From an uncultured virus (IMG/VR IMGVR_UViG_3300007542_000024) (Duplodnaviria; Heunggongvirae; Uroviricota; Caudoviricetes): 64,000 nucleotides of DNA. Below are positions 1 through 64,000 of the stretch, piece by piece. Made by a program: the position numbers and the translations under genes. Positions within the stretch are counted from its first letter, which is position 1. Each line of letters opens with the position of its first letter. Under the pieces are notes generated by a model. That model searched no databases. It saw only the letters and a list, made by a program, of their open reading frames with translations, and was not told the DNA's origin. The DNA lies in the IMG/VR virus record IMGVR_UViG_3300007542_000024, one strand, 5' to 3'.

Positions 1-639
1 CTGCTGCTGGACCTGCTGCGGGACCTGGGCCGCGTCTCCGATGAGCGCCTCCAAGCCCTCGACCAGCTTGGCGCGGTTGCGCCCGGCCTTCTCGACCTGC
101 AGGAGGCTCTGGAGCGCGGGAACGTCCCAGTCGCCCACATGGCGGATGATGCTGGGGAAGCGCTTCCCGAGCAGCTCGTCGTAGTTCGGGGCCGCGGCGG
201 CCTGCTGCTGGGCCTGCGGAGGCGGCTGGACCTGCTGCTGCTGAACCTGCTGCTCCTGCTGCTGCGGGGCCTGGCCCTGCTGCGGGGCAGCGCCGTCGGC
301 CTGGGGGAACACCTGGGGGAAGAGCGAGACGTCGAGCCCCAGCTCGGTCATGATGCTCTCGTCGGCCAGGTCGTTCCGGGCGGCGGCCAGCGCCTCCATG
401 ACGGCGTCGGACTTGGGCCACTGGAGCCCGTTGTCGCCTTCCACGATGCAGGCCTTGTAGGAGAAGATGCCCTCACGCTCGGCGTCGATGAGGGAGGCGA
501 GGTCGGCGTTCCTGAACTGGGTGACGGACTTGGCCGCGGCCAGGCCGTTGCCGATGCCGAACACCAGCTGGGCGAGAGCGAGGATGTTCGGGCGCCGCTT
601 GGCGGCGTCGGCGGTGGGGGTGTTGATGTCGATACTCAT
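1..639 (-). CDS. Hypothetical protein, Gln/Pro-rich, truncated by the window edge
   Basis: Not in the ORF track (no stop inside the window). ATG at 639 after GAGGA; translates MSIDINTPTDAAKRRPNILALAQLVFG...PQQGQAPQQQEQQVQQQQ...EKAGRNRAKLVEGLEALI, open to base 1. Confidence 0.8.
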   Translation of the reverse strand, partial: MSIDINTPTADAAKRRPNILALAQLVFGIGNGLAAAKSVTQFRNADLASLIDAEREGIFSYKACIVEGDNGLQWPKSDAVMEALAAARNDLADESIMTELGLDVSLFPQVFPQADGAAPQQGQAPQQQEQQVQQQQVQPPPQAQQQAAAAPNYDELLGKRFPSIIRHVGDWDVPALQSLLQVEKAGRNRAKLVEGLEALIGDAAQVPQQVQQQ

Positions 640-651
640 CTTCTGCGTCCT

Positions 652-1101
652 CTACTGTGGGGTCACCTTGCGGTGGTTGGCGGTGTAGCACTCAACGACG
701 CGGTTGTGCGGGCACTGGAAGCACTCGAAGCCGCAGGTGCTGGCGGAAGGCATGATCTGGGTGTTGCCGTGGGTGAACTCGTAGGTGCGCTCGCGCACTA
801 CTTCGAGTGGGTCGGGGGTCTCGATGGGCTCTCCCAGTAGGAGAGCGATGAGGTCTTCTCGGGGGAGCTGCCTGCTGGCCGACGCGTGCCCTTGCATCTG
901 GCACAACTGGGCGATCTCCGTGGTGCTCATATCGTTGACGAGGGTGAAGTCGAGGCAGATTTCGTCCGCCTTCTTCTTTCGCTTCCGGGCCATGGGTCCT
1001 TCCTCGGGGAACAGCTCTTCCAGCTCGGCGATCCGGCTCTCCATGCGCTCGAGCTGGGAGTGCATGTCGAGTACGAGCCTAACCAGCCGCTCCTGCTTCA
1101 T
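652..1101 (-). CDS. Hypothetical protein with C-terminal Cys/His cluster
   Basis: 149-aa ORF in the operon direction; C-terminal CGFECFQCPHNRVVECY; possible internal start at 993. Confidence 0.7.
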   Translation of the reverse strand: MKQERLVRLVLDMHSQLERMESRIAELEELFPEEGPMARKRKKKADEICLDFTLVNDMSTTEIAQLCQMQGHASASRQLPREDLIALLLGEPIETPDPLEVVRERTYEFTHGNTQIMPSASTCGFECFQCPHNRVVECYTANHRKVTPQ

Positions 1102-1537
1102 GGGGGTCGTCCTCCAGCGCGGAAGGGTAGAGGTAAGCGACCACGCGTGGTCCTTGTGAGTAGGCTTCCCGCTTATGCAGGAGAACGTCGAAGTTATTCC
1201 GGTCGCTCAGGCCCACCAGCTTGGCGATGCAGTCCTCTACCAGCTTGATGAGGTTGGACACGTCGACGTTCTTGTAGGGGTGCTTGGTCTTCGCCTTCAC
1301 GCCCCAGGAGAGGTTGTAGAGGTCTTCGGGGGCGATGTAGAACCAGACCTCGAGGGTGTAGGCCTGCTCCCGCTCTACTCGGATAGCGAGGAAGTCCTTG
1401 GTGGACATCCCTCCTTGGGCGGCGAGGAAGGCCTGCCTCCAGTTCCTACCTGCCGTGGTGAGGATCTTGCGTCCCCGGGCCACGGTGTAGAGCTTGTTGA
1501 CGGACACGGGGAGGGCGGGGAACTGGAAGCAGTACAT
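1079..1537 (-). CDS. rusA: RusA-family Holliday junction resolvase
   Basis: P-x-S-V-N-x-x-Y N-terminus and DVSNLIKLVED...LSDRN, matching the RusA D-x-D/S-N-x-x-K-x-x-x-D pattern. Confidence 0.75.
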   Translation of the reverse strand: MYCFQFPALPVSVNKLYTVARGRKILTTAGRNWRQAFLAAQGGMSTKDFLAIRVEREQAYTLEVWFYIAPEDLYNLSWGVKAKTKHPYKNVDVSNLIKLVEDCIAKLVGLSDRNNFDVLLHKREAYSQGPRVVAYLYPSALEDDPHEAGAAG

Positions 1538-2160
1538 CAGCGGGGCCTACGCCAGCGCTGGGGGTTGACGACCGGCGCGGTGCGCTCCTGCCGATCCTGG
1601 TTCTCGACGTCCTGGGCCTTCCTGGTCTGCTCACGGGAGATGAGGTTGAGGGAGCGCTTCATCTGCTCGAACCGCTCCTGCGTCTTGCGCATGTAGACCT
1701 CCATGCGCAGCAGGCCAGCGTCGGCGGAGACGAAGCGCTCATCCATGTCGATCTTGGCGTCCAGCATGGCCGCTGCGATGCCGCAGTCCTCCTTGTAGTA
1801 GATCTTCAGCGCACTCTGAAGCACCCGGACAGTTCGGGACTGGACCAGGTGCATGGCCTTGGAGCGCATGTACTCGGCGGACAGGTAGTTGGTCCAGCCG
1901 CTGGCGTAGCCGAAGAGCTTGCCCAGTGTGACCAGGTCGAGCTCGGTGACGTCGGCGGGCACGATGGGGTCCCCGTTCTCAGCGAACTCGATGTGGCCCT
2001 CGAGGCCAGTCGGGAGCGCGGGGATGGGGAGCCTGTCGCTGATCGCACGTTCGGCCAAGCTGCGGTCGACATCGTCGATGATGTTGTCGTAGATGTCGAT
2101 GAGCTCGTCGATGCGGACGTTGCTCGGGACGGGGAACGCGGCACCGCCTGTGTGGGACAT
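1537..2160 (-). CDS. Hypothetical helical protein (207 aa)
   Basis: Start moved to ATG 2160, which overlaps the upstream stop as TGATG; also TGATG-coupled to rusA. Confidence 0.7.
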   Translation of the reverse strand: MSHTGGAAFPVPSNVRIDELIDIYDNIIDDVDRSLAERAISDRLPIPALPTGLEGHIEFAENGDPIVPADVTELDLVTLGKLFGYASGWTNYLSAEYMRSKAMHLVQSRTVRVLQSALKIYYKEDCGIAAAMLDAKIDMDERFVSADAGLLRMEVYMRKTQERFEQMKRSLNLISREQTRKAQDVENQDRQERTAPVVNPQRWRRPR

Positions 2161-3479
2161 CAGAACCTCCTCTGCCGCTTGTACGCAGCGGGCTTGCAGG
2201 TCCACATGTAGGGGCACTCCCCGCACTTGGACTTGATGTCGATCTGCGGGGGGAGCAGGCCCTGTTGGACCGTCTTGATGATGTGGGCGCAGCGGGTGGC
2301 TGTCTTCTTCCAGGACACCCGGTTGTGCGGCGTCACGAACTGCTTCATGACGCCCTCTTCCTTGTTGACGTAGAGGTAGAGGACGCGCTCCAAGCCGAGC
2401 AAGGCGCAGTAGATGTTGGCCTGGTCAACATGCTCGCGCTTCGCCTTGGTGAACTTCTTGTAGCTGCTGCCCCCCGCACTCTTGATCTCGTAGCCGAGCA
2501 CGTCTTCCTGCCCGTCACAGTGCCCGGTGATCTTGAGTTGCTCGTGCTGGACACGCACTTCCTCCTGGAAGGCGTCTCCCTTGGCGATGGCCAGGGCCAT
2601 CTGCACGATGTCGTGGAGCGCGTGCCCGGCGTTGAAGATGCGGCGCAGGTGCGACGAGATCTGCCCCATCTGACGGATGCCCATGAGGCCATAGGCGATG
2701 CGGCGGTCGCAGGGCGTCATGGAGAGCTCGGACGGATGGATGCAGTGCGTAGCCCGCCCCGAGTCCTTGAAGTTCAGGCTGAACAGGTACCTGTCGAGCT
2801 CGATGATGATGTCGGTGGTGGGCACCGCCCGGATGCCGTTGCTCGGCCAAGGGTCGGGAGGGCCGAAGCGGTCTGCATCACACTTGGTGGCGTAGGGGCA
2901 GGCCGCGCAGTCGTTGTCGGACGCTGTCCCGCCGGGGAAGCCCTCACCGCGCCAGAGGCTCGCCAGGTAGGCAGGTACCTTCGCCACAGCTTTCCCGGCC
3001 TCGTCGATGTCCGTGAGCGTCCAGGCTGACCACTTCTGCGTGTTGCGGTCCACCAGGATGACGATGACTGCCTCCGCGCCGAGCATGTGGGCGCGGGCCG
3101 CTGCGATGAGCTTGGAGCGCGCAGGGAACTGGGGGAACACCCGGGTGGACTCGTGGGAGAGCATCACGGGAAGTCCGTCGAGGTAGCCCAGGTGCTGTAC
3201 TTGTACCCCGGAGTACAGCGTAGGAGCTGCGCGAGAGAAGCGGGTGGGGAAGCACGCGGCCAGGTAGCGCTGCACGTGCTCCCCGAACTTGTACTCGTAG
3301 AGCCGCAGCAGGACCTTGGCGGGATCCTCGAGGCGGTCGGGTTCTTCCCCGATGAGCTGTAGGTAGAGGCGCCAGCTGCACGGCGTCTTGACGACGTCAG
3401 CGACCTCTACCTCTTGGGGGTAGCTGCCGATGCGGCTCAGCACCTGCTCAACGGCTGCTACTGCGTCCACTGTCTGCAT
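2160..3479 (-). CDS. Cas4-like PD-(D/E)XK exonuclease, apparently two tandem domains
   Basis: C-terminal half: HPSELSMTPCDRR, GHALH, ITGHCDG, YEIKS, QANIY, CGECPYMWTC; N-terminal half keeps TPCSWR and CAACPYATKC. Confidence 0.75.
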   Translation of the reverse strand: MQTVDAVAAVEQVLSRIGSYPQEVEVADVVKTPCSWRLYLQLIGEEPDRLEDPAKVLLRLYEYKFGEHVQRYLAACFPTRFSRAAPTLYSGVQVQHLGYLDGLPVMLSHESTRVFPQFPARSKLIAAARAHMLGAEAVIVILVDRNTQKWSAWTLTDIDEAGKAVAKVPAYLASLWRGEGFPGGTASDNDCAACPYATKCDADRFGPPDPWPSNGIRAVPTTDIIIELDRYLFSLNFKDSGRATHCIHPSELSMTPCDRRIAYGLMGIRQMGQISSHLRRIFNAGHALHDIVQMALAIAKGDAFQEEVRVQHEQLKITGHCDGQEDVLGYEIKSAGGSSYKKFTKAKREHVDQANIYCALLGLERVLYLYVNKEEGVMKQFVTPHNRVSWKKTATRCAHIIKTVQQGLLPPQIDIKSKCGECPYMWTCKPAAYKRQRRF

Positions 3480-4055
3480 GGAATCTCCTGAAGGCGGCTT
3501 CCGACATGACCACGGCCCGAGGTTCCAAGGGGATCTCCAAGGGCTCGGGGTAGTCGCGTCGTGCGAAGGTCACACCCCCGCGGGTGAGCGGGAGGGCCCC
3601 GCGGTCGGGTAGGTGCCCCTCCAAAGCTGCAGCTCGGGCGAGGACGATGGTGATGTGGGGGTGCTGGGTGAACACGACACGCAGGAGGGGTTCCTCGCCG
3701 GCGGCGAGGGCTCCTTGGACGAAGTCAGTCCAGGTGGAGCCCTTCAGCCGGTAGCGGTCGCTGCGAGTACTCTTGTTCTCGACGCGCCACGCGCCGAGCG
3801 TCCGGACGTCGCCGTCCATGTTCTCGGCGCCAGAGCGCAGGGTCTCTCGGCCTCCAACCAGGGCGGCAGCTCCCTTCTCGGTAGAGCGCCAGGCCTGCTT
3901 CTTGAGGTGCTTGGGTTGTGCCCGCTTCTTGCGTGGGCAGTCGTCGGCGTGGTCGATCCCGTCCAGGATGTTGGCGGTCCTGTTCTTCAGGACGCGCTTG
4001 ACCCGGACGGGTCCCTCGCGGCCGCACAGTAGGCAGCGGCTCTGGCGCCAGTCGC

Positions 4056-4059
<4 letters not shown>
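3448..4059 (-). CDS. Hjc-like PD-(D/E)XK endonuclease with N-terminal Zn-binding motif
   Basis: E-x4-A...GG...SGA...GDV...VENKST typical of phage resolvase-like nucleases; CLLC...HADDC at the N-terminus. Confidence 0.6.
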
Positions 4060-5122
<1,063 letters not shown>

Positions 5123-5123
<1 letters not shown>

Positions 5124-5269
5124 TACTTCTTCTCCTCACGCACGGGCTGCTTGCGCTCGCGGACTTCGCCCTTCTCGGGGCGGGACAGCTGCTTGGCCTG
5201 GGCTTCGGCCGCGGCGTGGGCCTTCTTCTCCATGTCGGTCTGGACGACACCGTGCTTCTCGATGGTCAT
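5123..5269 (-). CDS. Small charged protein (48 aa)
   Basis: Below the ORF-track cutoff; AGGAG then ATG 5269, [27 protein letters not shown]...; TAG overlaps the recA GTG. Confidence 0.65.
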
Positions 5270-5288
5270 GGCGGACTCCTGGTGGGCC

Positions 5289-7181
5289 TTAGCCCTTGGC
5301 GGCTCCCCAGTTCTCCACAGCGGCAGGCTCTGCCGGCAGGGGAACGGGGAGGGGTTGATCGAAGGGACGCTCCATCACGTACTGGACGTACTCCATGGCC
5401 TCGGCGTGGGTTTCCCGCGGGCCGCAGAAGACGAGCTCGTCGTGCACCTGCAGGCGCAGGGTCGTACCGAGCTCGTGCACGAGGTAGGCGTCGTTGTTGA
5501 GGCGGATCATCGCTTTCTTCACGATGTCCGCAGCGCTGCCCTGGATGGGCGCGTTGATGGCCTGGTTCTCTGCGTGCCCTCGCAGGCGCCAGTTCTTGGC
5601 CTTCGCTTTGGACAGCCGCCGCAGGCGGCCACAGATGGTCTGCACGTACCCCTTCTTGCGCGCGTGCTCGATCATCGAGTCCATGTAGGTCTGCACCCCG
5701 GGGTAGATGGCGAGGTACTGGTCGATGTAGCCCTGGGCCTCTTCCCGAGACACTACGCGACCCAGCTTCTGCGTGAGCTGGACAGCCAGGCCCACCGAGG
5801 TGATCCCGTAGACGATACCGAAGCCGACGTTCTTGGCTCCCTGACGCATCTGGAGCGCGATGGCGTCCCCGATGGCCTTGAGCGCGACGAACTCGTCGTA
5901 TTCGATGCCCATCATCATCGCCGCCGTGAACGAGTGCATGTCCAGGCCTTCGTTGATGGCACGGATCATGGTCGGGTCGTTCGCGAAGCACGCGAGGATG
6001 CGCATCTCCAGCTGGGCATAGTCTGCGACGATGAGCAACTGGCTCGGGTCGTCAGGCACGAAGACGGAGCGGATGCCGTGGGGGTCGTTGTCCGGGCGAG
6101 GGACGTTCTGGAGGTTGGGGTCGGACGAGCCGAGACGGCCCGTGAGCTTCGTAGCGGAGTACGTAGTGTGGATGCGCCCGTCGGCCTGAATCCACTTCGC
6201 CAGGCCCTCGGCGTAGGTGCCCTTGAGCTTCGACGCCTTTCGGTACTGCAGGATGAGCTCGCACTCCTTGACTCCCTGGCCCACGAAGTACTTCAGCGTC
6301 TTCTCGTCACAGCTCGGGTCCCCTCCGGGGGTCTTGCTTCGCGGCGTCAGGCCGAGGTCGCGGAACAGCAGTTCGCGCACCTGCTTGGTGCTGTTCGGGT
6401 TGAAAGGCTTCCCGACCATGCAGTTGAGCTCGAAGGCGACATCGTCCATCTCCCGCTGGAGAGAGACTCCCATGTGCTCGAGCCCATCCCGGTCCACGCG
6501 GATACCGCGCCGTTCCATGTCGAAGAGGCACAGCAGCTGCGGTTCTTCGGTGTCCCAGTAGTGGCTGAGCAGGGTGTTGTCGAGGTCAGGCCACAGGCGC
6601 ACCTGGCCCAACTTCTCCATGTGGTGCTCGGCCAGCTTGCGGGTCACCCACGGGTCCAGGGACGCATAGTCGAGGAACTTGGCCCAGAGGGCGTGCCCAG
6701 GCTGGACCTCGCGAGGGTCGGCCTTGCCGAACAGCTCCTTGTACTTGCCCATCGGGATGCCGAAGTAGTCCCACGAGCACTGGTCGAGGCTGTGGCGGTT
6801 CTCCCGCGTGTCCTCGTCGTAGAGGAAGTCCCCCATGAGCGTGTCGAAGGTGTGGCCCCCCACCGCGATGCCTGCGTTGGCGAAGCGGTGGAAGTCGTAC
6901 TTCATGTTGTGCATCGCCTTGACGCTGTGCTCGTTCTCCAGCACGGGGGCGAAGTGGCGCAGGTAGCGGTACGGCACCAGGTAGCGGGTGTACTCGTCCG
7001 GACTCAGGCCCGTGTACAGGGCCTGGTCCGTCATGTTGGTGTAGATGGTGGTGCTGAGGATCTGCAGGGTCTCGGTGTCGGCACCCAGCAGGGTAGCGTC
7101 CATGCAGCGCCGTACACTCTCCTCCACAGCTTCGGGGGTGTCCACATAGACGGGCGGCGGCGCCGCGGTCACGAACTCCAT
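5289..7181 (-). CDS. polA: Family A DNA polymerase (3'-5' exonuclease + polymerase; no 5'-3' exonuclease)
   Basis: ExoI ADTET, ExoII HNMKYD, ExoIII YASLD; TGRLGSSDPNLQN; motif A ADYAQLEMR, B RQGAKNVGFGIVYG, C QVHDEL. Confidence 0.95.
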   Translation of the reverse strand: MEFVTAAPPPVYVDTPEAVEESVRRCMDATLLGADTETLQILSTTIYTNMTDQALYTGLSPDEYTRYLVPYRYLRHFAPVLENEHSVKAMHNMKYDFHRFANAGIAVGGHTFDTLMGDFLYDEDTRENRHSLDQCSWDYFGIPMGKYKELFGKADPREVQPGHALWAKFLDYASLDPWVTRKLAEHHMEKLGQVRLWPDLDNTLLSHYWDTEEPQLLCLFDMERRGIRVDRDGLEHMGVSLQREMDDVAFELNCMVGKPFNPNSTKQVRELLFRDLGLTPRSKTPGGDPSCDEKTLKYFVGQGVKECELILQYRKASKLKGTYAEGLAKWIQADGRIHTTYSATKLTGRLGSSDPNLQNVPRPDNDPHGIRSVFVPDDPSQLLIVADYAQLEMRILACFANDPTMIRAINEGLDMHSFTAAMMMGIEYDEFVALKAIGDAIALQMRQGAKNVGFGIVYGITSVGLAVQLTQKLGRVVSREEAQGYIDQYLAIYPGVQTYMDSMIEHARKKGYVQTICGRLRRLSKAKAKNWRLRGHAENQAINAPIQGSAADIVKKAMIRLNNDAYLVHELGTTLRLQVHDELVFCGPRETHAEAMEYVQYVMERPFDQPLPVPLPAEPAAVENWGAAKG

Positions 7182-8335
7182 CAGGCGACTCCTTCGAGCT
7201 GATCGGTGAGTTGTACGAGGGCCGGGAGATCTCCCATGGGGAGGTCCTCGCCGAGCAGGGCAGATAGGGTCTCGAGGGCGGTGCAGTACAGCCTGGCGTT
7301 ACGCTGCATGTTCTTGACCCACCAGTCCGCGGGAGGCTCTCGGCGGTGCTGGATGTCGTCTACGCGGGCAGCGACATTCTCGAGCAGCCGGCGGTGGTTC
7401 TCCCGGTAGGCCTCGGGCGCGCGCGCCTCTATCTCCTGCACGATGTCTGCGTCGGAGATGCCGTGCCAGCGTAGCGACGAGACGGCGACCTTCATCTCCC
7501 AGGAGATCTGCCCGTTCTCCAGGCGCAGCTTCCACGGGTTGTCCTGGTCGAAGCGCAGGGGATCGTAGGTCTCCAGGCAGGACAGCAGGCGCTCCCAGGA
7601 CAGCATCTCACCTGCCCAGCAGGCGCGGGAGGCGTGCACCCACAGGGGCCTCCCGTCTGCCGACGTGGTGCCGCTGTGCGCCTTCGCGTTGCGGTCCCGT
7701 TCGGGGTGGAGGTACCCCATGACCTGGTGCTCCGGGTGGAACAGCACGAGGGGAGGTGGGGCGTCGAGCGGGGGCTCGCTGTCGTAGATCGCTTCGGGGG
7801 AGGGCACGAATACCTGGACACCCGCCGCATGCAGGTGGCGGAACACCGGAGCGCTGATGCTCGCGTAGATCTCGCCGTCGTTGTAGACGTAGTAGAGCTC
7901 CTTGTCGCGCAGGGGAACGGGGGTGTCGCGCTCCTGCTCGGAGTCGTACACCGTCGTCATCTTGCCCGCGACGTACGCTTCGGTCATCGAAGCGTGCATG
8001 TCTCGGCGGGTGAGCACGTCGTAGCGGGGTAGGCCTGCAGTCGCGGCGGTGATGGTGGGGACGTTGTAGCCCTCGGCCATCACGGGGACGAACTTGCGGC
8101 AGTAGGGGGGAAGGAACCTGTCAGGAGTGATGCTGCTGGCGTAGATGACGCGCCAGTCAACCGGGGCATCGCCCGCCTGGGCCAGGATGTCCCTGGCGTG
8201 GGCGGGCAGCAAGCCGCTGTGCGGGAGGAGTAGGCACCACTGCGTGTTGCCCAGGTACACCCGCCCGTCGTCGAGCTGCAGCAGCACGACGTTGTCACCC
8301 ATCTGGCGGGTTGACTCCTTGCTCAAAAAGAACAC
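7181..8335 (-). CDS. Hypothetical protein (384 aa)
   Basis: Long ORF, GAGGAGG upstream, TGATG coupling to polA; no recognisable motif. Confidence 0.7.
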   Translation of the reverse strand: MFFLSKESTRQMGDNVVLLQLDDGRVYLGNTQWCLLLPHSGLLPAHARDILAQAGDAPVDWRVIYASSITPDRFLPPYCRKFVPVMAEGYNVPTITAATAGLPRYDVLTRRDMHASMTEAYVAGKMTTVYDSEQERDTPVPLRDKELYYVYNDGEIYASISAPVFRHLHAAGVQVFVPSPEAIYDSEPPLDAPPPLVLFHPEHQVMGYLHPERDRNAKAHSGTTSADGRPLWVHASRACWAGEMLSWERLLSCLETYDPLRFDQDNPWKLRLENGQISWEMKVAVSSLRWHGISDADIVQEIEARAPEAYRENHRRLLENVAARVDDIQHRREPPADWWVKNMQRNARLYCTALETLSALLGEDLPMGDLPALVQLTDQLEGVA

Positions 8336-8510
8336 TCAGCCTCCTCTTGGGACGCACGGCGAGGGTGTGGCACAGGCGGAGGTAGGCCTCGTAGGACCTC
8401 CTCGCCTGTGCCACGTCACCGAGCTCGAGTTGTACGAGGGTGTGCATGTGGGCCAGGGCCAAGCGGTGCCTCAAGCACCGCAGGGCGTCTGACCGCTCAT
8501 GCCAGCCCAT
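8295..8510 (-). CDS. Small hypothetical protein
   Basis: 71-aa ORF filling the gap in the leftward operon. Confidence 0.45.
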   Translation of the reverse strand: MGWHERSDALRCLRHRLALAHMHTLVQLELGDVAQARRSYEAYLRLCHTLAVRPKRRLSVLFEQGVNPPDG

Positions 8511-8514
8511 CTAT

Positions 8515-9705
8515 CTACTGGGGCCGGCGGAACTGCCGCTGGCCTCCGCCACCGCCCCAGGGGGCGGAGCGGGTCTGGGTCTGGGCCTGGTAGGGGTTGG
8601 GGCGCTTGAGCTGCTTGGCCTGCACGTCCAGCACGGCCGCCACGTACTCGGCGTCGGAGCTGAACTTGGAGCGGTCCACGCGCTCGGGACGGAAGCGGTG
8701 GTGCAGGTCCCAGTGCTGGAGCAGCGCCTTGAGCTCGGCGTCGTCCAGCCCGTAGCCCTGCAGGTCGTTGTGGATGTTGGAGAAGGGCTGGCTGCGGTCG
8801 AAGTTCAGCGTGGTGTACTTCCGCTGACGGCCCGAACGGTCGGTCTTGACCTCGCCCGCGCAGTTGACCTCGAGGGTCTTGTCGAACACGGTAGCCGGGA
8901 CGGGGTCATGCGCCTCGCTGGCGCACATCTGGATCTCCTTGGGGTAGCCGCGCTTCCCGCACTTGGGGCACTCGTGCTCCTGCTCGATGAACTCCAGGAT
9001 CTTCTCGGGGGGTTCGGTCTGCAGGTGATGCTCCTCGAACCAGGCGTGCATCTGGCAGTGGGGGCAGACGAACTCGACGGGGAACACGTCCTGACCGCAG
9101 ACCTGGCCCGTGGCCTGGTCGTAGTGCAGGCAGGTCTGCCCGAGGATGTCGTTGACCGCGTACAGCTGCTGGAAGTGGGTCTTGCCCATCTCCCAGACCT
9201 TGTGCCCGCCCATGAAGCGCTCGGCGACGGAGGGGTCGTGGCTGTTGCAGAAGCGGCAGCGGTTGCGCTGGGGCAGGATCTCGTCGGACATGCAGCGCTC
9301 GAAGGCGATCTTGCCGTCGGAGCCCTTGACCCGGTGGTAGAAGCGCAGGTCGATGACCTCGATGGCGTAGACCAGGCGCGGGTACAGCTTGTCGATGTCC
9401 TTCTGCTGCTGTTCCGTGAGGCTACCTCCGGCGTTCCGGGCCTGCTGGGCCTGGTGGAGGTAGTGGCAGTAGACGCAGTGACCCTCGAACCCGGGCCACT
9501 CGCTGGTGCAGGTACGGGGCCCGGCGCCGGGCAGCCAGTGACGCTTGAGCACGAGCAGCTCATCGTTGGCCGGCGCGAGCACGCGCACCATGCCACGCTC
9601 GCCCGCAGCGATCTTGTAGATCTCGGCCTCCCACGGATCGTAGGCCGTGGTCGGCGCGAGCTGCTCCGCCTGGCGGCGGGCATTGCGGAATGCACTCCAG
9701 CTCAT
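8515..9705 (-). CDS. Putative single-stranded DNA-binding protein, Cys-rich
   Basis: Lies between primase and polymerase; RHW...RTC...GHCVYC resembles the gp32-type Zn site; additional CRFC, CPHC, CPKC pairs. Confidence 0.5.
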   Translation of the reverse strand: MSWSAFRNARRQAEQLAPTTAYDPWEAEIYKIAAGERGMVRVLAPANDELLVLKRHWLPGAGPRTCTSEWPGFEGHCVYCHYLHQAQQARNAGGSLTEQQQKDIDKLYPRLVYAIEVIDLRFYHRVKGSDGKIAFERCMSDEILPQRNRCRFCNSHDPSVAERFMGGHKVWEMGKTHFQQLYAVNDILGQTCLHYDQATGQVCGQDVFPVEFVCPHCQMHAWFEEHHLQTEPPEKILEFIEQEHECPKCGKRGYPKEIQMCASEAHDPVPATVFDKTLEVNCAGEVKTDRSGRQRKYTTLNFDRSQPFSNIHNDLQGYGLDDAELKALLQHWDLHHRFRPERVDRSKFSSDAEYVAAVLDVQAKQLKRPNPYQAQTQTRSAPWGGGGGQRQFRRPQ

Positions 9706-10754
9706 GGGGTACTCCTTCTTCGACTTCGTCGTGTCCAGGCAACGCCTGGTAGGGTGGCCAGCTGACCGATGGTCTTGGCGTTTGTCACGGCAGCTGAGAG
9801 GTGAGTGGTGTCAAGGTCATCCGGGCTCGTTCCTTCGGGGGAACCGTCCGGGTAGAGGCAGACGTAGGCACGCCCACTTCGCGATAGGCGCTGTGCAATC
9901 CTTATCGCAGAACACCGCCGGTTTTTGTCCGGGTCGGGGAAGTAGACGCCCTTTCCAGGCTCGTGATCCAAGAGGACGTAGTAGGGTCCCCGGAGCCGTG
10001 TGATGAGGCGCTCCTGCTGCTTGGTCAGCGTGGAGCCCTGCAGGGCTACGGTGTGCGGGAAGCCGTGCTCTATGCACCACAGGCATCCCTTGTAGCCCTC
10101 GACGATGACCAGCGGCGGCCGCGCTCCCTCATCTGCGAAGAAGCGCGCGGCGTAGATGCGGTCGAAGGCGTACAGGTGCTTGCGGTTGGCCCCCGTGTAG
10201 CCGGGAACGATATCGTGGAACTCCTTCTCGTAGACGTAGTAGCGAGGCTCTACCCAGTCGTCGTAGGCGCGTCCGCTGATACCCACGAGCCTCCCGAGAT
10301 AGTCTCGGATGGGGAAGGTGATGCGGTCGCGGCTCGCGTCATACCCGATGAACATCTCTTGGAGGATGTCTTCGGAGAAGCCCAGGTCGAGCATCTTGAG
10401 GGGGCACTGGTTGTAGGCGCCGAGCACGTACTCGGGCAGGACGTGCCACTCCCACCCCTGCTTCCCCTCCAGCTTCCGCTGGGCCAGTTCGGGCAGGGGA
10501 GGCGGGAGCCGCAGCTCCCCGATCTCCTGCTGTACGCGCTCTCCGGAGAGGCCCAGCTTGTAGAGGAGGTGGTAGACGGACCCGCCCGCGTGGCAGGAGA
10601 AGCAGGTCCAGCTCCCTTCCTTGGTGACGTAGAGCGAGCGCGAGGCTGACTTGGACTTGTGGAACGGGCACTCTGCACGCAGGTTCCCTTCACCAGAAGG
10701 GCGCACGTTGCGCAAGTAGCGCTCTGCCAGCCTCCTGATCTTGTCCGAGAGCAT
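9702..10754 (-). CDS. DNA primase (CHC2 zinc finger + TOPRIM)
   Basis: CPFH...WTCFSC zinc finger; RITFPIRD...GISGR; VIVEGY; LLDHE; PDD. Confidence 0.9.
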   Translation of the reverse strand: MLSDKIRRLAERYLRNVRPSGEGNLRAECPFHKSKSASRSLYVTKEGSWTCFSCHAGGSVYHLLYKLGLSGERVQQEIGELRLPPPLPELAQRKLEGKQGWEWHVLPEYVLGAYNQCPLKMLDLGFSEDILQEMFIGYDASRDRITFPIRDYLGRLVGISGRAYDDWVEPRYYVYEKEFHDIVPGYTGANRKHLYAFDRIYAARFFADEGARPPLVIVEGYKGCLWCIEHGFPHTVALQGSTLTKQQERLITRLRGPYYVLLDHEPGKGVYFPDPDKNRRCSAIRIAQRLSRSGRAYVCLYPDGSPEGTSPDDLDTTHLSAAVTNAKTIGQLATLPGVAWTRRSRRRSTP

Positions 10755-10763
10755 CGGCTTCGG

Positions 10764-12116
10764 CTATCCTCCAGTCGGCCGGCGAGGGGGCTTGAAGCTG
10801 CTCAGGTCCACCTTCGTGGGAATGTCCCCAGCGGGGGCGGCCCCTGTGCGCTTCTTGCTCTGCTCGGCAGACGTTTCGTTGGCGTTGTACTCTTCGACCC
10901 ACGAGGTGTTGTCGGCTACGGCCTGGCCGAAGCCGTCACACAGGCGAGCGCTGATGGTGAGGGAGATCTCCTCGTTCATGCCACGAGCGGCGTTGGGGAT
11001 GAGGGCGAGGAGGTCCTGTTGCTTGTTGCAGATGATGCGCAGCGCGAGGTCCACCTTGCGGGCGATGTGGTCCGACCAGGCGTGCTCCACCGAGCTGCGC
11101 CCACGGGTCTTGTCCCCTTCCCGGTTGGCGTGCCCGCAGATGATAGCCGGCAGCTTCGCCTTGGAGATCAGGTAGGCCTTGAGCATGTCGATGGTGCGCG
11201 CCACGTAGACGTGCTCGCGTGCGTTGGACTTCTCGGCCATCGCATCGTCGGCCATCGCCTTCCAGTAGTCGTGGATGATGATGTGCGGCTTGACGTCCTC
11301 GACCTTGCCCTTGAACCCGCTCAGCCCACCTTCGACATCGGTGAAGATGAGCTTGCCTCGCGTCCGGAGGTCGCGGAGGAGCTGCTCTATGCGCTGCATC
11401 CCAGCGGGCGAGACGTCTCCCTTGAGCAGGCGCCCGTAGTCGAACTGCCCTCGGATAGCGATGACACGCCACTCCAGCTCTTCGGCGGTCATCTCCCGCG
11501 TGAAGAAGAGCACACGGAGGCCGAGAGCCTCATAGAACAGGGCGAGGAACAGCAGGAGGAAGGTCTTCCGGGTCTTGTGTCTCCCGTAGATGTAGATGAG
11601 GTTGCCAGGACAGAGCCCGGCCGAGTTGTTGTTGAACAGGTCCCAGGGCCAGGGGTAGCCCAGGAGGCCTTGCCCGGTCTGGAGACGCTCGAGCTTCTTG
11701 AAGATGGCGTCCGGATCGGACCCGACCACGAGGTCCGTGCGTCCCCGTTGGTTGAGTAGGTTGATCCGATCGGCAGCGTCCACCAGGAACTTCTTGGCTG
11801 CCCAGGGATCGCCTACGTTGACCTCTGCCGTGCGGTGCAGAGCGTCGTCGATCTCGGAGCCGAGCTTGTAGGTCTGGAGCTCAGCGATGATGGCCGAGAG
11901 GCCGTCGGACGGGGTGTGGTGCTGGTAGGTGGGGCAGAGTCCCTGGAAGTAGGGGACGGACGGCACTTCGTGGTGGTTCTCGTAGTGCTCGGTGATCACG
12001 TCCCAGAACAGCTTGGCTTCGTCGCCGAGCAGCGAGGGATGCGCCCCCGCTTTCAGCGCCTCCGCCAAGTCTCTACTTTCCAGCACTGCTGCGACCAGCG
12101 CCAGATCGAGGTTCAT
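10764..12116 (-). CDS. DnaB-like replicative helicase
   Basis: YGRHKTRKT (variant Walker A), LFFTREM, IIIHDY, HANRE, WSDHIARKVD; directly upstream of the primase; GGAGGAGG RBS. Confidence 0.85.
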   Translation of the reverse strand: MNLDLALVAAVLESRDLAEALKAGAHPSLLGDEAKLFWDVITEHYENHHEVPSVPYFQGLCPTYQHHTPSDGLSAIIAELQTYKLGSEIDDALHRTAEVNVGDPWAAKKFLVDAADRINLLNQRGRTDLVVGSDPDAIFKKLERLQTGQGLLGYPWPWDLFNNNSAGLCPGNLIYIYGRHKTRKTFLLLFLALFYEALGLRVLFFTREMTAEELEWRVIAIRGQFDYGRLLKGDVSPAGMQRIEQLLRDLRTRGKLIFTDVEGGLSGFKGKVEDVKPHIIIHDYWKAMADDAMAEKSNAREHVYVARTIDMLKAYLISKAKLPAIICGHANREGDKTRGRSSVEHAWSDHIARKVDLALRIICNKQQDLLALIPNAARGMNEEISLTISARLCDGFGQAVADNTSWVEEYNANETSAEQSKKRTGAAPAGDIPTKVDLSSFKPPRRPTGG

Positions 12117-12198
12117 GCCTCCTCCGCGTACTGGACCCTCCCTGCTCTGCGCCGCAGGGGGTCCGCTGCTTCAGGTGAAGTGAGTGCGCAGCTCGCTG

Positions 12199-12227
12199 AC
12201 TCTAGAGGGCTGGGAGGAGACCGTCAA
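12199..12227 (-). promoter_or_regulatory. sigma70-like promoter TTGACG-N17-TAGAGT upstream of the helicase
   Basis: Intergenic; 17-bp spacer counted directly. Confidence 0.6.
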
Positions 12228-12229
12228 CC

Positions 12230-12544
12230 CTATCCCGCAAAGGAGAGCCCCCCGCTGGGCTGCGGCGGTTCATCGAAGGGGTCGTCGTCGAGGGGCCGGT
12301 GGGCCGGCGGCGGGGTGTGCCGCGTCAGGTGTGCGGCCACGTCGTCCTCGATGGACTCCTTGAGGGCGTGCAGGATCTGCAGGGACCGCTCGCTCCATGC
12401 CCCGTAGGTGAGGAAGGAGACGGTGTTGCCGTTTGGGTCCATGAAGGACATCTTGGCGAGGGGGTTGAGCCCGCCGATGAAGCGAACGCGAAGCTCGCCC
12501 ACCACGACGTGCGCGATGTCGTTGTTGGGGGGAATCTGGGCCAT
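12230..12544 (-). CDS. Hypothetical protein (104 aa)
   Basis: Start reassigned to ATG 12544 (MAQIPPNND) after GGAGG. Confidence 0.7.
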   Translation of the reverse strand: MAQIPPNNDIAHVVVGELRVRFIGGLNPLAKMSFMDPNGNTVSFLTYGAWSERSLQILHALKESIEDDVAAHLTRHTPPPAHRPLDDDPFDEPPQPSGGLSFAG

Positions 12545-12545
12545 G

Positions 12546-12914
12546 TCAGCCTCCGCTGGAAGCGATGTCCGGGAAGAACTCGGCGACGATCTCGTCGCGC
12601 CGAGCGTGCAGCTCCGACTTGACGAAGTCCACGCAGTCTTGAAGGGCCGCGCGCTTCTCTGGCTCGGTAATCCCGCAAGGGACCGTGCACCAGGCCGTGA
12701 CCTCGACCTTCTCTCGGGAGAACTCGGTCGAGGTGCCGATAGCGATGGAGATGCCGACGCTGGCAGGGTGCGGGGGGAGCGCCTTTCGCGGGTCGAGCGG
12801 AGGCGCCTCGGTCGGGCGAGCGATCTGGTGAGGAGGGGAGCCCGGGCGCCGGGCCGTGGCCACGGAGCCGCGCTTGCCCGAGTCGGGCGGGCGGCGGAAC
12901 GGAGAGTCACTCAT
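12546..12914 (-). CDS. Hypothetical protein
   Basis: 122-aa ORF with AAGGAG RBS, tightly packed. Confidence 0.65.
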   Translation of the reverse strand: MSDSPFRRPPDSGKRGSVATARRPGSPPHQIARPTEAPPLDPRKALPPHPASVGISIAIGTSTEFSREKVEVTAWCTVPCGITEPEKRAALQDCVDFVKSELHARRDEIVAEFFPDIASSGG

Positions 12915-13473
12915 CGGAGAGCTCCTTGATACGGATCTGAGGGTGCTTGCGGCGCGAGGTGCGCTTGAAGGGGGCGACGACGTCTTCCGTCAGGTCGCCC
13001 TGGGCCACGAGGCGGTCCACCAGGTCGGCGTCGATGACCTGGCGCACTACGGGGTCGCCGTCCACCTCGAGCGTGCGCAGCTCGGGGCACTGGACGAGCA
13101 GGCCGTCCGAGTAGGAGCTGTCCACCTGGATGCGCGACGAGGTGACCTGCCACGGGGTGTTGTCAGCCTCGAGGCGGAGGCCTGCGGCCAGGTCGGTGTC
13201 CGGGAGGGCGCGGATGTTCTCCTTGATGCGCTCTTCGGTGGCTGCGATCTCTTCGGTCACGGTGTCGAGGTCCTGGTAGGTGTCCAGTTCCTGCTCGCGC
13301 AGAAGGAGCTGCTCTTGAGCGATCTGGCCCTCGAGCAGGGAGATGTGATCGCGGAGCTCGCGCACCTTCGCCGCTCTGGCGTTGTCCTCCAGGTACTCCT
13401 CGATGTCGCGCCGTCTGCGGTGCAGCTTGGCGAGGGCCTGTAGGTCGTGTTCGATGGAAGTGGTGTCCGGCAC
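12907..13473 (-). CDS. Hypothetical coiled-coil protein
   Basis: 188-aa ORF, GAGGAG RBS, heptad-like N-terminal half. Confidence 0.7.
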   Translation of the reverse strand: MPDTTSIEHDLQALAKLHRRRRDIEEYLEDNARAAKVRELRDHISLLEGQIAQEQLLLREQELDTYQDLDTVTEEIAATEERIKENIRALPDTDLAAGLRLEADNTPWQVTSSRIQVDSSYSDGLLVQCPELRTLEVDGDPVVRQVIDADLVDRLVAQGDLTEDVVAPFKRTSRRKHPQIRIKELSDE

Positions 13474-13474
13474 G

Positions 13475-14185
13475 TCACTCTCCTCGGGTGGGCAGGGTGG
13501 CCCCGGTGTAGATGTGGTGGTACATGTCGGCGGTCTGGAACGCCTTGAGCCAGGTACGGAAGGCGTGGTGGCGGTCGCTCCCGTGCTCCATGGCAGCGTT
13601 CTCGGGGCGCAGCAGGTACTGCATGGGGAAGCTCACGTAGGCCGTGCGCTTCACGAGCGTGCATTGGCCCTGCGTGTAGGCGTCGTAGGTGGGTACCGTC
13701 GGGTTGCGCGCCATGGAGGTGACGCTGGGGCGCACCTTGAGGAGCGCCTTGATGGCCGTGTTCCCGAGCACCAGGAGGACGTAGGGGTCGATGATCTCGA
13801 TGACCCGGTGCAGCCGTGCCTGGCAGGCCTGCACCTCTTCCTTGGCCGCGGGCCTGTGCCGCAGGTAGCCGTCGTCCTCTGCGCGGGTGGCGCGGCAGCC
13901 TACGGCCTTGAGCAGGAACACCTCCGCTCGGCTGGAGTGCACGCCGGCGAGGTAGCTGTCGAGCAGGGCACCGTCGTTCCCGCTGAAGATCTTGCCCGAG
14001 GCGTCCTCGTGCTCGTCGGGAGCCTCGTCGATGATGACGACCTTCGCATCGGGGTTGCCGCTGCCGAAGACCATGTGACGTCGGTCGCGGCCTTCCGGGT
14101 GGGCCAGTGCGCACAGCTCGCAGGCAGCGTACTCTTCCCAGAGGGCCATGAGGAGGTCTTGCTTCTCCTGGGTGGGCATGGTCAT
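13475..14185 (-). CDS. Uracil-DNA glycosylase family 4-like protein with altered catalytic motifs
   Basis: CELCAL...VFGSGNPDAKVVIIDEAPDEHEDASG...CR...C...LVLGNTA; start 14185 overlaps the helicase stop (ATGA). Confidence 0.8.
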   Translation of the reverse strand: MTMPTQEKQDLLMALWEEYAACELCALAHPEGRDRRHMVFGSGNPDAKVVIIDEAPDEHEDASGKIFSGNDGALLDSYLAGVHSSRAEVFLLKAVGCRATRAEDDGYLRHRPAAKEEVQACQARLHRVIEIIDPYVLLVLGNTAIKALLKVRPSVTSMARNPTVPTYDAYTQGQCTLVKRTAYVSFPMQYLLRPENAAMEHGSDRHHAFRTWLKAFQTADMYHHIYTGATLPTRGE

Positions 14186-15540
14186 ACTGCGGGTCTCTCC
14201 TGAACAGCGTAGGGGTACTGGAAGCCGGCGAGGTGGTGCATGAGCTTGTTGCACATGTTTCGCGCGGATGGGATCAAGTTGTCGTAGATGACCACGACGA
14301 CAGGCGGCTTCTTCCCGGCGCATTTGCGCTGGATGCGCCCGATGATCTGGCGGAGGCGTCCTTCGTCTACGAAGGGCATGCAGATGAAGATGGTGTCGAG
14401 GTCCTTGCGGTCGAGACCTTCCTTGGCCAGCGGTGTCGTAGCGAAGACGAGGTCGTAGCTCTGCAGGATCTCTTCCCGGGCCTCTCCCTTCACGCCGCCG
14501 TAGATGAGCCCGTGTGGGGTGGGCCACTGGAAGGACGCCATGAACTTCAGGTGGTTGACCCGCTCCGAGAGCACGAGGGGCTTGCGCCCGTCCTGCACAG
14601 CGCCCCAGAGCATGTTGCAGATGATGTCGTTGCGCTCGGCGCAGTCGGCCAACCAGTTGTAGAGCTTGGCCAGGTTCGCCCCAGAGGACGTAGACATCGA
14701 CGCCAGGTCTTCCTTCGTAGGGTTGATGTCCGTCTTCACGAAGAAGACTTCCGGTACGATGTCTGCTTGCATGCTCTCGAACAGCACCCCGCCGATGTGC
14801 GCCATGTAGAGCCGGTCGAGGCCATCGGCCCGCAGCGGCGTCCCGGACAGTCCCCAACGAACACCTCCGCAGAGGGGAGCCGTCGTGTTGAACCAGGGCG
14901 CTCCCAGGTGGTGCACCTCGTCGTAGACCGCGATCCCGAAGTGGTTCCGCATCTCGACGGGGAGGTCATCGTACTTGGCTGCGAGGGTCTGAATCATGGC
15001 CAGGGTGACAGGCTTCTCCCAGTCCATGGTCGTCCCCTGGACGATGCCGATGTCCTCGCGCTCCAAGGATGCGTGCTCCGTCAGGCGAGTGATCCACTGG
15101 TAGAGCAGGTCCTTGGTATGAACGACCACGAGCGCAGGCATGCCGAGCGCGGCCATGGCGTGAATGGCGACGACCGTCTTGCCCTTGCCTGGCAGCAAGG
15201 CGAGCACACCGTCCCCCTCGTCCACCATCGAGGCGTAGCCCATGCGCTGAATGGGCCCGCGGAGATCGTAGGTCAGGGGGCCGATCTCCACCTGGGGGAA
15301 CCTCTTGGGCCGGATATCCACGATCTCGAAGTCGTACTGGTCCTCATCGCTGGGCGGGATGAATGCACGAGGCACCACGAGGTGCGTGCTGGTGGTTCCC
15401 CAGGCACACACAGGCGCCTTGTCGGAGAGCGGGAAGGTCAGGGAGGCTTGGATACCCGCTCGGTTGGGTACGTGCTCCAGGGGCAGCCAGAGGTAGTCCC
15501 CTCGGTAGCCCTTGCGCGGGTCCATGCGGCGGTACTTCAT
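14182..15540 (-). CDS. Superfamily 2 helicase (UvsW/XPB-like)
   Basis: PGKGKT, YDEVHH, GLSGTPLRADG, EGLD, QIIGRIQR. Confidence 0.9.
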   Translation of the reverse strand: MKYRRMDPRKGYRGDYLWLPLEHVPNRAGIQASLTFPLSDKAPVCAWGTTSTHLVVPRAFIPPSDEDQYDFEIVDIRPKRFPQVEIGPLTYDLRGPIQRMGYASMVDEGDGVLALLPGKGKTVVAIHAMAALGMPALVVVHTKDLLYQWITRLTEHASLEREDIGIVQGTTMDWEKPVTLAMIQTLAAKYDDLPVEMRNHFGIAVYDEVHHLGAPWFNTTAPLCGGVRWGLSGTPLRADGLDRLYMAHIGGVLFESMQADIVPEVFFVKTDINPTKEDLASMSTSSGANLAKLYNWLADCAERNDIICNMLWGAVQDGRKPLVLSERVNHLKFMASFQWPTPHGLIYGGVKGEAREEILQSYDLVFATTPLAKEGLDRKDLDTIFICMPFVDEGRLRQIIGRIQRKCAGKKPPVVVVIYDNLIPSARNMCNKLMHHLAGFQYPYAVQERPAV

Positions 15541-15938
15541 GGGCGACTCACTGCGGCGGTCAGCTTCTGCTCGAGGGCCTCCCGTAGCGCCTTGCGCTCC
15601 CGGGCGTCCAGCTGCAGGCGCAGGACGTTCTCGGCTTCGACGGCAGCCAGGGCTGCGATGTCTCTGAGCAGAACATCTGGGTGTGGAGAGAGGGTGACGT
15701 GGGCACGCACCTCGGGGTCGAGCTGGTGCTCGGCGAGGAGGCGCCAGGCGACCAAGCGCCTGTCGGGCGGAACCTCGAGGGCGTTGAGCAAGTACTCCAG
15801 CAGCTCCCCCGACGGGTAGGACGTTCCGAGGAAGATGCGGCGAATGTGCTCCGGGGACACGCCGACCCCGGCCGCTACTTCATGCTGGGCTATCCACGGG
15901 GCCTTGGCTGCCGCCAGTAGCTTCCCCAGGGTCGTCAT
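15537..15938 (-). CDS. XRE-family helix-turn-helix regulator (133 aa)
   Basis: QHEVAAGVGVSPEHIRRIFLGTSYPS; start 15938 is ATGA-coupled. Confidence 0.75.
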   Translation of the reverse strand: MTTLGKLLAAAKAPWIAQHEVAAGVGVSPEHIRRIFLGTSYPSGELLEYLLNALEVPPDRRLVAWRLLAEHQLDPEVRAHVTLSPHPDVLLRDIAALAAVEAENVLRLQLDARERKALREALEQKLTAAVSRP

Positions 15939-16396
15939 GACGTGCCCTGGTGGTACTTGGAGCCGAAGCGCCGACGTGTGAAGAAGTAGGCGACCTCGGC
16001 GGCGATCGCCTGCACCCCGGCTTCGACCATGCGTAGGCCGAGGTCCTTCATGATGTCCCAGAACGAGGGGCGTTTCCACTTGCGCACTTCCCCCGGCTTC
16101 TGGGCGGCGACGGGAGCGTAGGCGGAGGGGCGGTCACCGTCGGCTTGACGGGGCGGCGTGGCGGCCGGCGGCGGGGCGGGGGCGACGTTGGTGCGGACGG
16201 TAGGCTGGCGGAGGGTCTGGGTGGTAGTTCTCACGGGAGCCTGCACGGGTGCTGGTGTGGGAGCGGCGGGAGCAGCTCGCGGGGGACGAAAAGGACTGCT
16301 GGAGCTTCCCTGGAAGGAGAACTGCTCCTGCGGAGGGGGCTGCGCCGCCGTGTTACCCCGGCGGAGCTGCTGGTAGAGCCTGTCGTTCGGTGGCAA
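15935..16396 (-). CDS. Pro/Ala-rich hypothetical protein, first gene of the leftward operon
   Basis: AGGAGGAG then TTG 16396; low-complexity N-terminus, amphipathic C-terminus. Confidence 0.6.
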   Translation of the reverse strand: MPPNDRLYQQLRRGNTAAQPPPQEQFSFQGSSSSPFRPPRAAPAAPTPAPVQAPVRTTTQTLRQPTVRTNVAPAPPPAATPPRQADGDRPSAYAPVAAQKPGEVRKWKRPSFWDIMKDLGLRMVEAGVQAIAAEVAYFFTRRRFGSKYHQGTS

Positions 16397-16439
16397 CGGG
16401 GGCTCCTCCTGTGCTAATGGTGTTGATGCGACCAGTCTC

Positions 16440-16452
16440 CTTATGCGCGATA
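16440..16452 (-). promoter_or_regulatory. TC-N4-ATAAG motif heading the replication operon (candidate phage promoter)
   Basis: TATCGCGCATAAG at the divergence point between the replication and structural modules; one of nine similar copies. Confidence 0.65.
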
Positions 16453-16487
16453 TTCGGCATCCTGTGCCCCCAGCCGAGAGAGTACCC

Positions 16488-17585
16488 ATGGACCTTCGGA
16501 CCCAGGTGATCGACTTCTACGACGACCGAGAAGGTCGGATCCTCCAAGGCTTCGTTCCTGACCCCTCGGACCTCCCGCCGCTGGTCAAGACTGCTGCGGT
16601 CCTGGCGGAGAGCGCGCACAACAACCAGTACGCCTTGGTGATGAGCGATCAGCAGGGCACGCTGAGGCGTTTCCCCACCAACGACGTGGGGAACACCTGG
16701 TTGTCGGCGCTCTACTTCCACGCCACCCATGACGTGCTGCCGGAAGAGGCGGAGAAGGTCGCGGCGGCCAACCTCCTGCTCGCCTGCAATCACTTCCAGA
16801 TCGACCCCCCGCAGAGCTTGGTGGAGGCAGCCTCGAGGCACGACGGACCCCCCACGACCAACCTGGTCGACATCACGGGTCAGCGTCGCGAGATCGTCAA
16901 GGAGGCCGAGGCTCTTCCCGAGGACGACGTCGTCTACGCCCTCGAGGACGAGAAGCGGTACCCCCTGGCCAGCGCGCAGGACGCCCGCACCGCCATGACC
17001 TACCTGGACAGGCACCTGCGAGGCTTTGCCCCCGGCCAGCGTCGCGAGTTCGCCACCAAGGTCGCCAGTGTGGCCGAGCGTGCAGGGCTCCCAGTGGAGG
17101 GGGCGGTCGCGCAGTACGCGGGCAACGACTACTCCCCCGGGCTGCAGGGACACCTCACCGCCCGCGCCGCGTACCTGGTGGACATCGGGGCCACGCCCAA
17201 GGTGCGCGCCGAGTTGACCAAGGTCGCGGCCCAGCGCACCGCGCTCCCGCCCGACGAGTTCGCCGCGGCGCTGCAGACCTTCGATGAGAGCCACGGGCTG
17301 GACCGTCTGTGGGACCAGGGCATCGCGGATCCCTACTACTCCACCTTCGGGTGGACGGTGAAGACCGCTGCCGACAAGACGCGCTACGAGGCGGGCATCC
17401 TCTCCGTGTCCGAGGATGAGCTCCGCTCGCTGGCGGAGTACGGGCGCAAGGTGCTGGTCGAGCGCTTCGGAGAGAAGCTCGCCAACGCCTTCTGCAAGAA
17501 CCCGGTCGCCATCTTCACGTCCATGCCGCTCCCGCAGCGGCAGATCCTGGCCAACATGGCCTCCAGCGTCACCGACTTGCAGTAG
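16488..17585 (+). CDS. Putative head-associated structural protein (365 aa)
   Basis: First gene of the rightward module; K-x-A motifs VKTAA, VKEAE, TKVAA, VKTAA. Confidence 0.7.
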   Translation: MDLRTQVIDFYDDREGRILQGFVPDPSDLPPLVKTAAVLAESAHNNQYALVMSDQQGTLRRFPTNDVGNTWLSALYFHATHDVLPEEAEKVAAANLLLACNHFQIDPPQSLVEAASRHDGPPTTNLVDITGQRREIVKEAEALPEDDVVYALEDEKRYPLASAQDARTAMTYLDRHLRGFAPGQRREFATKVASVAERAGLPVEGAVAQYAGNDYSPGLQGHLTARAAYLVDIGATPKVRAELTKVAAQRTALPPDEFAAALQTFDESHGLDRLWDQGIADPYYSTFGWTVKTAADKTRYEAGILSVSEDELRSLAEYGRKVLVERFGEKLANAFCKNPVAIFTSMPLPQRQILANMASSVTDLQ

Positions 17586-17593
17586 GAGGGCAC

Positions 17594-18268
17594 GTGAAGC
17601 CCCTCTTCCAGCCCGCGAGACCGTTCGAGGACGGGATGGGGCTTCACGTGCAGCCCCTCACAACGCTGCTTCTGCAGTTGCTTGGTCCCGAGTACATCGA
17701 CTGGGACTCCGAGGCGCTCTTCCTCGAGCTGGAAGAGCGTGGAGGCGTCCCCGTGGGTGCGATGACGCAGGAGCGCATCCAGGCGGTGCGTCTGATGCAC
17801 CGGCAGCCCTCGTTCTGGCACGACTGGGGAGTGTTCGAGAACGTGACGGCGGCCATCCTCGGACACGGCGCGGTCTTCAGCCACGCTCAGCCCCCCGATG
17901 CGCACGAGATCGCGATCGCGTTGGACGTGGCGCGCGTCTTGGACGCCTCGCGTGCCTACTCGGCCGAGGTGCTGCAGTACATCGTCAGTGCGCTACTCTA
18001 CGACGGCGTGTGGTACCTCGAGGAGCCTCTCGACCTTGCACAGGCGACCTTGGCGGACCACGACAGCACCAAGGGTATCCTTCGGGACGTAGGTCAGGTG
18101 GCTGCCGTGCTACAGCGTGTTGGGAACCGCTACATCACGACGCCTTCGACAGCGGCCGAGGTGCAGGCCAACCACGTCATAGAGGTCAGGAAGGCACGAG
18201 CGGAGTACAATCAGCAGGTGCAGGCGCAGTTGCGCCAACTTCCGCAGATCCTCCAGGAGCTACGATGA
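17594..18268 (+). CDS. Hypothetical protein
   Basis: 224-aa ORF with AGGAGG RBS. Confidence 0.75.
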   Translation: MKPLFQPARPFEDGMGLHVQPLTTLLLQLLGPEYIDWDSEALFLELEERGGVPVGAMTQERIQAVRLMHRQPSFWHDWGVFENVTAAILGHGAVFSHAQPPDAHEIAIALDVARVLDASRAYSAEVLQYIVSALLYDGVWYLEEPLDLAQATLADHDSTKGILRDVGQVAAVLQRVGNRYITTPSTAAEVQANHVIEVRKARAEYNQQVQAQLRQLPQILQELR

Positions 18269-18636
18269 GCCAGTACGACACCGTCAGGGAACAGATCATC
18301 CTCATGGCGTTCGAGGAAGAGCTCGAGAAGATCGCCGCCGGCTGGTTCACCCCCATCAAGAAGGGGCTGAAGTCGGCGGGCCACCGCATCATCTCCAAGG
18401 CGGCGCCCACGGGCAGCGGGGCGGCTACCGCTGGCATCCGCGGCCTGCGGAAGGGCGTGAAGCAGGGCAAGCGTGGCTACTGGAAGGCCGGCAAGAAGGC
18501 CAGCTTCAAGACGCGGGCGCGGGTCTTCGGAGCCAACGCCATGAACTTCGCCGCGCGGAACCCCGGTACCGCTGCTGCGGGCGTCGGCCTGGGAGCGGTC
18601 GGTGCGGGTGCTGTGGGCGCCAAGGTCCTGAGCTAA
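18265..18636 (+). CDS. Basic protein with AFEEELEKIA leader and C-terminal glycine zipper (123 aa)
   Basis: ATG 18265 after AGGAG, ATGA-coupled; Lys-rich; ends AAAGVGLGAVGAGAVGAKVLS. Confidence 0.8.
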   Translation: MSQYDTVREQIILMAFEEELEKIAAGWFTPIKKGLKSAGHRIISKAAPTGSGAATAGIRGLRKGVKQGKRGYWKAGKKASFKTRARVFGANAMNFAARNPGTAAAGVGLGAVGAGAVGAKVLS

Positions 18637-18640
18637 GCCT

Positions 18641-20572
18641 ATGTCGGGTAGCGGCTTCGGTCCATCCTCCGGGTACCGCATGAGCGGCAGCAGCAGCTAC
18701 GCCTTCGGTTCACTGGATGGGAGGAACAACAGCTTCAAGTACCCCTCGGCCTGGTGGGATGCGGCTCACATGGAGCTGCCCACCACGGTCAAGCACCTCT
18801 TCAAGTGGTGCCGTTACCATGCCGTCGCCAACCCGCTCATCAGCTCGACGACCCGCAAGATGGCGTCGTACCCCATCACGCGGCTCATCATCGAAGACGA
18901 GCCCATGGAGGGGTTCGGCAAGAACAAGGAGCGCTGGGAGGACTTGCTCTTCCGGGTGCTGAACATCCAGCGGTTCATGTTCGAGGGTGGACTGGACTAC
19001 CACACCTACGGCAACTGCATCGTCAGCCTGCTCTACCCCTTCCACAAGTACCTCGGGTGCCGCTCTTGCGGCTTCCGCGAGCGCATCAAGCGGCTGAAGT
19101 ACCAGCAGGAGTGGACGTTCCGCAACTTCAGCTACGAGCTCAACTGCCCGAAGTGCGGCACCACGGCGCCGGCCGAGGTCAAGGATGAGTGGTACCTCTC
19201 TTACAGAGGCATCAAGATCATCCGCTGGGACCCCTCGTCGATCTCCATCGAGTTCAACCCCATCACCCAGGCATCCGAGTACGCCTACACGATCCCCGAG
19301 CGCATCCGGGCCAAGATCGTGAACAAGCACAAGCCCTACCTCGAGGAGATGCCGCACACCTTCATCCGGGCGGCGCGTCACCGGCGCCCTGTGCAGCTCG
19401 TGGCGGGCAACGTCTTCCACTTCCGAGCGCCGACACCCTCCGTCAGCGGGAACGACTCCGGTTGGGGCTACCCGCCCATCCTGCCTGCGCTCAAGGACAG
19501 CTTCTACCTGCAGGTGCTCAAGAAGGCGAACGAAGCCATCATGCTCGAGCACCTGGTCCCGCTGGACATCCTGTTCCCCAGCACGGCCGACGCCCACGCC
19601 AACCCCTACCTGCACGTCAACCTCTCCGACTGGAAGCGGCGCATCGAGACCGAGCTGGTCAAGTGGCGCATGGACCCCAACCACAAGCCGATCCTGCCGC
19701 TCCCCGTGGGGTACCAGCGTGTGGGCGGCACGGGGCGCAGCTTGATGCCTGTGCAGGAGATCCGAGCCTGGTCCGAGCACATCGTCGTGGGCATGGGGGT
19801 TCCTCAGGAGTTCGCCTTCGGGGGCTTGACCTGGTCAGGTTCGAGCGTCTCCATGCGCATGCTGGAGAACCACTTCCTGATGTACCGGGACATGCTGCAC
19901 CACTTCATCCAGCACTTCCTGATCCCGAGCGTCTCCCGGTTCATGAACTGGCAGCCAGTCTCGGCCCGGATGAAGTCCTTCAAGATGGCCGACGACATGC
20001 AGATGAAGCAGCTGCTGCTGTCGCTCAACCAGATGAAGAAGCTGTCGGACAAGAGCTTGTTGGCCGACTTCGACAAGGACTCCCTCGAGGAGCTGCGCCT
20101 CATCGAGCAGGAGCAGCGACGCGCGCACGATGTGCAGCGGCAGGACCAGCTGGCCCAGGCGGAGGCACAGGGCGAGTCCCAGCAGGTCGCCACCAAGTTC
20201 CAGATCCGCGCCGAGGAGATGATGCGGAAGCATCAGGAGAGCCTGCAGCGGGAGCAGACGCAGGTGATGGGGAGCCAGCCCCCGGCACCCGGGCAGGATC
20301 CCGCACTGGCAGCAGGCCAGCCCCAGGCTCCCGGTCGACCGCCTGCCCAGCAGCACGTCAGCAACGTCAACGTCATCGAGCTGGCCGATGCTTGGGCCAA
20401 GCGCCTGCTCGGCCTGGAGCAGCACGAGCAGTCCCGGGTCCTCCAGGACATGGCTCGCCAGAGCCCCTCCCTGCACAAGCTCATCCTGCAAAAGATGAGC
20501 GAGGTGAGGGCGGCGACGCAGGAGCCGCTGCCAGAGCAGAGGCCCCCACGTCGCCAGAACGCGGTGATCTGA
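18641..20572 (+). CDS. Portal protein (putative)
   Basis: 643 aa; LISSTTRKMASYPIT, DYHTYGNCIV, FHFR...GWGYPPI, IVVGMGVPQEFAFGG give a portal-like layout; Zn-ribbon insert (CRSC...CPKC); Gln-rich tail. Confidence 0.7.
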   Translation: MSGSGFGPSSGYRMSGSSSYAFGSLDGRNNSFKYPSAWWDAAHMELPTTVKHLFKWCRYHAVANPLISSTTRKMASYPITRLIIEDEPMEGFGKNKERWEDLLFRVLNIQRFMFEGGLDYHTYGNCIVSLLYPFHKYLGCRSCGFRERIKRLKYQQEWTFRNFSYELNCPKCGTTAPAEVKDEWYLSYRGIKIIRWDPSSISIEFNPITQASEYAYTIPERIRAKIVNKHKPYLEEMPHTFIRAARHRRPVQLVAGNVFHFRAPTPSVSGNDSGWGYPPILPALKDSFYLQVLKKANEAIMLEHLVPLDILFPSTADAHANPYLHVNLSDWKRRIETELVKWRMDPNHKPILPLPVGYQRVGGTGRSLMPVQEIRAWSEHIVVGMGVPQEFAFGGLTWSGSSVSMRMLENHFLMYRDMLHHFIQHFLIPSVSRFMNWQPVSARMKSFKMADDMQMKQLLLSLNQMKKLSDKSLLADFDKDSLEELRLIEQEQRRAHDVQRQDQLAQAEAQGESQQVATKFQIRAEEMMRKHQESLQREQTQVMGSQPPAPGQDPALAAGQPQAPGRPPAQQHVSNVNVIELADAWAKRLLGLEQHEQSRVLQDMARQSPSLHKLILQKMSEVRAATQEPLPEQRPPRRQNAVI

Positions 20573-20573
20573 G

Positions 20574-20642
20574 CTACGAGTCGCTGACGCCCAGGAGAGC
20601 TCCCCAGGCGATGGCGCAGGTACAGAAGGCGGTGAACAGCAT
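20574..20642 (-). CDS. Hydrophobic micro-peptide MLFTAFCTCAIAWGALLGVSDS (22 aa)
   Basis: TGATG-coupled to the acidic peptide; stop lies 1 nt from the portal stop. Confidence 0.45.
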   Translation of the reverse strand: MLFTAFCTCAIAWGALLGVSDS

Positions 20643-20770
20643 CAGTCGGTGTCCTCTTCGTCATCGACGTCGAAGTCAGGGTCGTCGTAGTCGTCTTCGT
20701 CGTCGTAGGGGTTCAGGCCGAACTCCAGGTCATCCCAGAGCTCATCAGTGTGGGTACGGGGACCGTGCAC
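20642..20770 (-). CDS. Highly acidic micro-protein (42 aa)
   Basis: GGAGGT RBS, GTG 20770: MHGPRTHTDELWDDLEFGLNPYDDEDDYDDPDFDVDDEEDTD; ATAAG motif 40 nt upstream. Confidence 0.65.
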   Translation of the reverse strand: MHGPRTHTDELWDDLEFGLNPYDDEDDYDDPDFDVDDEEDTD

Positions 20771-20809
20771 GCGGGTTACCTCCAAGTCGTGGTAGTTGGC
20801 GTCATAGTC

Positions 20810-20822
20810 CTTATGCGAGAAT
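20810..20822 (-). promoter_or_regulatory. TTC-N4-ATAAG motif
   Basis: ATTCTCGCATAAG, intergenic, pointing at the micro-peptide pair. Confidence 0.65.
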
Positions 20823-20847
20823 GTGAGCGCTTCCGTAGGAGCCCCTC

Positions 20848-23800
20848 ATGCCGTACCTGAGCCCTGACGAACAGTTCGCTGACCTCAAGAGCAAGGTCTC
20901 GTCCACCCTGATGGAGCTCTTCCCCGTGGAGGGGCGCGGCGGCCGCGTCGTCCTCAAGAACGTGGAGGTCGACGACAACCTCGACACGCATGACCTGCGC
21001 TCGCAGCGGGTAGCTCTGCAGGAGGGGAAGACCTGGGCGGTGCCCGTGTACGGGGATGCTGTGCTCGAGCGCGAGGGCCAGGAGATCGACCGCAAGCGCG
21101 TCCTGCTGATGCACCTGCCCAAGACCACGGACAGGTTCGGCTACATCGTCAAGGGGCGGGAGTACCAGGCGCTCACCCAGTTCCGGCAGAAGTCCGGCGT
21201 GTACCACCGCACGGCGAGCAACGGCGCGCTGTTGGCCGAGTTCAACCTGGCCAACAGGGACCAGTTCGCCAACGGGCGTACCTTCAAGGTGCGGTTCGAT
21301 CCCGAGGAGGCGGACTACTACCTGCAGCACGGCAACTCCAACATCCCGCTGTACCACCTGTTGAAGGGTGCCGGGGTCTCCGACCGGGAACTCGAGCAGC
21401 GCTGGGGAGCTGCCATCGTGCAGAAGAATCGAGAGCGGGCCTCGGCCGAGCAGGTCTACTCCCGCTTCTACAAGGCGGTGAACAAGAAGCAGCCCGCGGA
21501 TCCCATGAGGCACGCTGGGCTGTTCCGCGAGCTGCTCGGTAAGACCCGGCTGCGGGCGGACACGACCAAGAAGACGCTGGGCGCCGAGTTCGAGACTGTC
21601 GACAACGAGGTCCTTCTGCGCGCGACCGAGAACCTCCTCGACATGTCGAAGGGGCGCCGGGAGGATGACCCGAAGACTTCGCTGGAGTTCCAGTCCGTTC
21701 ACACCATCGACGACTTCATCGACGGCCGCTTGAAGCGCGCGGCGCCGAGCATTCGCCGGAAGCTGGCCAACGCTCTGGCCAGCGGGCGCACGCGCAACGT
21801 ACGCCGCGTGGTGAAGGCCGATCCGTTCGACCGGGCAGTGCAGGGCTACTTCACCTCTGACCTGACGGTGAACCCCGAGCAGACCAACCCCTTGGAGATG
21901 CTCGCCGGCCAGCTCAAGACCACCATCATGGGCGAGCAGGGAGGCTACAAGTCGGCGCACGTGGTGTCCGAGGAGTCCAAGCTCATCAGCCCGTCGCACC
22001 TCGGCTTCCTCGACCCCATCCACACCCCGGAGAGCGACAAGACGGGAGTGACCCTCTCGCTGCCGCTCGGTGTGAAGAAGGTCGGCAACGAGCTCGAGAC
22101 GCTGCTGGTGGACGCCCGGACGGGGAGGACGCGGCGCATGCAGCCCGCGGACGTGCTCGACCAGACGGTGGCCTTCCCCGATCAGTACGAGCGGAAGGGG
22201 AAGAAGCTGGTAGCCCGTCACGCCAAGGTCAAGGCTACTCGTGGTGGAGAGGTCGTCACGGTCCCTGCGAGCGAGGTCGACTACGTACTCCCCAGCCCAC
22301 GCAGCCTGTTCGGCGTAGCGTCCAACCTGGTGCCCTTCCTGCAGAACAACCAGGGCAACCGCGCCATGACCGCGGCCAAGCAGCAAGAACAGGCCGTGCC
22401 TCTGGAGCACCGGGAGGCTCCCCTGGTGCAGGTCGAGATGGACCGCGGGGGTACCTTCGAACAGGCTCTTGGCCTGTACGCCTCTCGCCGGGCCCCCGTA
22501 GCCGGGGTCGTCAAGACGGTGAAGAAGGACGCGGTGATCATCAACGACGGGGACAAGGACCACGAGGTCCAGATCTACCGCAACTTCCCGCTGAACGGGA
22601 CCTCCCTCTACGACATGGACGTCCAGGTCAAGAAGGGTGACCAGGTCGAGAAGGGGCAGCTCCTCGCGGACTCCACCTTCACCAAGGACGGGACGCTGGC
22701 GCTCGGAACCAACCTGCGGACCGCCTACATCCCCTTCATGGGGTACAACTTCGAGGACGGCATCGTCATCTCGGAGGCCGCTGCGAGGAAGCTGGCGTCG
22801 CGCCACCTCTACAAGAAGTCCACAGCGCGGGATGCCGACACGATCCTCAGCCGGAAGACCTTCCTGGCAGAGTACCCCTACGTCTTCGGCAAGGGGCAGC
22901 TGAGCGGTGTGGGGGAGGACGGCATCGTGAAGCCCGGCACCATCCTCAACGAGGGTGACCCGCTCATCATGGTGCTGCGGAAGCCCCCCATGACCAAGGC
23001 ACGCAAGCAGATCCGGGAGTTCCGCCGAGGGCGGCCTGACAAGTACCGGGACCGCTCCGTCGTGTGGGACAAGCCCTACCAGGGCGAGGTCACCGAGGTC
23101 GTGCGCAAGGGCAAGGACGTCACGGTCTACGTCAAGACCCGAGAGCCCGCCCAGATCGGCGACAAGGTCGTCGGGCGGCACGGCAACAAGGGCGTCATCA
23201 CGCGCATCATCCCGGTGTCCGAGATGCCCTGGAAGGAGGGAGAGAACGGCGAGAAGGAGCACGTCGAGATCGCGCTGAACCCCCTGGGCGTGCCCGGGCG
23301 CATCAACCTCGGGCAGATCCTGGAGACCGCGGCGGGTAAGGTGGCCGAGAAGCGCGGGAAGCCCTACGGCGTGCGCAACTTCGAGGCCGAGAAGGACTAC
23401 CTGGCGATGGTCAAGGAGGACCTGGCCGCCGAGGGTCTGCAGGACCGCGACGAGCTCATCGACCCTCGGACGGGGAAGCCCTTCCCCAACCGCATCCTGG
23501 CGGGCAACCAGTACATCGTCAAGCTGAAGCACCAGGTGGGCAAGAAGGTCTCTGCCCGTGCCGGCGGTCCCGGCGCGCCCTACGACATCAACCACGCGCC
23601 GGCCGGGGGCGCTCCCCACGGGGGGCAGGCTCTGGGGGAGCTCGGGATGTACTCCATGCTGGCGCACGGAGCCCGGGAGAACCTCCACGAGATGTTCGCC
23701 TACAAGTCGTCCCGCAACCACGAGCTGTGGGATGCCCTGCGAGAAGGGACGCCGCTACCGCCCCCGAAGGTGCCCTTCGCCTACGAGAAGTTCCTCTCCT

Positions 23801-26800
23801 ACCTGAACGCCATGCGCGTCGACGCACGGAAGCACGGGAACAGCCTGACCTTGGTCCCGTTCACCGAGGAGCAGGTGAAGTCGATGTCGGCCGGGGAGCT
23901 CAAGGACCCCGGGCTGGTGGTGCGCGGCAAGGACTTGCGTCCGCTCAAGGGCGGGCTGTTCGACGAGGACATCACGGGCGGCATGCTCGGGGACAAGTGG
24001 GCACACTTCAAGCTCGCCGAGCCCATGCCGAACCCGCTCTTCGAGGACGCGGTCAAGAAGCTCCTCAACATCACCCGCAAGCGCTACGCGGACATCGTCG
24101 CGGGACGGGTGGAGGTCAAGGGCAAGCGGGGCGGGGAGGCCATCAAGGCCCTGCTGGAGGACGTCAACGTCGCGGAGCAGCGGGAAGCCATCACTGCGAA
24201 GCTCGCGACTGCGAAGGGAGCCACGCGGAGCAAGCTGCACAAGCAGCTGCGCATCCTCAAGGCCCTGGAGGCCAACAACCTCGACCCCACGGTCTACATG
24301 ATGGAGTCCGTGCCCGTCGTCCCGCCGATCATGCGCCCCGTAACGGTCAAGGACGACGGCTCCCTCTCGTCCAACGACTTGAACTACCTCTACAAGGGCA
24401 TCGCGGCCTCCAACGACGTGCTCCGGAGCAACAAGCGGGCAGGCCTGCCCGCAGCCCACATGGAGACGGTGCGCTCCGAGCTGTACGATGGCGTCAAGGC
24501 CCTGATGGGTGTCGGCGCCGCGGCTGCGCCGGGCCCGCGCGACTACCAGGGAGTGCTCAAGATCATCTCGGGGGATCAGCCCAAGGAGGGCTACTTCCAG
24601 AAGCGCGTGATGAAGCGCCGCCAGGACTTCTCGGCCCGGTCCATCATCATCCCGGAGCCGGGCATGGACCTCGACGAGCTCGGGGTGCCCGAGAAGGTGG
24701 CCTGGTCGCTGTACCAGCCCTTCATCGAGCGCGACCTTGCCCGGGCGGGCTGGAAGATGCTCGACGCCATCAACGAGGTCAAGGCCCGCGGTCCCGCGGC
24801 CGAGAAGGCGTTGGAGCGTGCGGTGCAGGAGCGCCCCATCCTGCTGAAGCGCGACCCCGCTCTGCACATGTTCAACGTGATGGCCTTCAAGCCCAGGTTG
24901 GTGAAGGGCAGCGCCATCGAAATCCATCCCCTCGTCGTCTCGGGCTACAACGCTGACTTCGACGGCGACGCCATGAGCGTGTACCTGCCCCTCACCTCGA
25001 AGGCGGTGAAGGAAGCGCATGGCATGTACCCGTCCAAGAACTTGTTCAGCTCGAGCACGGGCGCCGTGATGCACACGCCCGGGCACGAAGCGTTGCTCGG
25101 CCTCTACCTGGCGTCGAAGCCCGGGAAGCGCACGCGGCACACGTTCAAGACGGGAGAAGACGCGCGGGCGGCCTGGCGTCGGGGACGTATCGACCGGACG
25201 GACATCATCCACGTGGCTGGGCACGAGACTACGGTGGGCCGGCTGGACATCGAGCGGCACCTGCCGCCGGAGCTGCGGGAGACCGGGAAGAAGCCTGTCT
25301 CCCAGATGCGGGTCTACGACAAGGGGACCACCAAGAAGGTGCTGACGGCCATCGCCAAGAAGAACCCTGACCACTACGGCAAGGTGGCCAACGCCTTCAA
25401 GGACATCGGCAACGAGCACACCTTCGACGTAGGGTTCTCCATCGGCCTCGACGACTTCGAGGTCATCAACCGGAAGGAGCGGGACTCCATGATGCAGGCG
25501 GCCGAGGCCCAGGCGGACCGCATCCGGCAGGGTCCCGGGAGCAAGCAGCGGAAGGACGAGCGGGTCGTCAAGATCTTCCAGGACCTCGATGACTCCCTCG
25601 ACCGCCTCAACACCGAGCACCTGGCCCAGAACCCCACCAACATCTCCCGCATGGTGGAGTCCGGGGCGCGCGGCAAGCCCTCGCAGCTCAAGCAGATCAT
25701 CAGCAGTCCCGTGTTGGTGATGGACGCGAAGAACCGGGTGGTGCCGAGCCTCATCCCGCGGTCGTACTCCGAGGGCATGGACGTGGCGTCCTACTGGACC
25801 ACGCTGCACGGTGCGCGGAAGGGCACCATCCAGAAGGTGCAGGGCGTGAAGGACCCCGGGTACATCTCCAAGCAGGTGATGAACTCCACCATGAACCAGC
25901 TCGTCACGGAGCGAGACTGCGGGACGACCGAGGGCATCTTCATGTCCGTCGATGACTCGGACATCCTGGACAGGTACACGGTGCAGGGGACGCTCATCAC
26001 GCCGAAGGTGGTGGCTGATGCGCGGAAGCGCCGACAGCGCTCCCTCAAGGTGAGGTCCCCCCTGCGGTGCAAGTCGTCGCACGGCATCTGCCAGAAGTGC
26101 ATGGGGCTGAGCGTGAACGGACACCACCACGATGTGGGGACCAACGTGGGGGTGCTCGCTGGGCAGGCCATCGGAGAGCCCGCGACGCAGCTCTCCCTCA
26201 ACGTCTTCCACACGGGAGGCTTGGCCAAGGGGCGCGGCTCGAAGAGCGTCAACGCCTTCCACCGGCTCACCGAAATCTTGCGGCTCCCCAAGAACCTGCC
26301 GGACGCAGCGCCGCTGGCCCTGGAGTCGGGGACGGTCACCAAGGTCGAGCGCGCGCCGCAGGGCGGCGAGTACGTGACCGTCGGCCGGACGCGCCACTAC
26401 CTCCCGGCGGCTCAGGCCAGGGCGGTGAAGCGCGGGCAGCCTGTGCGCAAGGGCGCTCCGCTGACGGATGGCGTGGTGGACCCGCGCAACCTGCTGTCCC
26501 TGCGGGGCCTCGAGGCTGTGCAAGACCACCTCACCGACGAGCTCGCCGGCGTCATGGGTACGGTGGCTCCGGTGAAGCGACGCAACCTCGAGGTCGTCGT
26601 CAAGTCGCTCACGAACGTCACGCACATCGACGATGCGGGAGACCATCCGGAGTGGGTTCCGGGCGATGCGCAGCCCTACAGTGCCGTGCAGGCGTACAAC
26701 CGGAAGCCCGGCACGAAGCCGGTCAAGCATACGCCCTACCTCAAGGGAGTCAACGTCCTGCCCCACGAGATGCAGGAAGACTGGATGGCGCGCCTGAACT

Positions 26801-26958
26801 ACACCGACCTCTCGCGCACGCTGACCGAGGCGGCCCGCGAGGGCTGGCGGTCCAACATCCACGGCTTCCATCCGGTACCCGGGGCGGCCTACGCTGCCGA
26901 GTTCGGGCAGAAGCAGAAGGCCGTCAAGCCCGGTGAGCCCTGGAGAGGTGAGTATTGA
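20848..26958 (+). CDS. Phage DNA-directed RNA polymerase, fused beta-beta' (RpoB/RpoC-like) polypeptide, 2036 aa
   Basis: beta motifs FLDPIHTPE, LVPFLQNNQGNRA, GYNFEDGIVISE, GDKVVGRHGNKG, LNPLGVPGRINLGQ; beta' motifs VPPIMRP, RQDFSARSII, LKRDPALH, catalytic YNADFDGD (~24949-24969), SGARG, QAIGEPATQLSLNVFHTGG. Confidence 0.97.
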   Translation: MPYLSPDEQFADLKSKVSSTLMELFPVEGRGGRVVLKNVEVDDNLDTHDLRSQRVALQEGKTWAVPVYGDAVLEREGQEIDRKRVLLMHLPKTTDRFGYIVKGREYQALTQFRQKSGVYHRTASNGALLAEFNLANRDQFANGRTFKVRFDPEEADYYLQHGNSNIPLYHLLKGAGVSDRELEQRWGAAIVQKNRERASAEQVYSRFYKAVNKKQPADPMRHAGLFRELLGKTRLRADTTKKTLGAEFETVDNEVLLRATENLLDMSKGRREDDPKTSLEFQSVHTIDDFIDGRLKRAAPSIRRKLANALASGRTRNVRRVVKADPFDRAVQGYFTSDLTVNPEQTNPLEMLAGQLKTTIMGEQGGYKSAHVVSEESKLISPSHLGFLDPIHTPESDKTGVTLSLPLGVKKVGNELETLLVDARTGRTRRMQPADVLDQTVAFPDQYERKGKKLVARHAKVKATRGGEVVTVPASEVDYVLPSPRSLFGVASNLVPFLQNNQGNRAMTAAKQQEQAVPLEHREAPLVQVEMDRGGTFEQALGLYASRRAPVAGVVKTVKKDAVIINDGDKDHEVQIYRNFPLNGTSLYDMDVQVKKGDQVEKGQLLADSTFTKDGTLALGTNLRTAYIPFMGYNFEDGIVISEAAARKLASRHLYKKSTARDADTILSRKTFLAEYPYVFGKGQLSGVGEDGIVKPGTILNEGDPLIMVLRKPPMTKARKQIREFRRGRPDKYRDRSVVWDKPYQGEVTEVVRKGKDVTVYVKTREPAQIGDKVVGRHGNKGVITRIIPVSEMPWKEGENGEKEHVEIALNPLGVPGRINLGQILETAAGKVAEKRGKPYGVRNFEAEKDYLAMVKEDLAAEGLQDRDELIDPRTGKPFPNRILAGNQYIVKLKHQVGKKVSARAGGPGAPYDINHAPAGGAPHGGQALGELGMYSMLAHGARENLHEMFAYKSSRNHELWDALREGTPLPPPKVPFAYEKFLSYLNAMRVDARKHGNSLTLVPFTEEQVKSMSAGELKDPGLVVRGKDLRPLKGGLFDEDITGGMLGDKWAHFKLAEPMPNPLFEDAVKKLLNITRKRYADIVAGRVEVKGKRGGEAIKALLEDVNVAEQREAITAKLATAKGATRSKLHKQLRILKALEANNLDPTVYMMESVPVVPPIMRPVTVKDDGSLSSNDLNYLYKGIAASNDVLRSNKRAGLPAAHMETVRSELYDGVKALMGVGAAAAPGPRDYQGVLKIISGDQPKEGYFQKRVMKRRQDFSARSIIIPEPGMDLDELGVPEKVAWSLYQPFIERDLARAGWKMLDAINEVKARGPAAEKALERAVQERPILLKRDPALHMFNVMAFKPRLVKGSAIEIHPLVVSGYNADFDGDAMSVYLPLTSKAVKEAHGMYPSKNLFSSSTGAVMHTPGHEALLGLYLASKPGKRTRHTFKTGEDARAAWRRGRIDRTDIIHVAGHETTVGRLDIERHLPPELRETGKKPVSQMRVYDKGTTKKVLTAIAKKNPDHYGKVANAFKDIGNEHTFDVGFSIGLDDFEVINRKERDSMMQAAEAQADRIRQGPGSKQRKDERVVKIFQDLDDSLDRLNTEHLAQNPTNISRMVESGARGKPSQLKQIISSPVLVMDAKNRVVPSLIPRSYSEGMDVASYWTTLHGARKGTIQKVQGVKDPGYISKQVMNSTMNQLVTERDCGTTEGIFMSVDDSDILDRYTVQGTLITPKVVADARKRRQRSLKVRSPLRCKSSHGICQKCMGLSVNGHHHDVGTNVGVLAGQAIGEPATQLSLNVFHTGGLAKGRGSKSVNAFHRLTEILRLPKNLPDAAPLALESGTVTKVERAPQGGEYVTVGRTRHYLPAAQARAVKRGQPVRKGAPLTDGVVDPRNLLSLRGLEAVQDHLTDELAGVMGTVAPVKRRNLEVVVKSLTNVTHIDDAGDHPEWVPGDAQPYSAVQAYNRKPGTKPVKHTPYLKGVNVLPHEMQEDWMARLNYTDLSRTLTEAAREGWRSNIHGFHPVPGAAYAAEFGQKQKAVKPGEPWRGEY

Positions 26959-28529
26959 GTGCCCCCAAGCCCGGGTTCCCGCCTGCCTGGACCGCCTACG
27001 GCGGTGTGAGGGTACTGGCGGGCACCATCATCTCGGTCAACAAGGTGAAGTGGACCTGCACGGTCAACTGCGGGAAGGGAGAGCACTACGAGGACGTCCC
27101 CGTGATGCCCGGGTTCGTGGGGGCCGAAGGGCAGGGCGAGTTCAAGATGCCGGAGACCAACTCTCCGGTCTGGGTCTGCAAGCCTTCGCAGGAGGGGAAG
27201 GTGTTCGTGCTGGGCGGCGCCGCGCTCCCTACCCAGATGGACGAAGGGGACGCCTACGAGGATCCCACGGACTACCGCATGAACCGTCCGGTGCTCGGCG
27301 AGGGGGACCAGGGGATGATGGGCCCTGGCGGGAGTCCGCACGTCATCCTGCGCAAGGGCGGCATGCTCGAGCTCGGTGCCGACCAGGCATGCCGCTCCTG
27401 GTACTTCCCGCTCAAGGGACTGCTGCAGCACTTCTGTCAGCGGTACGAGCTCTACGGTGCGGCCGGGTCCTGGGAGTATGGCGCGCGCCTCGAGGACCAG
27501 TCACACGGGACGGCGCGGACTCCGGTCGAGTTCAACCTGCAGCTCAAGGAGTTCGCCCAGGACGACCCCATCATCCAGCTGGGCCTAGGGCGCATCGCTG
27601 ACGAGGATGACCAGCGACTGTTCCACGGCACTACGGGCGACATCGTCGCCCGGCTCATCATCAACAACCGCTACCGCTTCTGGGTGGACAAGGCCGGCAA
27701 CGTGCAGTCCTACGTGCACGGAGGCGTGGTGCGGTCCCACAACGGCCCCGTCGTGGAGTACTACCACTCTACGCTGATGCGCGAGGTCAAGGAGCTGTTC
27801 CGCCAGCGTCTCGGGAAGCGCGCCGTGGAGGTTAGCGGGAACGATGCCCTCGAGGTCACGGGAGACCGCACAGTCCGCGTGGGCGGAAACGTCTCCGAGG
27901 AAGTCACCGGCACAGTAGCCCGTCAGCTCGGCGGGGTCGCCGACGAGGTCCGCGGGAGTGTGGAGCGGAAGGTGCAGGGAAGCCTCTCCGACGAAGTGGG
28001 CGGGTCCGTCTCACAGTCGGTAGGGGGCACGCACGAGATGTCGGTGCAGGGGGGAGCATCCGAGCTGGTGGGGGGCAAGAAGGTCACCAAGGTCCTCAAC
28101 AGCCAGGCCGACGGCAACGGCTACGAGATCTACGTCTACTCGGGCAAGCTCGAGATCCACGATGCGCTGGGCAACGTGGAGTTGTCGTCGGGCGGAGGGT
28201 CCGACCCTGCGGCAGCTCTTGCGCGAGTCACGATCACGCCTGCTGGAGCCATCCAACTGAGCAGCTCCGGAGGCCTGGCTACCGTCGAGGTCAACAGCAG
28301 CGGCATCCAGATCAGCACCGCGGGCGGGATCATCGAGCTCGACCAGGCCGGCTTGGTGCTTCTCGGAGGGGCAGTGCCCCCGCGGGGCGCCGTGGTCACC
28401 ACCCAGACGCACCCGGTGGACCTCGTGACAGGCACGCCGATCCTCGGGAGTGCCACTGTGGCGGCCGGCGGGATCGCGTCCCCCGCCGCGGTACCGGCTA
28501 CCAGCTTCGCCTCGGCCTTCCTGGTATGA
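26955..28529 (+). CDS. Baseplate central spike (gp5/GpV-like)
   Basis: N-terminal OB-fold-like region followed by 8-residue V-x-G repeats (VSGNDALEVTGDRTVRVGGNVSEEVTG...VQGSLSDEVGGSVSQSVGG). Confidence 0.75.
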   Translation: MSAPKPGFPPAWTAYGGVRVLAGTIISVNKVKWTCTVNCGKGEHYEDVPVMPGFVGAEGQGEFKMPETNSPVWVCKPSQEGKVFVLGGAALPTQMDEGDAYEDPTDYRMNRPVLGEGDQGMMGPGGSPHVILRKGGMLELGADQACRSWYFPLKGLLQHFCQRYELYGAAGSWEYGARLEDQSHGTARTPVEFNLQLKEFAQDDPIIQLGLGRIADEDDQRLFHGTTGDIVARLIINNRYRFWVDKAGNVQSYVHGGVVRSHNGPVVEYYHSTLMREVKELFRQRLGKRAVEVSGNDALEVTGDRTVRVGGNVSEEVTGTVARQLGGVADEVRGSVERKVQGSLSDEVGGSVSQSVGGTHEMSVQGGASELVGGKKVTKVLNSQADGNGYEIYVYSGKLEIHDALGNVELSSGGGSDPAAALARVTITPAGAIQLSSSGGLATVEVNSSGIQISTAGGIIELDQAGLVLLGGAVPPRGAVVTTQTHPVDLVTGTPILGSATVAAGGIASPAAVPATSFASAFLV

Positions 28530-29206
28530 GCCTGAGCGCTCCCGCGATCGCTGCCCTGGTCTTCCGAGACCACTTGGCGCAGTTCCCGCTCGCGGCGGAC
28601 GCCTGTCGCGAGAACGCTGCCACCGGGGTAGCGCTCCATTGTGTGCCCGAGGCCTTCATCGAGGCGCTGTGCGCTGGGCTGGTGACCGCGGTGCAGCAGG
28701 TGCGTGTTCGCGGGGTGCTCACCGGCATCGCCATCCCCCCGGCAACGGCTTCCCCCGTCCCCTACACCCTGACGACCGTTCCCGCTGCGGCTTCCCAGTT
28801 CCTCGCGGCGCAGGGATGGACGGGTTCTGGCGCTGCGGGGGCAGTCGCTACCTTCATCACGTCCGTACTGACGCACCTGGTGGCGACGTCCTGGCTTCAG
28901 CTCGCTCCCAGCAAGGTAGCGGGTACCGGGACCGCCCTTGTCTCCCTCGCATCGAACCCCACGCTGCAGGCCGAGCTGGAGACCCTGCTGCAAGGGACCC
29001 TCCCTGCAGCGTTCACTGCAGCAGGGGTCTTCGGGGAAGGCGATGTCCCGGGTGCCCCCGTCAATGCTACTCTGGCAGCGCAGCTGCCCAACTACGCCGC
29101 GGCCTACTCCATGGCGTTCGCCGGGATCGTGGCTTCGGTTCCCTACGTCGGCGGCACCGGCACCTCGGTCTTGGTTACAGAGCCCGTATCGGGCAGCATC
29201 TTGTAG
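28526..29206 (+). CDS. Ala-rich hypothetical protein, likely baseplate-associated
   Basis: 226 aa, ATGA-coupled to the spike gene. Confidence 0.65.
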   Translation: MSLSAPAIAALVFRDHLAQFPLAADACRENAATGVALHCVPEAFIEALCAGLVTAVQQVRVRGVLTGIAIPPATASPVPYTLTTVPAAASQFLAAQGWTGSGAAGAVATFITSVLTHLVATSWLQLAPSKVAGTGTALVSLASNPTLQAELETLLQGTLPAAFTAAGVFGEGDVPGAPVNATLAAQLPNYAAAYSMAFAGIVASVPYVGGTGTSVLVTEPVSGSIL

Positions 29207-29214
29207 GAGAGCGC

Positions 29215-30420
29215 GTGGCGAGTTGGGTTCAGTTCGAGACGATGCCGGAGCAGGCGTCCCAGATCGCGGCCGCGGTCGATGAAGGGCAGGCCGCACTGAG
29301 TACGGTGGCTACGGTGCTCGACGGCGTGGCTACGGTGCTCAACGTCATCTCGGCCTTCGCCGTGAGCGACGTCAACGCGGCGCGCGCCATCTCCCTGGCT
29401 CTCGTAGCGCTCATCGACTCCTTGATCATGGATGTGCTCCAGAACAACGTGGGGCTCTGTCTCCACCTGAACCTGGAGTGGGATCCCGACTGGACCTACG
29501 ACGAGTCCTGGCTGGAGAACTCCCAGCTTCCGTGGAAGGCCCGCGGGGTGACCAACTGGCTGGCCGATGTCGCCGCCTCCACGCGGGATGAGTCGGACCC
29601 CCTGCGCCCCCTGACGGACGACGACACCTACGTGGGTGGCTTCATCCTGCTGCAGGGCGTCTCCAGCCACGAGGAGCTCGAAGACCTCAAGGCGCTCTTC
29701 GACATGTTCACCAACATGTCCGCGTTCCGCGAGACGCTCGACACCTACGATCGCCTGGGGAACGTCACCGAGGCCAACAAGCCCCTCACCAGGCTGGGCC
29801 CTGCCATGGCGAGCTCGCTCATGCACGCGCTGGTCTGTGACCCCGAGCAGGAGGGAGCAGCTGTGCTGGAGCAGATCGGGGCCACCACGGTCGAGGACTT
29901 CCTCCCTCTGCGAGGCAACTACCCGAAGTGGGCGTCGTTGCCCATGGCGGCCACGGTCCCTGCGATGAAGCAGCTCATCGACAAGCTGCGCCAGCTGCGC
30001 GAGTCCATCAAGCCCTCGCTGGACAAGGCCGAGCAGATCGCCCTGCTTGCCAGCCTCATCGCGAACAAGGCAGCTCTGCTCTCCGACTCGCTGGACGAGG
30101 TGGGGGAGCTGCTCGAGAGCATCGAGAGCCTGATCGCCTTCTTGCGCAGTGGAAACGTGCATTTCATCTGGATTCCCGACGACGAGCCAGGCGGGATGGC
30201 CAACTTCATCAACCGGGCCGTTACCGCCGAGAACCTGCCTGACTTCGGATCAGATGGTATTGTTGTGGGTGTCGTCGGTATCGTGACCGGAGATGATATG
30301 GCCAACCACATGCAGCGCTTCTGGGAGATGCTGGGCCTCCAAGCCGACGCTTTCGTCACCGGAACCGACACCCTGGCTGCGAACATCGACGCGGCCTTCG
30401 CAGACATCTTCCCCGAGTAG
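29215..30420 (+). CDS. Hypothetical structural protein (401 aa)
   Basis: Start reassigned to GTG 29215 after AGGAG; acidic and helical. Confidence 0.7.
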   Translation: MASWVQFETMPEQASQIAAAVDEGQAALSTVATVLDGVATVLNVISAFAVSDVNAARAISLALVALIDSLIMDVLQNNVGLCLHLNLEWDPDWTYDESWLENSQLPWKARGVTNWLADVAASTRDESDPLRPLTDDDTYVGGFILLQGVSSHEELEDLKALFDMFTNMSAFRETLDTYDRLGNVTEANKPLTRLGPAMASSLMHALVCDPEQEGAAVLEQIGATTVEDFLPLRGNYPKWASLPMAATVPAMKQLIDKLRQLRESIKPSLDKAEQIALLASLIANKAALLSDSLDEVGELLESIESLIAFLRSGNVHFIWIPDDEPGGMANFINRAVTAENLPDFGSDGIVVGVVGIVTGDDMANHMQRFWEMLGLQADAFVTGTDTLAANIDAAFADIFPE

Positions 30421-30430
30421 GAGCCCCTCC

Positions 30431-32449
30431 ATGTCTCACCAGCCCCTCTTCCACTCCGCTGAGATCAAGCTCGAGAAGCGCGCCAGCGGCTTCGGCCTCA
30501 AGCTGGAGGGCGATGCCGACGAGTGGCCCACGGAGATCACCAAGGGGGCCTACTCCCAGCTCCCGTACCTGCACCAGACCCAGATCGATGTCGCTCTCGA
30601 GCGCGTCGACGAGGCCCGGGGCTACGCTATCGGCAAGCTCATGGCCTACCCTCCGGGCATGACCAAGAAGGCGGCGGCCAGCAACAAGCAGCTGCTCATC
30701 TTCCCCCTGGTCGTCCGGGAGCGGGAAGTGGCTCCCCTGGACGTGATGTTCCACAAGGGGGACGCGCACTCGGTCAACGAGGAGAAGGTGGCCAGTGCTC
30801 TGCAGAACCCCGACGTGTTCGCCGGCACGGCCAAGCCCGACAGGTTCAAGGGCACCGACATCGGCAGCCAGATGCAGCCCCCGACGAATCAGGGGTCGCC
30901 CGATGCCAGCTCGGTCATCAAGACGGGCTCCGTGCTGCTGGAGAAGGTGGCTTCGACGCTCCGTGCAGCCGACGTGGAGCGGTTCAGGGCCCAGCTCCGC
31001 GAGGACACCCCGGTGCGCGCGGCGCTCCTGCAGGATGGGGAGATGCGGCAGTCCCTCCTGTCCCTCACCACGGCCAAGGAGAAGACCGCGGCCGAGGTCG
31101 GGCAGCTGCGGCGCGCGCTGACCCGCCCCACGGTGGTCCAGCTCCGGGAGCACGGGATGGGCTACAAGGTCAAGACGGCCAACCACGCCTGCTTCGCTCC
31201 CGTGGAGAACGAGATCACGCGCTTCGAGGCCGAGTCGATGCTCTCGGGCGAGAGCATGAAGGTGCTGCGCGAGCGCGGCTTCGTCACCTTCGCCACCGAC
31301 GCGGTGGATACGGCGTCCAAGGTCAAGGTGGCCCAGGTCGCTGATCGCGTGGGGGTCTACACGACCTACGCTGGGGGGAAGGAAGTGCAGGGTGTGGTGG
31401 TCCCCGCGGTGATGTCCATCGAGGGAGTCCCGATGAGCGGGCACATGTTCCTGGGCGGGAACGAGCACGCGCTTCAGGAGAAGGTCGCCGGCGTGTTCGA
31501 AGCCGACCTCACGCTTCAGGGGGCGCACCCCCGCGGCCGCGGGGTCTTCGTGTACCAGGTCGGGCGTCAGGCCATCGCCACCGAGCCGGTGGACATCCAG
31601 CACGAGTACGAGCTCCCGGTCGGTGACGGCAAGACCAAGACCGCGTCGCTGCAGGCAGTCCGCCTCGGGTCCGGCCAGCCGGTGCGCATCACGCTGGTCC
31701 CGGGCATCGACAAGATCGCGGCCCTCGGGGGAGCCGAGGTGGCCGTGCCCGACTCCTTCGTCTTCGTGCCGCTGCGGGGCTCCCAGGTGGGCGTGGCGGA
31801 GGATCCACGCGACGTGGACGGGCGTGAGATGCTCAAGGTCGCCGGCGTGGACTCCGTGGAGCTGCTCTCCGACGGCGCCGCCTTCTCCCTGCGCGGGCAG
31901 AACGCGGCGTCCTTCCACGGGCAGTTCCTCTCCGAGTCCGGGGCCGAGTTCGCCCTCGGCGCCTTGGGCGTCCGGGGAAGCAGCGCCCGGCACTTCATCG
32001 AGAAGGCAGCGTCGGCCCAAGCCCCCGTGACGGTGCCCCACACGCGCCCCGTGGTCAAGGAGACCGAGCTGAAGGCGCGCACCATGATGAAGGTCGCCTC
32101 GGCCTTCCGCGAGGTGGACCGCGGGCTGCAGCGGAACCTGGTGCCCGAGCTGGCCGTTCTGCGGCGTCAGCCGTCCGAGCACTCCTCGCTCTCCAAGCAT
32201 GCCTCTGTCATCATCGACCGCGAGACGGCGGACGCCATCCTCTCGCTCAACTTCGTGACCCCCGAGAACGTGCAGGCCTACGTGGACGCCATCCCCCAGC
32301 TGGAGAAGGTCTCCAGCAAGCTGGCCGAGATCCTGGTGGCGTCCAGGCTCGGCATGGACGACGTACGGGAACAGGCGGCGCGCAACGCGCTGAGGAACGT
32401 GGACGAGGTCCTCGACGGACTGCACGAGCTGAGGGCCAAGACCCAGTAG
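30431..32449 (+). CDS. Large K-x-A-rich putative prohead core protein (672 aa)
   Basis: ATG 30431 after AGGAG; at least a dozen K-x-A motifs (EKRAS, EKVAS x2, EKTAA, EKVAG, TKTAS, DKIAA, LKVAG, EKAAS, MKVAS, SKHAS). Confidence 0.75.
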   Translation: MSHQPLFHSAEIKLEKRASGFGLKLEGDADEWPTEITKGAYSQLPYLHQTQIDVALERVDEARGYAIGKLMAYPPGMTKKAAASNKQLLIFPLVVREREVAPLDVMFHKGDAHSVNEEKVASALQNPDVFAGTAKPDRFKGTDIGSQMQPPTNQGSPDASSVIKTGSVLLEKVASTLRAADVERFRAQLREDTPVRAALLQDGEMRQSLLSLTTAKEKTAAEVGQLRRALTRPTVVQLREHGMGYKVKTANHACFAPVENEITRFEAESMLSGESMKVLRERGFVTFATDAVDTASKVKVAQVADRVGVYTTYAGGKEVQGVVVPAVMSIEGVPMSGHMFLGGNEHALQEKVAGVFEADLTLQGAHPRGRGVFVYQVGRQAIATEPVDIQHEYELPVGDGKTKTASLQAVRLGSGQPVRITLVPGIDKIAALGGAEVAVPDSFVFVPLRGSQVGVAEDPRDVDGREMLKVAGVDSVELLSDGAAFSLRGQNAASFHGQFLSESGAEFALGALGVRGSSARHFIEKAASAQAPVTVPHTRPVVKETELKARTMMKVASAFREVDRGLQRNLVPELAVLRRQPSEHSSLSKHASVIIDRETADAILSLNFVTPENVQAYVDAIPQLEKVSSKLAEILVASRLGMDDVREQAARNALRNVDEVLDGLHELRAKTQ

Positions 32450-32456
32450 GCCGCCC

Positions 32457-33341
32457 TTGAAGTACCCCCACCGCCTCTACTTGGTCTACCTTCTGACCAA
32501 GAAGATGACCGTCTACGACGTGCAGCAGGCCTGCACGGCGCGGGAGCTGGTACCTCCGAACGAGGACGTGCTGCGTGAGATGGCCGAGGGGTTGGGGAGT
32601 GTGCCGAAGGCCTGGCGCGCCTCGCTCAAGGGGGCGCCCGCGTCCTTCCGTCGGTGGCTGCGCCAGCAAGGGGTGCTGGCTCTGTGGAAGGACACGGGGA
32701 CGGTCCAAGAGGCGAAGGACTTCCTGTTCCGGGGGCAGGTGCGCAAGGACTTCGAGGGGCTGATGCTCATGCGGGGTGACGCGGAGGCGGCGCGCACCGA
32801 GCTGCTGGTGAAGTACCCCGAGAGCTACGTACCGGACCTCCCTGTGCTCGAGCTCTTCTGCGAGTACTTCTGGAACCTCGGGGCGCTGACTGCCCGGGAG
32901 CTGTTCGAGTACCTGCAGGTGGCCCAGAACCGGGACGAGCTGGTGGCGGCAGCCAAGGGCGACTTGGCTACCACCTACGGCAAGCTCGGGCTGCGAGAGC
33001 GCGTCTCCAAGGAGAACTTCCTCGACAACGTCATCGCGTTGGCCAATCAGCAGGTGGTCGAAGCGCGCAAGGTGGGCGGCGCCTTGTCCGGGGCGACTCT
33101 CATGGGCTTGGCAGCGATCAGCCGCCAGGGTATCGACGCCATGCGTGAGCGCGACGAGATGGACCAGCTGTCGGAGGGCAACGACGAGGACCTCCGCGAG
33201 AAGGCGTTGGCCTTCAAGCTGGGGAAGATCGAAGCGCCTGCGCGTTTCCCCACTATCGATGAACTCAGCAGTGACCCCCTACAGGGAGCCGAAGATGTGC
33301 CCAACGAGCGCGGACACCTACGCCTCATCGAGGGTTCGTAG
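32457..33341 (+). CDS. Hypothetical helical protein (possible terminase small subunit)
   Basis: 294-aa ORF; function guessed only from proximity to the large terminase. Confidence 0.6.
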   Translation: MKYPHRLYLVYLLTKKMTVYDVQQACTARELVPPNEDVLREMAEGLGSVPKAWRASLKGAPASFRRWLRQQGVLALWKDTGTVQEAKDFLFRGQVRKDFEGLMLMRGDAEAARTELLVKYPESYVPDLPVLELFCEYFWNLGALTARELFEYLQVAQNRDELVAAAKGDLATTYGKLGLRERVSKENFLDNVIALANQQVVEARKVGGALSGATLMGLAAISRQGIDAMRERDEMDQLSEGNDEDLREKALAFKLGKIEAPARFPTIDELSSDPLQGAEDVPNERGHLRLIEGS

Positions 33342-33810
33342 CCCTCTCGCCCTCACCTTCACCCACCGCGACTACGAGACGTTTCACGTCGAGTACGTCG
33401 TGCAGGGGAAGGACTTCATCTACCACTTCTGGCCGGCAGAGGGGCGCGATGCGTTCTGCCCCAACTTCCACCGGATCCTCGAGGACGGGTTCAAGGAGGT
33501 CCTACCCGAGTCCGCGCAGGTCGCTGCGGAGTTCTTCGACAAGGTGGACTGCGCCCGCAACGAGCTGATGCGATCGGACAAGGCCATCTTCGTCCCGATG
33601 CCCAGCTTCTACGTCCGCGTGATAGGATGGGCCGGTAAGCCCATGGCAGACCAGTTCCTCACCACGACGGTCTTCGAGTTCGTCAACAACAAGGCCCGGG
33701 AGCTCACCGATGATCATCAGCCGGAAGTTCGACAGCTACAAGGCGCTGACCCAGGCCCTCAACGGGCAGCTGATCGCCGAAGGCACCGGCGGCGTCCTCG
33801 CCGCCGCTGA
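33295..33810 (+). CDS. Hypothetical protein
   Basis: ATG 33295 after GGGAG; 3' end overlaps the next gene by about 100 nt; start uncertain. Confidence 0.5.
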   Translation: MCPTSADTYASSRVRSPLALTFTHRDYETFHVEYVVQGKDFIYHFWPAEGRDAFCPNFHRILEDGFKEVLPESAQVAAEFFDKVDCARNELMRSDKAIFVPMPSFYVRVIGWAGKPMADQFLTTTVFEFVNNKARELTDDHQPEVRQLQGADPGPQRAADRRRHRRRPRRR

Positions 33811-34108
33811 CGAGACCTTCACCGACGCCGAGGCCACCTTCGAGGCAGACCTCGTGGCGGCGGGAGATGTGCTGTACATCGGGGGGTCCGACGGCGAGGC
33901 GGGGGTAGGCACCTTCGCGGTTGACTCGGTCACCGATGAGACCAACCTGGAGATGACCGAGGTGGGCGGCGTCGACCGTACCGGCCTGTCTTGGCGCATC
34001 TGCCGGAACCCCATCGCCATGGACGACGTGCACTTCCTGGGGCAGTGTGCCCAGTCGCTCAAGTGGGTGCTCATCTACGAGACCGACACCTTCTACGTCA
34101 GCGGGTAG
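33710..34108 (+). CDS. Small beta-rich virion protein resembling the sheath insertion domains
   Basis: TFTDAEATFEADLVAAGDVLYI resembles sheath VFEDGAALFESEGVEAGDVVRL. Confidence 0.7.
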   Translation: MIISRKFDSYKALTQALNGQLIAEGTGGVLAAADETFTDAEATFEADLVAAGDVLYIGGSDGEAGVGTFAVDSVTDETNLEMTEVGGVDRTGLSWRICRNPIAMDDVHFLGQCAQSLKWVLIYETDTFYVSG

Positions 34109-34402
34109 TCAGCGCTTCCGCTTCGGGCTGTGCATAGGCCTTGGCGTCTCGTCCTCGTCGTCTTCCTCGTCCTCGCTCTTCTCGGGCTTCGCCCACCAGG
34201 TGATCTCGATCTGGGCAACGACGGGGTACTCCTCCCCCGCGTGGTAGAAGGACACGCCGACTCCGAGCTCGACGAATCGGGCTTCCACCCCCACCCGACC
34301 GGGGGCGTTCCGCTTCACCCAGTCCTTGGCGAAGCGTCGCATGGCGACGTCCTTCATGTCCCCCGAGTTCTGCCGAGCTACGGGGATCAGTACCTTGGTC
34401 AC
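34109..34402 (-). CDS. Small hypothetical protein with acidic C-terminal patch
   Basis: Fills the gap before the terminase; start uncertain (GTG 34402 chosen to avoid overlap). Confidence 0.5.
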   Translation of the reverse strand: MTKVLIPVARQNSGDMKDVAMRRFAKDWVKRNAPGRVGVEARFVELGVGVSFYHAGEEYPVVAQIEITWWAKPEKSEDEEDDEDETPRPMHSPKRKR

Positions 34403-34501
34403 GTCATCTTCGGTGGTCTGCTCGCAGTGAGGTAGGATGCGTCCACCGGAGACAGAGGCCAGGCTACGGAGTAGACTATCGAGCTGCACGAGGTTCCCTG
34501 C

Positions 34502-36199
34502 ATGAGTACAGCGGCCGCCGAGAAGTACGACGCCCTGGAGTTCTCGCCCTACGAGTTCACGGAGTTCGCGATTCGGCTGAAGGGCGAGCCCATCGACTTG
34601 TCGCGTCGTCCGTGGCTCCAGGGCATCTACACCATACCCATCAGGCACTTTCCCGGCGAAGAAATCATGCGCCGGAAGCTGATGCTCATGTTCGGGCGCC
34701 AGTCCGAGAAGTCAACGACTCTCGGGAACGCTCTGATTTCCTACTCCAACCTCATCCCCTACCTGCGCTCGCTCTACGTCACGGCATCCAACGTGCAGAT
34801 GCGTGAGTTCTCTGACGAGCGCCTCCGCGCCGTAGTGCAGGACAGCCCGGTGTTGATGCGCCTGGCGGGGATGACCGGCCCTGGCGTCCGCCACACGCAG
34901 AACGTCCTGACGAAGCGCTGGAGGAACTTCTCCAAGATCACGCTGCGCTCGGTGTACAAGAACGCCGACCGTGCTCGCGGTATCCCGGCCGACCTGCTGT
35001 GCATCGACGAGATTCAGGACATCCACATCGACGACCTCCCGGTCATCGAGGAGACGCTCTTCCACTGCGAACTGGACGACGGGCCGATCTCGGTCTACTC
35101 CGGCACGCCCAAGACGTTCGACAACCCCATCGAGGAGTACTGGGGGAGGTTCTCGACCCAGAACGAGTGGCTTCCTCGCTGCAGCTGTGGCGAGTGGGTC
35201 CTCCCGGACATGCGCAACATCGGAGAGCGGGGCCTCATCTGCCACCACTGCAGCCGTGAGCTCAATCCGGTGGACGGCGTGGCGCAGTGGGTCACCTACG
35301 GCAGGCAGAGTGCCGAGTGGGAAGGGTTCCACCTCTGTCAGCCCATCGTCGTCTACGCGTACAAGAACAAGCCCCGGGTGTTCAACCGGCTCTGGCAGGA
35401 GATCCTCCAGAAGAAGAAGCGCTACCCCCGTCCCCGTTTCATGAACGAGGTCATGGGGCGCAGCTACGATGCAGGCACCAAGCCGGTCACGCTCGATGAG
35501 GTTCGGCGTTGCTGCCTCAGCGAGTACGACTGCGTCTACGAGCCTGACCGGCGTATCCAGTCTACGAAGACCTGGGCTGGCGTGGACTGGGGGACCGGCG
35601 ACGCGTCCTACACGGTGCTCTCCATCTTCCGCTACGACTCCAAGGGAAGGTTCAGCCTGGTCTTCGCCAAGCGGTACGAAGGCGAAGAGAGCGACGGCGA
35701 CTACGCCGTGCGGGACATCGCCAACTGGTGCCGGCGCTTCAAGGTCAACCGGGTGGGGGCCGACTGGGGATTCGGCTTCGGCAGCAACGCCGAGCTGCGG
35801 CGCATTCTAGGCGCGGGGCAGGTGGTGCTGTTCAACCACGTGGGGAAGCAGAAGGAGAAGATCAAGGTCGACAAGCTCGGCGGGAAGTTCACTACGCACA
35901 GGTCCCGCGTACTCCAGGACGTCTTCACCCTCATCAAGAAGGGACCGCGTTCGGGGGGCATGGCCTTCTTCAACTGGGACGAGGCCGAGACCTTCATGAA
36001 CGACATCCTGTGCGTGTCGATGGAGCTGTCGGAGACCAAGGGCGAGATCGTCTACAACCACCCGCGTGGGGTCCCCGACGACTTCCTCCACACGGTCTGC
36101 TACGCTCTTCTGGTGAGCCAGTTCGATGTCCGCCGGCCCGACCTGCACGCCCCGGACCCGGCTACGGACTTCACTCGATCACGGCGGCGGAAGCGCTGA
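34502..36199 (+). CDS. terL: Terminase large subunit
   Basis: ATPase GRQSEKST, RARGIPADLLCIDEIQD, YSGTPK; Zn ribbon CSCG...CHHC; RNase H-like nuclease AGVDWG...ADWG...PDDFLH. Confidence 0.9.
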   Translation: MSTAAAEKYDALEFSPYEFTEFAIRLKGEPIDLSRRPWLQGIYTIPIRHFPGEEIMRRKLMLMFGRQSEKSTTLGNALISYSNLIPYLRSLYVTASNVQMREFSDERLRAVVQDSPVLMRLAGMTGPGVRHTQNVLTKRWRNFSKITLRSVYKNADRARGIPADLLCIDEIQDIHIDDLPVIEETLFHCELDDGPISVYSGTPKTFDNPIEEYWGRFSTQNEWLPRCSCGEWVLPDMRNIGERGLICHHCSRELNPVDGVAQWVTYGRQSAEWEGFHLCQPIVVYAYKNKPRVFNRLWQEILQKKKRYPRPRFMNEVMGRSYDAGTKPVTLDEVRRCCLSEYDCVYEPDRRIQSTKTWAGVDWGTGDASYTVLSIFRYDSKGRFSLVFAKRYEGEESDGDYAVRDIANWCRRFKVNRVGADWGFGFGSNAELRRILGAGQVVLFNHVGKQKEKIKVDKLGGKFTTHRSRVLQDVFTLIKKGPRSGGMAFFNWDEAETFMNDILCVSMELSETKGEIVYNHPRGVPDDFLHTVCYALLVSQFDVRRPDLHAPDPATDFTRSRRRKR

Positions 36200-36205
36200 G
36201 AGGGC

Positions 36206-36230
36206 AAAAGAAGAAGGGGGTGTCCCCCTT
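36206..36230 (-). terminator. Intrinsic terminator between convergent genes
   Basis: Stem AAGGGGG/CCCCCTT (36214-36230) followed on the minus strand by CTTCTTTT. Confidence 0.6.
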
Positions 36231-36239
36231 GCTTCCTGT

Positions 36240-36345
36240 GCCCCCCTCGGAGTACGCGCTCCGGTGAGTCCCTACGACCGCCCGTGAGGTGCTGCCTCTT
36301 GGGGATGGGTCTGCGGACTCACCGGAGCCTCCTGTTCCGGGGGCT
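36240..36345 (-). ncRNA. Candidate rod-shaped structured RNA element
   Basis: Perfect 14-bp inverted repeat GCTCCGGTGAGTCC (36258-36271)/GGACTCACCGGAGC (36315-36328) with further inner and outer pairing, in non-coding space just before the terminator. Confidence 0.4.
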
Positions 36346-36369
36346 CTGTAGTGTGACGCTCGCCGAGTG

Positions 36370-36804
36370 CTACAGCGCCTGGAGCTCGGCCTGGGCCTCG
36401 GGGGCCTCCTCGGCCTTGGCGTTGGCCTTGGCCTTGCCGACCTTGGAGCCGACCGCGAAGCCGATGCCGCCGCCGATGACCAGCGCCGTGGCGCCGACCA
36501 GGTAGGTGGCGGGCTCGTTGCGGGGGGTCCAGGAGCGCTTGCCGTTCTTCCAGCGCTTCACGTCGCCCTCGGTGGGGACGATCTCGATGGCCTCGCCGGC
36601 CTTGAGCTCGGCGGGGATGCCCGTGGTGTTCTTCTTGTCGCTCATGTTGGAGTCTCCGTGGGTGGTCCCCTGGTTCTCGAGCAGATGGATGATGCGGTCC
36701 AGCTTCGCGACCGACTGCGGGAGCGCCCGCAGTGCGGCAGGAAGATGCTCCGCCATCAACCGATCCACCTGGGCAGCCGGGGGGACGTTGGTCTTGTCGG
36801 ACAT
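36370..36804 (-). CDS. Small membrane protein
   Basis: GGAGG RBS; hydrophobic YLVGATALVIGGGIGFAVG; second in-frame start at 36645. Confidence 0.7.
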   Translation of the reverse strand: MSDKTNVPPAAQVDRLMAEHLPAALRALPQSVAKLDRIIHLLENQGTTHGDSNMSDKKNTTGIPAELKAGEAIEIVPTEGDVKRWKNGKRSWTPRNEPATYLVGATALVIGGGIGFAVGSKVGKAKANAKAEEAPEAQAELQAL

Positions 36805-36852
36805 GCTGCCTCCGTGCAGCTCGAGCGTGGGTGTTCTTCCTCGCTCACAGAG

Positions 36853-36866
36853 CTTATAGAGGCAAA
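36853..36866 (-). promoter_or_regulatory. C-N4-ATAAG motif
   Basis: TTTGCCTCTATAAG, intergenic, 49 nt upstream of ATG 36804. Confidence 0.55.
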
Positions 36867-36879
36867 GCGTTGATTTTTT

Positions 36880-37590
36880 TCAGTTTTCCCGCGATTCCCC
36901 GTAGGCGCGGACGTAGCGCGCCACGAAGCGGTCGATCTCGGTTGGCGTCAGCTCGAGCTGCGCGTGCAGGCTGGTTGCAAGGGTCGCAGGCACCTCCGTA
37001 GCGACCACGGTGGAGGCGTGGAGCATTCCAAGCATGCGATCCCGGGCGCGGATGAGGCGCTGGTGCAGTGTGTCCAGTCCGTGCTCGGGAAAGGCGTCCT
37101 GGTGCTCGACCCAGGTGACCATGCGCTTCACCAGGTCGAAGAGCGGAGCCCACGCAGTAGGTCCCACCGCGTCGCAGAGCGTCGTGATCTCCTCTTCGGT
37201 CAAGGAGAGCATCTCGTCAGCCACCTCGGCTATGCGCCGGGTAGCCCAGCCTGGCTTGGCCAAGTCGTCGAGGTACAGCGCGCGGAGAGTCAACAGCTCG
37301 GCCTCGTCTCGGTTTCTGGCTGGGGCGCCGACGCCGAGGCCGAGCTTGATGACTTCGACCTCCGACTGGAGCTTGGCGACCATCTGCTCGAGCCGGCGGA
37401 ACTCCACCCGGCTCGGAGCAACCCCCTTGGTCTTGCTGTCGTACAGGTTGTGCACGTCGGCTTTGGGGATCCAGACCTTCCCTGCGTGCGGTACACGTCG
37501 CAGAAGGCCCTCGCTCAAGTAGTTGGTCACCTGCCTGGGTGTTACTCCCAGGACAGACGCCGCTCCGTTCTTGTCGTAGAATCCTTCCAT
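36880..37590 (-). CDS. MerR/excisionase-like HTH DNA-binding protein (236 aa)
   Basis: YDKNGAASVLGVTPRQVTNYLSEGLL...GKVWIPKADV followed by a coiled coil. Confidence 0.75.
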   Translation of the reverse strand: MEGFYDKNGAASVLGVTPRQVTNYLSEGLLRRVPHAGKVWIPKADVHNLYDSKTKGVAPSRVEFRRLEQMVAKLQSEVEVIKLGLGVGAPARNRDEAELLTLRALYLDDLAKPGWATRRIAEVADEMLSLTEEEITTLCDAVGPTAWAPLFDLVKRMVTWVEHQDAFPEHGLDTLHQRLIRARDRMLGMLHASTVVATEVPATLATSLHAQLELTPTEIDRFVARYVRAYGESREN

Positions 37591-37633
37591 GGACCGACGA
37601 TAACACGAAGCTCGGGTCACTCACAGAGCCCCG

Positions 37634-37663
37634 TTGACGTAAAATCCAGTCGGCCACTACACT
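37634..37663 (+). promoter_or_regulatory. sigma70-like promoter TTGACG-N18-TACACT for the head operon
   Basis: Intergenic, ending 10 nt before ATG 37673. Confidence 0.6.
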
Positions 37664-37672
37664 GGAGACACC

Positions 37673-38557
37673 ATGCAGGACTTCCTCACCAAGCTCGCCG
37701 AGGGCACCACCGGCGGGACTACCTCCGAGCATCTCTCCCTGTTGGGCAAGCGAGCGGCCAGTCGCTTCATGACCAAGGAGGCGGACTCGCTGAGTGCGGC
37801 TGTGCGGAGCGTGGTCGGCGAGGAATCGCTGAACCGTGACCAGGTGGAGCGCGTCACCCAGGCCGCAAACCAGGCTGCCTGGCGCGGACTGTTCCACGAG
37901 GGTGAGCAGGACCCCAACATCGAATTCTCCCCGGCCAAGATCGACGAGGTGATCCAGCAGCCCGAGGCTTCGCCGGCTCCCCTTCAGCAGAGCATGGACT
38001 TCCTGGAGCCCCCGGTGGGGGAGCAGCTGCCGTCGGATGTCTCTCTGGAGGAGGCCTTCGGGGTGGACAAGACGGCCTCCCAGGACGAGTACCCCGAGCT
38101 CAACCCCGCGGCCGGGGCGGCGGCGCTGCACACCAAGACGGCTGCGGCGGAAGGCTTCCTGCGCTCTGACGCGGACCGGCTGGAGATCGAGGTGGGGCGC
38201 CTCGAGGACACCTTCTACGAGCTGGTCAAGCAGGCGCACCTGCAGCACGGGCACGGCATCCTCCAGATCGCCGGCGCCGTCGGTGAGATCTGCGAGGAGC
38301 CCCCCTTCGCTCGGGCGGCCATGGAGAAGGTGGCCCAGCGTCTTCAGCGCAACGGGGTGATCATCAACCGCGCCAGCGAGATGCAGAAGCTCGCGATGGC
38401 GGTCACGGTCGATACCGAGCACCCCATCCTGACCACCTACGCCTCTCTCGAGAAGACCGCGCATGCGGCTCGGGTGGCGCGCAGCGCGGCCCAGCAGGCC
38501 GCCGACGCCCGCAAGCTCTCCGGAGACTACCTGCGGGACAAGCTCAGGACGGCCTGA
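37673..38557 (+). CDS. K-x-A-rich putative head assembly protein
   Basis: 294 aa; TKLAE, DKTAS, TKTAA, VKQAH, EKVAQ, QKLAM, EKTAH. Confidence 0.75.
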   Translation: MQDFLTKLAEGTTGGTTSEHLSLLGKRAASRFMTKEADSLSAAVRSVVGEESLNRDQVERVTQAANQAAWRGLFHEGEQDPNIEFSPAKIDEVIQQPEASPAPLQQSMDFLEPPVGEQLPSDVSLEEAFGVDKTASQDEYPELNPAAGAAALHTKTAAAEGFLRSDADRLEIEVGRLEDTFYELVKQAHLQHGHGILQIAGAVGEICEEPPFARAAMEKVAQRLQRNGVIINRASEMQKLAMAVTVDTEHPILTTYASLEKTAHAARVARSAAQQAADARKLSGDYLRDKLRTA

Positions 38558-39102
38558 TGAACGTGGTGCTCGCCCTGGCGTTCCAGCAGGAGCTGGAGAA
38601 GATCGCAGACGCGACGGCCGACTCGTGGTTCGGGCAGTACCGAAGCCACTGGCGGGGGGCGGCTGAATCGTCGCGGCCCGGAGCCAAGCGCTTCAACAAG
38701 GCGCTGGACATGCTCTGGAGCGGCAAGGAAGTTCAGACGCCCGGCATCGGGGGGAAGCTCGGGAAGCTTCCCTTCATCGGAGGTCCGTCGACGGTCCGTG
38801 TGGGCGGCATCGGCGGGGGCATCCAAGCTGGCGGCGAGGGCGTAGGCCGCGCCTTGCGCACGCCTGCCAGGATGCTCGTGGGTGTTCCGGCCAAGGCCGT
38901 GTGGCAGGGCACGAAGGCGGTCACCAAGGGAGTCGCCCGTACCGCGGGGACGGTCATCCGCAAGCAGCCCCTCGGCGCCGCGATGACGGGCTACTTCGCC
39001 TACGCCGGAGCTGGGCACGGCGCCAGTGCGCTCCGACGAGGGACCGCACAAGCGAGAACGGCTACCAAGCGATACATGGGGCAAGTCAGGAGGCCGACGT
39101 GA
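38557..39102 (+). CDS. Basic Gly-rich protein with AFQQELEKIA leader
   Basis: 181 aa, TGATG-coupled. Confidence 0.75.
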   Translation: MNVVLALAFQQELEKIADATADSWFGQYRSHWRGAAESSRPGAKRFNKALDMLWSGKEVQTPGIGGKLGKLPFIGGPSTVRVGGIGGGIQAGGEGVGRALRTPARMLVGVPAKAVWQGTKAVTKGVARTAGTVIRKQPLGAAMTGYFAYAGAGHGASALRRGTAQARTATKRYMGQVRRPT

Positions 39103-39707
39103 GCCACATCTACGAAAGCGACCTGCAACGAGCCATGGCGGTGAGGTCCATCCTCTCCGCTCGCCCGCTGGAGAAGACCGCGGGGCCCTTCCGCCTCCCC
39201 AAGAGCCTGCTGCTCGGGTCTGGAAGTGGCGTCGGGGCCGCGGCTGGGCAAGCGGCCCAGGAGGGAGCCAAGCAGGGCAAGCGGAAGGCCAAGATGAGCG
39301 TGGGGCGCTGGGCACTCACCGTGCTCGGCCTGGCGGCGCTCGGTACCGGGCTCGGCGCTGGGCAGCAGCTGGCGGGGCACGGCGTGGGTCGGGTGATGGA
39401 CAAGATGCGGAAGAACCGCATGGGGACGGACTACCAGGCCATGCTCAAGGCCGATCCGTCGCTGGACAACACGCCCCACACCCAGGCCTACTTCCGCGTG
39501 CTCCATCGGGCCAGCCCCTACCTGGCAAGCGAGCCGGTCATCGCCGCGGCTACCGTGCGCTCCATGGTCGACTCCGCGGCCATCGACGAGCGGAAGGTGA
39601 AGAGCATCCTCGACACCGAGCGGGCCGCTCAGGAGACGCGCTACCCCTTCCTGCGCAAGGTGACGGACAGCGGCAAGATGATCGCGATGCCGCCGTTCCC
39701 TGGCTGA
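39099..39707 (+). CDS. Glycine-zipper protein with LEKTA motif (202 aa)
   Basis: GTG 39099 after AGGAGG; WALTVLGLAALGTGLGAGQQLAG. Confidence 0.75.
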   Translation: MSHIYESDLQRAMAVRSILSARPLEKTAGPFRLPKSLLLGSGSGVGAAAGQAAQEGAKQGKRKAKMSVGRWALTVLGLAALGTGLGAGQQLAGHGVGRVMDKMRKNRMGTDYQAMLKADPSLDNTPHTQAYFRVLHRASPYLASEPVIAAATVRSMVDSAAIDERKVKSILDTERAAQETRYPFLRKVTDSGKMIAMPPFPG

Positions 39708-39710
39708 GAC

Positions 39711-41396
39711 ATGTCCGACTTCCCAGGCATCCCCAAGACGCTTCCCGTCACCGTCGGCGGCTCCGATCCGCTGGGGCGGTGCTTCGCCGAGGCGGTCGAC
39801 GTCACGCGCGCGGGCGGTGGGGGCCTGGAGAAGATCGCCGGCGTGCGCGAGCTGCATCCCGAGATCGACGCCTACCTGAAGCAGCTGCGGCCGGATCCGG
39901 CCTACCAGTTCGTGCTCATGACCCCGCTGGGGGCCTACGAGTACTGGGGGATGAACGTCAACGGGGACATCTTCCCCGAGATCGCGCTGGCGCACGACCA
40001 CCTCAAGCAGAACCCCCGAGACGTCATCAGGCGCCTCGAGGCACGCTGGGTGACCCCGCACGGGCGACGCCTCCCCCCGGGCAACTACCACGAGTTCGGG
40101 CACAAGACGTTCCTGAACGCCAAGCGCTACCTGCACCACGTCAACAAGAACCCCGAGATCGCCTACGGGGACATCGTGGTGGCGGTCTACAACCCCGCGA
40201 TGCACCGCGTGGAGGTCATCGTCCGGCACGACCGGGAGATGGCCAAGAAGGTGGGGGCGCAGGATGTCATCGACGACATCGACGAGCGCAAGCCTCGCCA
40301 GATCTCGATGGGGTGCAAGGTTCCCTTCGACGTCTGCACCAAGTGCGGCTCCATCTCGAAGACCACGCGCGACTACTGCGAGTGCCTGCTCACGCAGCGG
40401 GCACAGATCCTGCCTGACGGGCGGATCGTCGGCATGGTCAACCTCTTCCCCCGCTTCTTCGACCTCTCGGACGTCTTCGTTCCGGCAGCGAAGGAGTCCG
40501 GGGTACTGCTCAAGGTGGCCTCGGCGGCAGGGACCCGCTTCTTCGTGCCGCACTCCTACTTCGAGCGCATTGGTACGCGGCCGCCAGCGGACGCCATCGA
40601 GGTGACGCGCGAAGGCGTGCTGGTCAAGGTGGCGCACGACAAGCAGGCCGAAGCTGCCAAGAGCGCCGAAGTGACCAAGGAGATCCTCCCCAACGCTGGC
40701 CCGAATGTGGAGCGCCTGACTGCGCGCGAACCCGACATTCCAACCGGCCTGTTGGGGGGCGACTTCGAGCAGCTCGTCAACACGCTGGCGCTGCTGGGGA
40801 TCGTGCTCAAGCCACACGAGTTCCAGCACGGAGCGCTCACAGGCGCGGGCCTGGGTGACCTGGCGTCCCAGCTGAGCGCGAAGCGCCAGGTGTTCACGCC
40901 GGCTACCTCCGAGAGTGCGCTTCGCCTGAGCTGCGAGAGCTACAGTCCGAACCTCGCGCGCCTGTTGGCGTCCTTGCTGGCGTCCCGGTCTGCCTTCCAT
41001 CCGCACCTTCCCGCGCGCTCGTTGCAGCTCGTCGTGGTGAAGTCTCCCAAGCTCCCGCCCAAGCGAGAGCAGGTCGAGAACACGCCACCTCTGCAGAAGG
41101 TTGCGGAGGCCTACGACGCCTACAGGAAGGCACTTGTCTACCTTCCAGGCCTGCTACCGCAGGCTATCGACAACGACCCGGCCTTCTACCGGGAGCACTA
41201 TCTGGGAGAACTCTTCGAGAACTCCTGGGAGAAGCTCGCGTCGGGGAGTACCGAGAAGGGGTTGTCTCCGCCCCCCGTATCGGTATACCTTACGGCTGCG
41301 CACCGTGATCGCGGTGGTGTTCCTTCTTCGTGGGATCGGGTACTACCTCCACACACAGCCGCACGGGCACTGCTCGGAATCGAGGATCTCTCATGA
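39711..41396 (+). CDS. Prohead (capsid maturation) serine protease, putative
   Basis: YLHHVN...GDIV, ISMGCKV with Zn-ribbon insert CTKCG...YCEC, and FDLSDVFVPA, corresponding to the H, S-x-G and E-x-S-x-V-x-x-P-A motifs of HK97/assemblin-fold proteases; upstream of the capsid gene. Confidence 0.75.
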   Translation: MSDFPGIPKTLPVTVGGSDPLGRCFAEAVDVTRAGGGGLEKIAGVRELHPEIDAYLKQLRPDPAYQFVLMTPLGAYEYWGMNVNGDIFPEIALAHDHLKQNPRDVIRRLEARWVTPHGRRLPPGNYHEFGHKTFLNAKRYLHHVNKNPEIAYGDIVVAVYNPAMHRVEVIVRHDREMAKKVGAQDVIDDIDERKPRQISMGCKVPFDVCTKCGSISKTTRDYCECLLTQRAQILPDGRIVGMVNLFPRFFDLSDVFVPAAKESGVLLKVASAAGTRFFVPHSYFERIGTRPPADAIEVTREGVLVKVAHDKQAEAAKSAEVTKEILPNAGPNVERLTAREPDIPTGLLGGDFEQLVNTLALLGIVLKPHEFQHGALTGAGLGDLASQLSAKRQVFTPATSESALRLSCESYSPNLARLLASLLASRSAFHPHLPARSLQLVVVKSPKLPPKREQVENTPPLQKVAEAYDAYRKALVYLPGLLPQAIDNDPAFYREHYLGELFENSWEKLASGSTEKGLSPPPVSVYLTAAHRDRGGVPSSWDRVLPPHTAARALLGIEDLS

Positions 41397-41824
41397 GCGA
41401 CATGGCCTCCCTCCTGGACTCCATCTACAACTCCGACCAGCGGGTGAGCCCCCTCGAGAAGACCGCCGAGGCGGCCATGCTCGAGCAGCTGGGGCAGTCC
41501 GGACAGACCGCCGGCGCGCTGCGCGACATGAGCACCGCCGAGCTCATCGCCCTGGCCACGCAGCTCGAGGCCGACGAGGGCACCGAGAAGACGGCCTCCG
41601 CCCAGCCGGCCGCGGCGGAGCCCGAGGACACCTCCGAGCTCGAGAAGGTGGCCTACGACACCTTCGGCGGGCAGCTGATGGCCCACGCCTTCACCCACGA
41701 GCTGGGGCTCATGAAGGTCGCCATGATCAACGGCAAGTGCCGCGTGTGCAAGGAGAACGCCATGGACATCCAGGGCAGCTCCATCTGCAGCGCCTGCCAC
41801 GCCGAGGCAGACAGCGCCGAATAG
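41393..41824 (+). CDS. Acidic scaffold-like protein A (143 aa)
   Basis: LLDSIY, EKTAE, EKTAS, EKVAY, GQLMAHAFTHEL; C-terminal CRVC...CSAC. Confidence 0.75.
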   Translation: MSDMASLLDSIYNSDQRVSPLEKTAEAAMLEQLGQSGQTAGALRDMSTAELIALATQLEADEGTEKTASAQPAAAEPEDTSELEKVAYDTFGGQLMAHAFTHELGLMKVAMINGKCRVCKENAMDIQGSSICSACHAEADSAE

Positions 41825-41828
41825 CGCT

Positions 41829-42128
41829 ATGCTGGAATCCTTCGCCACGGAGCTCGAGAAGTTGGCCAACACCGCCACCAAGAACGTCCCTCAAGTCGGC
41901 CTGGGCATGACCCTGCCGTCTGGGAACAGCGGTGCTGGTGTGCGAACTTCGTCGGCGCGCGGCCTGGGAATCAAGCACCAGCCTCCGATGCCTCGACCGC
42001 CGCGGGGAATGAGCAGCAAGGCGGTCAAGACCCCCAGCACGGGACGGCTTGGCACCAAGATCGACCCCGCTCGCGGGATCAAGACTGTACCAACCCCGCT
42101 CCGAGGTGATACCTTGGTGCGTGCGTGA
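41829..42128 (+). CDS. Small basic protein with SFATELEKLA leader
   Basis: 99 aa, Pro/Arg/Lys-rich after the leader. Confidence 0.7.
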   Translation: MLESFATELEKLANTATKNVPQVGLGMTLPSGNSGAGVRTSSARGLGIKHQPPMPRPPRGMSSKAVKTPSTGRLGTKIDPARGIKTVPTPLRGDTLVRA

Positions 42129-42144
42129 CCTACGAGGACCACCC

Positions 42145-42834
42145 ATGCTCTCTCTGAACGACATGATCCGTCAGGCCATCGGGGACGCGGAAGAGGCCGA
42201 GCAGTCGGCCCCGACCACTCCCGAGGTGCAGGCGGCTCCCCCCGCCTCTTCCGGTGCGAGCATCGACCACGGTGAGCTGAGCAAGCTCGCCAGCGCGCTG
42301 GAGTTCGTCGGTACCCGCGGTGTCGAGTCCCTGCTGGTGCTCGAGAAGGACGCCAGCGCCGCCGCGCCGCCCGCGGGCACCAACGCCGGGCAGACGCACG
42401 GCGAGAAGAAGCAGTCCCAGGTGCAGCCGCACAAGGGCGCTCCTCCCATGAAGCCCAAGGCCACGGGTGCTCCCGACGACAACGAGCACCAGCGCCCGGG
42501 CGGCAACGCCCCCTCGCCCGACACCTCGAGCACCCAGAAGGGCGCCAGCCACCCCGGCCTCAAGAGCAACGAAGCCGCCATCGGCGTCACCAAGGCCGAC
42601 AAGGCCAAGCTCGTCGCCCCCGCGCTCTCCAAGCTGCTCTCCGCCACCCCCTTCGCGGACCCCAAGGTGAAGGAGAACCTGCGCAACGCGGGCAAGGCCG
42701 GCGAGCGCAACATCAACGCGGGCAAGGCCAAGACCGCCTCGGGCGAGGCCGCTCCCCAGCTCCCCCCGGGGGTCAACCTCGAGCAGGTGCGCGAAGAGCT
42801 CGCGCGCCGCGTCAACGACGGAGGGCAGGCCTGA
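42145..42834 (+). CDS. Low-complexity putative scaffold/core protein (229 aa)
   Basis: ATG 42145 after GAGGA; SKLAS, EKDAS, AKTAS. Confidence 0.7.
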   Translation: MLSLNDMIRQAIGDAEEAEQSAPTTPEVQAAPPASSGASIDHGELSKLASALEFVGTRGVESLLVLEKDASAAAPPAGTNAGQTHGEKKQSQVQPHKGAPPMKPKATGAPDDNEHQRPGGNAPSPDTSSTQKGASHPGLKSNEAAIGVTKADKAKLVAPALSKLLSATPFADPKVKENLRNAGKAGERNINAGKAKTASGEAAPQLPPGVNLEQVREELARRVNDGGQA

Positions 42835-43220
42835 TGCTCACCAAGATCGGATCCGCCGAGCTCAACGGGCTCCTCATCAAGTCCGCCGCCGCCATCCGCG
42901 ACCTCTCCGCCGAGAACGAGCAGCTGCGTGCTCAGCTCGCCAAGAAGGACCGGCGCGAGCACGCCGTCAAGATCGCCAGCGTGGCGGTCGAGCGCGGCAT
43001 CGTGGCCGAGGACGCGCAGGCCGAGTACGCGCAGACCCTCGCTTCCGGCTCCCGGAACCTCGATGACGTCGAGGAACTGGTCAGCCACGCCGCCGCTGGA
43101 CTCCCCCTGGGCGAACTCACCAAGGAGGCTGCCGACGGCGACGGCGCTTCCGGAGTCGTCCCGGGCGCCGCCGAGCAGAAGTTCGCCTCCTTCCTCACGA
43201 ACAGTGGCATCGTCCACTAG
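42834..43220 (+). CDS. Coiled-coil putative scaffold protein
   Basis: 128 aa; IKSAA, VKIAS, TKEAA; just before the decoration and capsid genes. Confidence 0.7.
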   Translation: MLTKIGSAELNGLLIKSAAAIRDLSAENEQLRAQLAKKDRREHAVKIASVAVERGIVAEDAQAEYAQTLASGSRNLDDVEELVSHAAAGLPLGELTKEAADGDGASGVVPGAAEQKFASFLTNSGIVH

Positions 43221-43247
43221 ACCGCTTTCCCTCCGCAGGAGCATCCC

Positions 43248-43718
43248 ATGCTGAACCTCATCAGCTCCGTGAGCGACAACTTCCGTCGCGACATCCCCGT
43301 GGCGGACGAGACCTACCTCAACCCGACCGAGGCCGAGGCCTACGACCAGGGCGAGTGGCTCGTGCGCGATTCCTCCGGCAACCTCGAGCGCGTGGGCGCG
43401 GACTCGGTGTCCGACGCCATGCAGATCTGGACCCAGAAGGGCGACACCGCCGCCCAGGCCATCTCCAAGATCGCCGTGATCCAGCTGCACGAGTACGAGG
43501 CCGAGACCGACATGTTCGAGGACGGCGGCGCCGGCTTCGCCCCCGGCACCAAGCTCACCGTGAAGACCCTCTCCGACGTCGATGGCGAGGACTTCCGCAC
43601 CGGTCTCACCCAGGCCGCCGCGGGTGAGTACGTCTACGGCGTGGTCATCACCGACCCCGACGACAACGGCGGGCTGATCAAGTACCGTCGCTCCCCCGCC
43701 TACCTCTGGGTCAGCTGA
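43248..43718 (+). CDS. Putative capsid decoration/cement protein
   Basis: 156 aa, beta-rich and acidic, immediately upstream of the major capsid gene. Confidence 0.55.
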   Translation: MLNLISSVSDNFRRDIPVADETYLNPTEAEAYDQGEWLVRDSSGNLERVGADSVSDAMQIWTQKGDTAAQAISKIAVIQLHEYEAETDMFEDGGAGFAPGTKLTVKTLSDVDGEDFRTGLTQAAAGEYVYGVVITDPDDNGGLIKYRRSPAYLWVS

Positions 43719-43738
43719 CGGGTAGCTCCCCGTCAGCT
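43713..43738 (+). other. 10-bp hairpin in the leader of the major capsid gene
   Basis: AGCTGACGGG-tagctc-CCCGTCAGCT; no U-tract. Confidence 0.6.
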
Positions 43739-43793
43739 TGACCTCCACCCTGCTCTCTCCACCTTCCGGAGAACCTCCCACCAGGAGACCAAC

Positions 43794-44822
43794 ATGAGCA
43801 CCGACGCTGCCACCCTGAACCAGCTCTTCCTGGCCCATCTGGAGCACCCCGAGGGCAAGGAGAAGCTCGCGGCCGTGGGCCGTACCTACGTGCGTGACAA
43901 GCTGCGCGAGAACAGCTTCGCCCGCAAGATCCTCCCGCCCCAGATGGTCACCAAGGCCGACATGCAGGTGTCCGTGAACCACGACACCCTCGTCTACATC
44001 GACGAGATCGAGCCCAACTCCAGGGCCATGTCGCTGACCTTCCGCGGCCAGCCCACCGCGCGCTACATCCGCGCCTCCCGCTACGAGATCCCCATCTTCA
44101 CCATCTCGAGCGAGCGCTTCGAGAAGACGGAGCAGGAGCTCCTCGCCTACCGGATGCCCATCACCCGGGTGATCGAGGACAACTCGGTCAAGGACATCCA
44201 GGAGATCGAGGACTACCGCTTCCTGGTCTACGTCGATGCGGCCATCTCCAACACCGAGCAGATCGTCAAGGGCACCCAGGCCCAGGACGATATCGAGGCC
44301 AACGGGCTGAACTCCGGCTTCCGCGGCACCCTCGAGCGCGCCGACCTGGTCCTGCTGTTCAAGGAGCTCGACTCCCGTCGTCGCCGCCTGGCCACGGTGC
44401 TGATGAACGAGGAGAACTGGGACGATGTCCTGAACTGGACCATCGAGGACTTCGGCGACAAGCAGGCCTCGGTGACCGTCGACGGCTACACCTACGACCG
44501 CCTGATGGGTCGGAAGATCATCCGTACCATCAAGACGGACATCCTCCAGACCGGCAACATCTACGGCTTCTGCGCGCCCGAGTGGCTCGGCAAGTTCCTC
44601 ATCCTGAACGCCACCAAGTTCTACATCGACAAGGTGTACAACCTGGTCATGTGGCAGGCCTGGGAGGACATCGGCATGGGCATCGGCAACATCGCCAGCA
44701 TGGCCAAGCTCGAGCTCTACAACGACACCACCGACGTCCTGATCTCCGAGGATGAGGTCGGCACCACGGTCTACAACGAGGCCGACGATGGTCTGACCTT
44801 CCCGCAGGTCAGCCACTACTAG
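43794..44822 (+). CDS. Major capsid protein (HK97 fold, putative)
   Basis: 342 aa, AGGAG RBS, strong codon bias; RDKLRENSFARKIL and DIQEIEDYRFL fit HK97-fold capsid helices; follows protease and scaffold genes. Confidence 0.75.
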   Translation: MSTDAATLNQLFLAHLEHPEGKEKLAAVGRTYVRDKLRENSFARKILPPQMVTKADMQVSVNHDTLVYIDEIEPNSRAMSLTFRGQPTARYIRASRYEIPIFTISSERFEKTEQELLAYRMPITRVIEDNSVKDIQEIEDYRFLVYVDAAISNTEQIVKGTQAQDDIEANGLNSGFRGTLERADLVLLFKELDSRRRRLATVLMNEENWDDVLNWTIEDFGDKQASVTVDGYTYDRLMGRKIIRTIKTDILQTGNIYGFCAPEWLGKFLILNATKFYIDKVYNLVMWQAWEDIGMGIGNIASMAKLELYNDTTDVLISEDEVGTTVYNEADDGLTFPQVSHY

Positions 44823-44842
44823 GCCCGGACGGAGGCTGAGCG

Positions 44843-45340
44843 ATGCCTGTGATGGTGACCATCAGGAACCGGCGCCCGCGCAAGACCGTCAAGGTCTGCG
44901 GGCGCTACCTCGCCTGTACCCGCGTCCAGAAGGCCGCGGGGAAGGGCGGTACCCTGGACATCACCGAGGAGCAGCTCGCCTCCAGCACCGTGCAACGCCT
45001 GCTCGCGCTGAAGCGCATCGAGATCGTCGGGCGGTCCGGGACGGCGGTGACGCCGCCTCGCGACGAGCCCCCAGCTCCTGCAGCAGCGTCGGAGGAGCCG
45101 ACGCCCGTCGAAGAGGAGCCCGCCCCCGAGCCGCCTGTCGATCCCGAGCCGGAGCCCGAGCCGGAGCCTGCACCTGCGCCAGAACCCTCTCCCCCGCCCA
45201 AGCAGTGGACGCGGGATGAGCTCGAGGGCAAGACCCTCCCCGAGCTTCGCCCGCTCTACACGCGCCTGACCGACGCCAGCCCGAGCGGTCTCCGCAAGGC
45301 TGACATCATCGACGGCATCATCGGCGCCCAGGAGGCCTGA
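44843..45340 (+). CDS. Protein with Pro/Glu linker and C-terminal Rho-N/HeH-like motif
   Basis: PEPEPEPEPAPAPEP linker; ELEGKTLPELRPLY...GLRKADIIDGI. Confidence 0.7.
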   Translation: MPVMVTIRNRRPRKTVKVCGRYLACTRVQKAAGKGGTLDITEEQLASSTVQRLLALKRIEIVGRSGTAVTPPRDEPPAPAAASEEPTPVEEEPAPEPPVDPEPEPEPEPAPAPEPSPPPKQWTRDELEGKTLPELRPLYTRLTDASPSGLRKADIIDGIIGAQEA

Positions 45341-45540
45341 TGTCCAAGCTCTCGTCTCCTCTGCGCACCAAGCGGCCCGACTCCGTCTCGGTGTGCGGCA
45401 AGCTGCTGCGCAAGGGGCAGTCCACCACCGTGGATGAGTCCGCTGTCGGCCCCTCCGAGCGTCGGAAGGAAGCCAACGGCCTCATCAAGATCCGCAGGGC
45501 ACGCGAGCGTGGCAAGCTCAAGGTGACCTGCGTCAAGTGA
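45340..45540 (+). CDS. Small basic protein
   Basis: 66 aa, AGGAGG and TGATG coupling; RPDSVSVCGKLL resembles RPRKTVKVCGRYL of the preceding gene. Confidence 0.65.
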   Translation: MSKLSSPLRTKRPDSVSVCGKLLRKGQSTTVDESAVGPSERRKEANGLIKIRRARERGKLKVTCVK

Positions 45541-45544
45541 GCCT

Positions 45545-46009
45545 GTGGCAACTCCTATCTCCGAGGACCAGTTCATCTCCGAAGTCCGCGGCTTCATGCG
45601 GGACCACCCGGACCTGAACCAGCTGATCTACGGCGAGGAGAGTACCAACAGGCAGATTCGCTTCGCCGCCTGGCTGGCCATCGACGAGTGGAACGTGCGG
45701 CCTCCGGTCAGCTCGGCCACCTTCGCGACGTTCCCGTCGCGGTTCATCCTTCTCTTTCTCACCATCATCCACCTCCTCACGTCCGTCGGGCTGCTGAAGG
45801 CCAGGAACTCCATCACCTACAACGATGGCGGCTTCTCGGTGCAGGACAACGAGGCCCAGGAACGTCTCTACAAGCAGTGGATTCAGGTCCTGCGCGCTCA
45901 AGTCGACCCTGTGATGCGGGACCTCAAGATCTCGCTGAACATTGCAGGCGGTTGGGGAGCCGGAGTGGGCTCTACCTACGGGCAACTCCACGGGTGGTAT
46001 GGTAGTTGA
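45545..46009 (+). CDS. Putative head-tail adaptor/neck protein
   Basis: 154 aa; post-capsid position, helical with ITYNDGGFSV beta-hairpin. Confidence 0.55.
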   Translation: MATPISEDQFISEVRGFMRDHPDLNQLIYGEESTNRQIRFAAWLAIDEWNVRPPVSSATFATFPSRFILLFLTIIHLLTSVGLLKARNSITYNDGGFSVQDNEAQERLYKQWIQVLRAQVDPVMRDLKISLNIAGGWGAGVGSTYGQLHGWYGS

Positions 46010-46034
46010 CTCGTCTTCCTTTTCCCCATACGCT
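46006..46034 (+). promoter_or_regulatory. sigma70-like promoter TTGACT-N17-TACGCT
   Basis: 17-bp spacer counted; ends 37 nt before ATG 46071. Confidence 0.55.
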
Positions 46035-46070
46035 GCAAGCGTGCCGACCAATCCTCCCCCGGAGTTCCTC

Positions 46071-47003
46071 ATGGCCATCCACGACGTCCTCGCCCGCATC
46101 TACGGCCTCGACAAGACCGCCTCCGAGCAGGAGACGGAGCTCGACCTCGACAACATGAGCGCCGTCGACTTCCTCGCCGGCATCGAGAGCGGCGAGATCG
46201 TCTACGTCGACGGTGACGAGCCCGAGGCCGAGAAGACCGCCGGCGACGAGGGAGAGCTCGACCTCGACAACATGAGCGCGACCCAGCTCCTGCAGGGGCT
46301 CGAGAGCGGCGAGATCGTGTTCGACGACGGCAGCGATCCCGAGGCCGAGAAGACCGCGGGCTTCGACCTCGACAGCCTCACCCAGGAGCAGCTCGAGAGC
46401 ATGTCGGCCGAGGAGCTCATCGAGCTGGCCAACTCGCTCGACGAGGATCCCGGGGAGCAGGAGAAGGTCGCCGCCGAGCAGCAGTACTGGCTCGACGCCG
46501 GGGCCCTGATGGCGCGCGGCTACGCCTCCGAGCTGGAGAAGCTGTCCTCCGAGCAGATGCCCGACGAGCTCGAGATCGACATGAGCAAGATCACCGGCGC
46601 CGATCTCGTGGAGCTCATGGAGCACTACGAGTTCGTCGAGGACGACGAGCCCCAGGTGGAGAAGACCGCCGGCGGGCTGGGCAGCCTCCTGAAGTTCAAG
46701 GGCGCCCGGAAGGCCTTCAAGGGCTCCCGGAAGGCCGGCGAGACGGCCGAGGAGGCCCTGAAGGCGCGCAAGAGCGCCGCCAAGGACGCCGCCAAGGCGG
46801 CGGGCAAGGGCGACGACAAGGCCGTCGTCGATGCCTTCAAGCGCGGCCGCGACGCCCACAAGGCCGGCAAGGCCGCCAAGAAGGAAGCCCGCAAGCTGCG
46901 CCGCAAGGGCTACAAGAAGGCCGGGCAGAGCGCCGCGGTCTACGGCGGTGGCCTGGCCGCCGCTGGCGGACTCGCCGCGGGCACCAAGGCCGCGCTGGAC
47001 TAG
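46071..47003 (+). CDS. Scaffold-like protein B: acidic repeats plus Lys/Ala-rich tail (310 aa)
   Basis: ELDLDNMSA...ESGEIV...PEAEKTAG twice; GALMARGYASELEKLS; basic tail with terminal glycine zipper. Confidence 0.8.
   Translation: MAIHDVLARIYGLDKTASEQETELDLDNMSAVDFLAGIESGEIVYVDGDEPEAEKTAGDEGELDLDNMSATQLLQGLESGEIVFDDGSDPEAEKTAGFDLDSLTQEQLESMSAEELIELANSLDEDPGEQEKVAAEQQYWLDAGALMARGYASELEKLSSEQMPDELEIDMSKITGADLVELMEHYEFVEDDEPQVEKTAGGLGSLLKFKGARKAFKGSRKAGETAEEALKARKSAAKDAAKAAGKGDDKAVVDAFKRGRDAHKAGKAAKKEARKLRRKGYKKAGQSAAVYGGGLAAAGGLAAGTKAALD
46137..46358 (+). repeat. Imperfect tandem repeat, period about 117-120 nt, within the CDS
   Basis: GAGCTCGACCTCGACAACATGAGCGC at 46137 and 46254; CCCGAGGCCGAGAAGACCGC twice. 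Confidence 0.85.
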
Positions 47004-47073
47004 GCCCCTACCCCTACCCCCCACGACTGGGTGCCTGCGTCAAGGGCACCATGCCCCAAGCAGGAGGCACCCC

Positions 47074-47457
47074 ATGAACGAACTGCTCGCAGGCATCTAC
47101 GGCACCGGCGACATGGAGAAGGTCGCCTCCCCCGTGGACCCGACCCGCCAGATGACCCTCGACGACCTGGCCACCGTCATCGTCGTCGACAGTCTCGGTG
47201 ACGGCGCGGACATGGAGAAGGTCGCCGAGGCGCACCAGGAGGTCTTCGCCGACCTGGTGTCCTTCGATCGCGCCGGACGCGCCATGGCCCACCACGAGTT
47301 CACCGAGATGGAGAAGATGGCGGCCGCGGGTGACACGGAGGCCCTCGAGGCCTTCTTCGCCGATGTCGAGTTCGACGACGGCGGTGAGCCCGACCCCCGT
47401 CACGCCGCGCGCGAAGCCATCGCCGCGGAGCTGCAGCGCCGCGCCGGCCTGCAGTAG
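47074..47457 (+). CDS. Acidic scaffold-like protein C (127 aa)
   Basis: AGGAGG RBS; LLAGIY, MEKVAS, MEKVAE, GRAMAHHEFTEMEKMAA. Confidence 0.8.
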   Translation: MNELLAGIYGTGDMEKVASPVDPTRQMTLDDLATVIVVDSLGDGADMEKVAEAHQEVFADLVSFDRAGRAMAHHEFTEMEKMAAAGDTEALEAFFADVEFDDGGEPDPRHAAREAIAAELQRRAGLQ

Positions 47458-47466
47458 GAGGGCGGC

Positions 47467-48105
47467 GTGCACCGCCCCGGCGCCTTCGTCCGGGTTGCGG
47501 GCACCCTGGAGAAGGTCGCTCGCATCTACGGCAACATCCCCCTGACTCCTGGGGAGTACTCCTGGTCTGATCGCTACAAGGGCACCCCCTTCTACCGGGA
47601 GGCCCTGGAGATCGAACGCCAGGAGGCTCTCGAGGAGGCGCAGGAGGCCCGCGAGCACGTCGAGCAGGAGTCCTCGCACGCGGCCGAGTCTGCTCTCCGA
47701 GTCGAGATCGCCCAGCTGGAGGCCGCTCTCGTGGAGTGGCGCTACCAGAACATGGGGCTCTCCAAGGGGCAGGCCACCGCGCTGGCCAAGACCGCGGCCC
47801 TGTGCGGTCACGTGGCCAAGTGCGTCGAGGGTGGCGGTCCCGTCGAGTGGTCTGACGCCTTCAAGGGGTCGCCCTACTACCAGCAGGCCATCGAGCTGGA
47901 GAAGCGCGACGCCGAGATGGAGGCTGCTCGTGCAGCCAAGCAGGCGGCCAGGCCGGTGTCCAACCGCTGGGCCGTTCGTCGAGCGCGCCGCACGGCCCTC
48001 GAGGCCAAGTACCTGGCCTGGAAGCAGCAACAGCAGGGCGGCGCCCCCACCCAACCTCAACGGGAGGCGGAGCCGGCGGTTCAGGTCTCCGTCCCACGCG
48101 AGTAG
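47467..48105 (+). CDS. Two-repeat helical protein
   Basis: WSDRYKGTPFYREALEIE / WSDAFKGSPYYQQAIELE, each preceded by K-x-A. Confidence 0.75.
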   Translation: MHRPGAFVRVAGTLEKVARIYGNIPLTPGEYSWSDRYKGTPFYREALEIERQEALEEAQEAREHVEQESSHAAESALRVEIAQLEAALVEWRYQNMGLSKGQATALAKTAALCGHVAKCVEGGGPVEWSDAFKGSPYYQQAIELEKRDAEMEAARAAKQAARPVSNRWAVRRARRTALEAKYLAWKQQQQGGAPTQPQREAEPAVQVSVPRE

Positions 48106-48108
48106 ATC

Positions 48109-48699
48109 ATGAGCCACTCCTTGCCCCCCGAGCTCGCCCGCGGGTTCTTCTCCGAGCTGGAGAAGGTTGCCATCCTCCTCGGTGCCGGCACCGGAGCGGT
48201 CGCTGCCGGTCAAGGGAACCGGGGCGAGGGTGCGCTGTACGGAGGTGCCGGAGGCATCTTGGGCGCCATGGCTGGCGCGACCCCGGGCGCTCTCGCTCAG
48301 ATGGCGCGCGACACTCCCAAGAAGGCACGCCGTGGGCGAGGGAAGATCTCGGCCCTGACCGCTCTCGGCGTCCTCACCGGAGAGGCTCTGGGCGGCGTCG
48401 CCGGCGGGCGCCTGGCCAAGAAGCACGCCCAGGAGCGCCGGGCAAAGCACCGGGAAGCCACCAAGAAGGCCGTGCGCGAAGCCCTCGCCGAGCAGAAGGA
48501 GAAGAAGGGCTCGGTCGAGAAGGTCGCTATCTCCGTCGCCGGTCCGGCGCAGCCGGGGGGCGCTGCGTTCGTGTTCCAGCTGGCCCGGAGTTCCCAGCGA
48601 GAGACCCAGCGCAACCTGCTGCGCCGCACCGGCAAGAAGGCGGTCAAGCTGCGCAAGAAGATCCCGGCTCCCCAGCAGGTGCCCGCCGCCGCCAAGTAG
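48109..48699 (+). CDS. Basic glycine-zipper protein with GFFSELEKVA leader
   Basis: 196 aa; ILLGAGTGAVAAG, GALYGGAGGILGAMAG; second VEKVA. Confidence 0.75.
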   Translation: MSHSLPPELARGFFSELEKVAILLGAGTGAVAAGQGNRGEGALYGGAGGILGAMAGATPGALAQMARDTPKKARRGRGKISALTALGVLTGEALGGVAGGRLAKKHAQERRAKHREATKKAVREALAEQKEKKGSVEKVAISVAGPAQPGGAAFVFQLARSSQRETQRNLLRRTGKKAVKLRKKIPAPQQVPAAAK

Positions 48700-48706
48700 G
48701 TGACCC

Positions 48707-49195
48707 ATGCTCTCTGCGCCGCTACAGGATGCCTTCATCGCCGAGCTGGAGAAGATCGCCTTCCTCAAGACCCTCCGGCGGGCCAAGCCCAAGACGCCGC
48801 CGAAGCGCGTACGTCGCTTCCGGGTGAAGGCCAACTCCGGGCACCAGCCCGGGGTCGTGCGCAACGGCTACCTCGAGGCACCGCCCTCCCAAGCGGAGAC
48901 CAACCGCATCGCTCGGCAGTTCCTCAAGGACCTCGAGAAGCGGTCCTTCGCCAAGGTGGTCACGAAGAACACCACCCGCGTGGCCCGTAGTGGTTGGGAG
49001 AAGGCAGTGCGCCCCAATCCGTCCGGGATGATCAACCAGACACGCGCCTGGACCATCCGCCCGCGTGGAGCCCCCGCCGCATCCCAGCGCGCCACCTCCA
49101 AGCCCACCAAGCTGAAGGGGTGGGTGCGTCGCAGCACCAAGGAAGAGGTCCGTGCGGGGCCGCGCCCCGCGCTGGCGCGGGGCGCAGTCAGCTGA
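48707..49195 (+). CDS. Very basic protein with AFIAELEKIA leader
   Basis: 162 aa, Arg/Lys-rich; exact start uncertain. Confidence 0.7.
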   Translation: MLSAPLQDAFIAELEKIAFLKTLRRAKPKTPPKRVRRFRVKANSGHQPGVVRNGYLEAPPSQAETNRIARQFLKDLEKRSFAKVVTKNTTRVARSGWEKAVRPNPSGMINQTRAWTIRPRGAPAASQRATSKPTKLKGWVRRSTKEEVRAGPRPALARGAVS

Positions 49196-49214
49196 CGTGG
49201 GGTAGTATGGGGCC

Positions 49215-50126
49215 ATGCTCGTTCCCGTCAACATCCGGGTCTGGACCCTCTCCCGCGACTCCCTGACCATCTCCTGGGCGTTCCGCAACACCACGGCAGC
49301 GCTGGGCGACTACAGCATCACGGTGCTGCGGTCTGGTTCCGCTGCGGGAGGGTACGAGGAGATCTCGAGCGCCTTCGCGGCAGACGCGACCGTGGAGTTC
49401 GTGGACTCCGAGGTAGTCCTGCACTCCAAGTGGCGGGAGTATTTCTACCGGCTGCGGGTCACGGCGCCCGATGGCTCGACCACGGACTTCGGCTCGGTGG
49501 ACTACAAGAGGGTCCTGGCTGGAGACGACGCCGGCGGCGTCGTGCTGGAGAGCTTGCCCGACCTGGTGGCCCTCGAGGCCATCCGGCGTTTCGACATGCT
49601 CCTGCAGACCAAGATCGGGCGGGAGCTCCTGGTGCTCAACCACAGGTCCACTGGGCAGCGCTGTGCCGAGTGTTGGGACAACTTGAAGAGGCGACGTACC
49701 AAGAGCAAGTGCCTGACCTGCTACGGCGTGGGGGTCTCCGGGGGGTACTACTTCCCCAAGCAGGCCTGGGCCGCCAAGGTACCCCACCGGGCATCCGTAC
49801 AGCTCACCCCGCTGTTCGAGATGCAGAACAACGACGCGCTCCTGTGGATGTCGTCGCGTCCACGGGTGGTCCCGCGTGACCTGGTCATCGATGCTGATGG
49901 GCGGCGCTGGCGCGTCATCGACATTCAGCGGCACGAGAAGCTGTGGGCTCTCACCCGACAGACCGTGCAGGTGCGCGAGCTGTCCAAGGACCAGGTGGAG
50001 TACGACATCCCGATCTCGGCTGACGAGTGGGACATCGACCCGGTGGCGGCCACGCCCTACAGGCAGTACATCAATGCTACGAACCTCGACAGTCACCGTC
50101 GAGCGAAGCGGGAGCTTGGCCTATGA
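49215..50126 (+). CDS. Putative head-closure/neck protein with N-terminal FN3-like domain
   Basis: LTISW...YSITVLRS...YFYRLRV; CAEC...CLTCYG Zn motif; PRDLVID...RWRV. Confidence 0.55.
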   Translation: MLVPVNIRVWTLSRDSLTISWAFRNTTAALGDYSITVLRSGSAAGGYEEISSAFAADATVEFVDSEVVLHSKWREYFYRLRVTAPDGSTTDFGSVDYKRVLAGDDAGGVVLESLPDLVALEAIRRFDMLLQTKIGRELLVLNHRSTGQRCAECWDNLKRRRTKSKCLTCYGVGVSGGYYFPKQAWAAKVPHRASVQLTPLFEMQNNDALLWMSSRPRVVPRDLVIDADGRRWRVIDIQRHEKLWALTRQTVQVRELSKDQVEYDIPISADEWDIDPVAATPYRQYINATNLDSHRRAKRELGL

Positions 50127-50674
50127 TCATGCCCACCCTCTCCGTCGCAACCGTCCGCGCCTTCCAAGGCGAGCTGGTCAAGATCGCGAAGGTGACCCCA
50201 GCTACCGTGGCCCTCGGGGCGCTCGCGGGAGGCAGCGCTGGGGCACTGGCGCACAAGCACTACACCAAGGACGAGCGGTCGAAGGACGAACTGCTGCGGG
50301 ACCTGAAGCGCATGCCCGAGAAGACCTACCAGGCTCGGCGCAAGGAGCGGGGTGCGCGCACGGCAGGCGCGGCGGCGCTCGGCGCCATGACGGGCGCGGG
50401 GGCTCCCGTGCTCTACAGGGAGGCGGCCCGAGCTGTTGGGCGCGCAGTGGACCGCACGGTCAAGCCCACGCTGCAGACGGCCAAGAGCGGGATCGACGAC
50501 TCCGTTGAGAAGGGCGTCGCCGAGTACGACCGCATGCTGCAGCGCCAGGCCGACTACCTGCTCGACCAGCTCCGCGGTCCGCGGGGGGCACGCGCCGCCG
50601 AGACCCTCGGGGAGAGTGCGCGCAAGGGCTTCCTGCCCAGGTTCCTCCGCCGGCGGAGGGCCAACCCGCAGTGA
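50123..50674 (+). CDS. Glycine-zipper protein with AFQGELVKIA leader (183 aa)
   Basis: ATG 50123, ATGA-coupled; VALGALAGGSAGALA, AGAAALGAMTGAG. Confidence 0.75.
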   Translation: MIMPTLSVATVRAFQGELVKIAKVTPATVALGALAGGSAGALAHKHYTKDERSKDELLRDLKRMPEKTYQARRKERGARTAGAAALGAMTGAGAPVLYREAARAVGRAVDRTVKPTLQTAKSGIDDSVEKGVAEYDRMLQRQADYLLDQLRGPRGARAAETLGESARKGFLPRFLRRRRANPQ

Positions 50675-51264
50675 GCCTCTCCCTGACCAGACACGCCTTC
50701 GAGGTCGAGCTCACCAAGATCGCCCAGCACAAGTGGCGCAAGGTGGAGAAGCCTCCTGTCGCCCTCGATGCCGCGGCGGCCATCGCTACCGGGCTCGGGC
50801 TCGGCGCGACGGGCTACATGGGCGCGCGTTTCGGGTACCCGAAGCTGATGAAGCTCCTCGGACGGCCGGTGGAGCGCCCCTCCAAGAAGGCTCGCGCCAT
50901 CGCTGCCCTCTTGGCAGGGCTGGCAGGAATGGGCACACTGGAACTCGGCAGGAGATGGGTGAATGACAAGACCCGGCCAGCAAGCGGCATACGAGCTCGT
51001 CGAGCAGTACAACCCGATCACGGGCAACTGGCTCGCGGACACGAAGGACATCCTGCTCAGGTTCCTCCAAGACTTCTTCTATCAGATGCCGGCGGGGATG
51101 GACCTGTTCCACTTCGAACCGGGGGAGGAGGACTACAGCACGGCGGAGACGGAGACGGAGCTGATCGTTTCCGACGCCGGAGCGGTAGGTACCGATACCG
51201 TGGAGACGCGCCCGGCGATCTTGATTTCGCGGGGCCCATTCGCCTACGGCAACGTCAGTCTTGA
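50671..51264 (+). CDS. Glycine-zipper protein with AFEVELTKIA leader
   Basis: Two hydrophobic segments in the first 100 aa; 3' half overlaps the next gene by about 300 nt. Confidence 0.65.
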   Translation: MSLSLTRHAFEVELTKIAQHKWRKVEKPPVALDAAAAIATGLGLGATGYMGARFGYPKLMKLLGRPVERPSKKARAIAALLAGLAGMGTLELGRRWVNDKTRPASGIRARRAVQPDHGQLARGHEGHPAQVPPRLLLSDAGGDGPVPLRTGGGGLQHGGDGDGADRFRRRSGRYRYRGDAPGDLDFAGPIRLRQRQS

Positions 51265-51736
51265 CCAGCTGCTCGAGCAGGACCTCGCCTCTGGAAATCG
51301 CACGCACACGGATCTGCTCTCGGGCTCCTTCGTGGTAAACTGCGTCTCGAAGATCGGCCTGGAGGCCGAGAAGCTGGCGTTGCTGGTGGCCAAGGCCATC
51401 CGCATGTACCGGCGTCAGCTGCAGGTGGCTGGGTTCTTCTACATCGGTCACATGATCCAGGTCGGCCAGGAATCGCCCGCCGGCACCCTCGTCTCCGGTG
51501 ACTCCGAAGAGGATTTCGTCACCGTCTCCGTCACCTTCCCTGTCTACTACCAGGAGTCCTGGACCGTCACACAGGATGCAGAAACCCTCGCGAGGATCCG
51601 CTTCATCGTGGCCCACCTCGCGCGAAAGATGGACGGCTCCCTCGTCTACCCCGACTCGGTGGATGACAACGGAGATCCCATCGAGGGCGCTGATGGCGTT
51701 ATACTGACCACCTGGACCTACCCGGAAGAGTCCTAG
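50963..51736 (+). CDS. Putative tail terminator/completion protein
   Basis: 257 aa directly before the sheath; RPAILISRG and GSFVVNC fit this class. Confidence 0.55.
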   Translation: MTRPGQQAAYELVEQYNPITGNWLADTKDILLRFLQDFFYQMPAGMDLFHFEPGEEDYSTAETETELIVSDAGAVGTDTVETRPAILISRGPFAYGNVSLDQLLEQDLASGNRTHTDLLSGSFVVNCVSKIGLEAEKLALLVAKAIRMYRRQLQVAGFFYIGHMIQVGQESPAGTLVSGDSEEDFVTVSVTFPVYYQESWTVTQDAETLARIRFIVAHLARKMDGSLVYPDSVDDNGDPIEGADGVILTTWTYPEES

Positions 51737-51754
51737 CCCTCCGAAGGAGCCCTC

Positions 51755-54700
51755 ATGTCCATCACCCGCCCCGGCATCCAGGTCAGCACGACCGAGACCA
51801 CGTCCAGCCCCACCATCGTCCAGCCCACGCTGAGGGCCTGCCTCATCGGCCCCTGCTTCCGGCTCATCGATGCCTTCGACGACGAGGGTGCGCTGGACAG
51901 CGATGCCTACGCCGGGACCTACCGTGACGGGTACGGCACCATCGCCTACGACCTCCCCTCCTTCGGGGCCGAGGACGACCTGACCGGCTTCGACGACGAG
52001 GTCCGGGTGTTCCTGGTCAACTCGGACGACAGCTACACCGAGCTCAACAGCTCGTCCGACGAGGAGACCCTCGAGGCCGGCACGGGGGACTACACCCAGG
52101 CATCGGGCGTGTTCGAGGATGGAGCGGCGCTGTTCGAGAGCGAAGGCGTCGAGGCCGGCGACGTGGTGCGGCTCGCCTACATGGGCGTGACCTACGACAT
52201 CGTGATCGAGTCGGTCGATGGCGAGACCCTGCTCACCATCGACAACACCGGGGTACCCGAGAACCTCAGCAACGTCGCCTACACGGTGGTGCGCAACCCT
52301 GCGCAGTTCGCCTACCAGTCCTCGGCGCAGCAGTCCTACGTCCTGCTCGGCGAGGAGGGGGACTACCTCTCCATCCAGACCCAGCCGTTGGGCGACTACG
52401 CCGGCTCGACCGGCGACGGCCTCTCCTTGACCCTGCAGGAGACCTCGGCCTACACCTCCGGTGCAGACCTGGCCTACGGCGACTGCGTCTTCTACGACTC
52501 CGACGCGGACAAGTCCTTCGAGACCGCGGTGGACCTCGAGGACACCAACTACCTGTTCATCGGGGCAGGCCCCGGAACGACCCTCACCGCCATCACCGCG
52601 GTCTACGACGACAACACCCTGATCGTGGCCACGGGCGAAGGCGCGGACCAGACCGGGCTGAGCTACGTGGTCGGCAAGCAGACCGACAGCGGCGACAACG
52701 GCGCCACCGCGGGCGGGGACGAGACCGCCTTCTCTGCCGCGGGGCAGAACTTCCTGACCTCCATCCCCCAGGTCGGAGGGGCTGGCACGGCCCCGCTGGC
52801 GGACACCTTCCTCTACATCAGCGGCGTCGGCGTGTACCAGATCACCGAGGTGACCAGCGACGAGGCGCTGGTCATCGCGGCGGGCGCCGGAGCGGGCCTG
52901 TCGGGCAAGGACTTCGAGACCGTCGAGGTCATCCAGGCCGACACCACGGGCTGCTTCTTCGACGACGATGAGCTGCTCTCCCCGTCCGACGACTTCTCCG
53001 ACGTCCCGGCCGAGGTGACCGACTACGACGTGGTCGTGGGCGGCGTGGGCTACACCATCGCCTCCATCGCCGCGGGTAAGGTCACCGTCGATGCGGCCCT
53101 GCCCGGGGACGGCGGAGCCGCGCAGAGCTACGGGGTCTACATCACCGACGCGGACCTGCTGGTGCAGTGGGATGCCACGGCCGAGACCCTGACCGTGACC
53201 CTCGCCCGGGCCGACGGCCTGAGTGTCGGCACTCTGGACAGCCTCTACGATGCGCTCACCAATGACGAGGCCGAGGGCTACGATGCGGACGTGGCCGAGG
53301 TGTTCACCGCGGCCGAGGAGGTCGGAAGCGGTGACCTGACCGACTACCTGGGCACCTACACCTTCGACGGCGGCGCCGACGCGGACCAGCTCCTGCTCGA
53401 TGCCGACCTGATGGGGTCCACGGTCCCCACCGGGCGGGTCTACGTCAGCTACAAGGCGCTGCGCCTGGACGTCACCCCGGCGGCCGAGGAGCCGCAGCTG
53501 CTGTCCTACGAGAGCACCACCGAGTCGGTGGCTGCTCTGGGCGCGGCCAACGCCGAGAACCCCCTCTCCCTGGCCTTCTACAAGGCGCTGCAGAACGCCA
53601 CCGGCAAGAGCGTGGCGGGCATCGGCGTCGATGACGTCTCGGCCGCGCGCCCCATGGGCACCGCCGAGGCCTACGACGCCGCCTTCTCGTTCCTCGAGGG
53701 CGAGAGCGTGTACTTCCTGGTACCGCTCACCCAGGACGTGGTGGTCCAGCAGGCCCTGCAGGTCCACGTCGAGGCCATGTCGGAGCCGGAGAACAAGGCG
53801 TTCCGCTGCTGCCTCATCAACCAGGTGCTCCCCGAGTACTCCTCGGCCACCCTGGTCAGCTCGGGCACCGACCTGAACACCGAGGCGGACTTCGCCACCA
53901 CCGGGACCATGACGGCCAGCGTGGACTTCGTGGCCGCGGGGGTCGAGGCGGGCGACATCGTCATCGTGGCGGCGTTGGCCGACTCCGCCAGCTCCCCGGA
54001 CGTGGCCTACGGCACCCAGGGGCCGCTGTACGGCTTCGTGGTCGAGGAGGTCGGTCCGGACGACGACAACTTCACCCTCACCCTGGACGTCGCGGACCAC
54101 GCTGCATTGGCGGCGCTCTGGGCTTCCCAGGTGGACGTCAGCTTCTCCATCTACCGCAGTGGGTCGGCGATCTCCACGGCGTCCGCCCAGGCCACCGCGC
54201 TGGCCGAGATCGGCCCCAACTTCGACTCCGCTCGCGTGGTCCTGGTGTGGCCCGACGAGGTCCTGGCCAGCATCGACAGCACCGAGCAGGCCATCGAGGG
54301 CTTCTACCTGGCGGCCGCGGTCGCCGGCAAGAAGTCCAGGCTGCCTCCGCAGCGCGGGCTGACCAACTCCACCGTGGCGGGCTTCACCGGCCTGCGGCAC
54401 TCCAGCGGGTACTTCAGCAGCAGCCAGCTCGACGAGATCGCGGGCGGCGGTACGATGATCTTCATGCAGGAGACGGCTGGGGGTGCGCTCAAGTGCCGCC
54501 ACCAGCTGACCACCGACGTCGCCAGCATCGAGCGGCGTGAGTGGTCCATCCGGACGACCATCGACTACACGGCCATGTTCTTCCAGCAGTCGCTGGCACG
54601 GCAGGTCGGCGTGAACAACATCACGCAGTCCTACCTGGACAGCCTGGCCACCCAGATCCAGGGCCTGGGCCGCTACCTGGTCGAGGCGGGGGTGCTCTCC

Positions 54701-54817
54701 ACCTTCTCCATCTCCAGCATCGGCGTGGACCCGGATGCCTCCGACACCGTGAACGTCACCGTCGTCATCTCGGTGCCCTACCCCTGCAACTACATCGCCA
54801 TCGAGCTCCAGGTCTGA
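51755..54817 (+). CDS. Contractile tail sheath protein, enlarged (1020 aa)
   Basis: N-terminal RPGIQV...LIGP; C-terminal YFLVPLT, HVEAMS, YLAAAVAG, GLTN, RHQLTT, REWSI, VPYPCNYIAIEL. Confidence 0.85.
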   Translation: MSITRPGIQVSTTETTSSPTIVQPTLRACLIGPCFRLIDAFDDEGALDSDAYAGTYRDGYGTIAYDLPSFGAEDDLTGFDDEVRVFLVNSDDSYTELNSSSDEETLEAGTGDYTQASGVFEDGAALFESEGVEAGDVVRLAYMGVTYDIVIESVDGETLLTIDNTGVPENLSNVAYTVVRNPAQFAYQSSAQQSYVLLGEEGDYLSIQTQPLGDYAGSTGDGLSLTLQETSAYTSGADLAYGDCVFYDSDADKSFETAVDLEDTNYLFIGAGPGTTLTAITAVYDDNTLIVATGEGADQTGLSYVVGKQTDSGDNGATAGGDETAFSAAGQNFLTSIPQVGGAGTAPLADTFLYISGVGVYQITEVTSDEALVIAAGAGAGLSGKDFETVEVIQADTTGCFFDDDELLSPSDDFSDVPAEVTDYDVVVGGVGYTIASIAAGKVTVDAALPGDGGAAQSYGVYITDADLLVQWDATAETLTVTLARADGLSVGTLDSLYDALTNDEAEGYDADVAEVFTAAEEVGSGDLTDYLGTYTFDGGADADQLLLDADLMGSTVPTGRVYVSYKALRLDVTPAAEEPQLLSYESTTESVAALGAANAENPLSLAFYKALQNATGKSVAGIGVDDVSAARPMGTAEAYDAAFSFLEGESVYFLVPLTQDVVVQQALQVHVEAMSEPENKAFRCCLINQVLPEYSSATLVSSGTDLNTEADFATTGTMTASVDFVAAGVEAGDIVIVAALADSASSPDVAYGTQGPLYGFVVEEVGPDDDNFTLTLDVADHAALAALWASQVDVSFSIYRSGSAISTASAQATALAEIGPNFDSARVVLVWPDEVLASIDSTEQAIEGFYLAAAVAGKKSRLPPQRGLTNSTVAGFTGLRHSSGYFSSSQLDEIAGGGTMIFMQETAGGALKCRHQLTTDVASIERREWSIRTTIDYTAMFFQQSLARQVGVNNITQSYLDSLATQIQGLGRYLVEAGVLSTFSISSIGVDPDASDTVNVTVVISVPYPCNYIAIELQV

Positions 54818-55665
54818 TGTACGCCTTCCTCGGCTTTCGCAGCGAACTGAACAAGATCGCTGCCTCGGACAACCCAGACGTCACGCGAATGCTCGCGGCG
54901 GCGCTGGACTCCCAGGATCGAGCCGAGCGTCTCGAAGGCTTGCTGGACGCCTCCAAGAAGTCCGCCTACCCCAAGGCCATTGCCGCCGGGGCGCTGGCGG
55001 GCTTCGGGATGCCCTTCCTCTACGGCGTCCTGCCGACTCTCCAGGGACGCAAGGCGCTGGAGGAGGCGGTACAGCAGCGTGTCAACGAGAAGTACCTGAC
55101 CGCGGCCGTCGAGGACATCCTCGGGCTGTCCGGCAAGGATGCCCGCGGGACCGCCCAGTCCATCATGGGCTTCATGAAGTCCAAGCCAGCCGCTTGGACT
55201 TCGGCTGGCGAGGAGGCGTTGAAGTCGCTGCGGCTGGCCCGAGGCACCCAACCCGCCCAAGGCGCCTTTGCTCTGATGGGGCAGGGCGGGACTCCCATCG
55301 TCGGGCAGATGGGCTTCCGCACCTCGGGCGAAGGCCTGGCGCAGACCCTGCGCCAGGCTGGGATGGGAGGGGACGTCGCGCGGCGCTACGTCATGGAGTC
55401 CTCCCCCTCGGTGGTCCACGCCTTCCCCGAAGGGATGGAGTGGCGCAACATCATCGAGGACTCGCGTGAGGTCTACAAGCGCAAGCACGGCAAGTTGCCG
55501 AAGTCCGGTGCCCGTCTGAAGATCCTGAGCAAGATCCTGGCCGAGAAGAGCGTGGGCGCGGCGCGCAGCGCGCTTCCCTTTGCTCTCTTGGGCGGCGGAC
55601 TCGCCGCGCTTCGGGTACGTTCGAAGCGCCAGCAAGCCGAAGACCTCCGACGGAGAATCGGATGA
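54817..55665 (+). CDS. Protein with GFRSELNKIA leader and two hydrophobic segments (282 aa)
   Basis: ATG 54817, TGATG-coupled to the sheath gene. Confidence 0.75.
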   Translation: MYAFLGFRSELNKIAASDNPDVTRMLAAALDSQDRAERLEGLLDASKKSAYPKAIAAGALAGFGMPFLYGVLPTLQGRKALEEAVQQRVNEKYLTAAVEDILGLSGKDARGTAQSIMGFMKSKPAAWTSAGEEALKSLRLARGTQPAQGAFALMGQGGTPIVGQMGFRTSGEGLAQTLRQAGMGGDVARRYVMESSPSVVHAFPEGMEWRNIIEDSREVYKRKHGKLPKSGARLKILSKILAEKSVGAARSALPFALLGGGLAALRVRSKRQQAEDLRRRIG

Positions 55666-56708
55666 GCACCTCCATGACCGATCGTGAAGCCCTGATCCGC
55701 TTCCTGCAGCTCCCTGCCTCACAGCGGCAGGAGGTGGCGCAGTCCGTGCGCAAGGCCGGGAAGGCTGGCAGGGTCGCAGGCGGCGCTGCGGGCTTCACCG
55801 CGGGTGCCGTGGCCACCAGCCCGCTCATCCGAGCCATCGCCAAGGTGAAGAACCCCGTCACGCAGACCCTGCTGCTCTCCGCCACGGTGGGAGCGGGGCA
55901 CGTGGCCCCCACCATGGCAGGCGCCCGACTCGGCAAGCGAGTGGCCGAGAAGCGCCACTTCAAGGGGAAGCTGAAGCGCCTGCAGGCGCCGGCTCTCATG
56001 CAGTCGGGGTACCCCCTGCAGAAGGCAGCCCAGGACAGCCGGGAGGACATCGTACTCCGCGGCCGAACGATGGCGCATGCCTTCTACGACGAGATCGAGA
56101 AGTTGGCGGAAGCCGCCGTGCGCCGTGAGCGCTTGATGCCCAAGGAGTCTCCCGTGCAGGGTGTCCTGGGTGCCGATGTGGAGCAGGAAGACGACAAGAA
56201 CGCGCGCGCGGTCCCTGTGCTGGACCCGCCGCCTGGCTACGTGTTCTCCCCCGAGCTCGGAGCCTTCACGCCCGACCCCGCCAACCCTGGCTGGATGACG
56301 CCTGAGCAGGCCGAAGAGGCCCGCAAGCACAAGCTCTACTACGATGAGGGCTACCAGGCGGCCGCGCAGAACCAGGAAGAGGTGGCCCAGATGGAGCAGC
56401 AGGGCGCCCAGATGTCACCGCAGCCCGGGATGCCGGGTACGCCTGGCGACATCGCGGGCTCTGGTCAGGGGCCTGCAGCGATGCAGCCCGGTGCCGATCC
56501 TGCTGCCGGTCAGGCCGCAGCCGCGGGCCAGCCCGCACAACCCGGGGGCCAGGCGGCAGCGCCTGCTCCCGGCACGGAGGCGGCAGCGCAAGCTGCGGGA
56601 CAGCCCACGCCTCCCCCTGCCCCGGAGGCTGAGCAGCCGGCCTCTTCCCCGTCGCCCAAGAACAAGAAGCCTTCGTCCCGGGACATCACCATCAAGGTGA
56701 GCCGGTAG
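55662..56708 (+). CDS. Glycine-zipper protein with internal AFYDEIEKLA motif and Pro/Gln/Ala tail
   Basis: 348 aa; VAGGAAGFTAGAVA; GRTMAHAFYDEIEKLAE. Confidence 0.75.
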   Translation: MSTSMTDREALIRFLQLPASQRQEVAQSVRKAGKAGRVAGGAAGFTAGAVATSPLIRAIAKVKNPVTQTLLLSATVGAGHVAPTMAGARLGKRVAEKRHFKGKLKRLQAPALMQSGYPLQKAAQDSREDIVLRGRTMAHAFYDEIEKLAEAAVRRERLMPKESPVQGVLGADVEQEDDKNARAVPVLDPPPGYVFSPELGAFTPDPANPGWMTPEQAEEARKHKLYYDEGYQAAAQNQEEVAQMEQQGAQMSPQPGMPGTPGDIAGSGQGPAAMQPGADPAAGQAAAAGQPAQPGGQAAAPAPGTEAAAQAAGQPTPPPAPEAEQPASSPSPKNKKPSSRDITIKVSR

Positions 56709-56720
56709 AGGAGACCCCCC

Positions 56721-57476
56721 ATGGCCACGATGTCCGACTGGAACTTCTTCAACCGCAACGTACAGAGCGGCATGCTCGAGGGGCGGTTCATGAATGCGGC
56801 CTTCACGCTGGTGGCCGCGGGGCCGCCACGGCTCGCCGCAGCCGGCGTGGACGTGGAGAGCGGCGAGCTCACGGAGCTGGGCAACATCGCCTACCCCATC
56901 GGCGTGCTGCAGAGCATCAACCTGGGCCAGAACTCCAACATCGTCCGGCTGTGGGAGATCGGCTCCATGCGGAGCTACTTCGCCCGCGGGCGGACCATGG
57001 GTCAGGTCGGGCTCGGCCGCATCATGTACCACGGCCCCTCCCTGCTGCGCGTGATGTACGCCTACCTGGGCGGGCGGCTCGACACGGGCGAGGAGTTCCT
57101 CGCGCTGTACGAGAACTCGGCCAAGGCCAAGCTCAACACCAGCGGTGAGGAGGGAGGCAAGCAGGTCTACCGGCTCCCGCCGGGCTACGAGAACCTGTGG
57201 CTGGACCTGGCCTCCGACGTCTTCGACCAGCCCATCGGCCTGCTGGTCTACATGCGCGACTCCAACGAGGACACCATCGGCGCGTTCTACCTGGAGTACT
57301 GCATGATCGCCAACCACGGGTGGATGGCGGACGCCTTCGGCACCATCATGTCCGAGAACGTCGGCGTGATGTACGAGCGCATCATCCCCATCGACATCCG
57401 TGCCGTGGAGCTCATCCGGTCCAGCGAGGACGTGGAGAGCATCGTGGGCGCGAACGTGATCGGCAGCGCGGCCTAG
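56721..57476 (+). CDS. Tail tube protein (putative)
   Basis: IGVLQSINL, RLWEIGS, FYLEYCMI, SENVGVMYERI pattern of myovirus tube proteins; last gene of the late operon. Confidence 0.7.
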   Translation: MATMSDWNFFNRNVQSGMLEGRFMNAAFTLVAAGPPRLAAAGVDVESGELTELGNIAYPIGVLQSINLGQNSNIVRLWEIGSMRSYFARGRTMGQVGLGRIMYHGPSLLRVMYAYLGGRLDTGEEFLALYENSAKAKLNTSGEEGGKQVYRLPPGYENLWLDLASDVFDQPIGLLVYMRDSNEDTIGAFYLEYCMIANHGWMADAFGTIMSENVGVMYERIIPIDIRAVELIRSSEDVESIVGANVIGSAA

Positions 57477-58570
57477 GCTACGCGAGGTACCGCGGGAGCC
57501 GCTCCGGCAGCGCCCGGGGCAGCGGGCTGAGGGATGCGCCGGTGGCGGAAGTTCCCGGCGGCGGGCTGCAGCTCTGCACGCATGGCGGGGTTCTGCGGGC
57601 GGTCCTCCAGGTGACGCTTGAGGGCCACCGCGCCCGTCAGGCCCGCAAGGGCTCCGCCTCCGATCATGGCCGGAACGCCGGTGAGGTGCTTCAGTCGGAA
57701 GTACCTGTAGGCCGAGGGGGCCCGCGGGACCTTCCCCGTGGCCGCGGTGATGGCTGCCTTCTCACGCGACATCGCCTTGGACTTGGCCTCGCCCACGGCG
57801 TGCTCGGCCTGGCGGAACACGCCCTGGCGGTCGAAGCCCCGCTGTGGGGCGAAACGAGCCTCGACGCCCGTGTCCACCTTGAGCTTGTCCCCGCCCAACC
57901 CGTCGAAGGCCGACCGGATGCTCTTGGACATCCGGTCGTAGTCGTAGACGTCCATCTGCCAGGCGCCGCGCTTCCGCCGCTCGAGCTGCTTCCGGATCTG
58001 GGCGGTGGGCTTCTCCAGCCGGATGGCCACATCGAAGTGACCCGGGTTGGCCTTGGTGAAGATGTGGCTCTGGTCCATGACGATGCCCTTGCGGCCCTTC
58101 AGCCCAGCGCTCTCGATGTACTTCTCGACCTGGCGCCCCTTGGTGAGGTGCTTGCCAGCCGCGTCCAGGTCGCGATGCTCCAGGCCGAGCTGCCTGGCGA
58201 GCTCGCGCGCCAGCGTGGTCTTGCCCGTGCCTCCCGTGGCGCCGATTGCGATGTTGATCTTCTTCGGATCCAGGCCTCGGCGTCGAATCTCCTTGGCGAT
58301 GGCCTTGGCCTGCGCGATGACCTGGGGAGGGGTGCCCCGCTTGGCCGCTTCCTGGGCCTCTATCGCCCGGGCGCCTCCCTTGCCGATGCTGGCGAGGTGG
58401 GCGCCGAGCTCGATGCGCAAGCCCTTGTACCTGCCCAGCACCCCGGCGGTACCCGCGGCCGTTCCGGCAGCCGCGCCGCCGGCTCCGGCCATCACGTCAC
58501 CCTCGTCCACACGGGGAGCAGCGATCTTCTCGAGCTCGTCACAGAAGGCGTAGTAGGTCGTGCCGGACAT
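57473..58570 (-). CDS. P-loop nucleoside/nucleotide kinase-like protein with AFCDELEKIA leader and flanking glycine zippers
   Basis: IAIGATGGTGKTTLARELARQLG...DLD; GGAGGT RBS; TATGAT -10-like box at 58591-58596. Confidence 0.8.
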   Translation of the reverse strand: MSGTTYYAFCDELEKIAAPRVDEGDVMAGAGGAAAGTAAGTAGVLGRYKGLRIELGAHLASIGKGGARAIEAQEAAKRGTPPQVIAQAKAIAKEIRRRGLDPKKINIAIGATGGTGKTTLARELARQLGLEHRDLDAAGKHLTKGRQVEKYIESAGLKGRKGIVMDQSHIFTKANPGHFDVAIRLEKPTAQIRKQLERRKRGAWQMDVYDYDRMSKSIRSAFDGLGGDKLKVDTGVEARFAPQRGFDRQGVFRQAEHAVGEAKSKAMSREKAAITAATGKVPRAPSAYRYFRLKHLTGVPAMIGGGALAGLTGAVALKRHLEDRPQNPAMRAELQPAAGNFRHRRIPQPAAPGAAGAAPAVPRVA

Positions 58571-58599
58571 GGTACCTCCGAAGCACTCCTATCATAGCG

Positions 58600-58680
58600 A
58601 AAAGGGAGATGGGCCGCTCCGCGCCCCCTCGACCATGCGAGGAGGCGCGGAGCAGCGGGTGGAGGCAGTGTTCTCCCGAC
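58600..58680 (-). ncRNA. Candidate small structured RNA or strong terminator
   Basis: 19-bp stem, fully paired on the minus strand only (two G-U pairs), enclosed by GGGAGA/TCTCCC and followed by TTTT; ATAAG motif 12 nt upstream. Confidence 0.5.
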
Positions 58681-58688
58681 TCAAGAGG

Positions 58689-58701
58689 CTTATCCCCGAA
58701 A
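58689..58701 (-). promoter_or_regulatory. TTTC-N4-ATAAG motif
   Basis: TTTCGGGGATAAG, intergenic. Confidence 0.6.
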
Positions 58702-58714
58702 CCCGGGGCTGATT

Positions 58715-59353
58715 CTACAGCTCGAAGCCCTTCAAGAAGTCGTCGATCTCATCGTCCTCGAGGCCGAGCTCGTCCTCGGCCGGCGTGGCGACCTTCTCCT
58801 TGCCCTTCGGCTTGTCCACCTGGCACTCTCCCAGCCCCAGCGGGTCGCAGTCAGCGTGCTCGCAGTCGCGGCAGAGGTCCTCGTTGTAGTCCGAGGCGGT
58901 CAGGTCGTGCACGGTCGAATCGGCCGGACCCATGGGGCGGGCGCAGCAGGCGCAGGGCTTCAGGTCTTCCTCGAGGTCACCTCGGCTGGGCTTGGGGGTG
59001 CCGCGGGGGCGCTTGGTCTTCTTGGGGGCCAGGATGACCGGGTGGATGCTGCGCCACAGCCTGGGGAGTTCCGGGGCAGGGTGCATCGTCCAGGCGCCCA
59101 GGTGGTCGCCCAAGGCGATGAGGATCTTGGCGTACAGTCCGTTGTTGCTCGTGTGGGCGCGCACCTGGCGCCAGCTCAGCCCCTGATCCGCTCCGGGCAG
59201 GCCGGCGCAGAAGGCCAGGATCTCACCCTTGCGCTGCTCGACAGCCTCTCGGTCGAGCTCGACGGCGTCTGTGACCTCGGGACCGTACCGCAGGCGCAGG
59301 CAGGGGGCACGGTCACCGGCGAGCAGCTCGCCTACGCTGAACGTGCGAGCCAT
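58715..59353 (-). CDS. Hypothetical protein with Cys cluster and acidic tail
   Basis: 212 aa; CACC...CRDC...C...C. Confidence 0.7.
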   Translation of the reverse strand: MARTFSVGELLAGDRAPCLRLRYGPEVTDAVELDREAVEQRKGEILAFCAGLPGADQGLSWRQVRAHTSNNGLYAKILIALGDHLGAWTMHPAPELPRLWRSIHPVILAPKKTKRPRGTPKPSRGDLEEDLKPCACCARPMGPADSTVHDLTASDYNEDLCRDCEHADCDPLGLGECQVDKPKGKEKVATPAEDELGLEDDEIDDFLKGFEL

Positions 59354-60169
59354 CTACACCTCCCCGATCTCCACCATCAAGGGATCCACCTCGCGGAGCT
59401 TGGCGGTGATGATGGGGGCGATCTCGGCTTCGTCCCATGCGGGGAGCGCCTCGGGGTGGACCTCCTGCACCACGCGGGACATCACCATCGCCAGGTGATC
59501 GGGGGCGATGTTGTAGCCCCGCCGGAGGAACTTCACGACGCGGAGCAGGGAGCCGCCAGCTTCCTCCTCACGCATCGGCCGCATGTAGGCCAGGCGTTTG
59601 GCGGCCAGGTCGGCGTAGTACCGGGGGTGGCACATGGAGGTCCATCCCGGTTGGCGGCGCAGGGCAGCATGCGAGGCGCGCTCGCGCTTCTGGAAGTCGT
59701 CCGCGGGGCCGCCGAACAGGGCTGCCTGCTCGCCCTCGGTATGACGCATCCACAGCCCCGCGGAGGCGATGGTGAAGTCGAAGGACAGCAGCATCTTGGT
59801 GGGGTTGCTGTAGGTCCAGCGGTGGACCACCTGCACCGCCGTTCGCCAGCGGCGGACGGTGTAGGCGTTGTCGGTGACCCAGATGTGGCCCTTGTCCACA
59901 CCGGCCTCGAAGCTCTCTTCGAGCAGGAAGGCCGTCACGGTCTGCGCCAGTTCCTTGTCGTCGACGATGAGGTCGATGTCGTTGACCGGCGTGCCCGAGA
60001 TGGTGGAGCGGATGAACCCGCCGGCGACGAACACGCGCCCGGGGTACTCACAGAGTACCTCGAGGATGCGCTGGGGCAGGACGCGCAGGCAGAACTGGAG
60101 GTCTTCCCACAGCAGCTGGCCCATAGGCTGGGCAGCCGTGGTGCAGGGGTCGAGCGGCTCTTGGGTCAT
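59354..60169 (-). CDS. Nucleotidyltransferase (CCA/poly(A) polymerase head-domain-like)
   Basis: VFVAGGFIRS...NDIDL and SFDFTI motifs. Confidence 0.75.
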   Translation of the reverse strand: MTQEPLDPCTTAAQPMGQLLWEDLQFCLRVLPQRILEVLCEYPGRVFVAGGFIRSTISGTPVNDIDLIVDDKELAQTVTAFLLEESFEAGVDKGHIWVTDNAYTVRRWRTAVQVVHRWTYSNPTKMLLSFDFTIASAGLWMRHTEGEQAALFGGPADDFQKRERASHAALRRQPGWTSMCHPRYYADLAAKRLAYMRPMREEEAGGSLLRVVKFLRRGYNIAPDHLAMVMSRVVQEVHPEALPAWDEAEIAPIITAKLREVDPLMVEIGEV

Positions 60170-60465
60170 CCGGCACTCCGCCCGGGGTAGCCGGGGATCG
60201 GCTCGCGCGGCTTGAGGCCCACGCAGACCCAGGCCTCGTTCTCGGGGACGTTGAGCTGCTTGGCGGTCTCGATGTTCATGGAGAGCACCTGGGGGCCCGT
60301 GGCGCCCTGGAGCTGCACGCAGAAGCGCTTGGGAGGCCTGCCAGAGCGGTGGGGGATGACCTGGGCGGGCACTTCGTCGCCCGACTTGCCGCCAGGCGGC
60401 ATCAGGAGGACCCGGTCACCGACCTTGAGCGGGCCGATGGGGGTGTTGATGTGTTCGGAAGGCAT
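60166..60465 (-). CDS. Small hypothetical protein (99 aa)
   Basis: Start reassigned to ATG 60465 after GAGGT; LKVGDRV suggests an SH3/KOW-like fold. Confidence 0.6.
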   Translation of the reverse strand: MPSEHINTPIGPLKVGDRVLLMPPGGKSGDEVPAQVIPHRSGRPPKRFCVQLQGATGPQVLSMNIETAKQLNVPENEAWVCVGLKPREPIPGYPGRSAG

Positions 60466-60467
60466 GA

Positions 60468-61103
60468 CTACCTCTCGTTGAGTGCCCGAAGTCGAGTTTT
60501 CTGCTCTTCGGACATGGGGGTGGACTTCACGTCGACGGGCTTGAAGGCGTAGGGCAGGGAGCGGAACACGTTCTCGCGGAACCACATGTGGATGCACATC
60601 CCACCGTCGACGTCGGTGTTGAGGTCGTAGCCGAGCAGGCCTGCGCCGGCGCGGCGAAGAAGTTCGGCTGCGTAGGCCCCGTGCGTGGCCCACACGGGGA
60701 TCTGTCCGGTGGCCTCCACGAGCTCTGGGCAGACGGTGAGGTTGATCTCATCCCACTTGCCGCCGCGACCGGCGAGCTCATCGATGAGGAAGGCCACCTG
60801 GGGGTCGCTACCCTGCCCCACGGGCTTGAAGGCGTAGGCGAGCGAGCGGAAGGCTCGCGCATCCACGCGGATGCGCCCGCTGCGGGTGCGGGCATCGAGT
60901 TGGTGCGCCACGAGACGTGACCCGCAGCGACGGAGGACCTGCGCAAGCAGGTTCCCGTAGGTGGCGGCTACCTCCACGTAGCCTTTCTCGAGCTCTCCCC
61001 GGGACACGGTCATGCTGACCTCGTCGGAGGGCGAGCCGTACCTGTTGACGACAGCCAGGGCATCCCTGGCTTGCTGAGCTGTCTCTACGTTGTGCCAATT
61101 CAT
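60468..61103 (-). CDS. Hypothetical protein with internal domain duplication
   Basis: FRSLAYAFKP and FRSLPYAFKP end two similar halves. Confidence 0.7.
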   Translation of the reverse strand: MNWHNVETAQQARDALAVVNRYGSPSDEVSMTVSRGELEKGYVEVAATYGNLLAQVLRRCGSRLVAHQLDARTRSGRIRVDARAFRSLAYAFKPVGQGSDPQVAFLIDELAGRGGKWDEINLTVCPELVEATGQIPVWATHGAYAAELLRRAGAGLLGYDLNTDVDGGMCIHMWFRENVFRSLPYAFKPVDVKSTPMSEEQKTRLRALNER

Positions 61104-61249
61104 GTGTCACCTGTTTCGGCGGGTGGCTCCGCATTCCCGTGCTCCCCGGACGGCCCTGTCCCTCTCGGGCAGTCGACCTCCTCCCCCATTCGACGGTTCA
61201 CCGCACGGGCACGCGCTTCCACTCCACACTGGCCGGTTGACCATGCTGC

Positions 61250-61474
61250 TTATGCCCGTTTCCGGCCGCGGTTCTCGGTCGTCAGGGCGCGGTCCATGGC
61301 CATCCAGAAGGCGAGGATGCCCTGGATGATCGTGGAGTTGGAGATGTGCTTGCGGAAGGGGCGGACGATGCTACTGCGCTGTAGCTCGCTCTTCTTGCGC
61401 TCGATGAACGCTGCCTGCTCGGGAGGGATGCGGATGGTCATCTGCACCATCCCCTTCGACTTCTTGCGGGTCAT
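61250..61474 (-). CDS. Ribbon-helix-helix-like DNA-binding protein
   Basis: MVQMTIRIPPEQAAFIE; GGAGAGG RBS. Confidence 0.6.
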   Translation of the reverse strand: MTRKKSKGMVQMTIRIPPEQAAFIERKKSELQRSSIVRPFRKHISNSTIIQGILAFWMAMDRALTTENRGRKRA

Positions 61475-62024
61475 TCGCCTCTCCTTGCTGCAGCGTCGCG
61501 ATGTACGCCTTCCAGGCTTCTACGTCTCTTCTTTGTACCCAGACTTGCCGCGGGTTGCCAGCGTTCCACCGGGCAGTGCCTCGACTTCCCGGGAACTTGA
61601 AGGTGACGTAGCCTCCGGTTTCCTCGACCCCGGGGGAGACGTCAGTGACGGTGGCCTGGGGCCAGCGACGGCGCACTTCGGCTTCGGCGTGCTCGGCTCG
61701 TTCGCGGGAGCGCTCCTTCAGCTCGAGGAACTCGCACGTGTGCGCATGCGTCACGGCGAAGCGCCCGTTGCCTGGCGAGCTGTAGACGCGCAGAGCGTGC
61801 GTGCAGCCCTCGGGGAGGTCCGAGGCGAAGACCCAGCGCGCGTAGTAATAGCGGAGGGGCCCCATGTACGGGACGGCCGCGTCTTCGTCGCACTCGAACT
61901 CTACGAGGTAGTCGGCGAGCGCCTCGAGGTAGGTCCCGCGGTCCACGTGCCCCCGCACGTAGTACTCGACGGGATCCCCGTCCCACACCAGGGGGAGGAC
62001 CTCTCCCACGGCAGCGGACGGCAT
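61371..62024 (-). CDS. Hypothetical protein
   Basis: Start 62024, TGATG-coupled; 3' overlap with the RHH gene. Confidence 0.6.
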   Translation of the reverse strand: MPSAAVGEVLPLVWDGDPVEYYVRGHVDRGTYLEALADYLVEFECDEDAAVPYMGPLRYYYARWVFASDLPEGCTHALRVYSSPGNGRFAVTHAHTCEFLELKERSRERAEHAEAEVRRRWPQATVTDVSPGVEETGGYVTFKFPGSRGTARWNAGNPRQVWVQRRDVEAWKAYIATLQQGEANDPQEVEGDGADDHPHPSRAGSVHRAQEERATAQ

Positions 62025-62446
62025 CAGAACCTCGTGGACGGGCGCCTGGAGTCGGGCCACCCGTCGAACAGCTCGACGATGCGCATGCCAGCGGACTGAG
62101 GATACTCGCGAAACTCGGGGTCCTCGAGGGTGCCGTCCGCCTGGCGCGCGGCCCACTCTTGCTGCATCAGCTTGTCGTTCGCCCAGTTGGGGAAGCCCTG
62201 CGCGTAGTCGATGGCGAACCCGAGCATCGCGTCGGTGACGCGGCCGCGACGGAGTGCCAGGTCCGTGTGCCCCAGGGCATCCAGACGCTCCGAGAGGACG
62301 TACAGGTGGTCGCCGGCGTCCGTGGAGTCCTTCGTCTGCACGAGCATCGAAGCCACGCGGCGTACCTCCTCGGCTGTCGGGGAGGTCTCGAAGTCGTCAT
62401 GGGCGATGGCGAACGCCTTGAGCGACGTATGCTGGATCAGTTCCAT
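62024..62446 (-). CDS. Hypothetical protein
   Basis: 140-aa ORF, tightly packed. Confidence 0.65.
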   Translation of the reverse strand: MELIQHTSLKAFAIAHDDFETSPTAEEVRRVASMLVQTKDSTDAGDHLYVLSERLDALGHTDLALRRGRVTDAMLGFAIDYAQGFPNWANDKLMQQEWAARQADGTLEDPEFREYPQSAGMRIVELFDGWPDSRRPSTRF

Positions 62447-62637
62447 CGTTCAACGCTCTCCCGGATGCTCTCCAGCGTCTCCCACATCTTGTCGGTAACG
62501 CGGTTCGTGGCGCGGGCGGTCTCGCTCATCCCCTCCACGAGCTGCGCCCAGCGTCCGGACGCGCGGCAGGATGAGGGGAGGTCGGCAATGTCTTGGAGCA
62601 GGTCGTCGGCCTGCTCGAGGAAGGAGTCGGAGTCCAT
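62437..62637 (-). CDS. Small hypothetical protein (66 aa)
   Basis: ATG 62637 after GAGGT, 40 nt downstream of an ATAAG motif. Confidence 0.65.
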   Translation of the reverse strand: MDSDSFLEQADDLLQDIADLPSSCRASGRWAQLVEGMSETARATNRVTDKMWETLESIRESVERWN

Positions 62638-62676
62638 GGGTACCTCACGTAGGGAGTCACGAGGGGGAGTACTACC

Positions 62677-62690
62677 CTTATGCGCGAAAG
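62677..62690 (-). promoter_or_regulatory. TTTC-N4-ATAAG motif
   Basis: CTTTCGCGCATAAG, intergenic. Confidence 0.7.
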
Positions 62691-62705
62691 AGAGCGCGAA
62701 CGCCA

Positions 62706-62731
62706 GCCCCCTCTGGCAGGCCAGAGGGGGC
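62706..62731 (-). terminator. Terminator-like hairpin
   Basis: 11-bp stem GCCCCCTCTGG/CCAGAGGGGGC just after a stop codon; weak U-tract. Confidence 0.5.
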
Positions 62732-62743
62732 CGGGGGAGAGTC

Positions 62744-63703
62744 CTACTCGATGGGCAGCGACTCACGGGCGGGTTCGGGCTTCTCGATGTCGTCCGGCGT
62801 GTCCGTGCCCTTCACGGGCTCCGGGGGCGGATACCCCGCGGCGACGAAGAGCTGGGTCACCAGGTCGGTGTCGCGGCCGGCTTCCCACTCACGCTGCAGG
62901 ATGGTGATGATGTCCTCGAGCTTGGTCTCGGCGAGGTCCGCGCGCTTGGTGAGCGCGACGTACTGCGCCGCGAGCCACTCCAGCCCGTCGAAGACCGGCT
63001 CGAAGACGGAGAAGTCCTCGGGCGAGGCCAGGTGGTTGGTCAGCCCGATCACGACGGCCTTGGCCTTGTCGGTGAACTCCAGGTGGTTGTAGTCCAGGAA
63101 GAAGGGGTGGGTGTGCAGACCTTCCACGACGCGGATGATCGTGGTGGCGAGGATGTGCTTGGGGCGCATGGAGACCTCTCGAGCGGGAGTGCGTTCACGG
63201 GCAGAAGCCCCGTGGGCGGTGGGTGTGGGGTTCAGGCGAAGTGCGCGGTCCAGCGCACGGTAGGTGGAGTGCGGGCAGTACTTGGCGATGGTGCGCTCGA
63301 GGGACATGCGAAGCTGGTCGCTGTTGAGCAGCACGGGCGAATCTTCGACGTAGGGGACGGTCACCTGCAGGATGGCGTTCTGGAACGCCTCGTGGAAGTG
63401 GCTGCGCGGGCTGTTGGCGAAGTAGGGCCAGAGCCCGGCGAGGGTCACAGCGGCGGCGCGCGGATCCTGCAGCTTGCGGCGGGTAGCGAGCACGGTGGAT
63501 GCCCGCGCAGTGCGCATCCAGCGCCAGAACTCCCGAACAGCAGGAGGGGAGTGCATCTCGCCCAGGGCATACTCGACGCGCGCGTCGTAGAGGGACTTGT
63601 GCATGGACTCTCCAGGGCCGAGCGACGGGTGCACGTTCGACGGTGGGGGCACGGGCAGACGGAAGGCCTGCCCCGTAGCCTCGAGGGAAGGAATGGTGGA
63701 CAT
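62744..63703 (-). CDS. Hypothetical protein
   Basis: 319 aa; GAGGT RBS at both the annotated start and an internal start (63169). Confidence 0.65.
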   Translation of the reverse strand: MSTIPSLEATGQAFRLPVPPPSNVHPSLGPGESMHKSLYDARVEYALGEMHSPPAVREFWRWMRTARASTVLATRRKLQDPRAAAVTLAGLWPYFANSPRSHFHEAFQNAILQVTVPYVEDSPVLLNSDQLRMSLERTIAKYCPHSTYRALDRALRLNPTPTAHGASARERTPAREVSMRPKHILATTIIRVVEGLHTHPFFLDYNHLEFTDKAKAVVIGLTNHLASPEDFSVFEPVFDGLEWLAAQYVALTKRADLAETKLEDIITILQREWEAGRDTDLVTQLFVAAGYPPPEPVKGTDTPDDIEKPEPARESLPIE

Positions 63704-63720
63704 GTGTACCTCTCACCTAC

Positions 63721-63734
63721 CTTATGCGTGAAAG
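63721..63734 (-). promoter_or_regulatory. TTTC-N4-ATAAG motif
   Basis: CTTTCACGCATAAG, intergenic; differs from the 62677 copy at one base. Confidence 0.7.
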
Positions 63735-63757
63735 TGTGGGGCGGTGCCCCCGCCCGC

Positions 63758-63976
63758 CTACTGGCGGGCGGGGGCTTCGAAGACGCCGGGGGCGCTCTCG
63801 ACCATCGGGATCACCACGGTACCCTCGGGGGGTTGGTAGCGCGGCTGCGCCTTGCGGGCGTCGGGGGGCACCTCGTAGGTGAACTCGATGTCAGCGGTGT
63901 CTCGTCGAGCCTTGGCCTGCCCGCGTGCGATTCCGACGCGGATGTTGCGGGTCAGGACTTCCAGCAGGACGCTCAC
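63758..63976 (-). CDS. Small hypothetical protein
   Basis: 72-aa ORF in the operon direction. Confidence 0.55.
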   Translation of the reverse strand: MSVLLEVLTRNIRVGIARGQAKARRDTADIEFTYEVPPDARKAQPRYQPPEGTVVIPMVESAPGVFEAPARQ

Positions 63977-64000
63977 TGCGCGAGCTCGCGCTTGTGCTCC

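What the first reader, a model, noticed from the sequence alone, without database searches (positions are those of the whole stretch)
18265..58570. Shared 'FxxELxKIA' leader on nine dissimilar proteins: candidate capsid-targeting/cargo-loading system
Seen: nine genes scattered through the virion module carry the same ~10-residue motif within their first 25 residues and are otherwise dissimilar: 18265 AFEEELEKIA, 38557 AFQQELEKIA, 41829 SFATELEKLA, 48109 GFFSELEKVA, 48707 AFIAELEKIA, 50123 AFQGELVKIA, 50671 AFEVELTKIA, 54817 GFRSELNKIA, 58570(-) AFCDELEKIA. Internal copies occur in 55662 (AFYDEIEKLA) and 46071 (GYASELEKLS). I did not see it in replication, tail or accessory proteins. Established: T4 internal proteins share a short N-terminal capsid-targeting sequence removed by the gp21 prohead protease. 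Inference: this is an analogous, portable amphipathic helix that addresses diverse cargo into the prohead and ends in a protease site, so new genes can be recruited to the virion by acquiring about 30 nt.
Basis: partly seen in the sequence, partly recalled or inferred. Interest (0 to 1): 0.92.

Follow-up and report, generated by a model that had tools for sequence, protein, structure and literature searches.

The report
Shared head-loading leader on phage proteins
An uncultured large phage starts many unrelated, mostly small and basic proteins with the same short helix, which probably works as a cut-off address label that loads them into the virus head, much as phage T4 does but with a different label and a lysine-based cutting signal.

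Summary
All nine N-terminal copies and both internal copies of [FY]-x-x-E-[LI]-x-K-[ILV]-[AS] are at the stated places. The 110.7-kb contig holds 15 copies; the reversed sequence holds none.

The carriers are unrelated outside the tag. All 13 N-terminal carriers are basic after it. In IMG/VR the exact F-x-D-E-L-E-K-I-A lies within 12 residues of a start codon in 77 of 79 cases, on contigs with related capsid genes. There it also heads a NUDIX hydrolase, a papain-like amidase and an SNF2-type helicase.

The tag's end, K-[TVI]-A, is ten times denser in head-module proteins than elsewhere. It also marks capsid protein residues 24-26 and three disordered segments of protein 39711-41396: its N-terminal tail, the interdomain linker and a segment near the C-terminus. 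That protein has the T4 gp21 / herpesvirus protease fold (Z 8.9).

Best reading: a T4-like capsid-targeting propeptide with a new sequence and a lysine-based cutting rule. Neither cutting nor packaging has been measured. Earlier notes of this scan report the same leader on other DNA of this lineage. My text searches found no paper on it.

The parts
18265..18636 (+). Leader protein (123 aa from ATG 18265, or 111 aa from ATG 18304). The motif FEEELEKIA is at nt 18310-18336. The rest is basic with a Gly/Ala-rich hydrophobic C-terminus.
   Evidence: (GC3 0.88-0.89)
38557..39102 (+). Leader protein, 181 aa. The motif FQQELEKIA is at nt 38581-38607. Basic and Gly-rich.
41829..42128 (+). Small leader protein, 99 aa, Pro-rich and basic, lying between the protease and the scaffold-like genes. 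The motif FATELEKLA is at nt 41841-41867. It is the most widely conserved carrier; in alignment A2 F5, E8, K11 and P69 are the only invariant residues.
   Evidence: AlphaFold2 model with helix 2-15 and the rest disordered
46071..47003 (+). Acidic, repeat-containing scaffold-like protein with five K-[TV]-A sites plus one K-L-S site inside an internal leader-like copy (YASELEKLS, nt 46521-46547, residue 151). It ends in a basic tail.
48109..48699 (+). Leader protein, 196 aa. The motif FFSELEKVA is at nt 48145-48171, followed by a glycine-zipper-like hydrophobic segment. Net charge +24 after the leader.
48707..49195 (+). Leader protein, 162 aa. The motif FIAELEKIA is at nt 48734-48760. Very basic, +29 after the leader.
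50123..50674 (+). Leader protein, 183 aa. The motif FQGELVKIA is at nt 50162-50188, followed by a Gly/Ala-rich hydrophobic segment.
50671..51264 (+). Leader ORF. The motif FEVELTKIA is at nt 50698-50724. The coding signature holds only for about the first 90 codons, and the remainder overlaps gene 50963-51736, so the true C-terminus is uncertain.
54817..55665 (+). Leader protein, 282 aa, directly after the sheath gene. The motif FRSELNKIA is at nt 54835-54861.
55662..56708 (+). 348-aa protein with an internal leader-like copy (FYDEIEKLA, nt 56082-56108, residue 141) at the joint between a basic Gly-rich N-terminal part and an acidic Pro/Gln-rich C-terminal part.
57473..58570 (-). Leader protein, 365 aa, on the minus strand. 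The motif FCDELEKIA is at nt 58546-58520. It has a weak P-loop kinase-like match (Pfam SKI at E 3.4e-4, AAA_18 at 6.2e-4, both below the curated cut-offs).
39711..41396 (+). Candidate head-maturation protease, 561 aa. Residues 59-277 have the T4 gp21 / herpesvirus protease fold. H142, H143 and S199-M-G are invariant. K-x-A sites at residues 41, 306 and 508 lie in predicted disordered segments; the site at 268 is at the end of domain 1; the site at 463 is inside a helix.
43794..44822 (+). Major capsid protein, 342 aa, with K-L-A at residues 24-26. [ED]-K-[IVLM]-[AS] is at the aligned position in nearly all relatives' capsid genes listed.
   Evidence: (phrog_2522, 1.2e-12)
41393..41824 (+). Acidic scaffold-like protein, 143 aa, with four K-[TV]-A sites.
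47074..47457 (+). Acidic scaffold-like protein, 127 aa, with three K-[VM]-A sites.
42834..43220 (+). Helical 128-aa protein with a weak match to capsid scaffolding protein Gp46 (Pfam DUF4355, E 0.022). Conserved next to the capsid gene in relatives.
30293..32449 (+). 718-aa conserved protein of unknown role with 12 K-[TVIL]-[AS] sites. Only some of the sites are conserved in position in two relatives.
16443..17585 (+). 380-aa protein with six K-[TVL]-A sites, upstream of the weak portal candidate 18641-20572.
37673..38557 (+). 294-aa protein with seven K-[TVL]-[AS] sites. The first, F-L-T-K-L-A, is at residues 4-9.

Best explanation
The peptide M-x(2-14)-[A/S/G]-[F/Y]-x-[D/E]-E-[L/M]-x-K-[I/V/L]-[A/S] is a portable N-terminal propeptide.

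Inferred mechanism, by analogy with T4:
1. It forms a short helix that holds the carrier in the assembling prohead core.
2. Its last residues (hydrophobic-x-K-[I/V/T]-A) are the recognition site of the phage's own head-maturation protease, protein 39711-41396, which has the gp21 / assemblin fold.
3. After the shell closes, the protease clips the leader off. It also chops the acidic scaffold-like proteins, trims about 25 residues from the capsid protein, and processes itself at its disordered linkers.
4. This leaves a changeable set of mostly small, basic proteins and some enzymes inside the head, to be delivered into the host with the DNA.

Shown here:
- The tag is real, N-terminal, conserved at the peptide level, modular and lineage-wide.
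- Its core is the signal enriched in head proteins.
- A gp21-fold protease is encoded in the head module.

Inferred:
- Binding to the prohead core.
- Cutting, and which bond is cut: after K, which would mirror T4's L/I-x-E rule with Lys in place of Glu, or after A.
- Packaging and ejection.
For: Real and N-terminal:
- 15 copies in the contig against 0 in the reversed sequence, and about 0.02 expected from shuffles.
- 13 of the 15 lie within 16 residues of the ORF start.

Selection acts on the peptide, not the DNA:
- Relatives with 45-67% G+C keep the residues with different codons.
- In five further contigs the degenerate pattern gave 30 matches against 3 for the control.

Modular:
- The carriers share no similarity with each other.
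- None of the 15 has a BLASTP hit at E <= 0.01 in two complete relatives whose capsid protein is 51% identical.
- Among 55 leader proteins from IMG/VR, the leader heads a NUDIX domain (5e-12), DUF6321 (4e-25), a C92/NlpC-P60-like amidase (6.7e-6, 0.3 bit under the cut-off), a ResIII/SNF2 N-terminus (5e-4) and several weak glycine-zipper matches.

Contrast with cells:
- In IMG/VR, 77 of 79 instances of F-x-D-E-L-E-K-I-A have a start codon within 12 residues upstream.
- In 596 Gb of prokaryote genomes only 7 of 70 look N-terminal, and some of those are phage contigs binned into MAGs.

Link to head maturation:
- EK[TVILM]A occurs 32 times against 2.8 +/- 1.6 in shuffles.
- K[TVI]A occurs 6.47 per 1000 aa in the head set against 0.64 elsewhere. 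Permuted controls differ by at most 2.1-fold.
- Observed against composition-expected: 27 against 4.4 in the head module, and about as expected in the replication, baseplate/fibre, sheath and right-arm groups.
- The signal is at capsid protein residues 24-26 and at the aligned position in nearly all relatives listed.
- In the protease family it is conserved inside indel-rich linkers that AlphaFold2 predicts as disordered: 1-46, 272-331 and 500-520.

Protease identity:
- VIA-align Z 8.9, rmsd 2.9 A, 131 residues aligned to T4 gp21 (5jbl_B). The next 30 rows are all herpesvirus proteases (Z 7.5-4.2), and the first unrelated row is at Z 4.1.
- hhalign probability 98.3%, E 2.6e-14 to the protein annotated 'capsid maturation protease' in Gordonia phage Pupper.
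- phrog_18299 'head maturation protease' is hit by 16 of 31 family members.
- His142/143 and Ser199 are invariant.

Cargo character and leader structure:
- 13 of 13 N-terminal carriers are net positive after the leader, median +12.2 per 100 aa, against -1.8 for 99 other proteins (Mann-Whitney p = 7.8e-8).
- The leader is modelled as a helix, residues 2-15, mean pLDDT 88 over the first ten residues.

Precedent (passages read):
- T4 CTS, 10 residues, cut by gp21 at L/I-x-E: PMC9026906, PMC3012670, PMC5694885.
- P1 DarB N-terminal 30-residue signal: PMC9024508.
Against: - There is no direct evidence that any carrier is in a virion, that any K-x-A site is cut, or that the leader binds a head component.
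- No cultured phage carries the leader. Salmonella phage Arash (capsid 34% identical) lacks it in the 91 kb I inspected, and its published supplement held here has no peptide-level data.
- Some carriers sit among tail genes (54817, 55662) or on the opposite strand (57473), so a tail or other destination is not excluded.
- Many K-x-A sites of protein 30293-32449 are not conserved in position in two relatives, and one site of the protease lies inside a confident helix. Not every site can therefore be a cut site.
- The enrichment is strong in this contig and in relative G005 (18 against 5.8 +/- 2.1) but absent for EKxA in relative G001 (5 against 4.0 +/- 1.8).
- The 'head set' was chosen by me and includes the leader genes, which inflates that contrast somewhat.
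- Sequence models of the known protease families do not match the contig: Pfam S77, S78, ClpP and S49 give no hit at E <= 1. Foldseek alone gave no hit at E <= 0.001.
- The fused RNA polymerase, which in Arash is the most abundant virion protein by spectra (PMC10585845), has no leader here or in two relatives. The tag therefore cannot be the only route into the head.
Confidence: 0.55

Rival explanations
1. Cut site only. The leader is simply an efficient N-terminal substrate site for the head protease, for example keeping membrane-active or DNA-binding proteins inert until they are inside the head. Entry into the head is decided by other features, such as positive charge or the glycine-zipper segments.
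For: - The core L-x-K-[IV]-A is the same as the generic head-protein signal.
- The cargo is uniformly basic, and many carriers have Gly/Ala-rich hydrophobic segments.
- The RNA polymerase has no leader.
Against: - The extra conserved positions [A/S]-[F/Y]-x-[D/E]-E upstream of the core are specific to the N-terminal class and are kept across 45-67% G+C relatives. That suggests a function beyond the minimal site.
- The generic sites do without these positions.
Confidence: 0.2
2. Docking helix that is not cut. The leader binds a virion component (portal, scaffold, capsid interior, tail lumen) or the phage RNA polymerase, and stays on the mature protein.
For: - It is predicted as a confident short helix.
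- Helical hydrophobic moment is above the shuffle mean in 15 of 15 copies.
- Some carriers are encoded among tail genes.
Against: It does not explain why the same K-[TVI]-A core recurs many times in acidic, repeat-rich scaffold-like proteins and in disordered linkers of the protease itself. That is the pattern known for cleavage sites in T4 and in phiKZ-like phages (PMC9026906).
Confidence: 0.12
3. Membrane-targeting helix. This is a family of small phage membrane proteins (lysis, superinfection exclusion, ejection channel), and the amphipathic N-terminus lies on the membrane next to a glycine-zipper transmembrane segment.
For: - Several carriers have Gly/Ala-rich hydrophobic segments.
- Six of 55 IMG/VR leader proteins give weak matches to glycine-zipper Pfam families (E 2e-4 to 0.18, all below the cut-offs).
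Against: - Carriers without any hydrophobic segment exist: 48707 is highly basic, and there are NUDIX, amidase and SNF2-type helicase carriers.
- The leader is acidic and lacks a signal-peptide-like hydrophobic core.
- This reading does not explain the head-module K-x-A code.
Confidence: 0.08
4. Not a peptide signal. The conservation reflects either a nucleotide element at translation starts or common descent of a paralogous family.
For: All copies lie at gene starts.
Against: - Codons differ freely between genomes while the residues stay the same, for example TTC GAG CTG AAG ATC against TTT GAA CTT AAA ATT.
- The carriers include different folds and show no similarity to each other.
Confidence: 0.02

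Closest known systems
Capsid targeting sequence (CTS) of phage T4 internal proteins IPI-III and Alt, removed by prohead protease gp21
   Same: - A short N-terminal peptide, 10-20 residues, shared by otherwise unrelated, fast-changing, basic proteins.
- It ends in the head protease's site.
- The protease has the same fold (Z 8.9 to gp21).
- The scaffold-like proteins carry many sites.
- The capsid protein and the protease itself carry sites too (PMC9026906, passages read; PMC5694885).
   Different: - A different leader sequence.
- The conserved signal is hydrophobic-x-K-[TVI]-A, not L/I-x-E.
- The protease does not match Pfam Peptidase_S77 and carries an extra roughly 170-residue helical domain.
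- There are many more carriers: 15 in two thirds of a genome.
- The carriers include enzymes.
- Nothing has been measured.
Propeptides of head and ejection proteins of phiKZ-like giant phages (phiKZ gp175, SPN3US gp245, 201phi2-1)
   Same: - Many head proteins are processed by a gp21-like protease at a short motif.
- Some propeptides are inferred to target proteins to the head.
- An ejection protein has a transmembrane segment after its propeptide.
- The virion RNA polymerase is packaged (PMC5694885; PMC9026906).
   Different: - Those sites end in Glu (A/S/G-x-E).
- Their propeptides are mostly longer than 100 residues and are not one shared sequence, except for the identical 15 N-terminal residues of SPN3US gp53 and gp54.
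- Here a single roughly 10-residue consensus is reused on unrelated proteins.
N-terminal packaging signal of phage P1 DarB
   Same: An N-terminal segment of 30 residues or fewer is sufficient to send a foreign protein into the capsid (PMC9024508, passages read).
   Different: It is known for one protein, is not a motif shared by many proteins, and has not been tied to a cleavage code.
Herpesvirus assemblin maturation and release sites (recalled, not from a call)
   Same: - The same protease fold (Z 7.5-4.2).
- As I recall it, those sites have Ala at P1 and a small residue after it, which resembles ...K-[TVI]-A-[S/A/G].
   Different: - The recalled herpesvirus consensus has a hydrophobic residue, not Lys, two places before the Ala.
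- There is no shared N-terminal address tag on unrelated cargo.
Prp-processed N-terminal extension shared by ribosomal protein L27 and by the capsid and scaffold proteins of staphylococcal phage 80alpha (recalled, not from a call)
   Same: A short N-terminal motif shared by unrelated proteins and removed during assembly.
   Different: - The cut is made by a host cysteine protease.
- The motif is different.
- It is limited to capsid and scaffold proteins, with no diverse cargo.

Membership tests
T4-type capsid-targeting propeptide (CTS) system | The same short peptide at the N-terminus of otherwise unrelated proteins | tested here: met
   13 N-terminal copies in the contig, with no similarity outside the tag. 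77 of 79 IMG/VR instances lie within 12 residues of a start codon.
T4-type capsid-targeting propeptide (CTS) system | The phage encodes a head-maturation protease of the gp21 / assemblin fold among its head genes | tested here: met
   AlphaFold2 model of 39711-41396. VIA-align Z 8.9, rmsd 2.9 A, 131 residues aligned to T4 gp21, followed by 30 herpesvirus protease rows. hhalign 98.3% to an annotated capsid maturation protease.
T4-type capsid-targeting propeptide (CTS) system | The leader ends in the cleavage site of that protease | tested here: inconclusive
   The core K-[TVI]-A is ten times enriched in head proteins and sits in the protease's disordered linkers and at the capsid protein's N-terminus. 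No cleavage has been measured.
T4-type capsid-targeting propeptide (CTS) system | Cleavage rule L/I-x-E | tested here: not met
   In the sets collected with K required, the flanking positions give hydrophobic-x-K-[TVI]-A. No Glu-ended site follows the leader.
T4-type capsid-targeting propeptide (CTS) system | The carriers are inside the mature head and are ejected | not testable with these tools
   No cultured member and no proteome. Basic charge and gene position are only consistent with it.
T4-type capsid-targeting propeptide (CTS) system | The leader alone sends a foreign protein into the head | not testable with these tools
Pfam Peptidase_S77 (T4 gp21 family), by sequence | Match to the family model above its cut-off | tested here: not met
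   No match at E <= 1 in the contig. No Pfam family for any of the 31 members at a meaningful level.
Pfam Peptidase_S78 (HK97 gp4 family), by sequence | Match to the family model above its cut-off | tested here: not met
   No match at E <= 1 in the contig. The ESM Atlas lists S77 and S78 clusters only as nearest named leads, at 0.90-0.91.
Sec, Tat or lipoprotein signal peptide | Basic n-region, hydrophobic core of 7-15 residues, A-x-A or lipobox | tested here: not met
   By inspection of 57 aligned instances, the leader is acidic and amphipathic and has neither a hydrophobic core nor a Cys.

The most novel reading that the evidence does not exclude
A widespread lineage of uncultured 130-200-kb phages uses a lysine-coded version of the T4 head-loading system. 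A gp21-fold protease has switched its key recognition residue from Glu to Lys (hydrophobic-x-K). One roughly 10-residue helical tag ending in that code is enough to load any protein into the capsid for injection with the DNA. Loaded proteins include small basic DNA-binding or membrane-active proteins and also enzymes such as NUDIX hydrolases, cell-wall amidases, SNF2-type helicases and kinases. The tag would thus be a natural, freely exchangeable protein-delivery address whose cargo list can be read straight from genome sequence.
Probability: 0.4. Interest if true: 0.75.

Novelty: new variant of a known kind. Interest (0 to 1): 0.62.

Why it matters
If the reading is right, the injected and internal proteome of a large uncultured phage group can be listed from sequence alone by looking for the tag. 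This contig has 15 carriers in about two thirds of a genome.

It would show that the 'load, then clip' logic of T4 is older and more flexible than its Glu-based rule. It would give a second, unrelated address tag for packaging foreign proteins into capsids. It would also point to candidate host-takeover and anti-defence proteins, the fast-changing basic cargo, in phages that nobody has grown.

It is also a clean case for testing how a short linear motif spreads among unrelated genes.

Tried and rejected
- Complex prediction (leader with the protease domain) was unavailable, so no binding test was made.

Sequence searches for the protease that found nothing useful:
- phmmer against PDB with the single protein and with the profile A1.
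- Pfam on the window protein and on all 31 members.
- The search for homologous proteins among shorter proteins: 6 hits, fragments, no protease family.
- Foldseek against PDB: nothing at E <= 0.001; the weak rows were gp21 and herpesvirus proteases.

Portal not settled:
- 18641-20572 has only a weak PHROG portal hit (5.8e-4).
- It has no PDB hit.
- Portal_T4 has no match in the contig.

Cultured relatives:
- Arash has no leader and no obvious shared N-terminal motif in 91 kb inspected. Its supplement held here is a feature table without peptides.
- Gordonia phage Pupper's protease and capsid proteins show no clear K-[TVI]-A code by eye.

Other checks:
- The largest carrier (contig 9317-11152, 611 aa) has no family and no named Atlas neighbour.
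- The RNA polymerase N-terminus (FADLKSKVS) looked leader-like, but it is not conserved in two relatives, so I rejected it.
- I considered an internal translation start for the two internal copies and rejected it: there is no Shine-Dalgarno-like sequence, and the upstream residues are conserved.

Literature:
- 'DELEKIA' occurs in 0 papers, and the 'ELEKIA' hits listed are plant names and unrelated words.
- Two further searches on lysine-type head-protease sites found nothing relevant (one paper checked).
- A statement that the tag is unpublished rests only on these searches of the open-access library.

Slips: test reference too short; wrong coordinates, with stop codons; too many words.

Full report
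**What the window is.** The window is bases 41,433-105,432 of a 110,689-bp IMG/VR virus contig estimated to be 65% complete, with 65-68% G+C.

Genes identified:
- A replication arm on the minus strand: DNA polymerase, primase, DnaB-like helicase and UvsX-like recombinase.
- A long plus-strand structural block:
  - a single 2036-aa protein that fuses the beta and beta' parts of a multisubunit RNA polymerase, 20848-26958
  - a gp5-like spike
  - large terminase, 34502-36199
  - major capsid protein, 43794-44822
  - a 1020-aa sheath-like protein, 51755-54817

The nearest cultured phages are distant: Salmonella phage Arash (capsid 34% identical) and Vibrio phages D69, D148 and D181. IMG/VR holds at least 228 stretches encoding a capsid relative, among them complete genomes of 185-193 kb.

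- The whole contig holds 15 copies. The four extra ones lie at contig positions 8168, 9338, 12145 and 12707, next to an SNF2-type helicase and a sigma-like gene.
- The reversed sequence has none. Residue shuffles of a 33,843-residue proxy proteome gave a mean of 0.016 matches.
- A weight-matrix scan puts the 15 copies at 20.1-32.4 bits and the next candidates at 19.4, 18.1 and 15.7 bits.
- 13 of the 15 copies begin 3-16 residues after a usable start codon. Two are internal, at residue 151 of the 46071 protein and residue 141 of the 55662 protein.
- The internal copies have no Shine-Dalgarno-like sequence in front. In relatives the residues before the methionine (G-R-x-M-A-H-[AS]) are conserved, so they are truly internal.

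**A peptide signal, portable and lineage-wide.**

- In the 80 loci around relatives' capsid genes, the pattern occurs 57 times. That count includes six in L009, which is identical to the window.
- All but four of the 57 lie 2-11 residues from a start codon. The genomes range from 45 to 67% G+C.
- In 57 distinct instances the residue before F/Y is A, S or G in 53. Position +4 is L (39), M (12), I (5) or V (1). Position +7 is I (41), L (7), V (6) or M (3). E at +3 and K at +6 were fixed by my pattern.
- Codons differ freely between genomes.
- The exact DNA pattern for F-x-D-E-L-E-K-I-A hits 96 stretches of IMG/VR. Of the 79 instances in the 80 loci fetched, 77 have a start codon within 12 residues and 44 have an in-frame stop within 30 residues upstream.
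- Five of five such contigs tested encode a capsid relative, 32-62% identical. Each holds 4-8 matches to the looser pattern: 30 matches against 3 for the control.
- Complete relatives vary in copy number: 8, 4, 2, 1 and 1 matches, against 2 control matches in all.
- As a contrast, the same pattern hits 70 places in 596 Gb of prokaryote genomes. Most are inside ordinary proteins. Only 7 of 70 look N-terminal, and some of those are phage contigs binned into MAGs.

**The carriers.**

- With the motif removed, no two carriers are similar at E < 0.01. The only exception is an internal repeat within the 46071 protein.
- None of the 15 has a BLASTP hit at E <= 0.01 in two complete relatives whose capsid protein is 51% identical. 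phmmer gave three weak hits, the best at 0.0036.
- All 13 N-terminal carriers are net positive after the leader, with a median of +12.2 per 100 residues. The 99 other proteins have a median of -1.8, and 36% of them are positive (p = 7.8e-8).
- Many carriers have Gly/Ala-rich hydrophobic stretches.
- One carrier, 57473-58570(-), has a weak P-loop kinase-like match. One outside the window has a zinc ribbon at E 1.7e-5, below the cut-off.
- Among 55 leader proteins from other contigs, the tag heads a NUDIX domain (5e-12, above the cut-off) and DUF6321 (4.4e-25). It also heads a C92/NlpC-P60-like amidase (6.7e-6, just under the cut-off) and a ResIII/SNF2 helicase N-terminus (5.3e-4, under the cut-off). 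Six of the 55 give weak glycine-zipper matches.
- The tag is therefore a module placed on different folds, not the conserved end of one family.

**The link to head maturation.** While reading the head-module proteins I saw that the end of the tag recurs on its own.

- EK[TVILM]A occurs 32 times in a crude gene set of 34,336 residues, against 2.8 +/- 1.6 in 300 shuffles.
- By module, K[TVI]A is observed 27 times against 4.4 expected in 37.7-51.3 kb, and 6 against 1.0 in 16.4-20.6 kb.
- The group that holds protein 30293-32449 has 13 against 3.5.
- The replication, baseplate/fibre, sheath and right-arm groups are at about expectation.
- In a head set of 28 proteins, which I chose and which includes the leader genes, K[TVI]A runs at 6.47 per 1000 residues against 0.64 elsewhere.
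- The permuted controls A[TVI]K, KA[TVI] and [TVI]KA differ by at most 2.1-fold. R[TVI]A differs 1.7-fold, K[LM]A 3.3-fold and K[DENQ]A 3.1-fold.
- The sites cluster in acidic, repeat-rich, scaffold-like proteins. The 41393 protein has four. The 46071 protein has six K-[TVL]-[AS] sites, one of them the K-L-S of the internal leader copy. The 47074 protein has three.
- A site sits at capsid protein residues 24-26, and [ED]-K-[IVLM]-[AS] is at the aligned position in nearly all relatives listed.
- Generic sites prefer K-T-A or K-V-A with a hydrophobic residue two places before K. Leaders prefer K-I-A and add [A/S]-[F/Y]-x-[D/E]-E in front.
- The EKxA enrichment is also seen in relative G005 (18 against 5.8 +/- 2.1) but not in G001 (5 against 4.0 +/- 1.8).

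**The protease.** Protein 39711-41396 (561 aa) lies four genes upstream of the capsid gene.

- Sequence models say nothing about it. Pfam S77, S78, ClpP and S49 have no match anywhere in the contig.
- An alignment of 31 relatives has invariant H142, H143, N145, S199-M-G and D207.
- 16 of the 31 members hit phrog_18299 'head maturation protease', best E 5.7e-6.
- The N-terminal domain finds the Arash homologue gp222, a protein that paper lists as structural, at 36.6% identity and E 1e-31. It also finds Gordonia phage Pupper gp94, annotated 'capsid maturation protease', at E 8e-7. Pupper gp94 lies two genes before that phage's major head protein.
- hhalign of the family against Pupper gp94 gives probability 98.3%, E 2.6e-14, with the HHxN and SMG motifs aligned.
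- The AlphaFold2 model has mean pLDDT 74.4. It shows two confident domains (47-271 and 332-499) and disordered segments at 1-46, 272-331 and 500-520.
- VIA-align puts residues 59-258 on T4 gp21 (5jbl_B) at Z 8.9, rmsd 2.9 A, 131 residues. The next 30 rows are all herpesvirus proteases (Z 7.5-4.2), and the first unrelated row is at Z 4.1. Foldseek alone gave no significant row.
- Three of the protein's five K-x-A sites (residues 41, 306, 508) fall in the three disordered segments. One (268) lies at the end of domain 1. One (463) lies inside a confident helix.
- Across relatives, the sites in the N-terminal tail, in the linker and near the C-terminus are conserved within otherwise variable, gap-rich sequence.
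- This is the pattern expected of self-processing at domain borders, as discussed for T4 gp21 (PMC9026906, passages read).

- The leader is a short helix. In the AlphaFold2 model of the 41829 family, residues 2-15 are helical with mean pLDDT 88 over the first ten residues, and the rest is disordered.
- The upstream half, [A/S]-[F/Y]-x-[D/E]-E, is specific to N-terminal tags. The downstream half, [L/M]-x-K-[I/V]-A, is the head protease's signal.
- By analogy with T4, the tag would hold the carrier in the prohead core and be removed on maturation. In the 10-residue T4 CTS, targeting and processing also map to different residues (PMC9026906).

Which bond is cut cannot be told from sequence.

- Hydrophobic-x-K| would mirror T4's L/I-x-E| with Lys in place of Glu. 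It fits the variable residue before K in the leaders.
- A|[S/A/G] would resemble the herpesvirus sites as I recall them.

The two internal copies sit at joints between unlike halves of their proteins. There a cut would release two products.

**What argues against it.**

- No carrier has been seen in a virion, and no site has been seen cut.
- No cultured phage has the tag. Arash lacks it in the 91 kb inspected, and the one supplement held for its paper has no peptides.
- The Arash paper reports 116 proteins in virion preparations, including the RNA polymerase subunits, a sigma factor, a helicase, a cell-wall hydrolase and pyrophosphohydrolases (PMC10585845, passages read). These are the same enzyme classes as some tagged cargo here. 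That list is broad and may include contaminants, as its authors note.
- Some carriers are encoded among tail genes.
- Several K-x-A sites of protein 30293-32449 are not conserved in position.
- The RNA polymerase has no tag, so other routes into the virion must exist.

**Comparison with what is known, and novelty.**

- In working principle this is closest to the T4 CTS and gp21 system, and to the propeptides of phiKZ-like phages.
- It fails the T4 sequence rule (L/I-x-E) and the Pfam S77 model, but meets the fold test. I therefore file it as a new variant of a known kind, not as a member of the T4 family.
- My literature searches found no description of this tag or of a lysine-based head-protease code. 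They cover only the open-access library.
- Earlier notes of this scan report the same A-F-x-D-E-L-E-K-I-A leader and a K-x-A code in other genomes of the lineage: e1-5881856, e1-5678599, e1-5799381 and e1-5347361. I read them after reaching the same view. They are unchecked AI notes and not independent evidence.

- the fold-level identification of the protease
- the placement of its own sites in disordered linkers
- the contrast with prokaryote genomes
- the enzyme cargo in relatives
- the count for this contig

Noticed in passing
window 20848-26958 (+): A single 2036-aa ORF fuses the beta part (Pfam Rpb2 domain 6, 1.6e-59) and the beta' part (Rpb1 domains 1, 2, 4, 5) of a multisubunit RNA polymerase. 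It lies directly upstream of a gp5-like spike gene. It is full-length in the Vibrio phages D69, D148 and D181, where it is interrupted by a homing endonuclease in two of the three, and it is split in Arash. It has no leader.
   Followed up: partly
relatives' orthologues of window 39711-41396, e.g. L072:2706-6224 and L041:2827-6846: In many relatives the protease gene is two to two-and-a-half times longer, 937-1339 aa, with the homology split into two or three blocks. ESM Atlas structural neighbours of those lengths carry LAGLIDADG and Hint domains, so these are probably inteins inserted in the protease.
   Followed up: partly
window 47074-47457, 46071-47003, 41393-41824; relatives such as L072:6324-7208 and L055:6949-7752: The acidic scaffold-like proteins share a second N-terminal motif, roughly [E/D]-[F/L]-L-A-x-x-Y-G-[T/L], followed 5-20 residues later by a K-[TV]-A site. 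In several relatives this protein also carries the internal leader-like copy about 125 residues in.
   Followed up: no
window 50671-51264 against 50963-51736: The leader ORF keeps a coding GC3 signature (0.77-0.90) for only about 90 codons. Its last roughly 100 codons overlap the next gene out of frame and look non-coding (GC3 0.23-0.50). Possible causes are an assembly indel, a frameshift or an overprinted tail.
   Followed up: partly
contig 11149-12003 (outside the window, upstream of its start): A 284-aa very basic protein (+36) ends, 12 residues before its stop codon, with a leader-like S-F-W-Q-E-L-A-Q-I-A-A. This has Q in place of K and scores 19.4 bits. It could be a C-terminal variant or chance.
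   Followed up: no
window 8515-9705 (-): An unannotated 396-aa protein in the replication arm has W-E-A-E-I-Y-K-I-A at residue 25 (18.1 bits). It is the only leader-like site outside the structural and virion-protein blocks.
   Followed up: no
contig 6372-8147 (outside the window); L155, L120 and L190 in relatives: This contig's SNF2-type helicase starts with only a short W-F-Q-K-L-A at residues 5-10. The SNF2-type proteins of some relatives start with the full leader, F-V-D-E-L-E-K-I-A, followed by the helicase motif.
   Followed up: partly
G005:144813-145613 (-) and G001:46316-47218 (+), sigma-like genes of two relatives: The sigma-like proteins of two relatives have N-terminal extensions with near-leader sequences: F-E-E-W-L-E-K-D-A, and E-F-L-G-L-Q-E-G-A-E-K-Q-A-A. 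This contig's sigma-like protein lacks the extension.
   Followed up: no
window about 28680-29280: A stretch of about 600 nt after the spike gene shows no clear GC3 frame signal, and the ORFs there are ambiguous: 28526-29206 (+), 28450-30420 (+) and 29143-30162 (-).
   Followed up: no
whole window: ARAGORN finds no tRNA gene in the 64 kb. The distant relative Arash carries tRNA clusters.
   Followed up: no

Follow-up and report, generated by a model that had tools for sequence, protein, structure and literature searches.

The open reading frame (ORF) at 20848..26958 (+) of the window, the whole 64,000-nucleotide stretch of viral DNA analysed here, encodes, judged from its sequence, the catalytic core of an RNA polymerase (RNAP) of bacterial type that belongs to the phage and in which beta and beta' form a single chain. 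In the ORF listing it starts with ATG, 8 nt behind an AGGAG-like site, and continues for 2036 aa with no interruption. Its GC3 is 0.92 and its GC2 is 0.41, and the ~1000-aa opposite-strand ORFs lying over the gene were rejected as GC-rich shadows. Pfam models placed Rpb2_3, Rpb2_6 and Rpb2_7 at aa 344-955 (Rpb2_6 E 1.6e-59), followed by Rpb1_1, Rpb1_2, Rpb1_4 and Rpb1_5 at aa 1052-1814, and solved bacterial beta' chains were matched at E 1e-109. The reading of the first-pass annotation, one uninterrupted ORF with RpoB motifs and then RpoC motifs, is therefore upheld by the domain order.

Domain layout of the fused polymerase

The beta (RpoB-like) module covers aa 1-997 (20848..23838, +) in the hhalign comparison with Salmonella beta (family profile A7, probability 100, E 6e-78), and the beta' (RpoC-like) module covers aa 998-2036 (23839..26955, +) according to structure and profile alignments. 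Salmonella beta and beta' together comprise 1342 + 1407 = 2749 aa, which agrees with the earlier remark that the phage chain is well below E. coli RpoB plus RpoC in size. Salmonella beta 1-37, 220-301, 319-357, 935-1038, 1128-1143 and 1146-1183 have no counterpart in the phage protein, nor do beta' 1-17, 66-97, 154-176, several blocks within 947-1190 and some short stretches; most of the size gap comes from absent blocks that are gammaproteobacterial lineage-specific inserts. The profile alignment showed no phage-specific insert of at least 12 aa relative to Salmonella, either in the beta half or in the beta' half. What remains is a pared-down bacterial core to which no domain has been added.

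The beta C-terminus is joined directly to the beta' N-terminus at 23773..23904 (+), as located by motif positions, HMMER and hhalign. The strings quoted previously for a junction near 23760-23900 were found there, PFAYEKFLSYLNAMRV starting at aa 976 (nt 23773) and LTLVPFTEEQ at aa 1000 (nt 23845), and GGLFDEDITGG starts at aa 1035. Because aa 1004-1046 correspond to Thermus beta' residues 12-53 in the HMMER search against solved structures, and the beta half reaches Salmonella beta residue ~1341/1342 in the profile alignment, the two subunits are joined head to tail. The spacing from beta F982 to beta' P1004 is 21-22 residues in 54/54 family members, indicating a fixed junction rather than a loose linker.

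The catalytic NADFDGD lies at aa 1368-1374 (24949..24969, +; motif search and hhalign); DFDGD is present in 54/54 family members and the full NADFDGD in 49/54. The bridge-helix region was assigned to aa 1642-1687 (25771..25908, +) by hhalign to Salmonella beta' 765-810, and the first trigger-loop helix (GEPATQLSLNVFHTGG) to 26146..26241 (+) by alignment, with no large insert behind it; the second helix was placed by eye in a stretch that hhalign left unaligned. As had been described before, NADFDGD and the trigger loop are in place, and by these motifs the active site is intact.

The beta' N-terminal zinc-binding domain has been lost, and alignments put its site at aa 1035-1062 (23950..24033, +). 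Only a few residues stand in for Salmonella beta' 66-97, which carries the CxC...CxxC motif, and the segment holds a cysteine in 0/54 family members, so the missing zinc-finger cysteines already reported for this gene are a trait of the family. The RNAP has four cysteines in all, Cys1691, Cys1741, Cys1748 and Cys1751, and these form the second zinc site (25918..26100, +; motif search and hhalign), being kept in 51, 51, 51 and 50 of 54 members, respectively. Cysteine makes up 0.20% of the RNAP versus 0.97% of the other predicted proteins of the contig; similarly, the median is 0.38% in fused beta' parts (n=22) versus 0.98% in bacterial beta' (n=33).

The counterpart of rifampicin cluster I (21847..21954, +; hhalign) is strongly substituted. 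At the positions checked, which we take to be known rifampicin resistance positions, the changes are Q513V, F514N, D516E, S522E, H526G, R529K, S531T and L533M, with V146L, I572T and R687E beyond this cluster, while L511, T563, P564 and S574 of the pocket are kept.

Family and gene neighbourhood

At E<=1e-10, 1275 proteins are related to the RNAP, and each of the best 120 has Rpb2 as well as Rpb1 domains by Pfam. Most of these 120 have 2031-2102 aa; one has 1762 aa, and the others are longer, reaching 2907 aa, with intein or homing-endonuclease domains in several of them. The best 150 of 13,735 representative matches (all E<=5e-186) are likewise of fused length, intein-bearing or fragments. A relative is encoded in 696/717 IMG/VR pattern stretches, and a single open frame spans the match in 70/70 kept IMG/VR loci. 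The gene belongs to a very large and mostly uncultured lineage of contractile-tailed phages with genomes of roughly 170-210 kb; the contig studied here is about 65% complete (CheckV), and all five complete genomes (5/5) have one RNAP gene each.

As stated in the first-pass annotation, the gene sits between portal and baseplate spike. The portal protein gene immediately upstream (18641..20572, +) was recognised by tblastn through its matches to the portal gp204 of Salmonella phage Arash (28.9% identity, E 1e-70) and to the Bacillus phage G portal. The gp5-like baseplate spike or hub gene downstream (26955..28529, +), whose first listed start is TTG and which overlaps the RNAP stop by 4 nt, matches PHROG 430 (baseplate hub and tail lysozyme, E 1.6e-9), with sub-threshold Gp5_C and Gp5_trimer_C Pfam matches. 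A portal homologue was found upstream on the same strand in 60/70 loci and a spike homologue downstream on the same strand in 55/70. The RNAP gene is within this portal-to-spike morphogenesis block throughout the family.

Phylogenetic origin

Nesting within a bacterial phylum, named beforehand as the sign of a recent capture, was not seen; the RNAP lies apart from every bacterium sampled. Three trees were built, for beta' (33 rows), for beta (26 rows) and for beta' under a C20 mixture (20 rows), all unrooted, from short searches and with long phage branches, and in each the bacteria form one side of a branch with 100% SH-aLRT; fast evolution may account for part of this placement. Had the phage recently captured a bacterial rpoB-rpoC operon, or a fused rpoBC gene from a cell, the shared domain order would be explained, and the best NCBIfam match is in fact the cellular fused beta/beta' model NF007172. 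Nevertheless, such an origin is hardly credible. That match reaches 521 bits where the cut-off is 5372, and the RNAP falls under the cut-off of every NCBIfam rpoB and rpoC model. Its beta' shares 26-32% identity with bacterial rpoC loci throughout the best 80 of 599, which argues against a recent capture, whereas RecA on the same contig, a truly captured gene, is 59-63% identical to its bacterial relatives. Forcing the phage clade together with Pseudomonadota, a group picked after the tree had been seen, was rejected (p-AU 1.4e-8).

The cellular fused rpoBC proteins (NF007172 and NF011417, which we take to be the Helicobacter-type and Wolbachia-type) also carry beta and beta' head to tail in one chain, a fusion allowed by the proximity of the beta C-terminus to the beta' N-terminus within the core enzyme. 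These proteins assemble with both alpha and omega. They are, however, full bacterial cores of about 2840-2890 aa, compared with 2036 aa here, and the phage RNAP, outside the bacteria in the trees, also falls short of the NF011417 cut-off (454 bits versus 4632).

Comparison with known phage polymerases

The closest cultured homologues are in Salmonella phage Arash (gp206 and gp216; 33.5% identity over aa 12-1461) and Vibrio phages D69, D148 and D181 (29.6% over 97% of the length). These phages cluster with the fused family (100% support) and, like the phage of the window, have an orthologous sigma factor. The beta-beta' junction is also fused in Arash gp206 and D69 gp261, and the order portal, small ORF, RNAP is common to the window, Arash and D69. 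In contrast to the uninterrupted gene of the window, their beta' is cut after about aa 1461, and the remainder is encoded 0.6-4.8 kb downstream, separated from it by inserted genes or homing endonucleases. The Arash pieces were annotated as 'beta' and 'beta'', and the available portion of that report mentions neither the fusion, nor the lost zinc finger, nor a metagenomic family (PMC10585845).

The mReC group, with which the gene had been compared at first, consists of metagenomic tailed phages with a compact bacterial-like beta/beta' that branches apart from cellular homologues (Weinheimer and Aylward 2020, PMC7481178), and the RNAP studied here is of this kind. The likeness does not extend to the fusion. 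In the 21 mReC rows of the accessible part of that source, beta (about 900-1380 aa) and beta' (about 890-1370 aa) are separate proteins, none is about 2050 aa, and several contigs have two sets; this comparison is by description. The main text of PMC7481178 uses 'fused' once and 'fusion' once, both for crAssphage.

The phiKZ-/AR9-type enzymes are also phage-encoded beta/beta' relatives; they lack alpha and omega, and one of their sets is delivered in the particle. According to the available text of a review, each is built from four or five polypeptides, a genome has two sets, and the specificity subunits are non-sigma or sigma-like, as opposed to the single gene, single chain and recognisable sigma-70-family factor found here. 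Among PHROG families, the phiKZ-/AR9-type ones matched at E 1e-24 or worse, whereas two unnamed families reached 1e-83 and 1e-113. N4-like and crAss-like virion polymerases and the tape-measure-fused polymerase of P23-45 embody the same concept, a very large single chain placed in the particle to start infection. Abstracts and the accessible part of PMC7481178 describe their sequences as unrelated or extremely divergent, whereas the RNAP of the window is by sequence an ordinary bacterial-type core.

Sigma factor and partner subunits

A 241-aa sigma ORF was found at G000:C1:13219-13941, on the same contig and outside the window, with homologues in 5/5 complete relatives (34-43% identity). A profile of six of these sequences matched solved sigma-70-family factors (E 1.9e-15) across regions 2-4, and all 60 listed matches were sigma factors. 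Arash gp10 is the orthologue of this ORF (hhalign probability 99.8, E 2e-30; tblastn E 1.6e-21). In a set of 50,697 phage records, Arash, the three Vibrio D phages and one faecal fragment are the only ones with homologues. The RNAP has preserved both docking sites for sigma: the beta flap tip for region 4 at aa 712-735 (22981..23052, +; hhalign to Salmonella beta 889-920), moderately conserved within the family, and the beta' clamp helices for region 2 at aa 1095-1165 (24130..24342, +; alignment), equivalent to B. subtilis beta' ~165-232 and Thermus 449-520 and conserved in the family consensus. Taken together, the conserved sites and the co-occurrence suggest that the chain binds the phage sigma. 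We also looked for a phage promoter motif and found none, which leaves an early or late programme undefined.

The first-pass annotation had recognised no alpha, omega or sigma gene in the window. This holds (Pfam, 105 contig ORFs), but the sigma gene lies on the contig beyond the window. Pfam models, which could miss a very divergent phage analogue, detected no alpha or omega gene in 5/5 complete genomes, with controls positive in 14/14.

These data bear on whether the enzyme works by itself. The sigma-independence proposed at first, in the form of a minimal polymerase that needs neither sigma nor alpha and reads promoters through a built-in element, would suit a very compact enzyme with no sigma gene in the window, but we consider it quite improbable: a sigma-70-family gene is conserved alongside the polymerase, both docking sites persist, and neither half has an insert of 12 aa or more that would leave room for the recognition domain once envisaged. 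A hybrid enzyme, in which the phage beta-beta' needs the host alpha dimer (perhaps omega) and the phage sigma picks the promoters, is plausible if somewhat doubtful. The core is bacterial-type and alpha and omega genes were not found; moreover, beta-beta' fusions, both cellular (Helicobacter-type) and engineered in E. coli, still assemble with alpha. On the other hand, reliance on host alpha is ill-suited to a packaged polymerase unless alpha is packaged too, and other phage multisubunit polymerases function without alpha, according to the available text of a 2026 review.

Probable virion packaging and proposed role

The packaging proposed earlier gains indirect support from the portal-RNAP-spike order and from the Arash proteome, a single proteome of a split-gene relative that is 33% identical. 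In the accessible part of that study, gp206 was detected more than any other protein in particles purified on a sucrose gradient (100% coverage, 128 unique peptides, 3516 spectra), ahead of the major capsid protein (1333 spectra), gp216 (1210 spectra) and the portal (877 spectra), and the sigma gp10 was present at 100% coverage with 467 spectra (PMC10585845). The polymerase and sigma are probably carried inside the particle, as appears to be the case in the closest cultured relative. The enzyme might instead be made in the cell for middle and late genes only, with host polymerase reading the early genes and the Arash signal being carry-over, a possibility that we judge unlikely. The Arash list holds 116 'virion' proteins, including ribonucleotide reductases and kinases, and its authors name carry-over of abundant proteins as an alternative (PMC10585845); the proteome is that of a split-gene phage, and a late-operon product would be too late for early action unless packaged. 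Against this, the spectra of gp206 exceed all others and the matching sigma is there, the portal-to-spike location is kept in a family with members down to about 40% identity, each genome has a single polymerase gene, and zinc finger loss and cysteine depletion are family-wide, which would fit a protein that must pass through the tail.

Overall, the best explanation, which we hold to be rather probable, is a single-chain phage RNAP that acts with a phage sigma and is packed and delivered with the DNA. The chain would bind the phage sigma and initiate at phage-specific promoters, and the covalent fusion may, as the least certain step, stand in for the assembly role of the alpha dimer, which is not phage-encoded. 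The polymerase would be made late, along with the structural proteins, and packed with the sigma, perhaps also with an SNF2-type ATPase, into the particle for delivery with the DNA. Early transcription would then be independent of the host polymerase and resistant to rifampicin, and the rest of the programme would be carried by newly made enzyme.

A single-chain bacterial-type polymerase core

The polymerase gene is a single stop-free open reading frame (ORF) at 20848..26958 on the plus strand of the window, encoding 2036 aa, with ATG as its start and an AGGAG-like ribosome site 8 nt 5' of that start. Its codon-position composition (GC3 0.92, GC2 0.41) follows the pattern of real genes in a sequence of 65% GC, and the opposite-strand ORFs of ~1000 aa are shadows, not genes. 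Pfam searches placed Rpb2 domains 3, 6 and 7 at aa 344-955 (domain 6, E 1.6e-59) and, after this block, Rpb1 domains 1, 2, 4 and 5 at aa 1052-1814; solved bacterial beta' chains also matched the ORF (E 1e-109). The first-pass annotation had described RpoB motifs followed by RpoC motifs in one uninterrupted ORF, and both the domain order and the match to solved chains bear this out, with all of its quoted sequence strings being located as stated.

To place the two halves on a known enzyme, profiles of 54 family members each (A7 for the beta half and A6 for the beta' half) were aligned to the Salmonella beta (1342 aa) and beta' (1407 aa) subunits. The beta half spans Salmonella beta residues 38 to about 1341 without counterparts of residues 220-301, 319-357, 935-1038, 1128-1143 and 1146-1183, blocks that we take to be gammaproteobacterial lineage-specific inserts. 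The beta' half begins at Salmonella beta' residue 18, immediately past the end of beta, and is without residues 66-97 and 154-176, a few short segments, and a number of blocks within 947-1190, this last region being presumably the trigger-loop insert. Retained in the alignment are NADFDGD, the bridge helix, the first trigger-loop helix, the rudder region and the second zinc site with all four of its cysteines. Both places where sigma docks, on the clamp helices of beta' and in the flap-tip region of beta, are kept as well. Gone is the N-terminal zinc finger of beta' with its four cysteines, the 32-residue cysteine-bearing stretch (Salmonella beta' 66-97) having been reduced to a few residues, and the whole 2036-aa chain contains only four cysteines, every one of them in the second zinc site. 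The intact NADFDGD and the missing zinc-finger cysteines, both read from the DNA at the outset, were thus confirmed by alignment. The idea of a built-in promoter-recognition domain fared differently: neither half has a phage-only insert of at least 12 aa relative to Salmonella in the profile alignment, so that there is no extra domain able to act as a built-in promoter reader.

Eleven of 15 checked positions are substituted among those that we take to be rifampicin-resistance positions, including H526G, S531T, D516E and Q513V, from which we infer that the polymerase is naturally insensitive to rifampicin. Overall, these data show that the polymerase is an intact, compact, single-chain bacterial-type core.

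A large fused family with a fixed junction and few cysteines

A word-indexed search for relatives scored 7997 candidates, of which 1275 proteins reached E<=1e-10. The best 120 of these 1275 all have both Rpb2 and Rpb1 Pfam domains and are mostly 2031-2102 aa long, with others being longer (to 2907 aa, several of these bearing intein or homing-endonuclease domains) and one of 1762 aa; the contigs encoding them reach 199 kb. An exhaustive search with the beta' half against 1.84 billion representatives gave 13,735 matches at E<=0.001, the best 150 of which (all E<=5e-186; representatives at the 50%-identity level) are fused-length, intein-bearing (to 4739 aa) or fragments. In IMG/VR, a single-protein query recovered an identical fragment only and an alignment query was required; with the latter, 696 of the 717 pattern stretches proved to encode a relative, and 70 loci were retained. 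These numbers indicate a highly diverse family, since the best 150 representatives all belong to the fused family and at least 696 IMG/VR stretches encode it.

All 70 kept loci have one stop-free frame across the full match. A portal homologue lies 5' on the same strand in 60 of them, the other ten having at most 5.2 kb of upstream flank, and a gp5-like spike lies 3' of the polymerase in 55. Among the 54 aligned members, the junction between beta and beta' is a constant 21-22 residues between two conserved anchors (54/54), DFDGD is universal (54/54), the zinc-finger segment never carries a cysteine (0/54), and the second-site cysteines are present in 51, 51, 51 and 50 members, respectively. 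Cysteine depletion extends beyond the zinc finger: in these members the median number of cysteines in the beta part is 0, the median cysteine content is 0.38% in fused beta' parts (n = 22) versus 0.98% in bacterial beta' (n = 33), and the polymerase itself has 0.20% versus 0.97% in the other predicted proteins of the contig. Five family genomes are complete (CheckV 100%, three with terminal repeats; 175-210 kb), and each has exactly one polymerase gene. A search of the same five genomes for a T7-like polymerase gave 0/5, a count that carries no information since its control was positive nowhere.

Many family polymerase genes are much longer, at 2390-4739 aa, and have LAGLIDADG, Hom_end or intein-splicing Pfam domains (proteins P0025, P0068, P0083, P0090, P0092, P0108, P0117 and P0118; loci L022, L023, L048 and L073; record G005). 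In G005, the Rpb2_6 match is broken in frame by about 1 kb. The insertions in these long genes look like inteins.

The phage polymerases stand apart from bacterial homologues

A scan of 185,579 species genomes yielded 599 bacterial rpoC stretches among 600 pattern matches, and the best 80 of the 599 were all 26-32% identical to the beta' half, with no phylum being prominent. Every NCBIfam model for rpoB, rpoC or fused rpoBC scored far below its cut-off on the polymerase, including rpoC_TIGR (496.5 vs 963.5), rpoB TIGR02013 (333.3 vs 801), NF001616 (364.8 vs 896) and the cellular fused rpoBC models NF007172 (521 vs 5372 bits) and NF011417 (454 vs 4632 bits).

In the beta' tree (59 x 1159; LG+G4, short search, SH-aLRT), the 33 bacterial rows fell on one side with a support of 100, the fused family together with Arash and D69 (cultured Salmonella and Vibrio phages, respectively) formed a clade with 100, and the fused family alone (22 rows) had 90. 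The beta tree (51 x 1048; same model, search and support measure) likewise placed all 26 bacterial rows on one side (100), with the Arash/D69 pair at 100 and the fused family alone (22 rows) at 89. A subset of the beta' rows analyzed under LG+C20+F+G4 (32 x 781) gave 100 for the 20 bacterial rows, 100 for the clade of the fused family with Arash/D69 and 79 for the fused family alone (10 rows). Constraining the phage clade with Pseudomonadota, a phylum chosen after the tree was seen, cost 95.6 log-likelihood units (p-AU 1.4e-8). The long-branch placement of Cobetia phage Carin-5 was used for no claim.

A recent capture from a bacterial phylum, the alternative raised by the first-pass annotation, would put the polymerase inside such a phylum. 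What was found instead is a 100%-supported branch that separates all sampled bacteria from the phage clade in three trees, these being unrooted, with long phage branches and no archaeal, eukaryotic or mReC sequences (from multisubunit-RNAP-encoding Caudovirales) among their rows. The appearance of a captured gene on this contig is shown by a bacterial-type RecA (window 4059-5123, minus strand; Pfam E 6.5e-123), which is 59-63% identical to bacterial RecA and also hints at the host: every organism name among its best 120 matches is alphaproteobacterial or 'Pseudomonadota'. This similarity suggests that RecA was captured and that the host is alphaproteobacterial.

Gene neighborhood of the polymerase

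The window was taken from a linear IMG/VR virus record of 110,689 bp, of which it covers bases 41433-105432; by CheckV, the completeness of this record is 65%. The minus-strand block of the window at 1-16000 holds replication genes, encoding a PD-(D/E)XK exonuclease (Cas4-like; 2163-3479, minus strand; PHROG 1706, E 1e-30), a resolvase, RecA, a family A DNA polymerase, a primase, a DnaB-like helicase, a uracil-DNA-glycosylase (UDG)-domain protein and a helicase. The UDG superfamily ORF (13478-14857, minus strand; E 1.5e-20) has a long N-terminal extension that overlaps the helicase ORF at 14185-15540, so its true start is probably further downstream. On the plus strand lie the portal, polymerase, spike, large terminase, major head protein and sheath-like protein genes; the terminase, head, sheath-like, portal and spike genes mark the contig as being of tailed-phage origin. 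The polymerase gene is thus part of the morphogenesis block.

The first listed start of the spike ORF overlaps the polymerase stop by 4 nt, and from the portal to the spike the plus strand showed no terminator-like site in a simple scan. Across 16000-29000, a promoter consensus scan gave one promoter-like site versus 0.7 expected, together with five terminator-like sites versus 5.2 expected. Enrichment of 7-mers in 34 upstream regions returned two weak words only, and no promoter motif is claimed. AGCTGAC is not enriched, with 15 matches in the window versus 13 expected. Some of its copies form part of GTCAGCTGAC palindromes, which occur in hairpin-like sequence at 43710-43738, shortly before the major head protein gene, and at 49187-49196, shortly before the gene that starts at 49215; these palindromes may be terminators or regulatory sites.

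The gap between the portal and polymerase genes holds a D/E-rich, very acidic 47-aa ORF with high GC3 (20642-20785, minus strand). Locus L016, the closest relative, shows a comparable 43-aa fragment (40% D/E) in this gap and in the same orientation, and other relatives are less clear. This ORF could encode a small DNA-mimic-like protein or could be due to chance.

Cultured relatives carry the enzyme, which was detected in purified Arash particles

Only four of 50,697 phage records cover at least 80% of the polymerase. The top matches come from Vibrio phages D181, D148 and D69 (29.6% identity over 97% of the length) and from Salmonella phage Arash, whose identity is 33.5% over aa 12-1461, with a further match at a second place. 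The Arash gene order is portal (gp204), a small gp205 and then gp206 (1525 aa), which comprises beta and the first half of beta'; the remaining beta' is gp216, about 4.8 kb further on and behind nine opposite-strand genes. D69 is laid out in this way too, its gap being shorter, and the polymerase match in D181 and D148 has a homing endonuclease beneath it. The gp206-type layout indicates that the beta-beta' junction is fused in Arash and the Vibrio D phages too, with beta' having a secondary break.

Published proteomics of sucrose-gradient-purified Arash particles reports gp206 as the most-detected particle protein (coverage 100%, 128 unique peptides, 3516 spectra), together with gp216 (40 unique peptides, 1210 spectra), the sigma factor gp10 (coverage 100%, 24 unique peptides, 467 spectra) and the SNF2-type protein gp217 (1148 spectra); the major capsid protein had 1333 spectra and the portal gp204 had 877 (PMC10585845). 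Carry-over from the cell is the competing explanation for such detections: the 116 'virion' proteins in that data set include metabolic enzymes, and its authors say that carry-over is possible (PMC10585845). The presence of the polymerase in purified particles is known for Arash itself only.

Cobetia phage Carin-5 (locus L083) has an annotated sigma gene directly 5' of separate beta' and beta genes, both of which are annotated 'beta', the upstream one being beta'. Carin-5 is a different lineage that also owns a sigma factor and a core.

The family owns a sigma factor and one polymerase gene, and no alpha gene was found

The first-pass annotation recognized no sigma gene in the window, which holds for the window but not for its source contig: a 241-aa sigma-70-family ORF lies outside the window at G000:C1:13219-13941 on the plus strand (L005:13219-13941), and its presence changes the reading of the finding. 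Taken singly, this sequence scores below curated cut-offs, with sub-threshold Pfam matches to sigma regions 3 and 4, and it matches PHROG 351 (sigma factor) at E 1.9e-10. Full-length homologues are present in all five complete family genomes at 34-43% identity, and a profile of the six sequences matched solved sigma-70-family factors over regions 2-4 (E 1.9e-15), all 60 matches listed being sigma factors. Across the six members, Pfam detected region 3 in five, region 4 in four and region 2 in two. Of the two Arash sigma factors, gp10 is an orthologue of this ORF (hhalign probability 99.8, E 2e-30) and gp196, the second, is not (probability 21). Among the 50,697 phage records, homologues of the ORF are confined to one faecal fragment and four cultured phages, namely Arash and Vibrio phages D69, D148 and D181. 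Taken together, these data show that the polymerase and a phage sigma-70-family factor are tightly linked in their occurrence. The polymerase thus shares with the Arash RNA polymerase (RNAP) homology over beta and beta', a clade and a place beside the portal gene, and both genomes encode an orthologous sigma.

One complete relative has a second, distinct ORF of 193 aa (locus L090, G004:C1:8204-11344) with an above-cut-off match to sigma-70 region 4 (E 1e-12; G004:C1:9704-9844). This separate region-4 ORF indicates that some members have more than one sigma, like Arash.

Searches of the five complete genomes, with controls that were positive in 14/14 genomes, found no omega (0/5) and no alpha by RNA_pol_L (0/5) or, above cut-off, by RNA_pol_A_bac (0/5; one weak match, E 0.009). 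A possible partner is an SNF2-family helicase encoded outside the window on the plus strand at G000:C1:6372-8144 (L005:6372-8144; Pfam SNF2-rel_dom E 7e-18). It is homologous to Arash gp217 (30% identity, E 3.7e-48) and has homologues in three of the five complete relatives; its match to NCBIfam RapA is weak (E 1e-6). This helicase may be a RapA-like accessory factor of the polymerase.

Comparison with known multisubunit polymerases

The phage chain shares with bacterial RNAP the succession of beta and beta' domains, NADFDGD, the bridge helix and the trigger loop, but lacks the beta' N-terminal zinc domain. Like the cellular fused rpoBC proteins (NF007172, NF011417), it joins beta and beta' head to tail in one ORF. 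According to review passages, most known examples of phage-owned multisubunit polymerases come from jumbo phages of the phiKZ and AR9 kind, where they consist of many pieces and have no true sigma, and phage sigma factors are usually read there as redirecting the host enzyme. In phiKZ/AR9-type phages, beta and beta' are each split and there are two sets per genome, whereas the fused family has one open frame and one gene per complete genome (5/5).

The comparison with mReC phages brought up by the first-pass annotation stands in part. Both are tailed phages. A place apart from cellular homologues characterizes mReC beta and beta', and the fused family is apart from the 33, 26 and 20 bacterial rows of our trees, whose cellular sequences are all bacterial. 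In 21 'Metagenomic phage' rows of PMC7481178, beta (900-1383 aa) is always listed under another protein identifier than beta' (887-1367 aa); two sets are present on several contigs, and no protein of about 2050 aa is among these rows. The main text of that paper has one 'fused' and one 'fusion', both concerning crAssphage. Since the mReC subunits listed there are separate, the fused family is alike in kind, yet not described as fused in those parts of the paper. Literature searches and review passages yielded no description of the fused family, which is no proof of absence.

Possible mechanism and significance

The observation holds up, and the enzyme is an unusual one. Already known were multisubunit-type polymerases of phages, polymerases carried in virions and beta-beta' fusions in cells, and virion proteomics has been published for a cultured relative. 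What is new is the recognition of a very large fused family with a fixed junction and a family-wide loss of the zinc finger and of cysteines, as well as its co-inherited sigma and its single-gene, alpha-less gene set.

In the mechanism that we propose, the fused chain would combine with the phage sigma into a holoenzyme. The polymerase would be made late and, by analogy with Arash, be packed and delivered with the DNA, after which it would transcribe early genes without the host enzyme. With one polymerase gene per genome, a single enzyme probably acts throughout the infection cycle, perhaps joined by additional sigma factors. The beta-beta' fusion may stand in for the alpha scaffold, and the loss of the zinc finger and of cysteines may ease passage through the tail.

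A joint reading of all these features goes further, and we consider it possible but rather unlikely in its entirety. It would make this the simplest known bacterial-type transcription machine, consisting of one beta-beta' chain and one sigma, without alpha or omega, in which the fusion replaces the alpha scaffold and the zinc-finger and cysteine losses are adaptations for unfolding and tail passage; a holoenzyme ready for use, perhaps accompanied by an SNF2-type ATPase, would be injected from the particle and start rifampicin-insensitive transcription on entry. If true, this would be a bacterial-virus counterpart of the poxvirus particle transcription kit and, by metagenome sequence diversity, among the commonest phage-owned polymerases on Earth.

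Core and sigma are both phage-owned here, and the single chain is readily aligned to solved bacterial enzymes. The cultured Arash and Vibrio D phages make the questions of alpha and of injection directly testable. If the chain works with sigma alone, it would answer what the alpha dimer is needed for and would provide an expression system that depends on sigma, is minimal and orthogonal, and is probably insensitive to rifampicin. An injected enzyme, if this is what it proves to be, would represent a third independent 'bring your own polymerase' solution, alongside the N4-/crAss-type and phiKZ-type enzymes.
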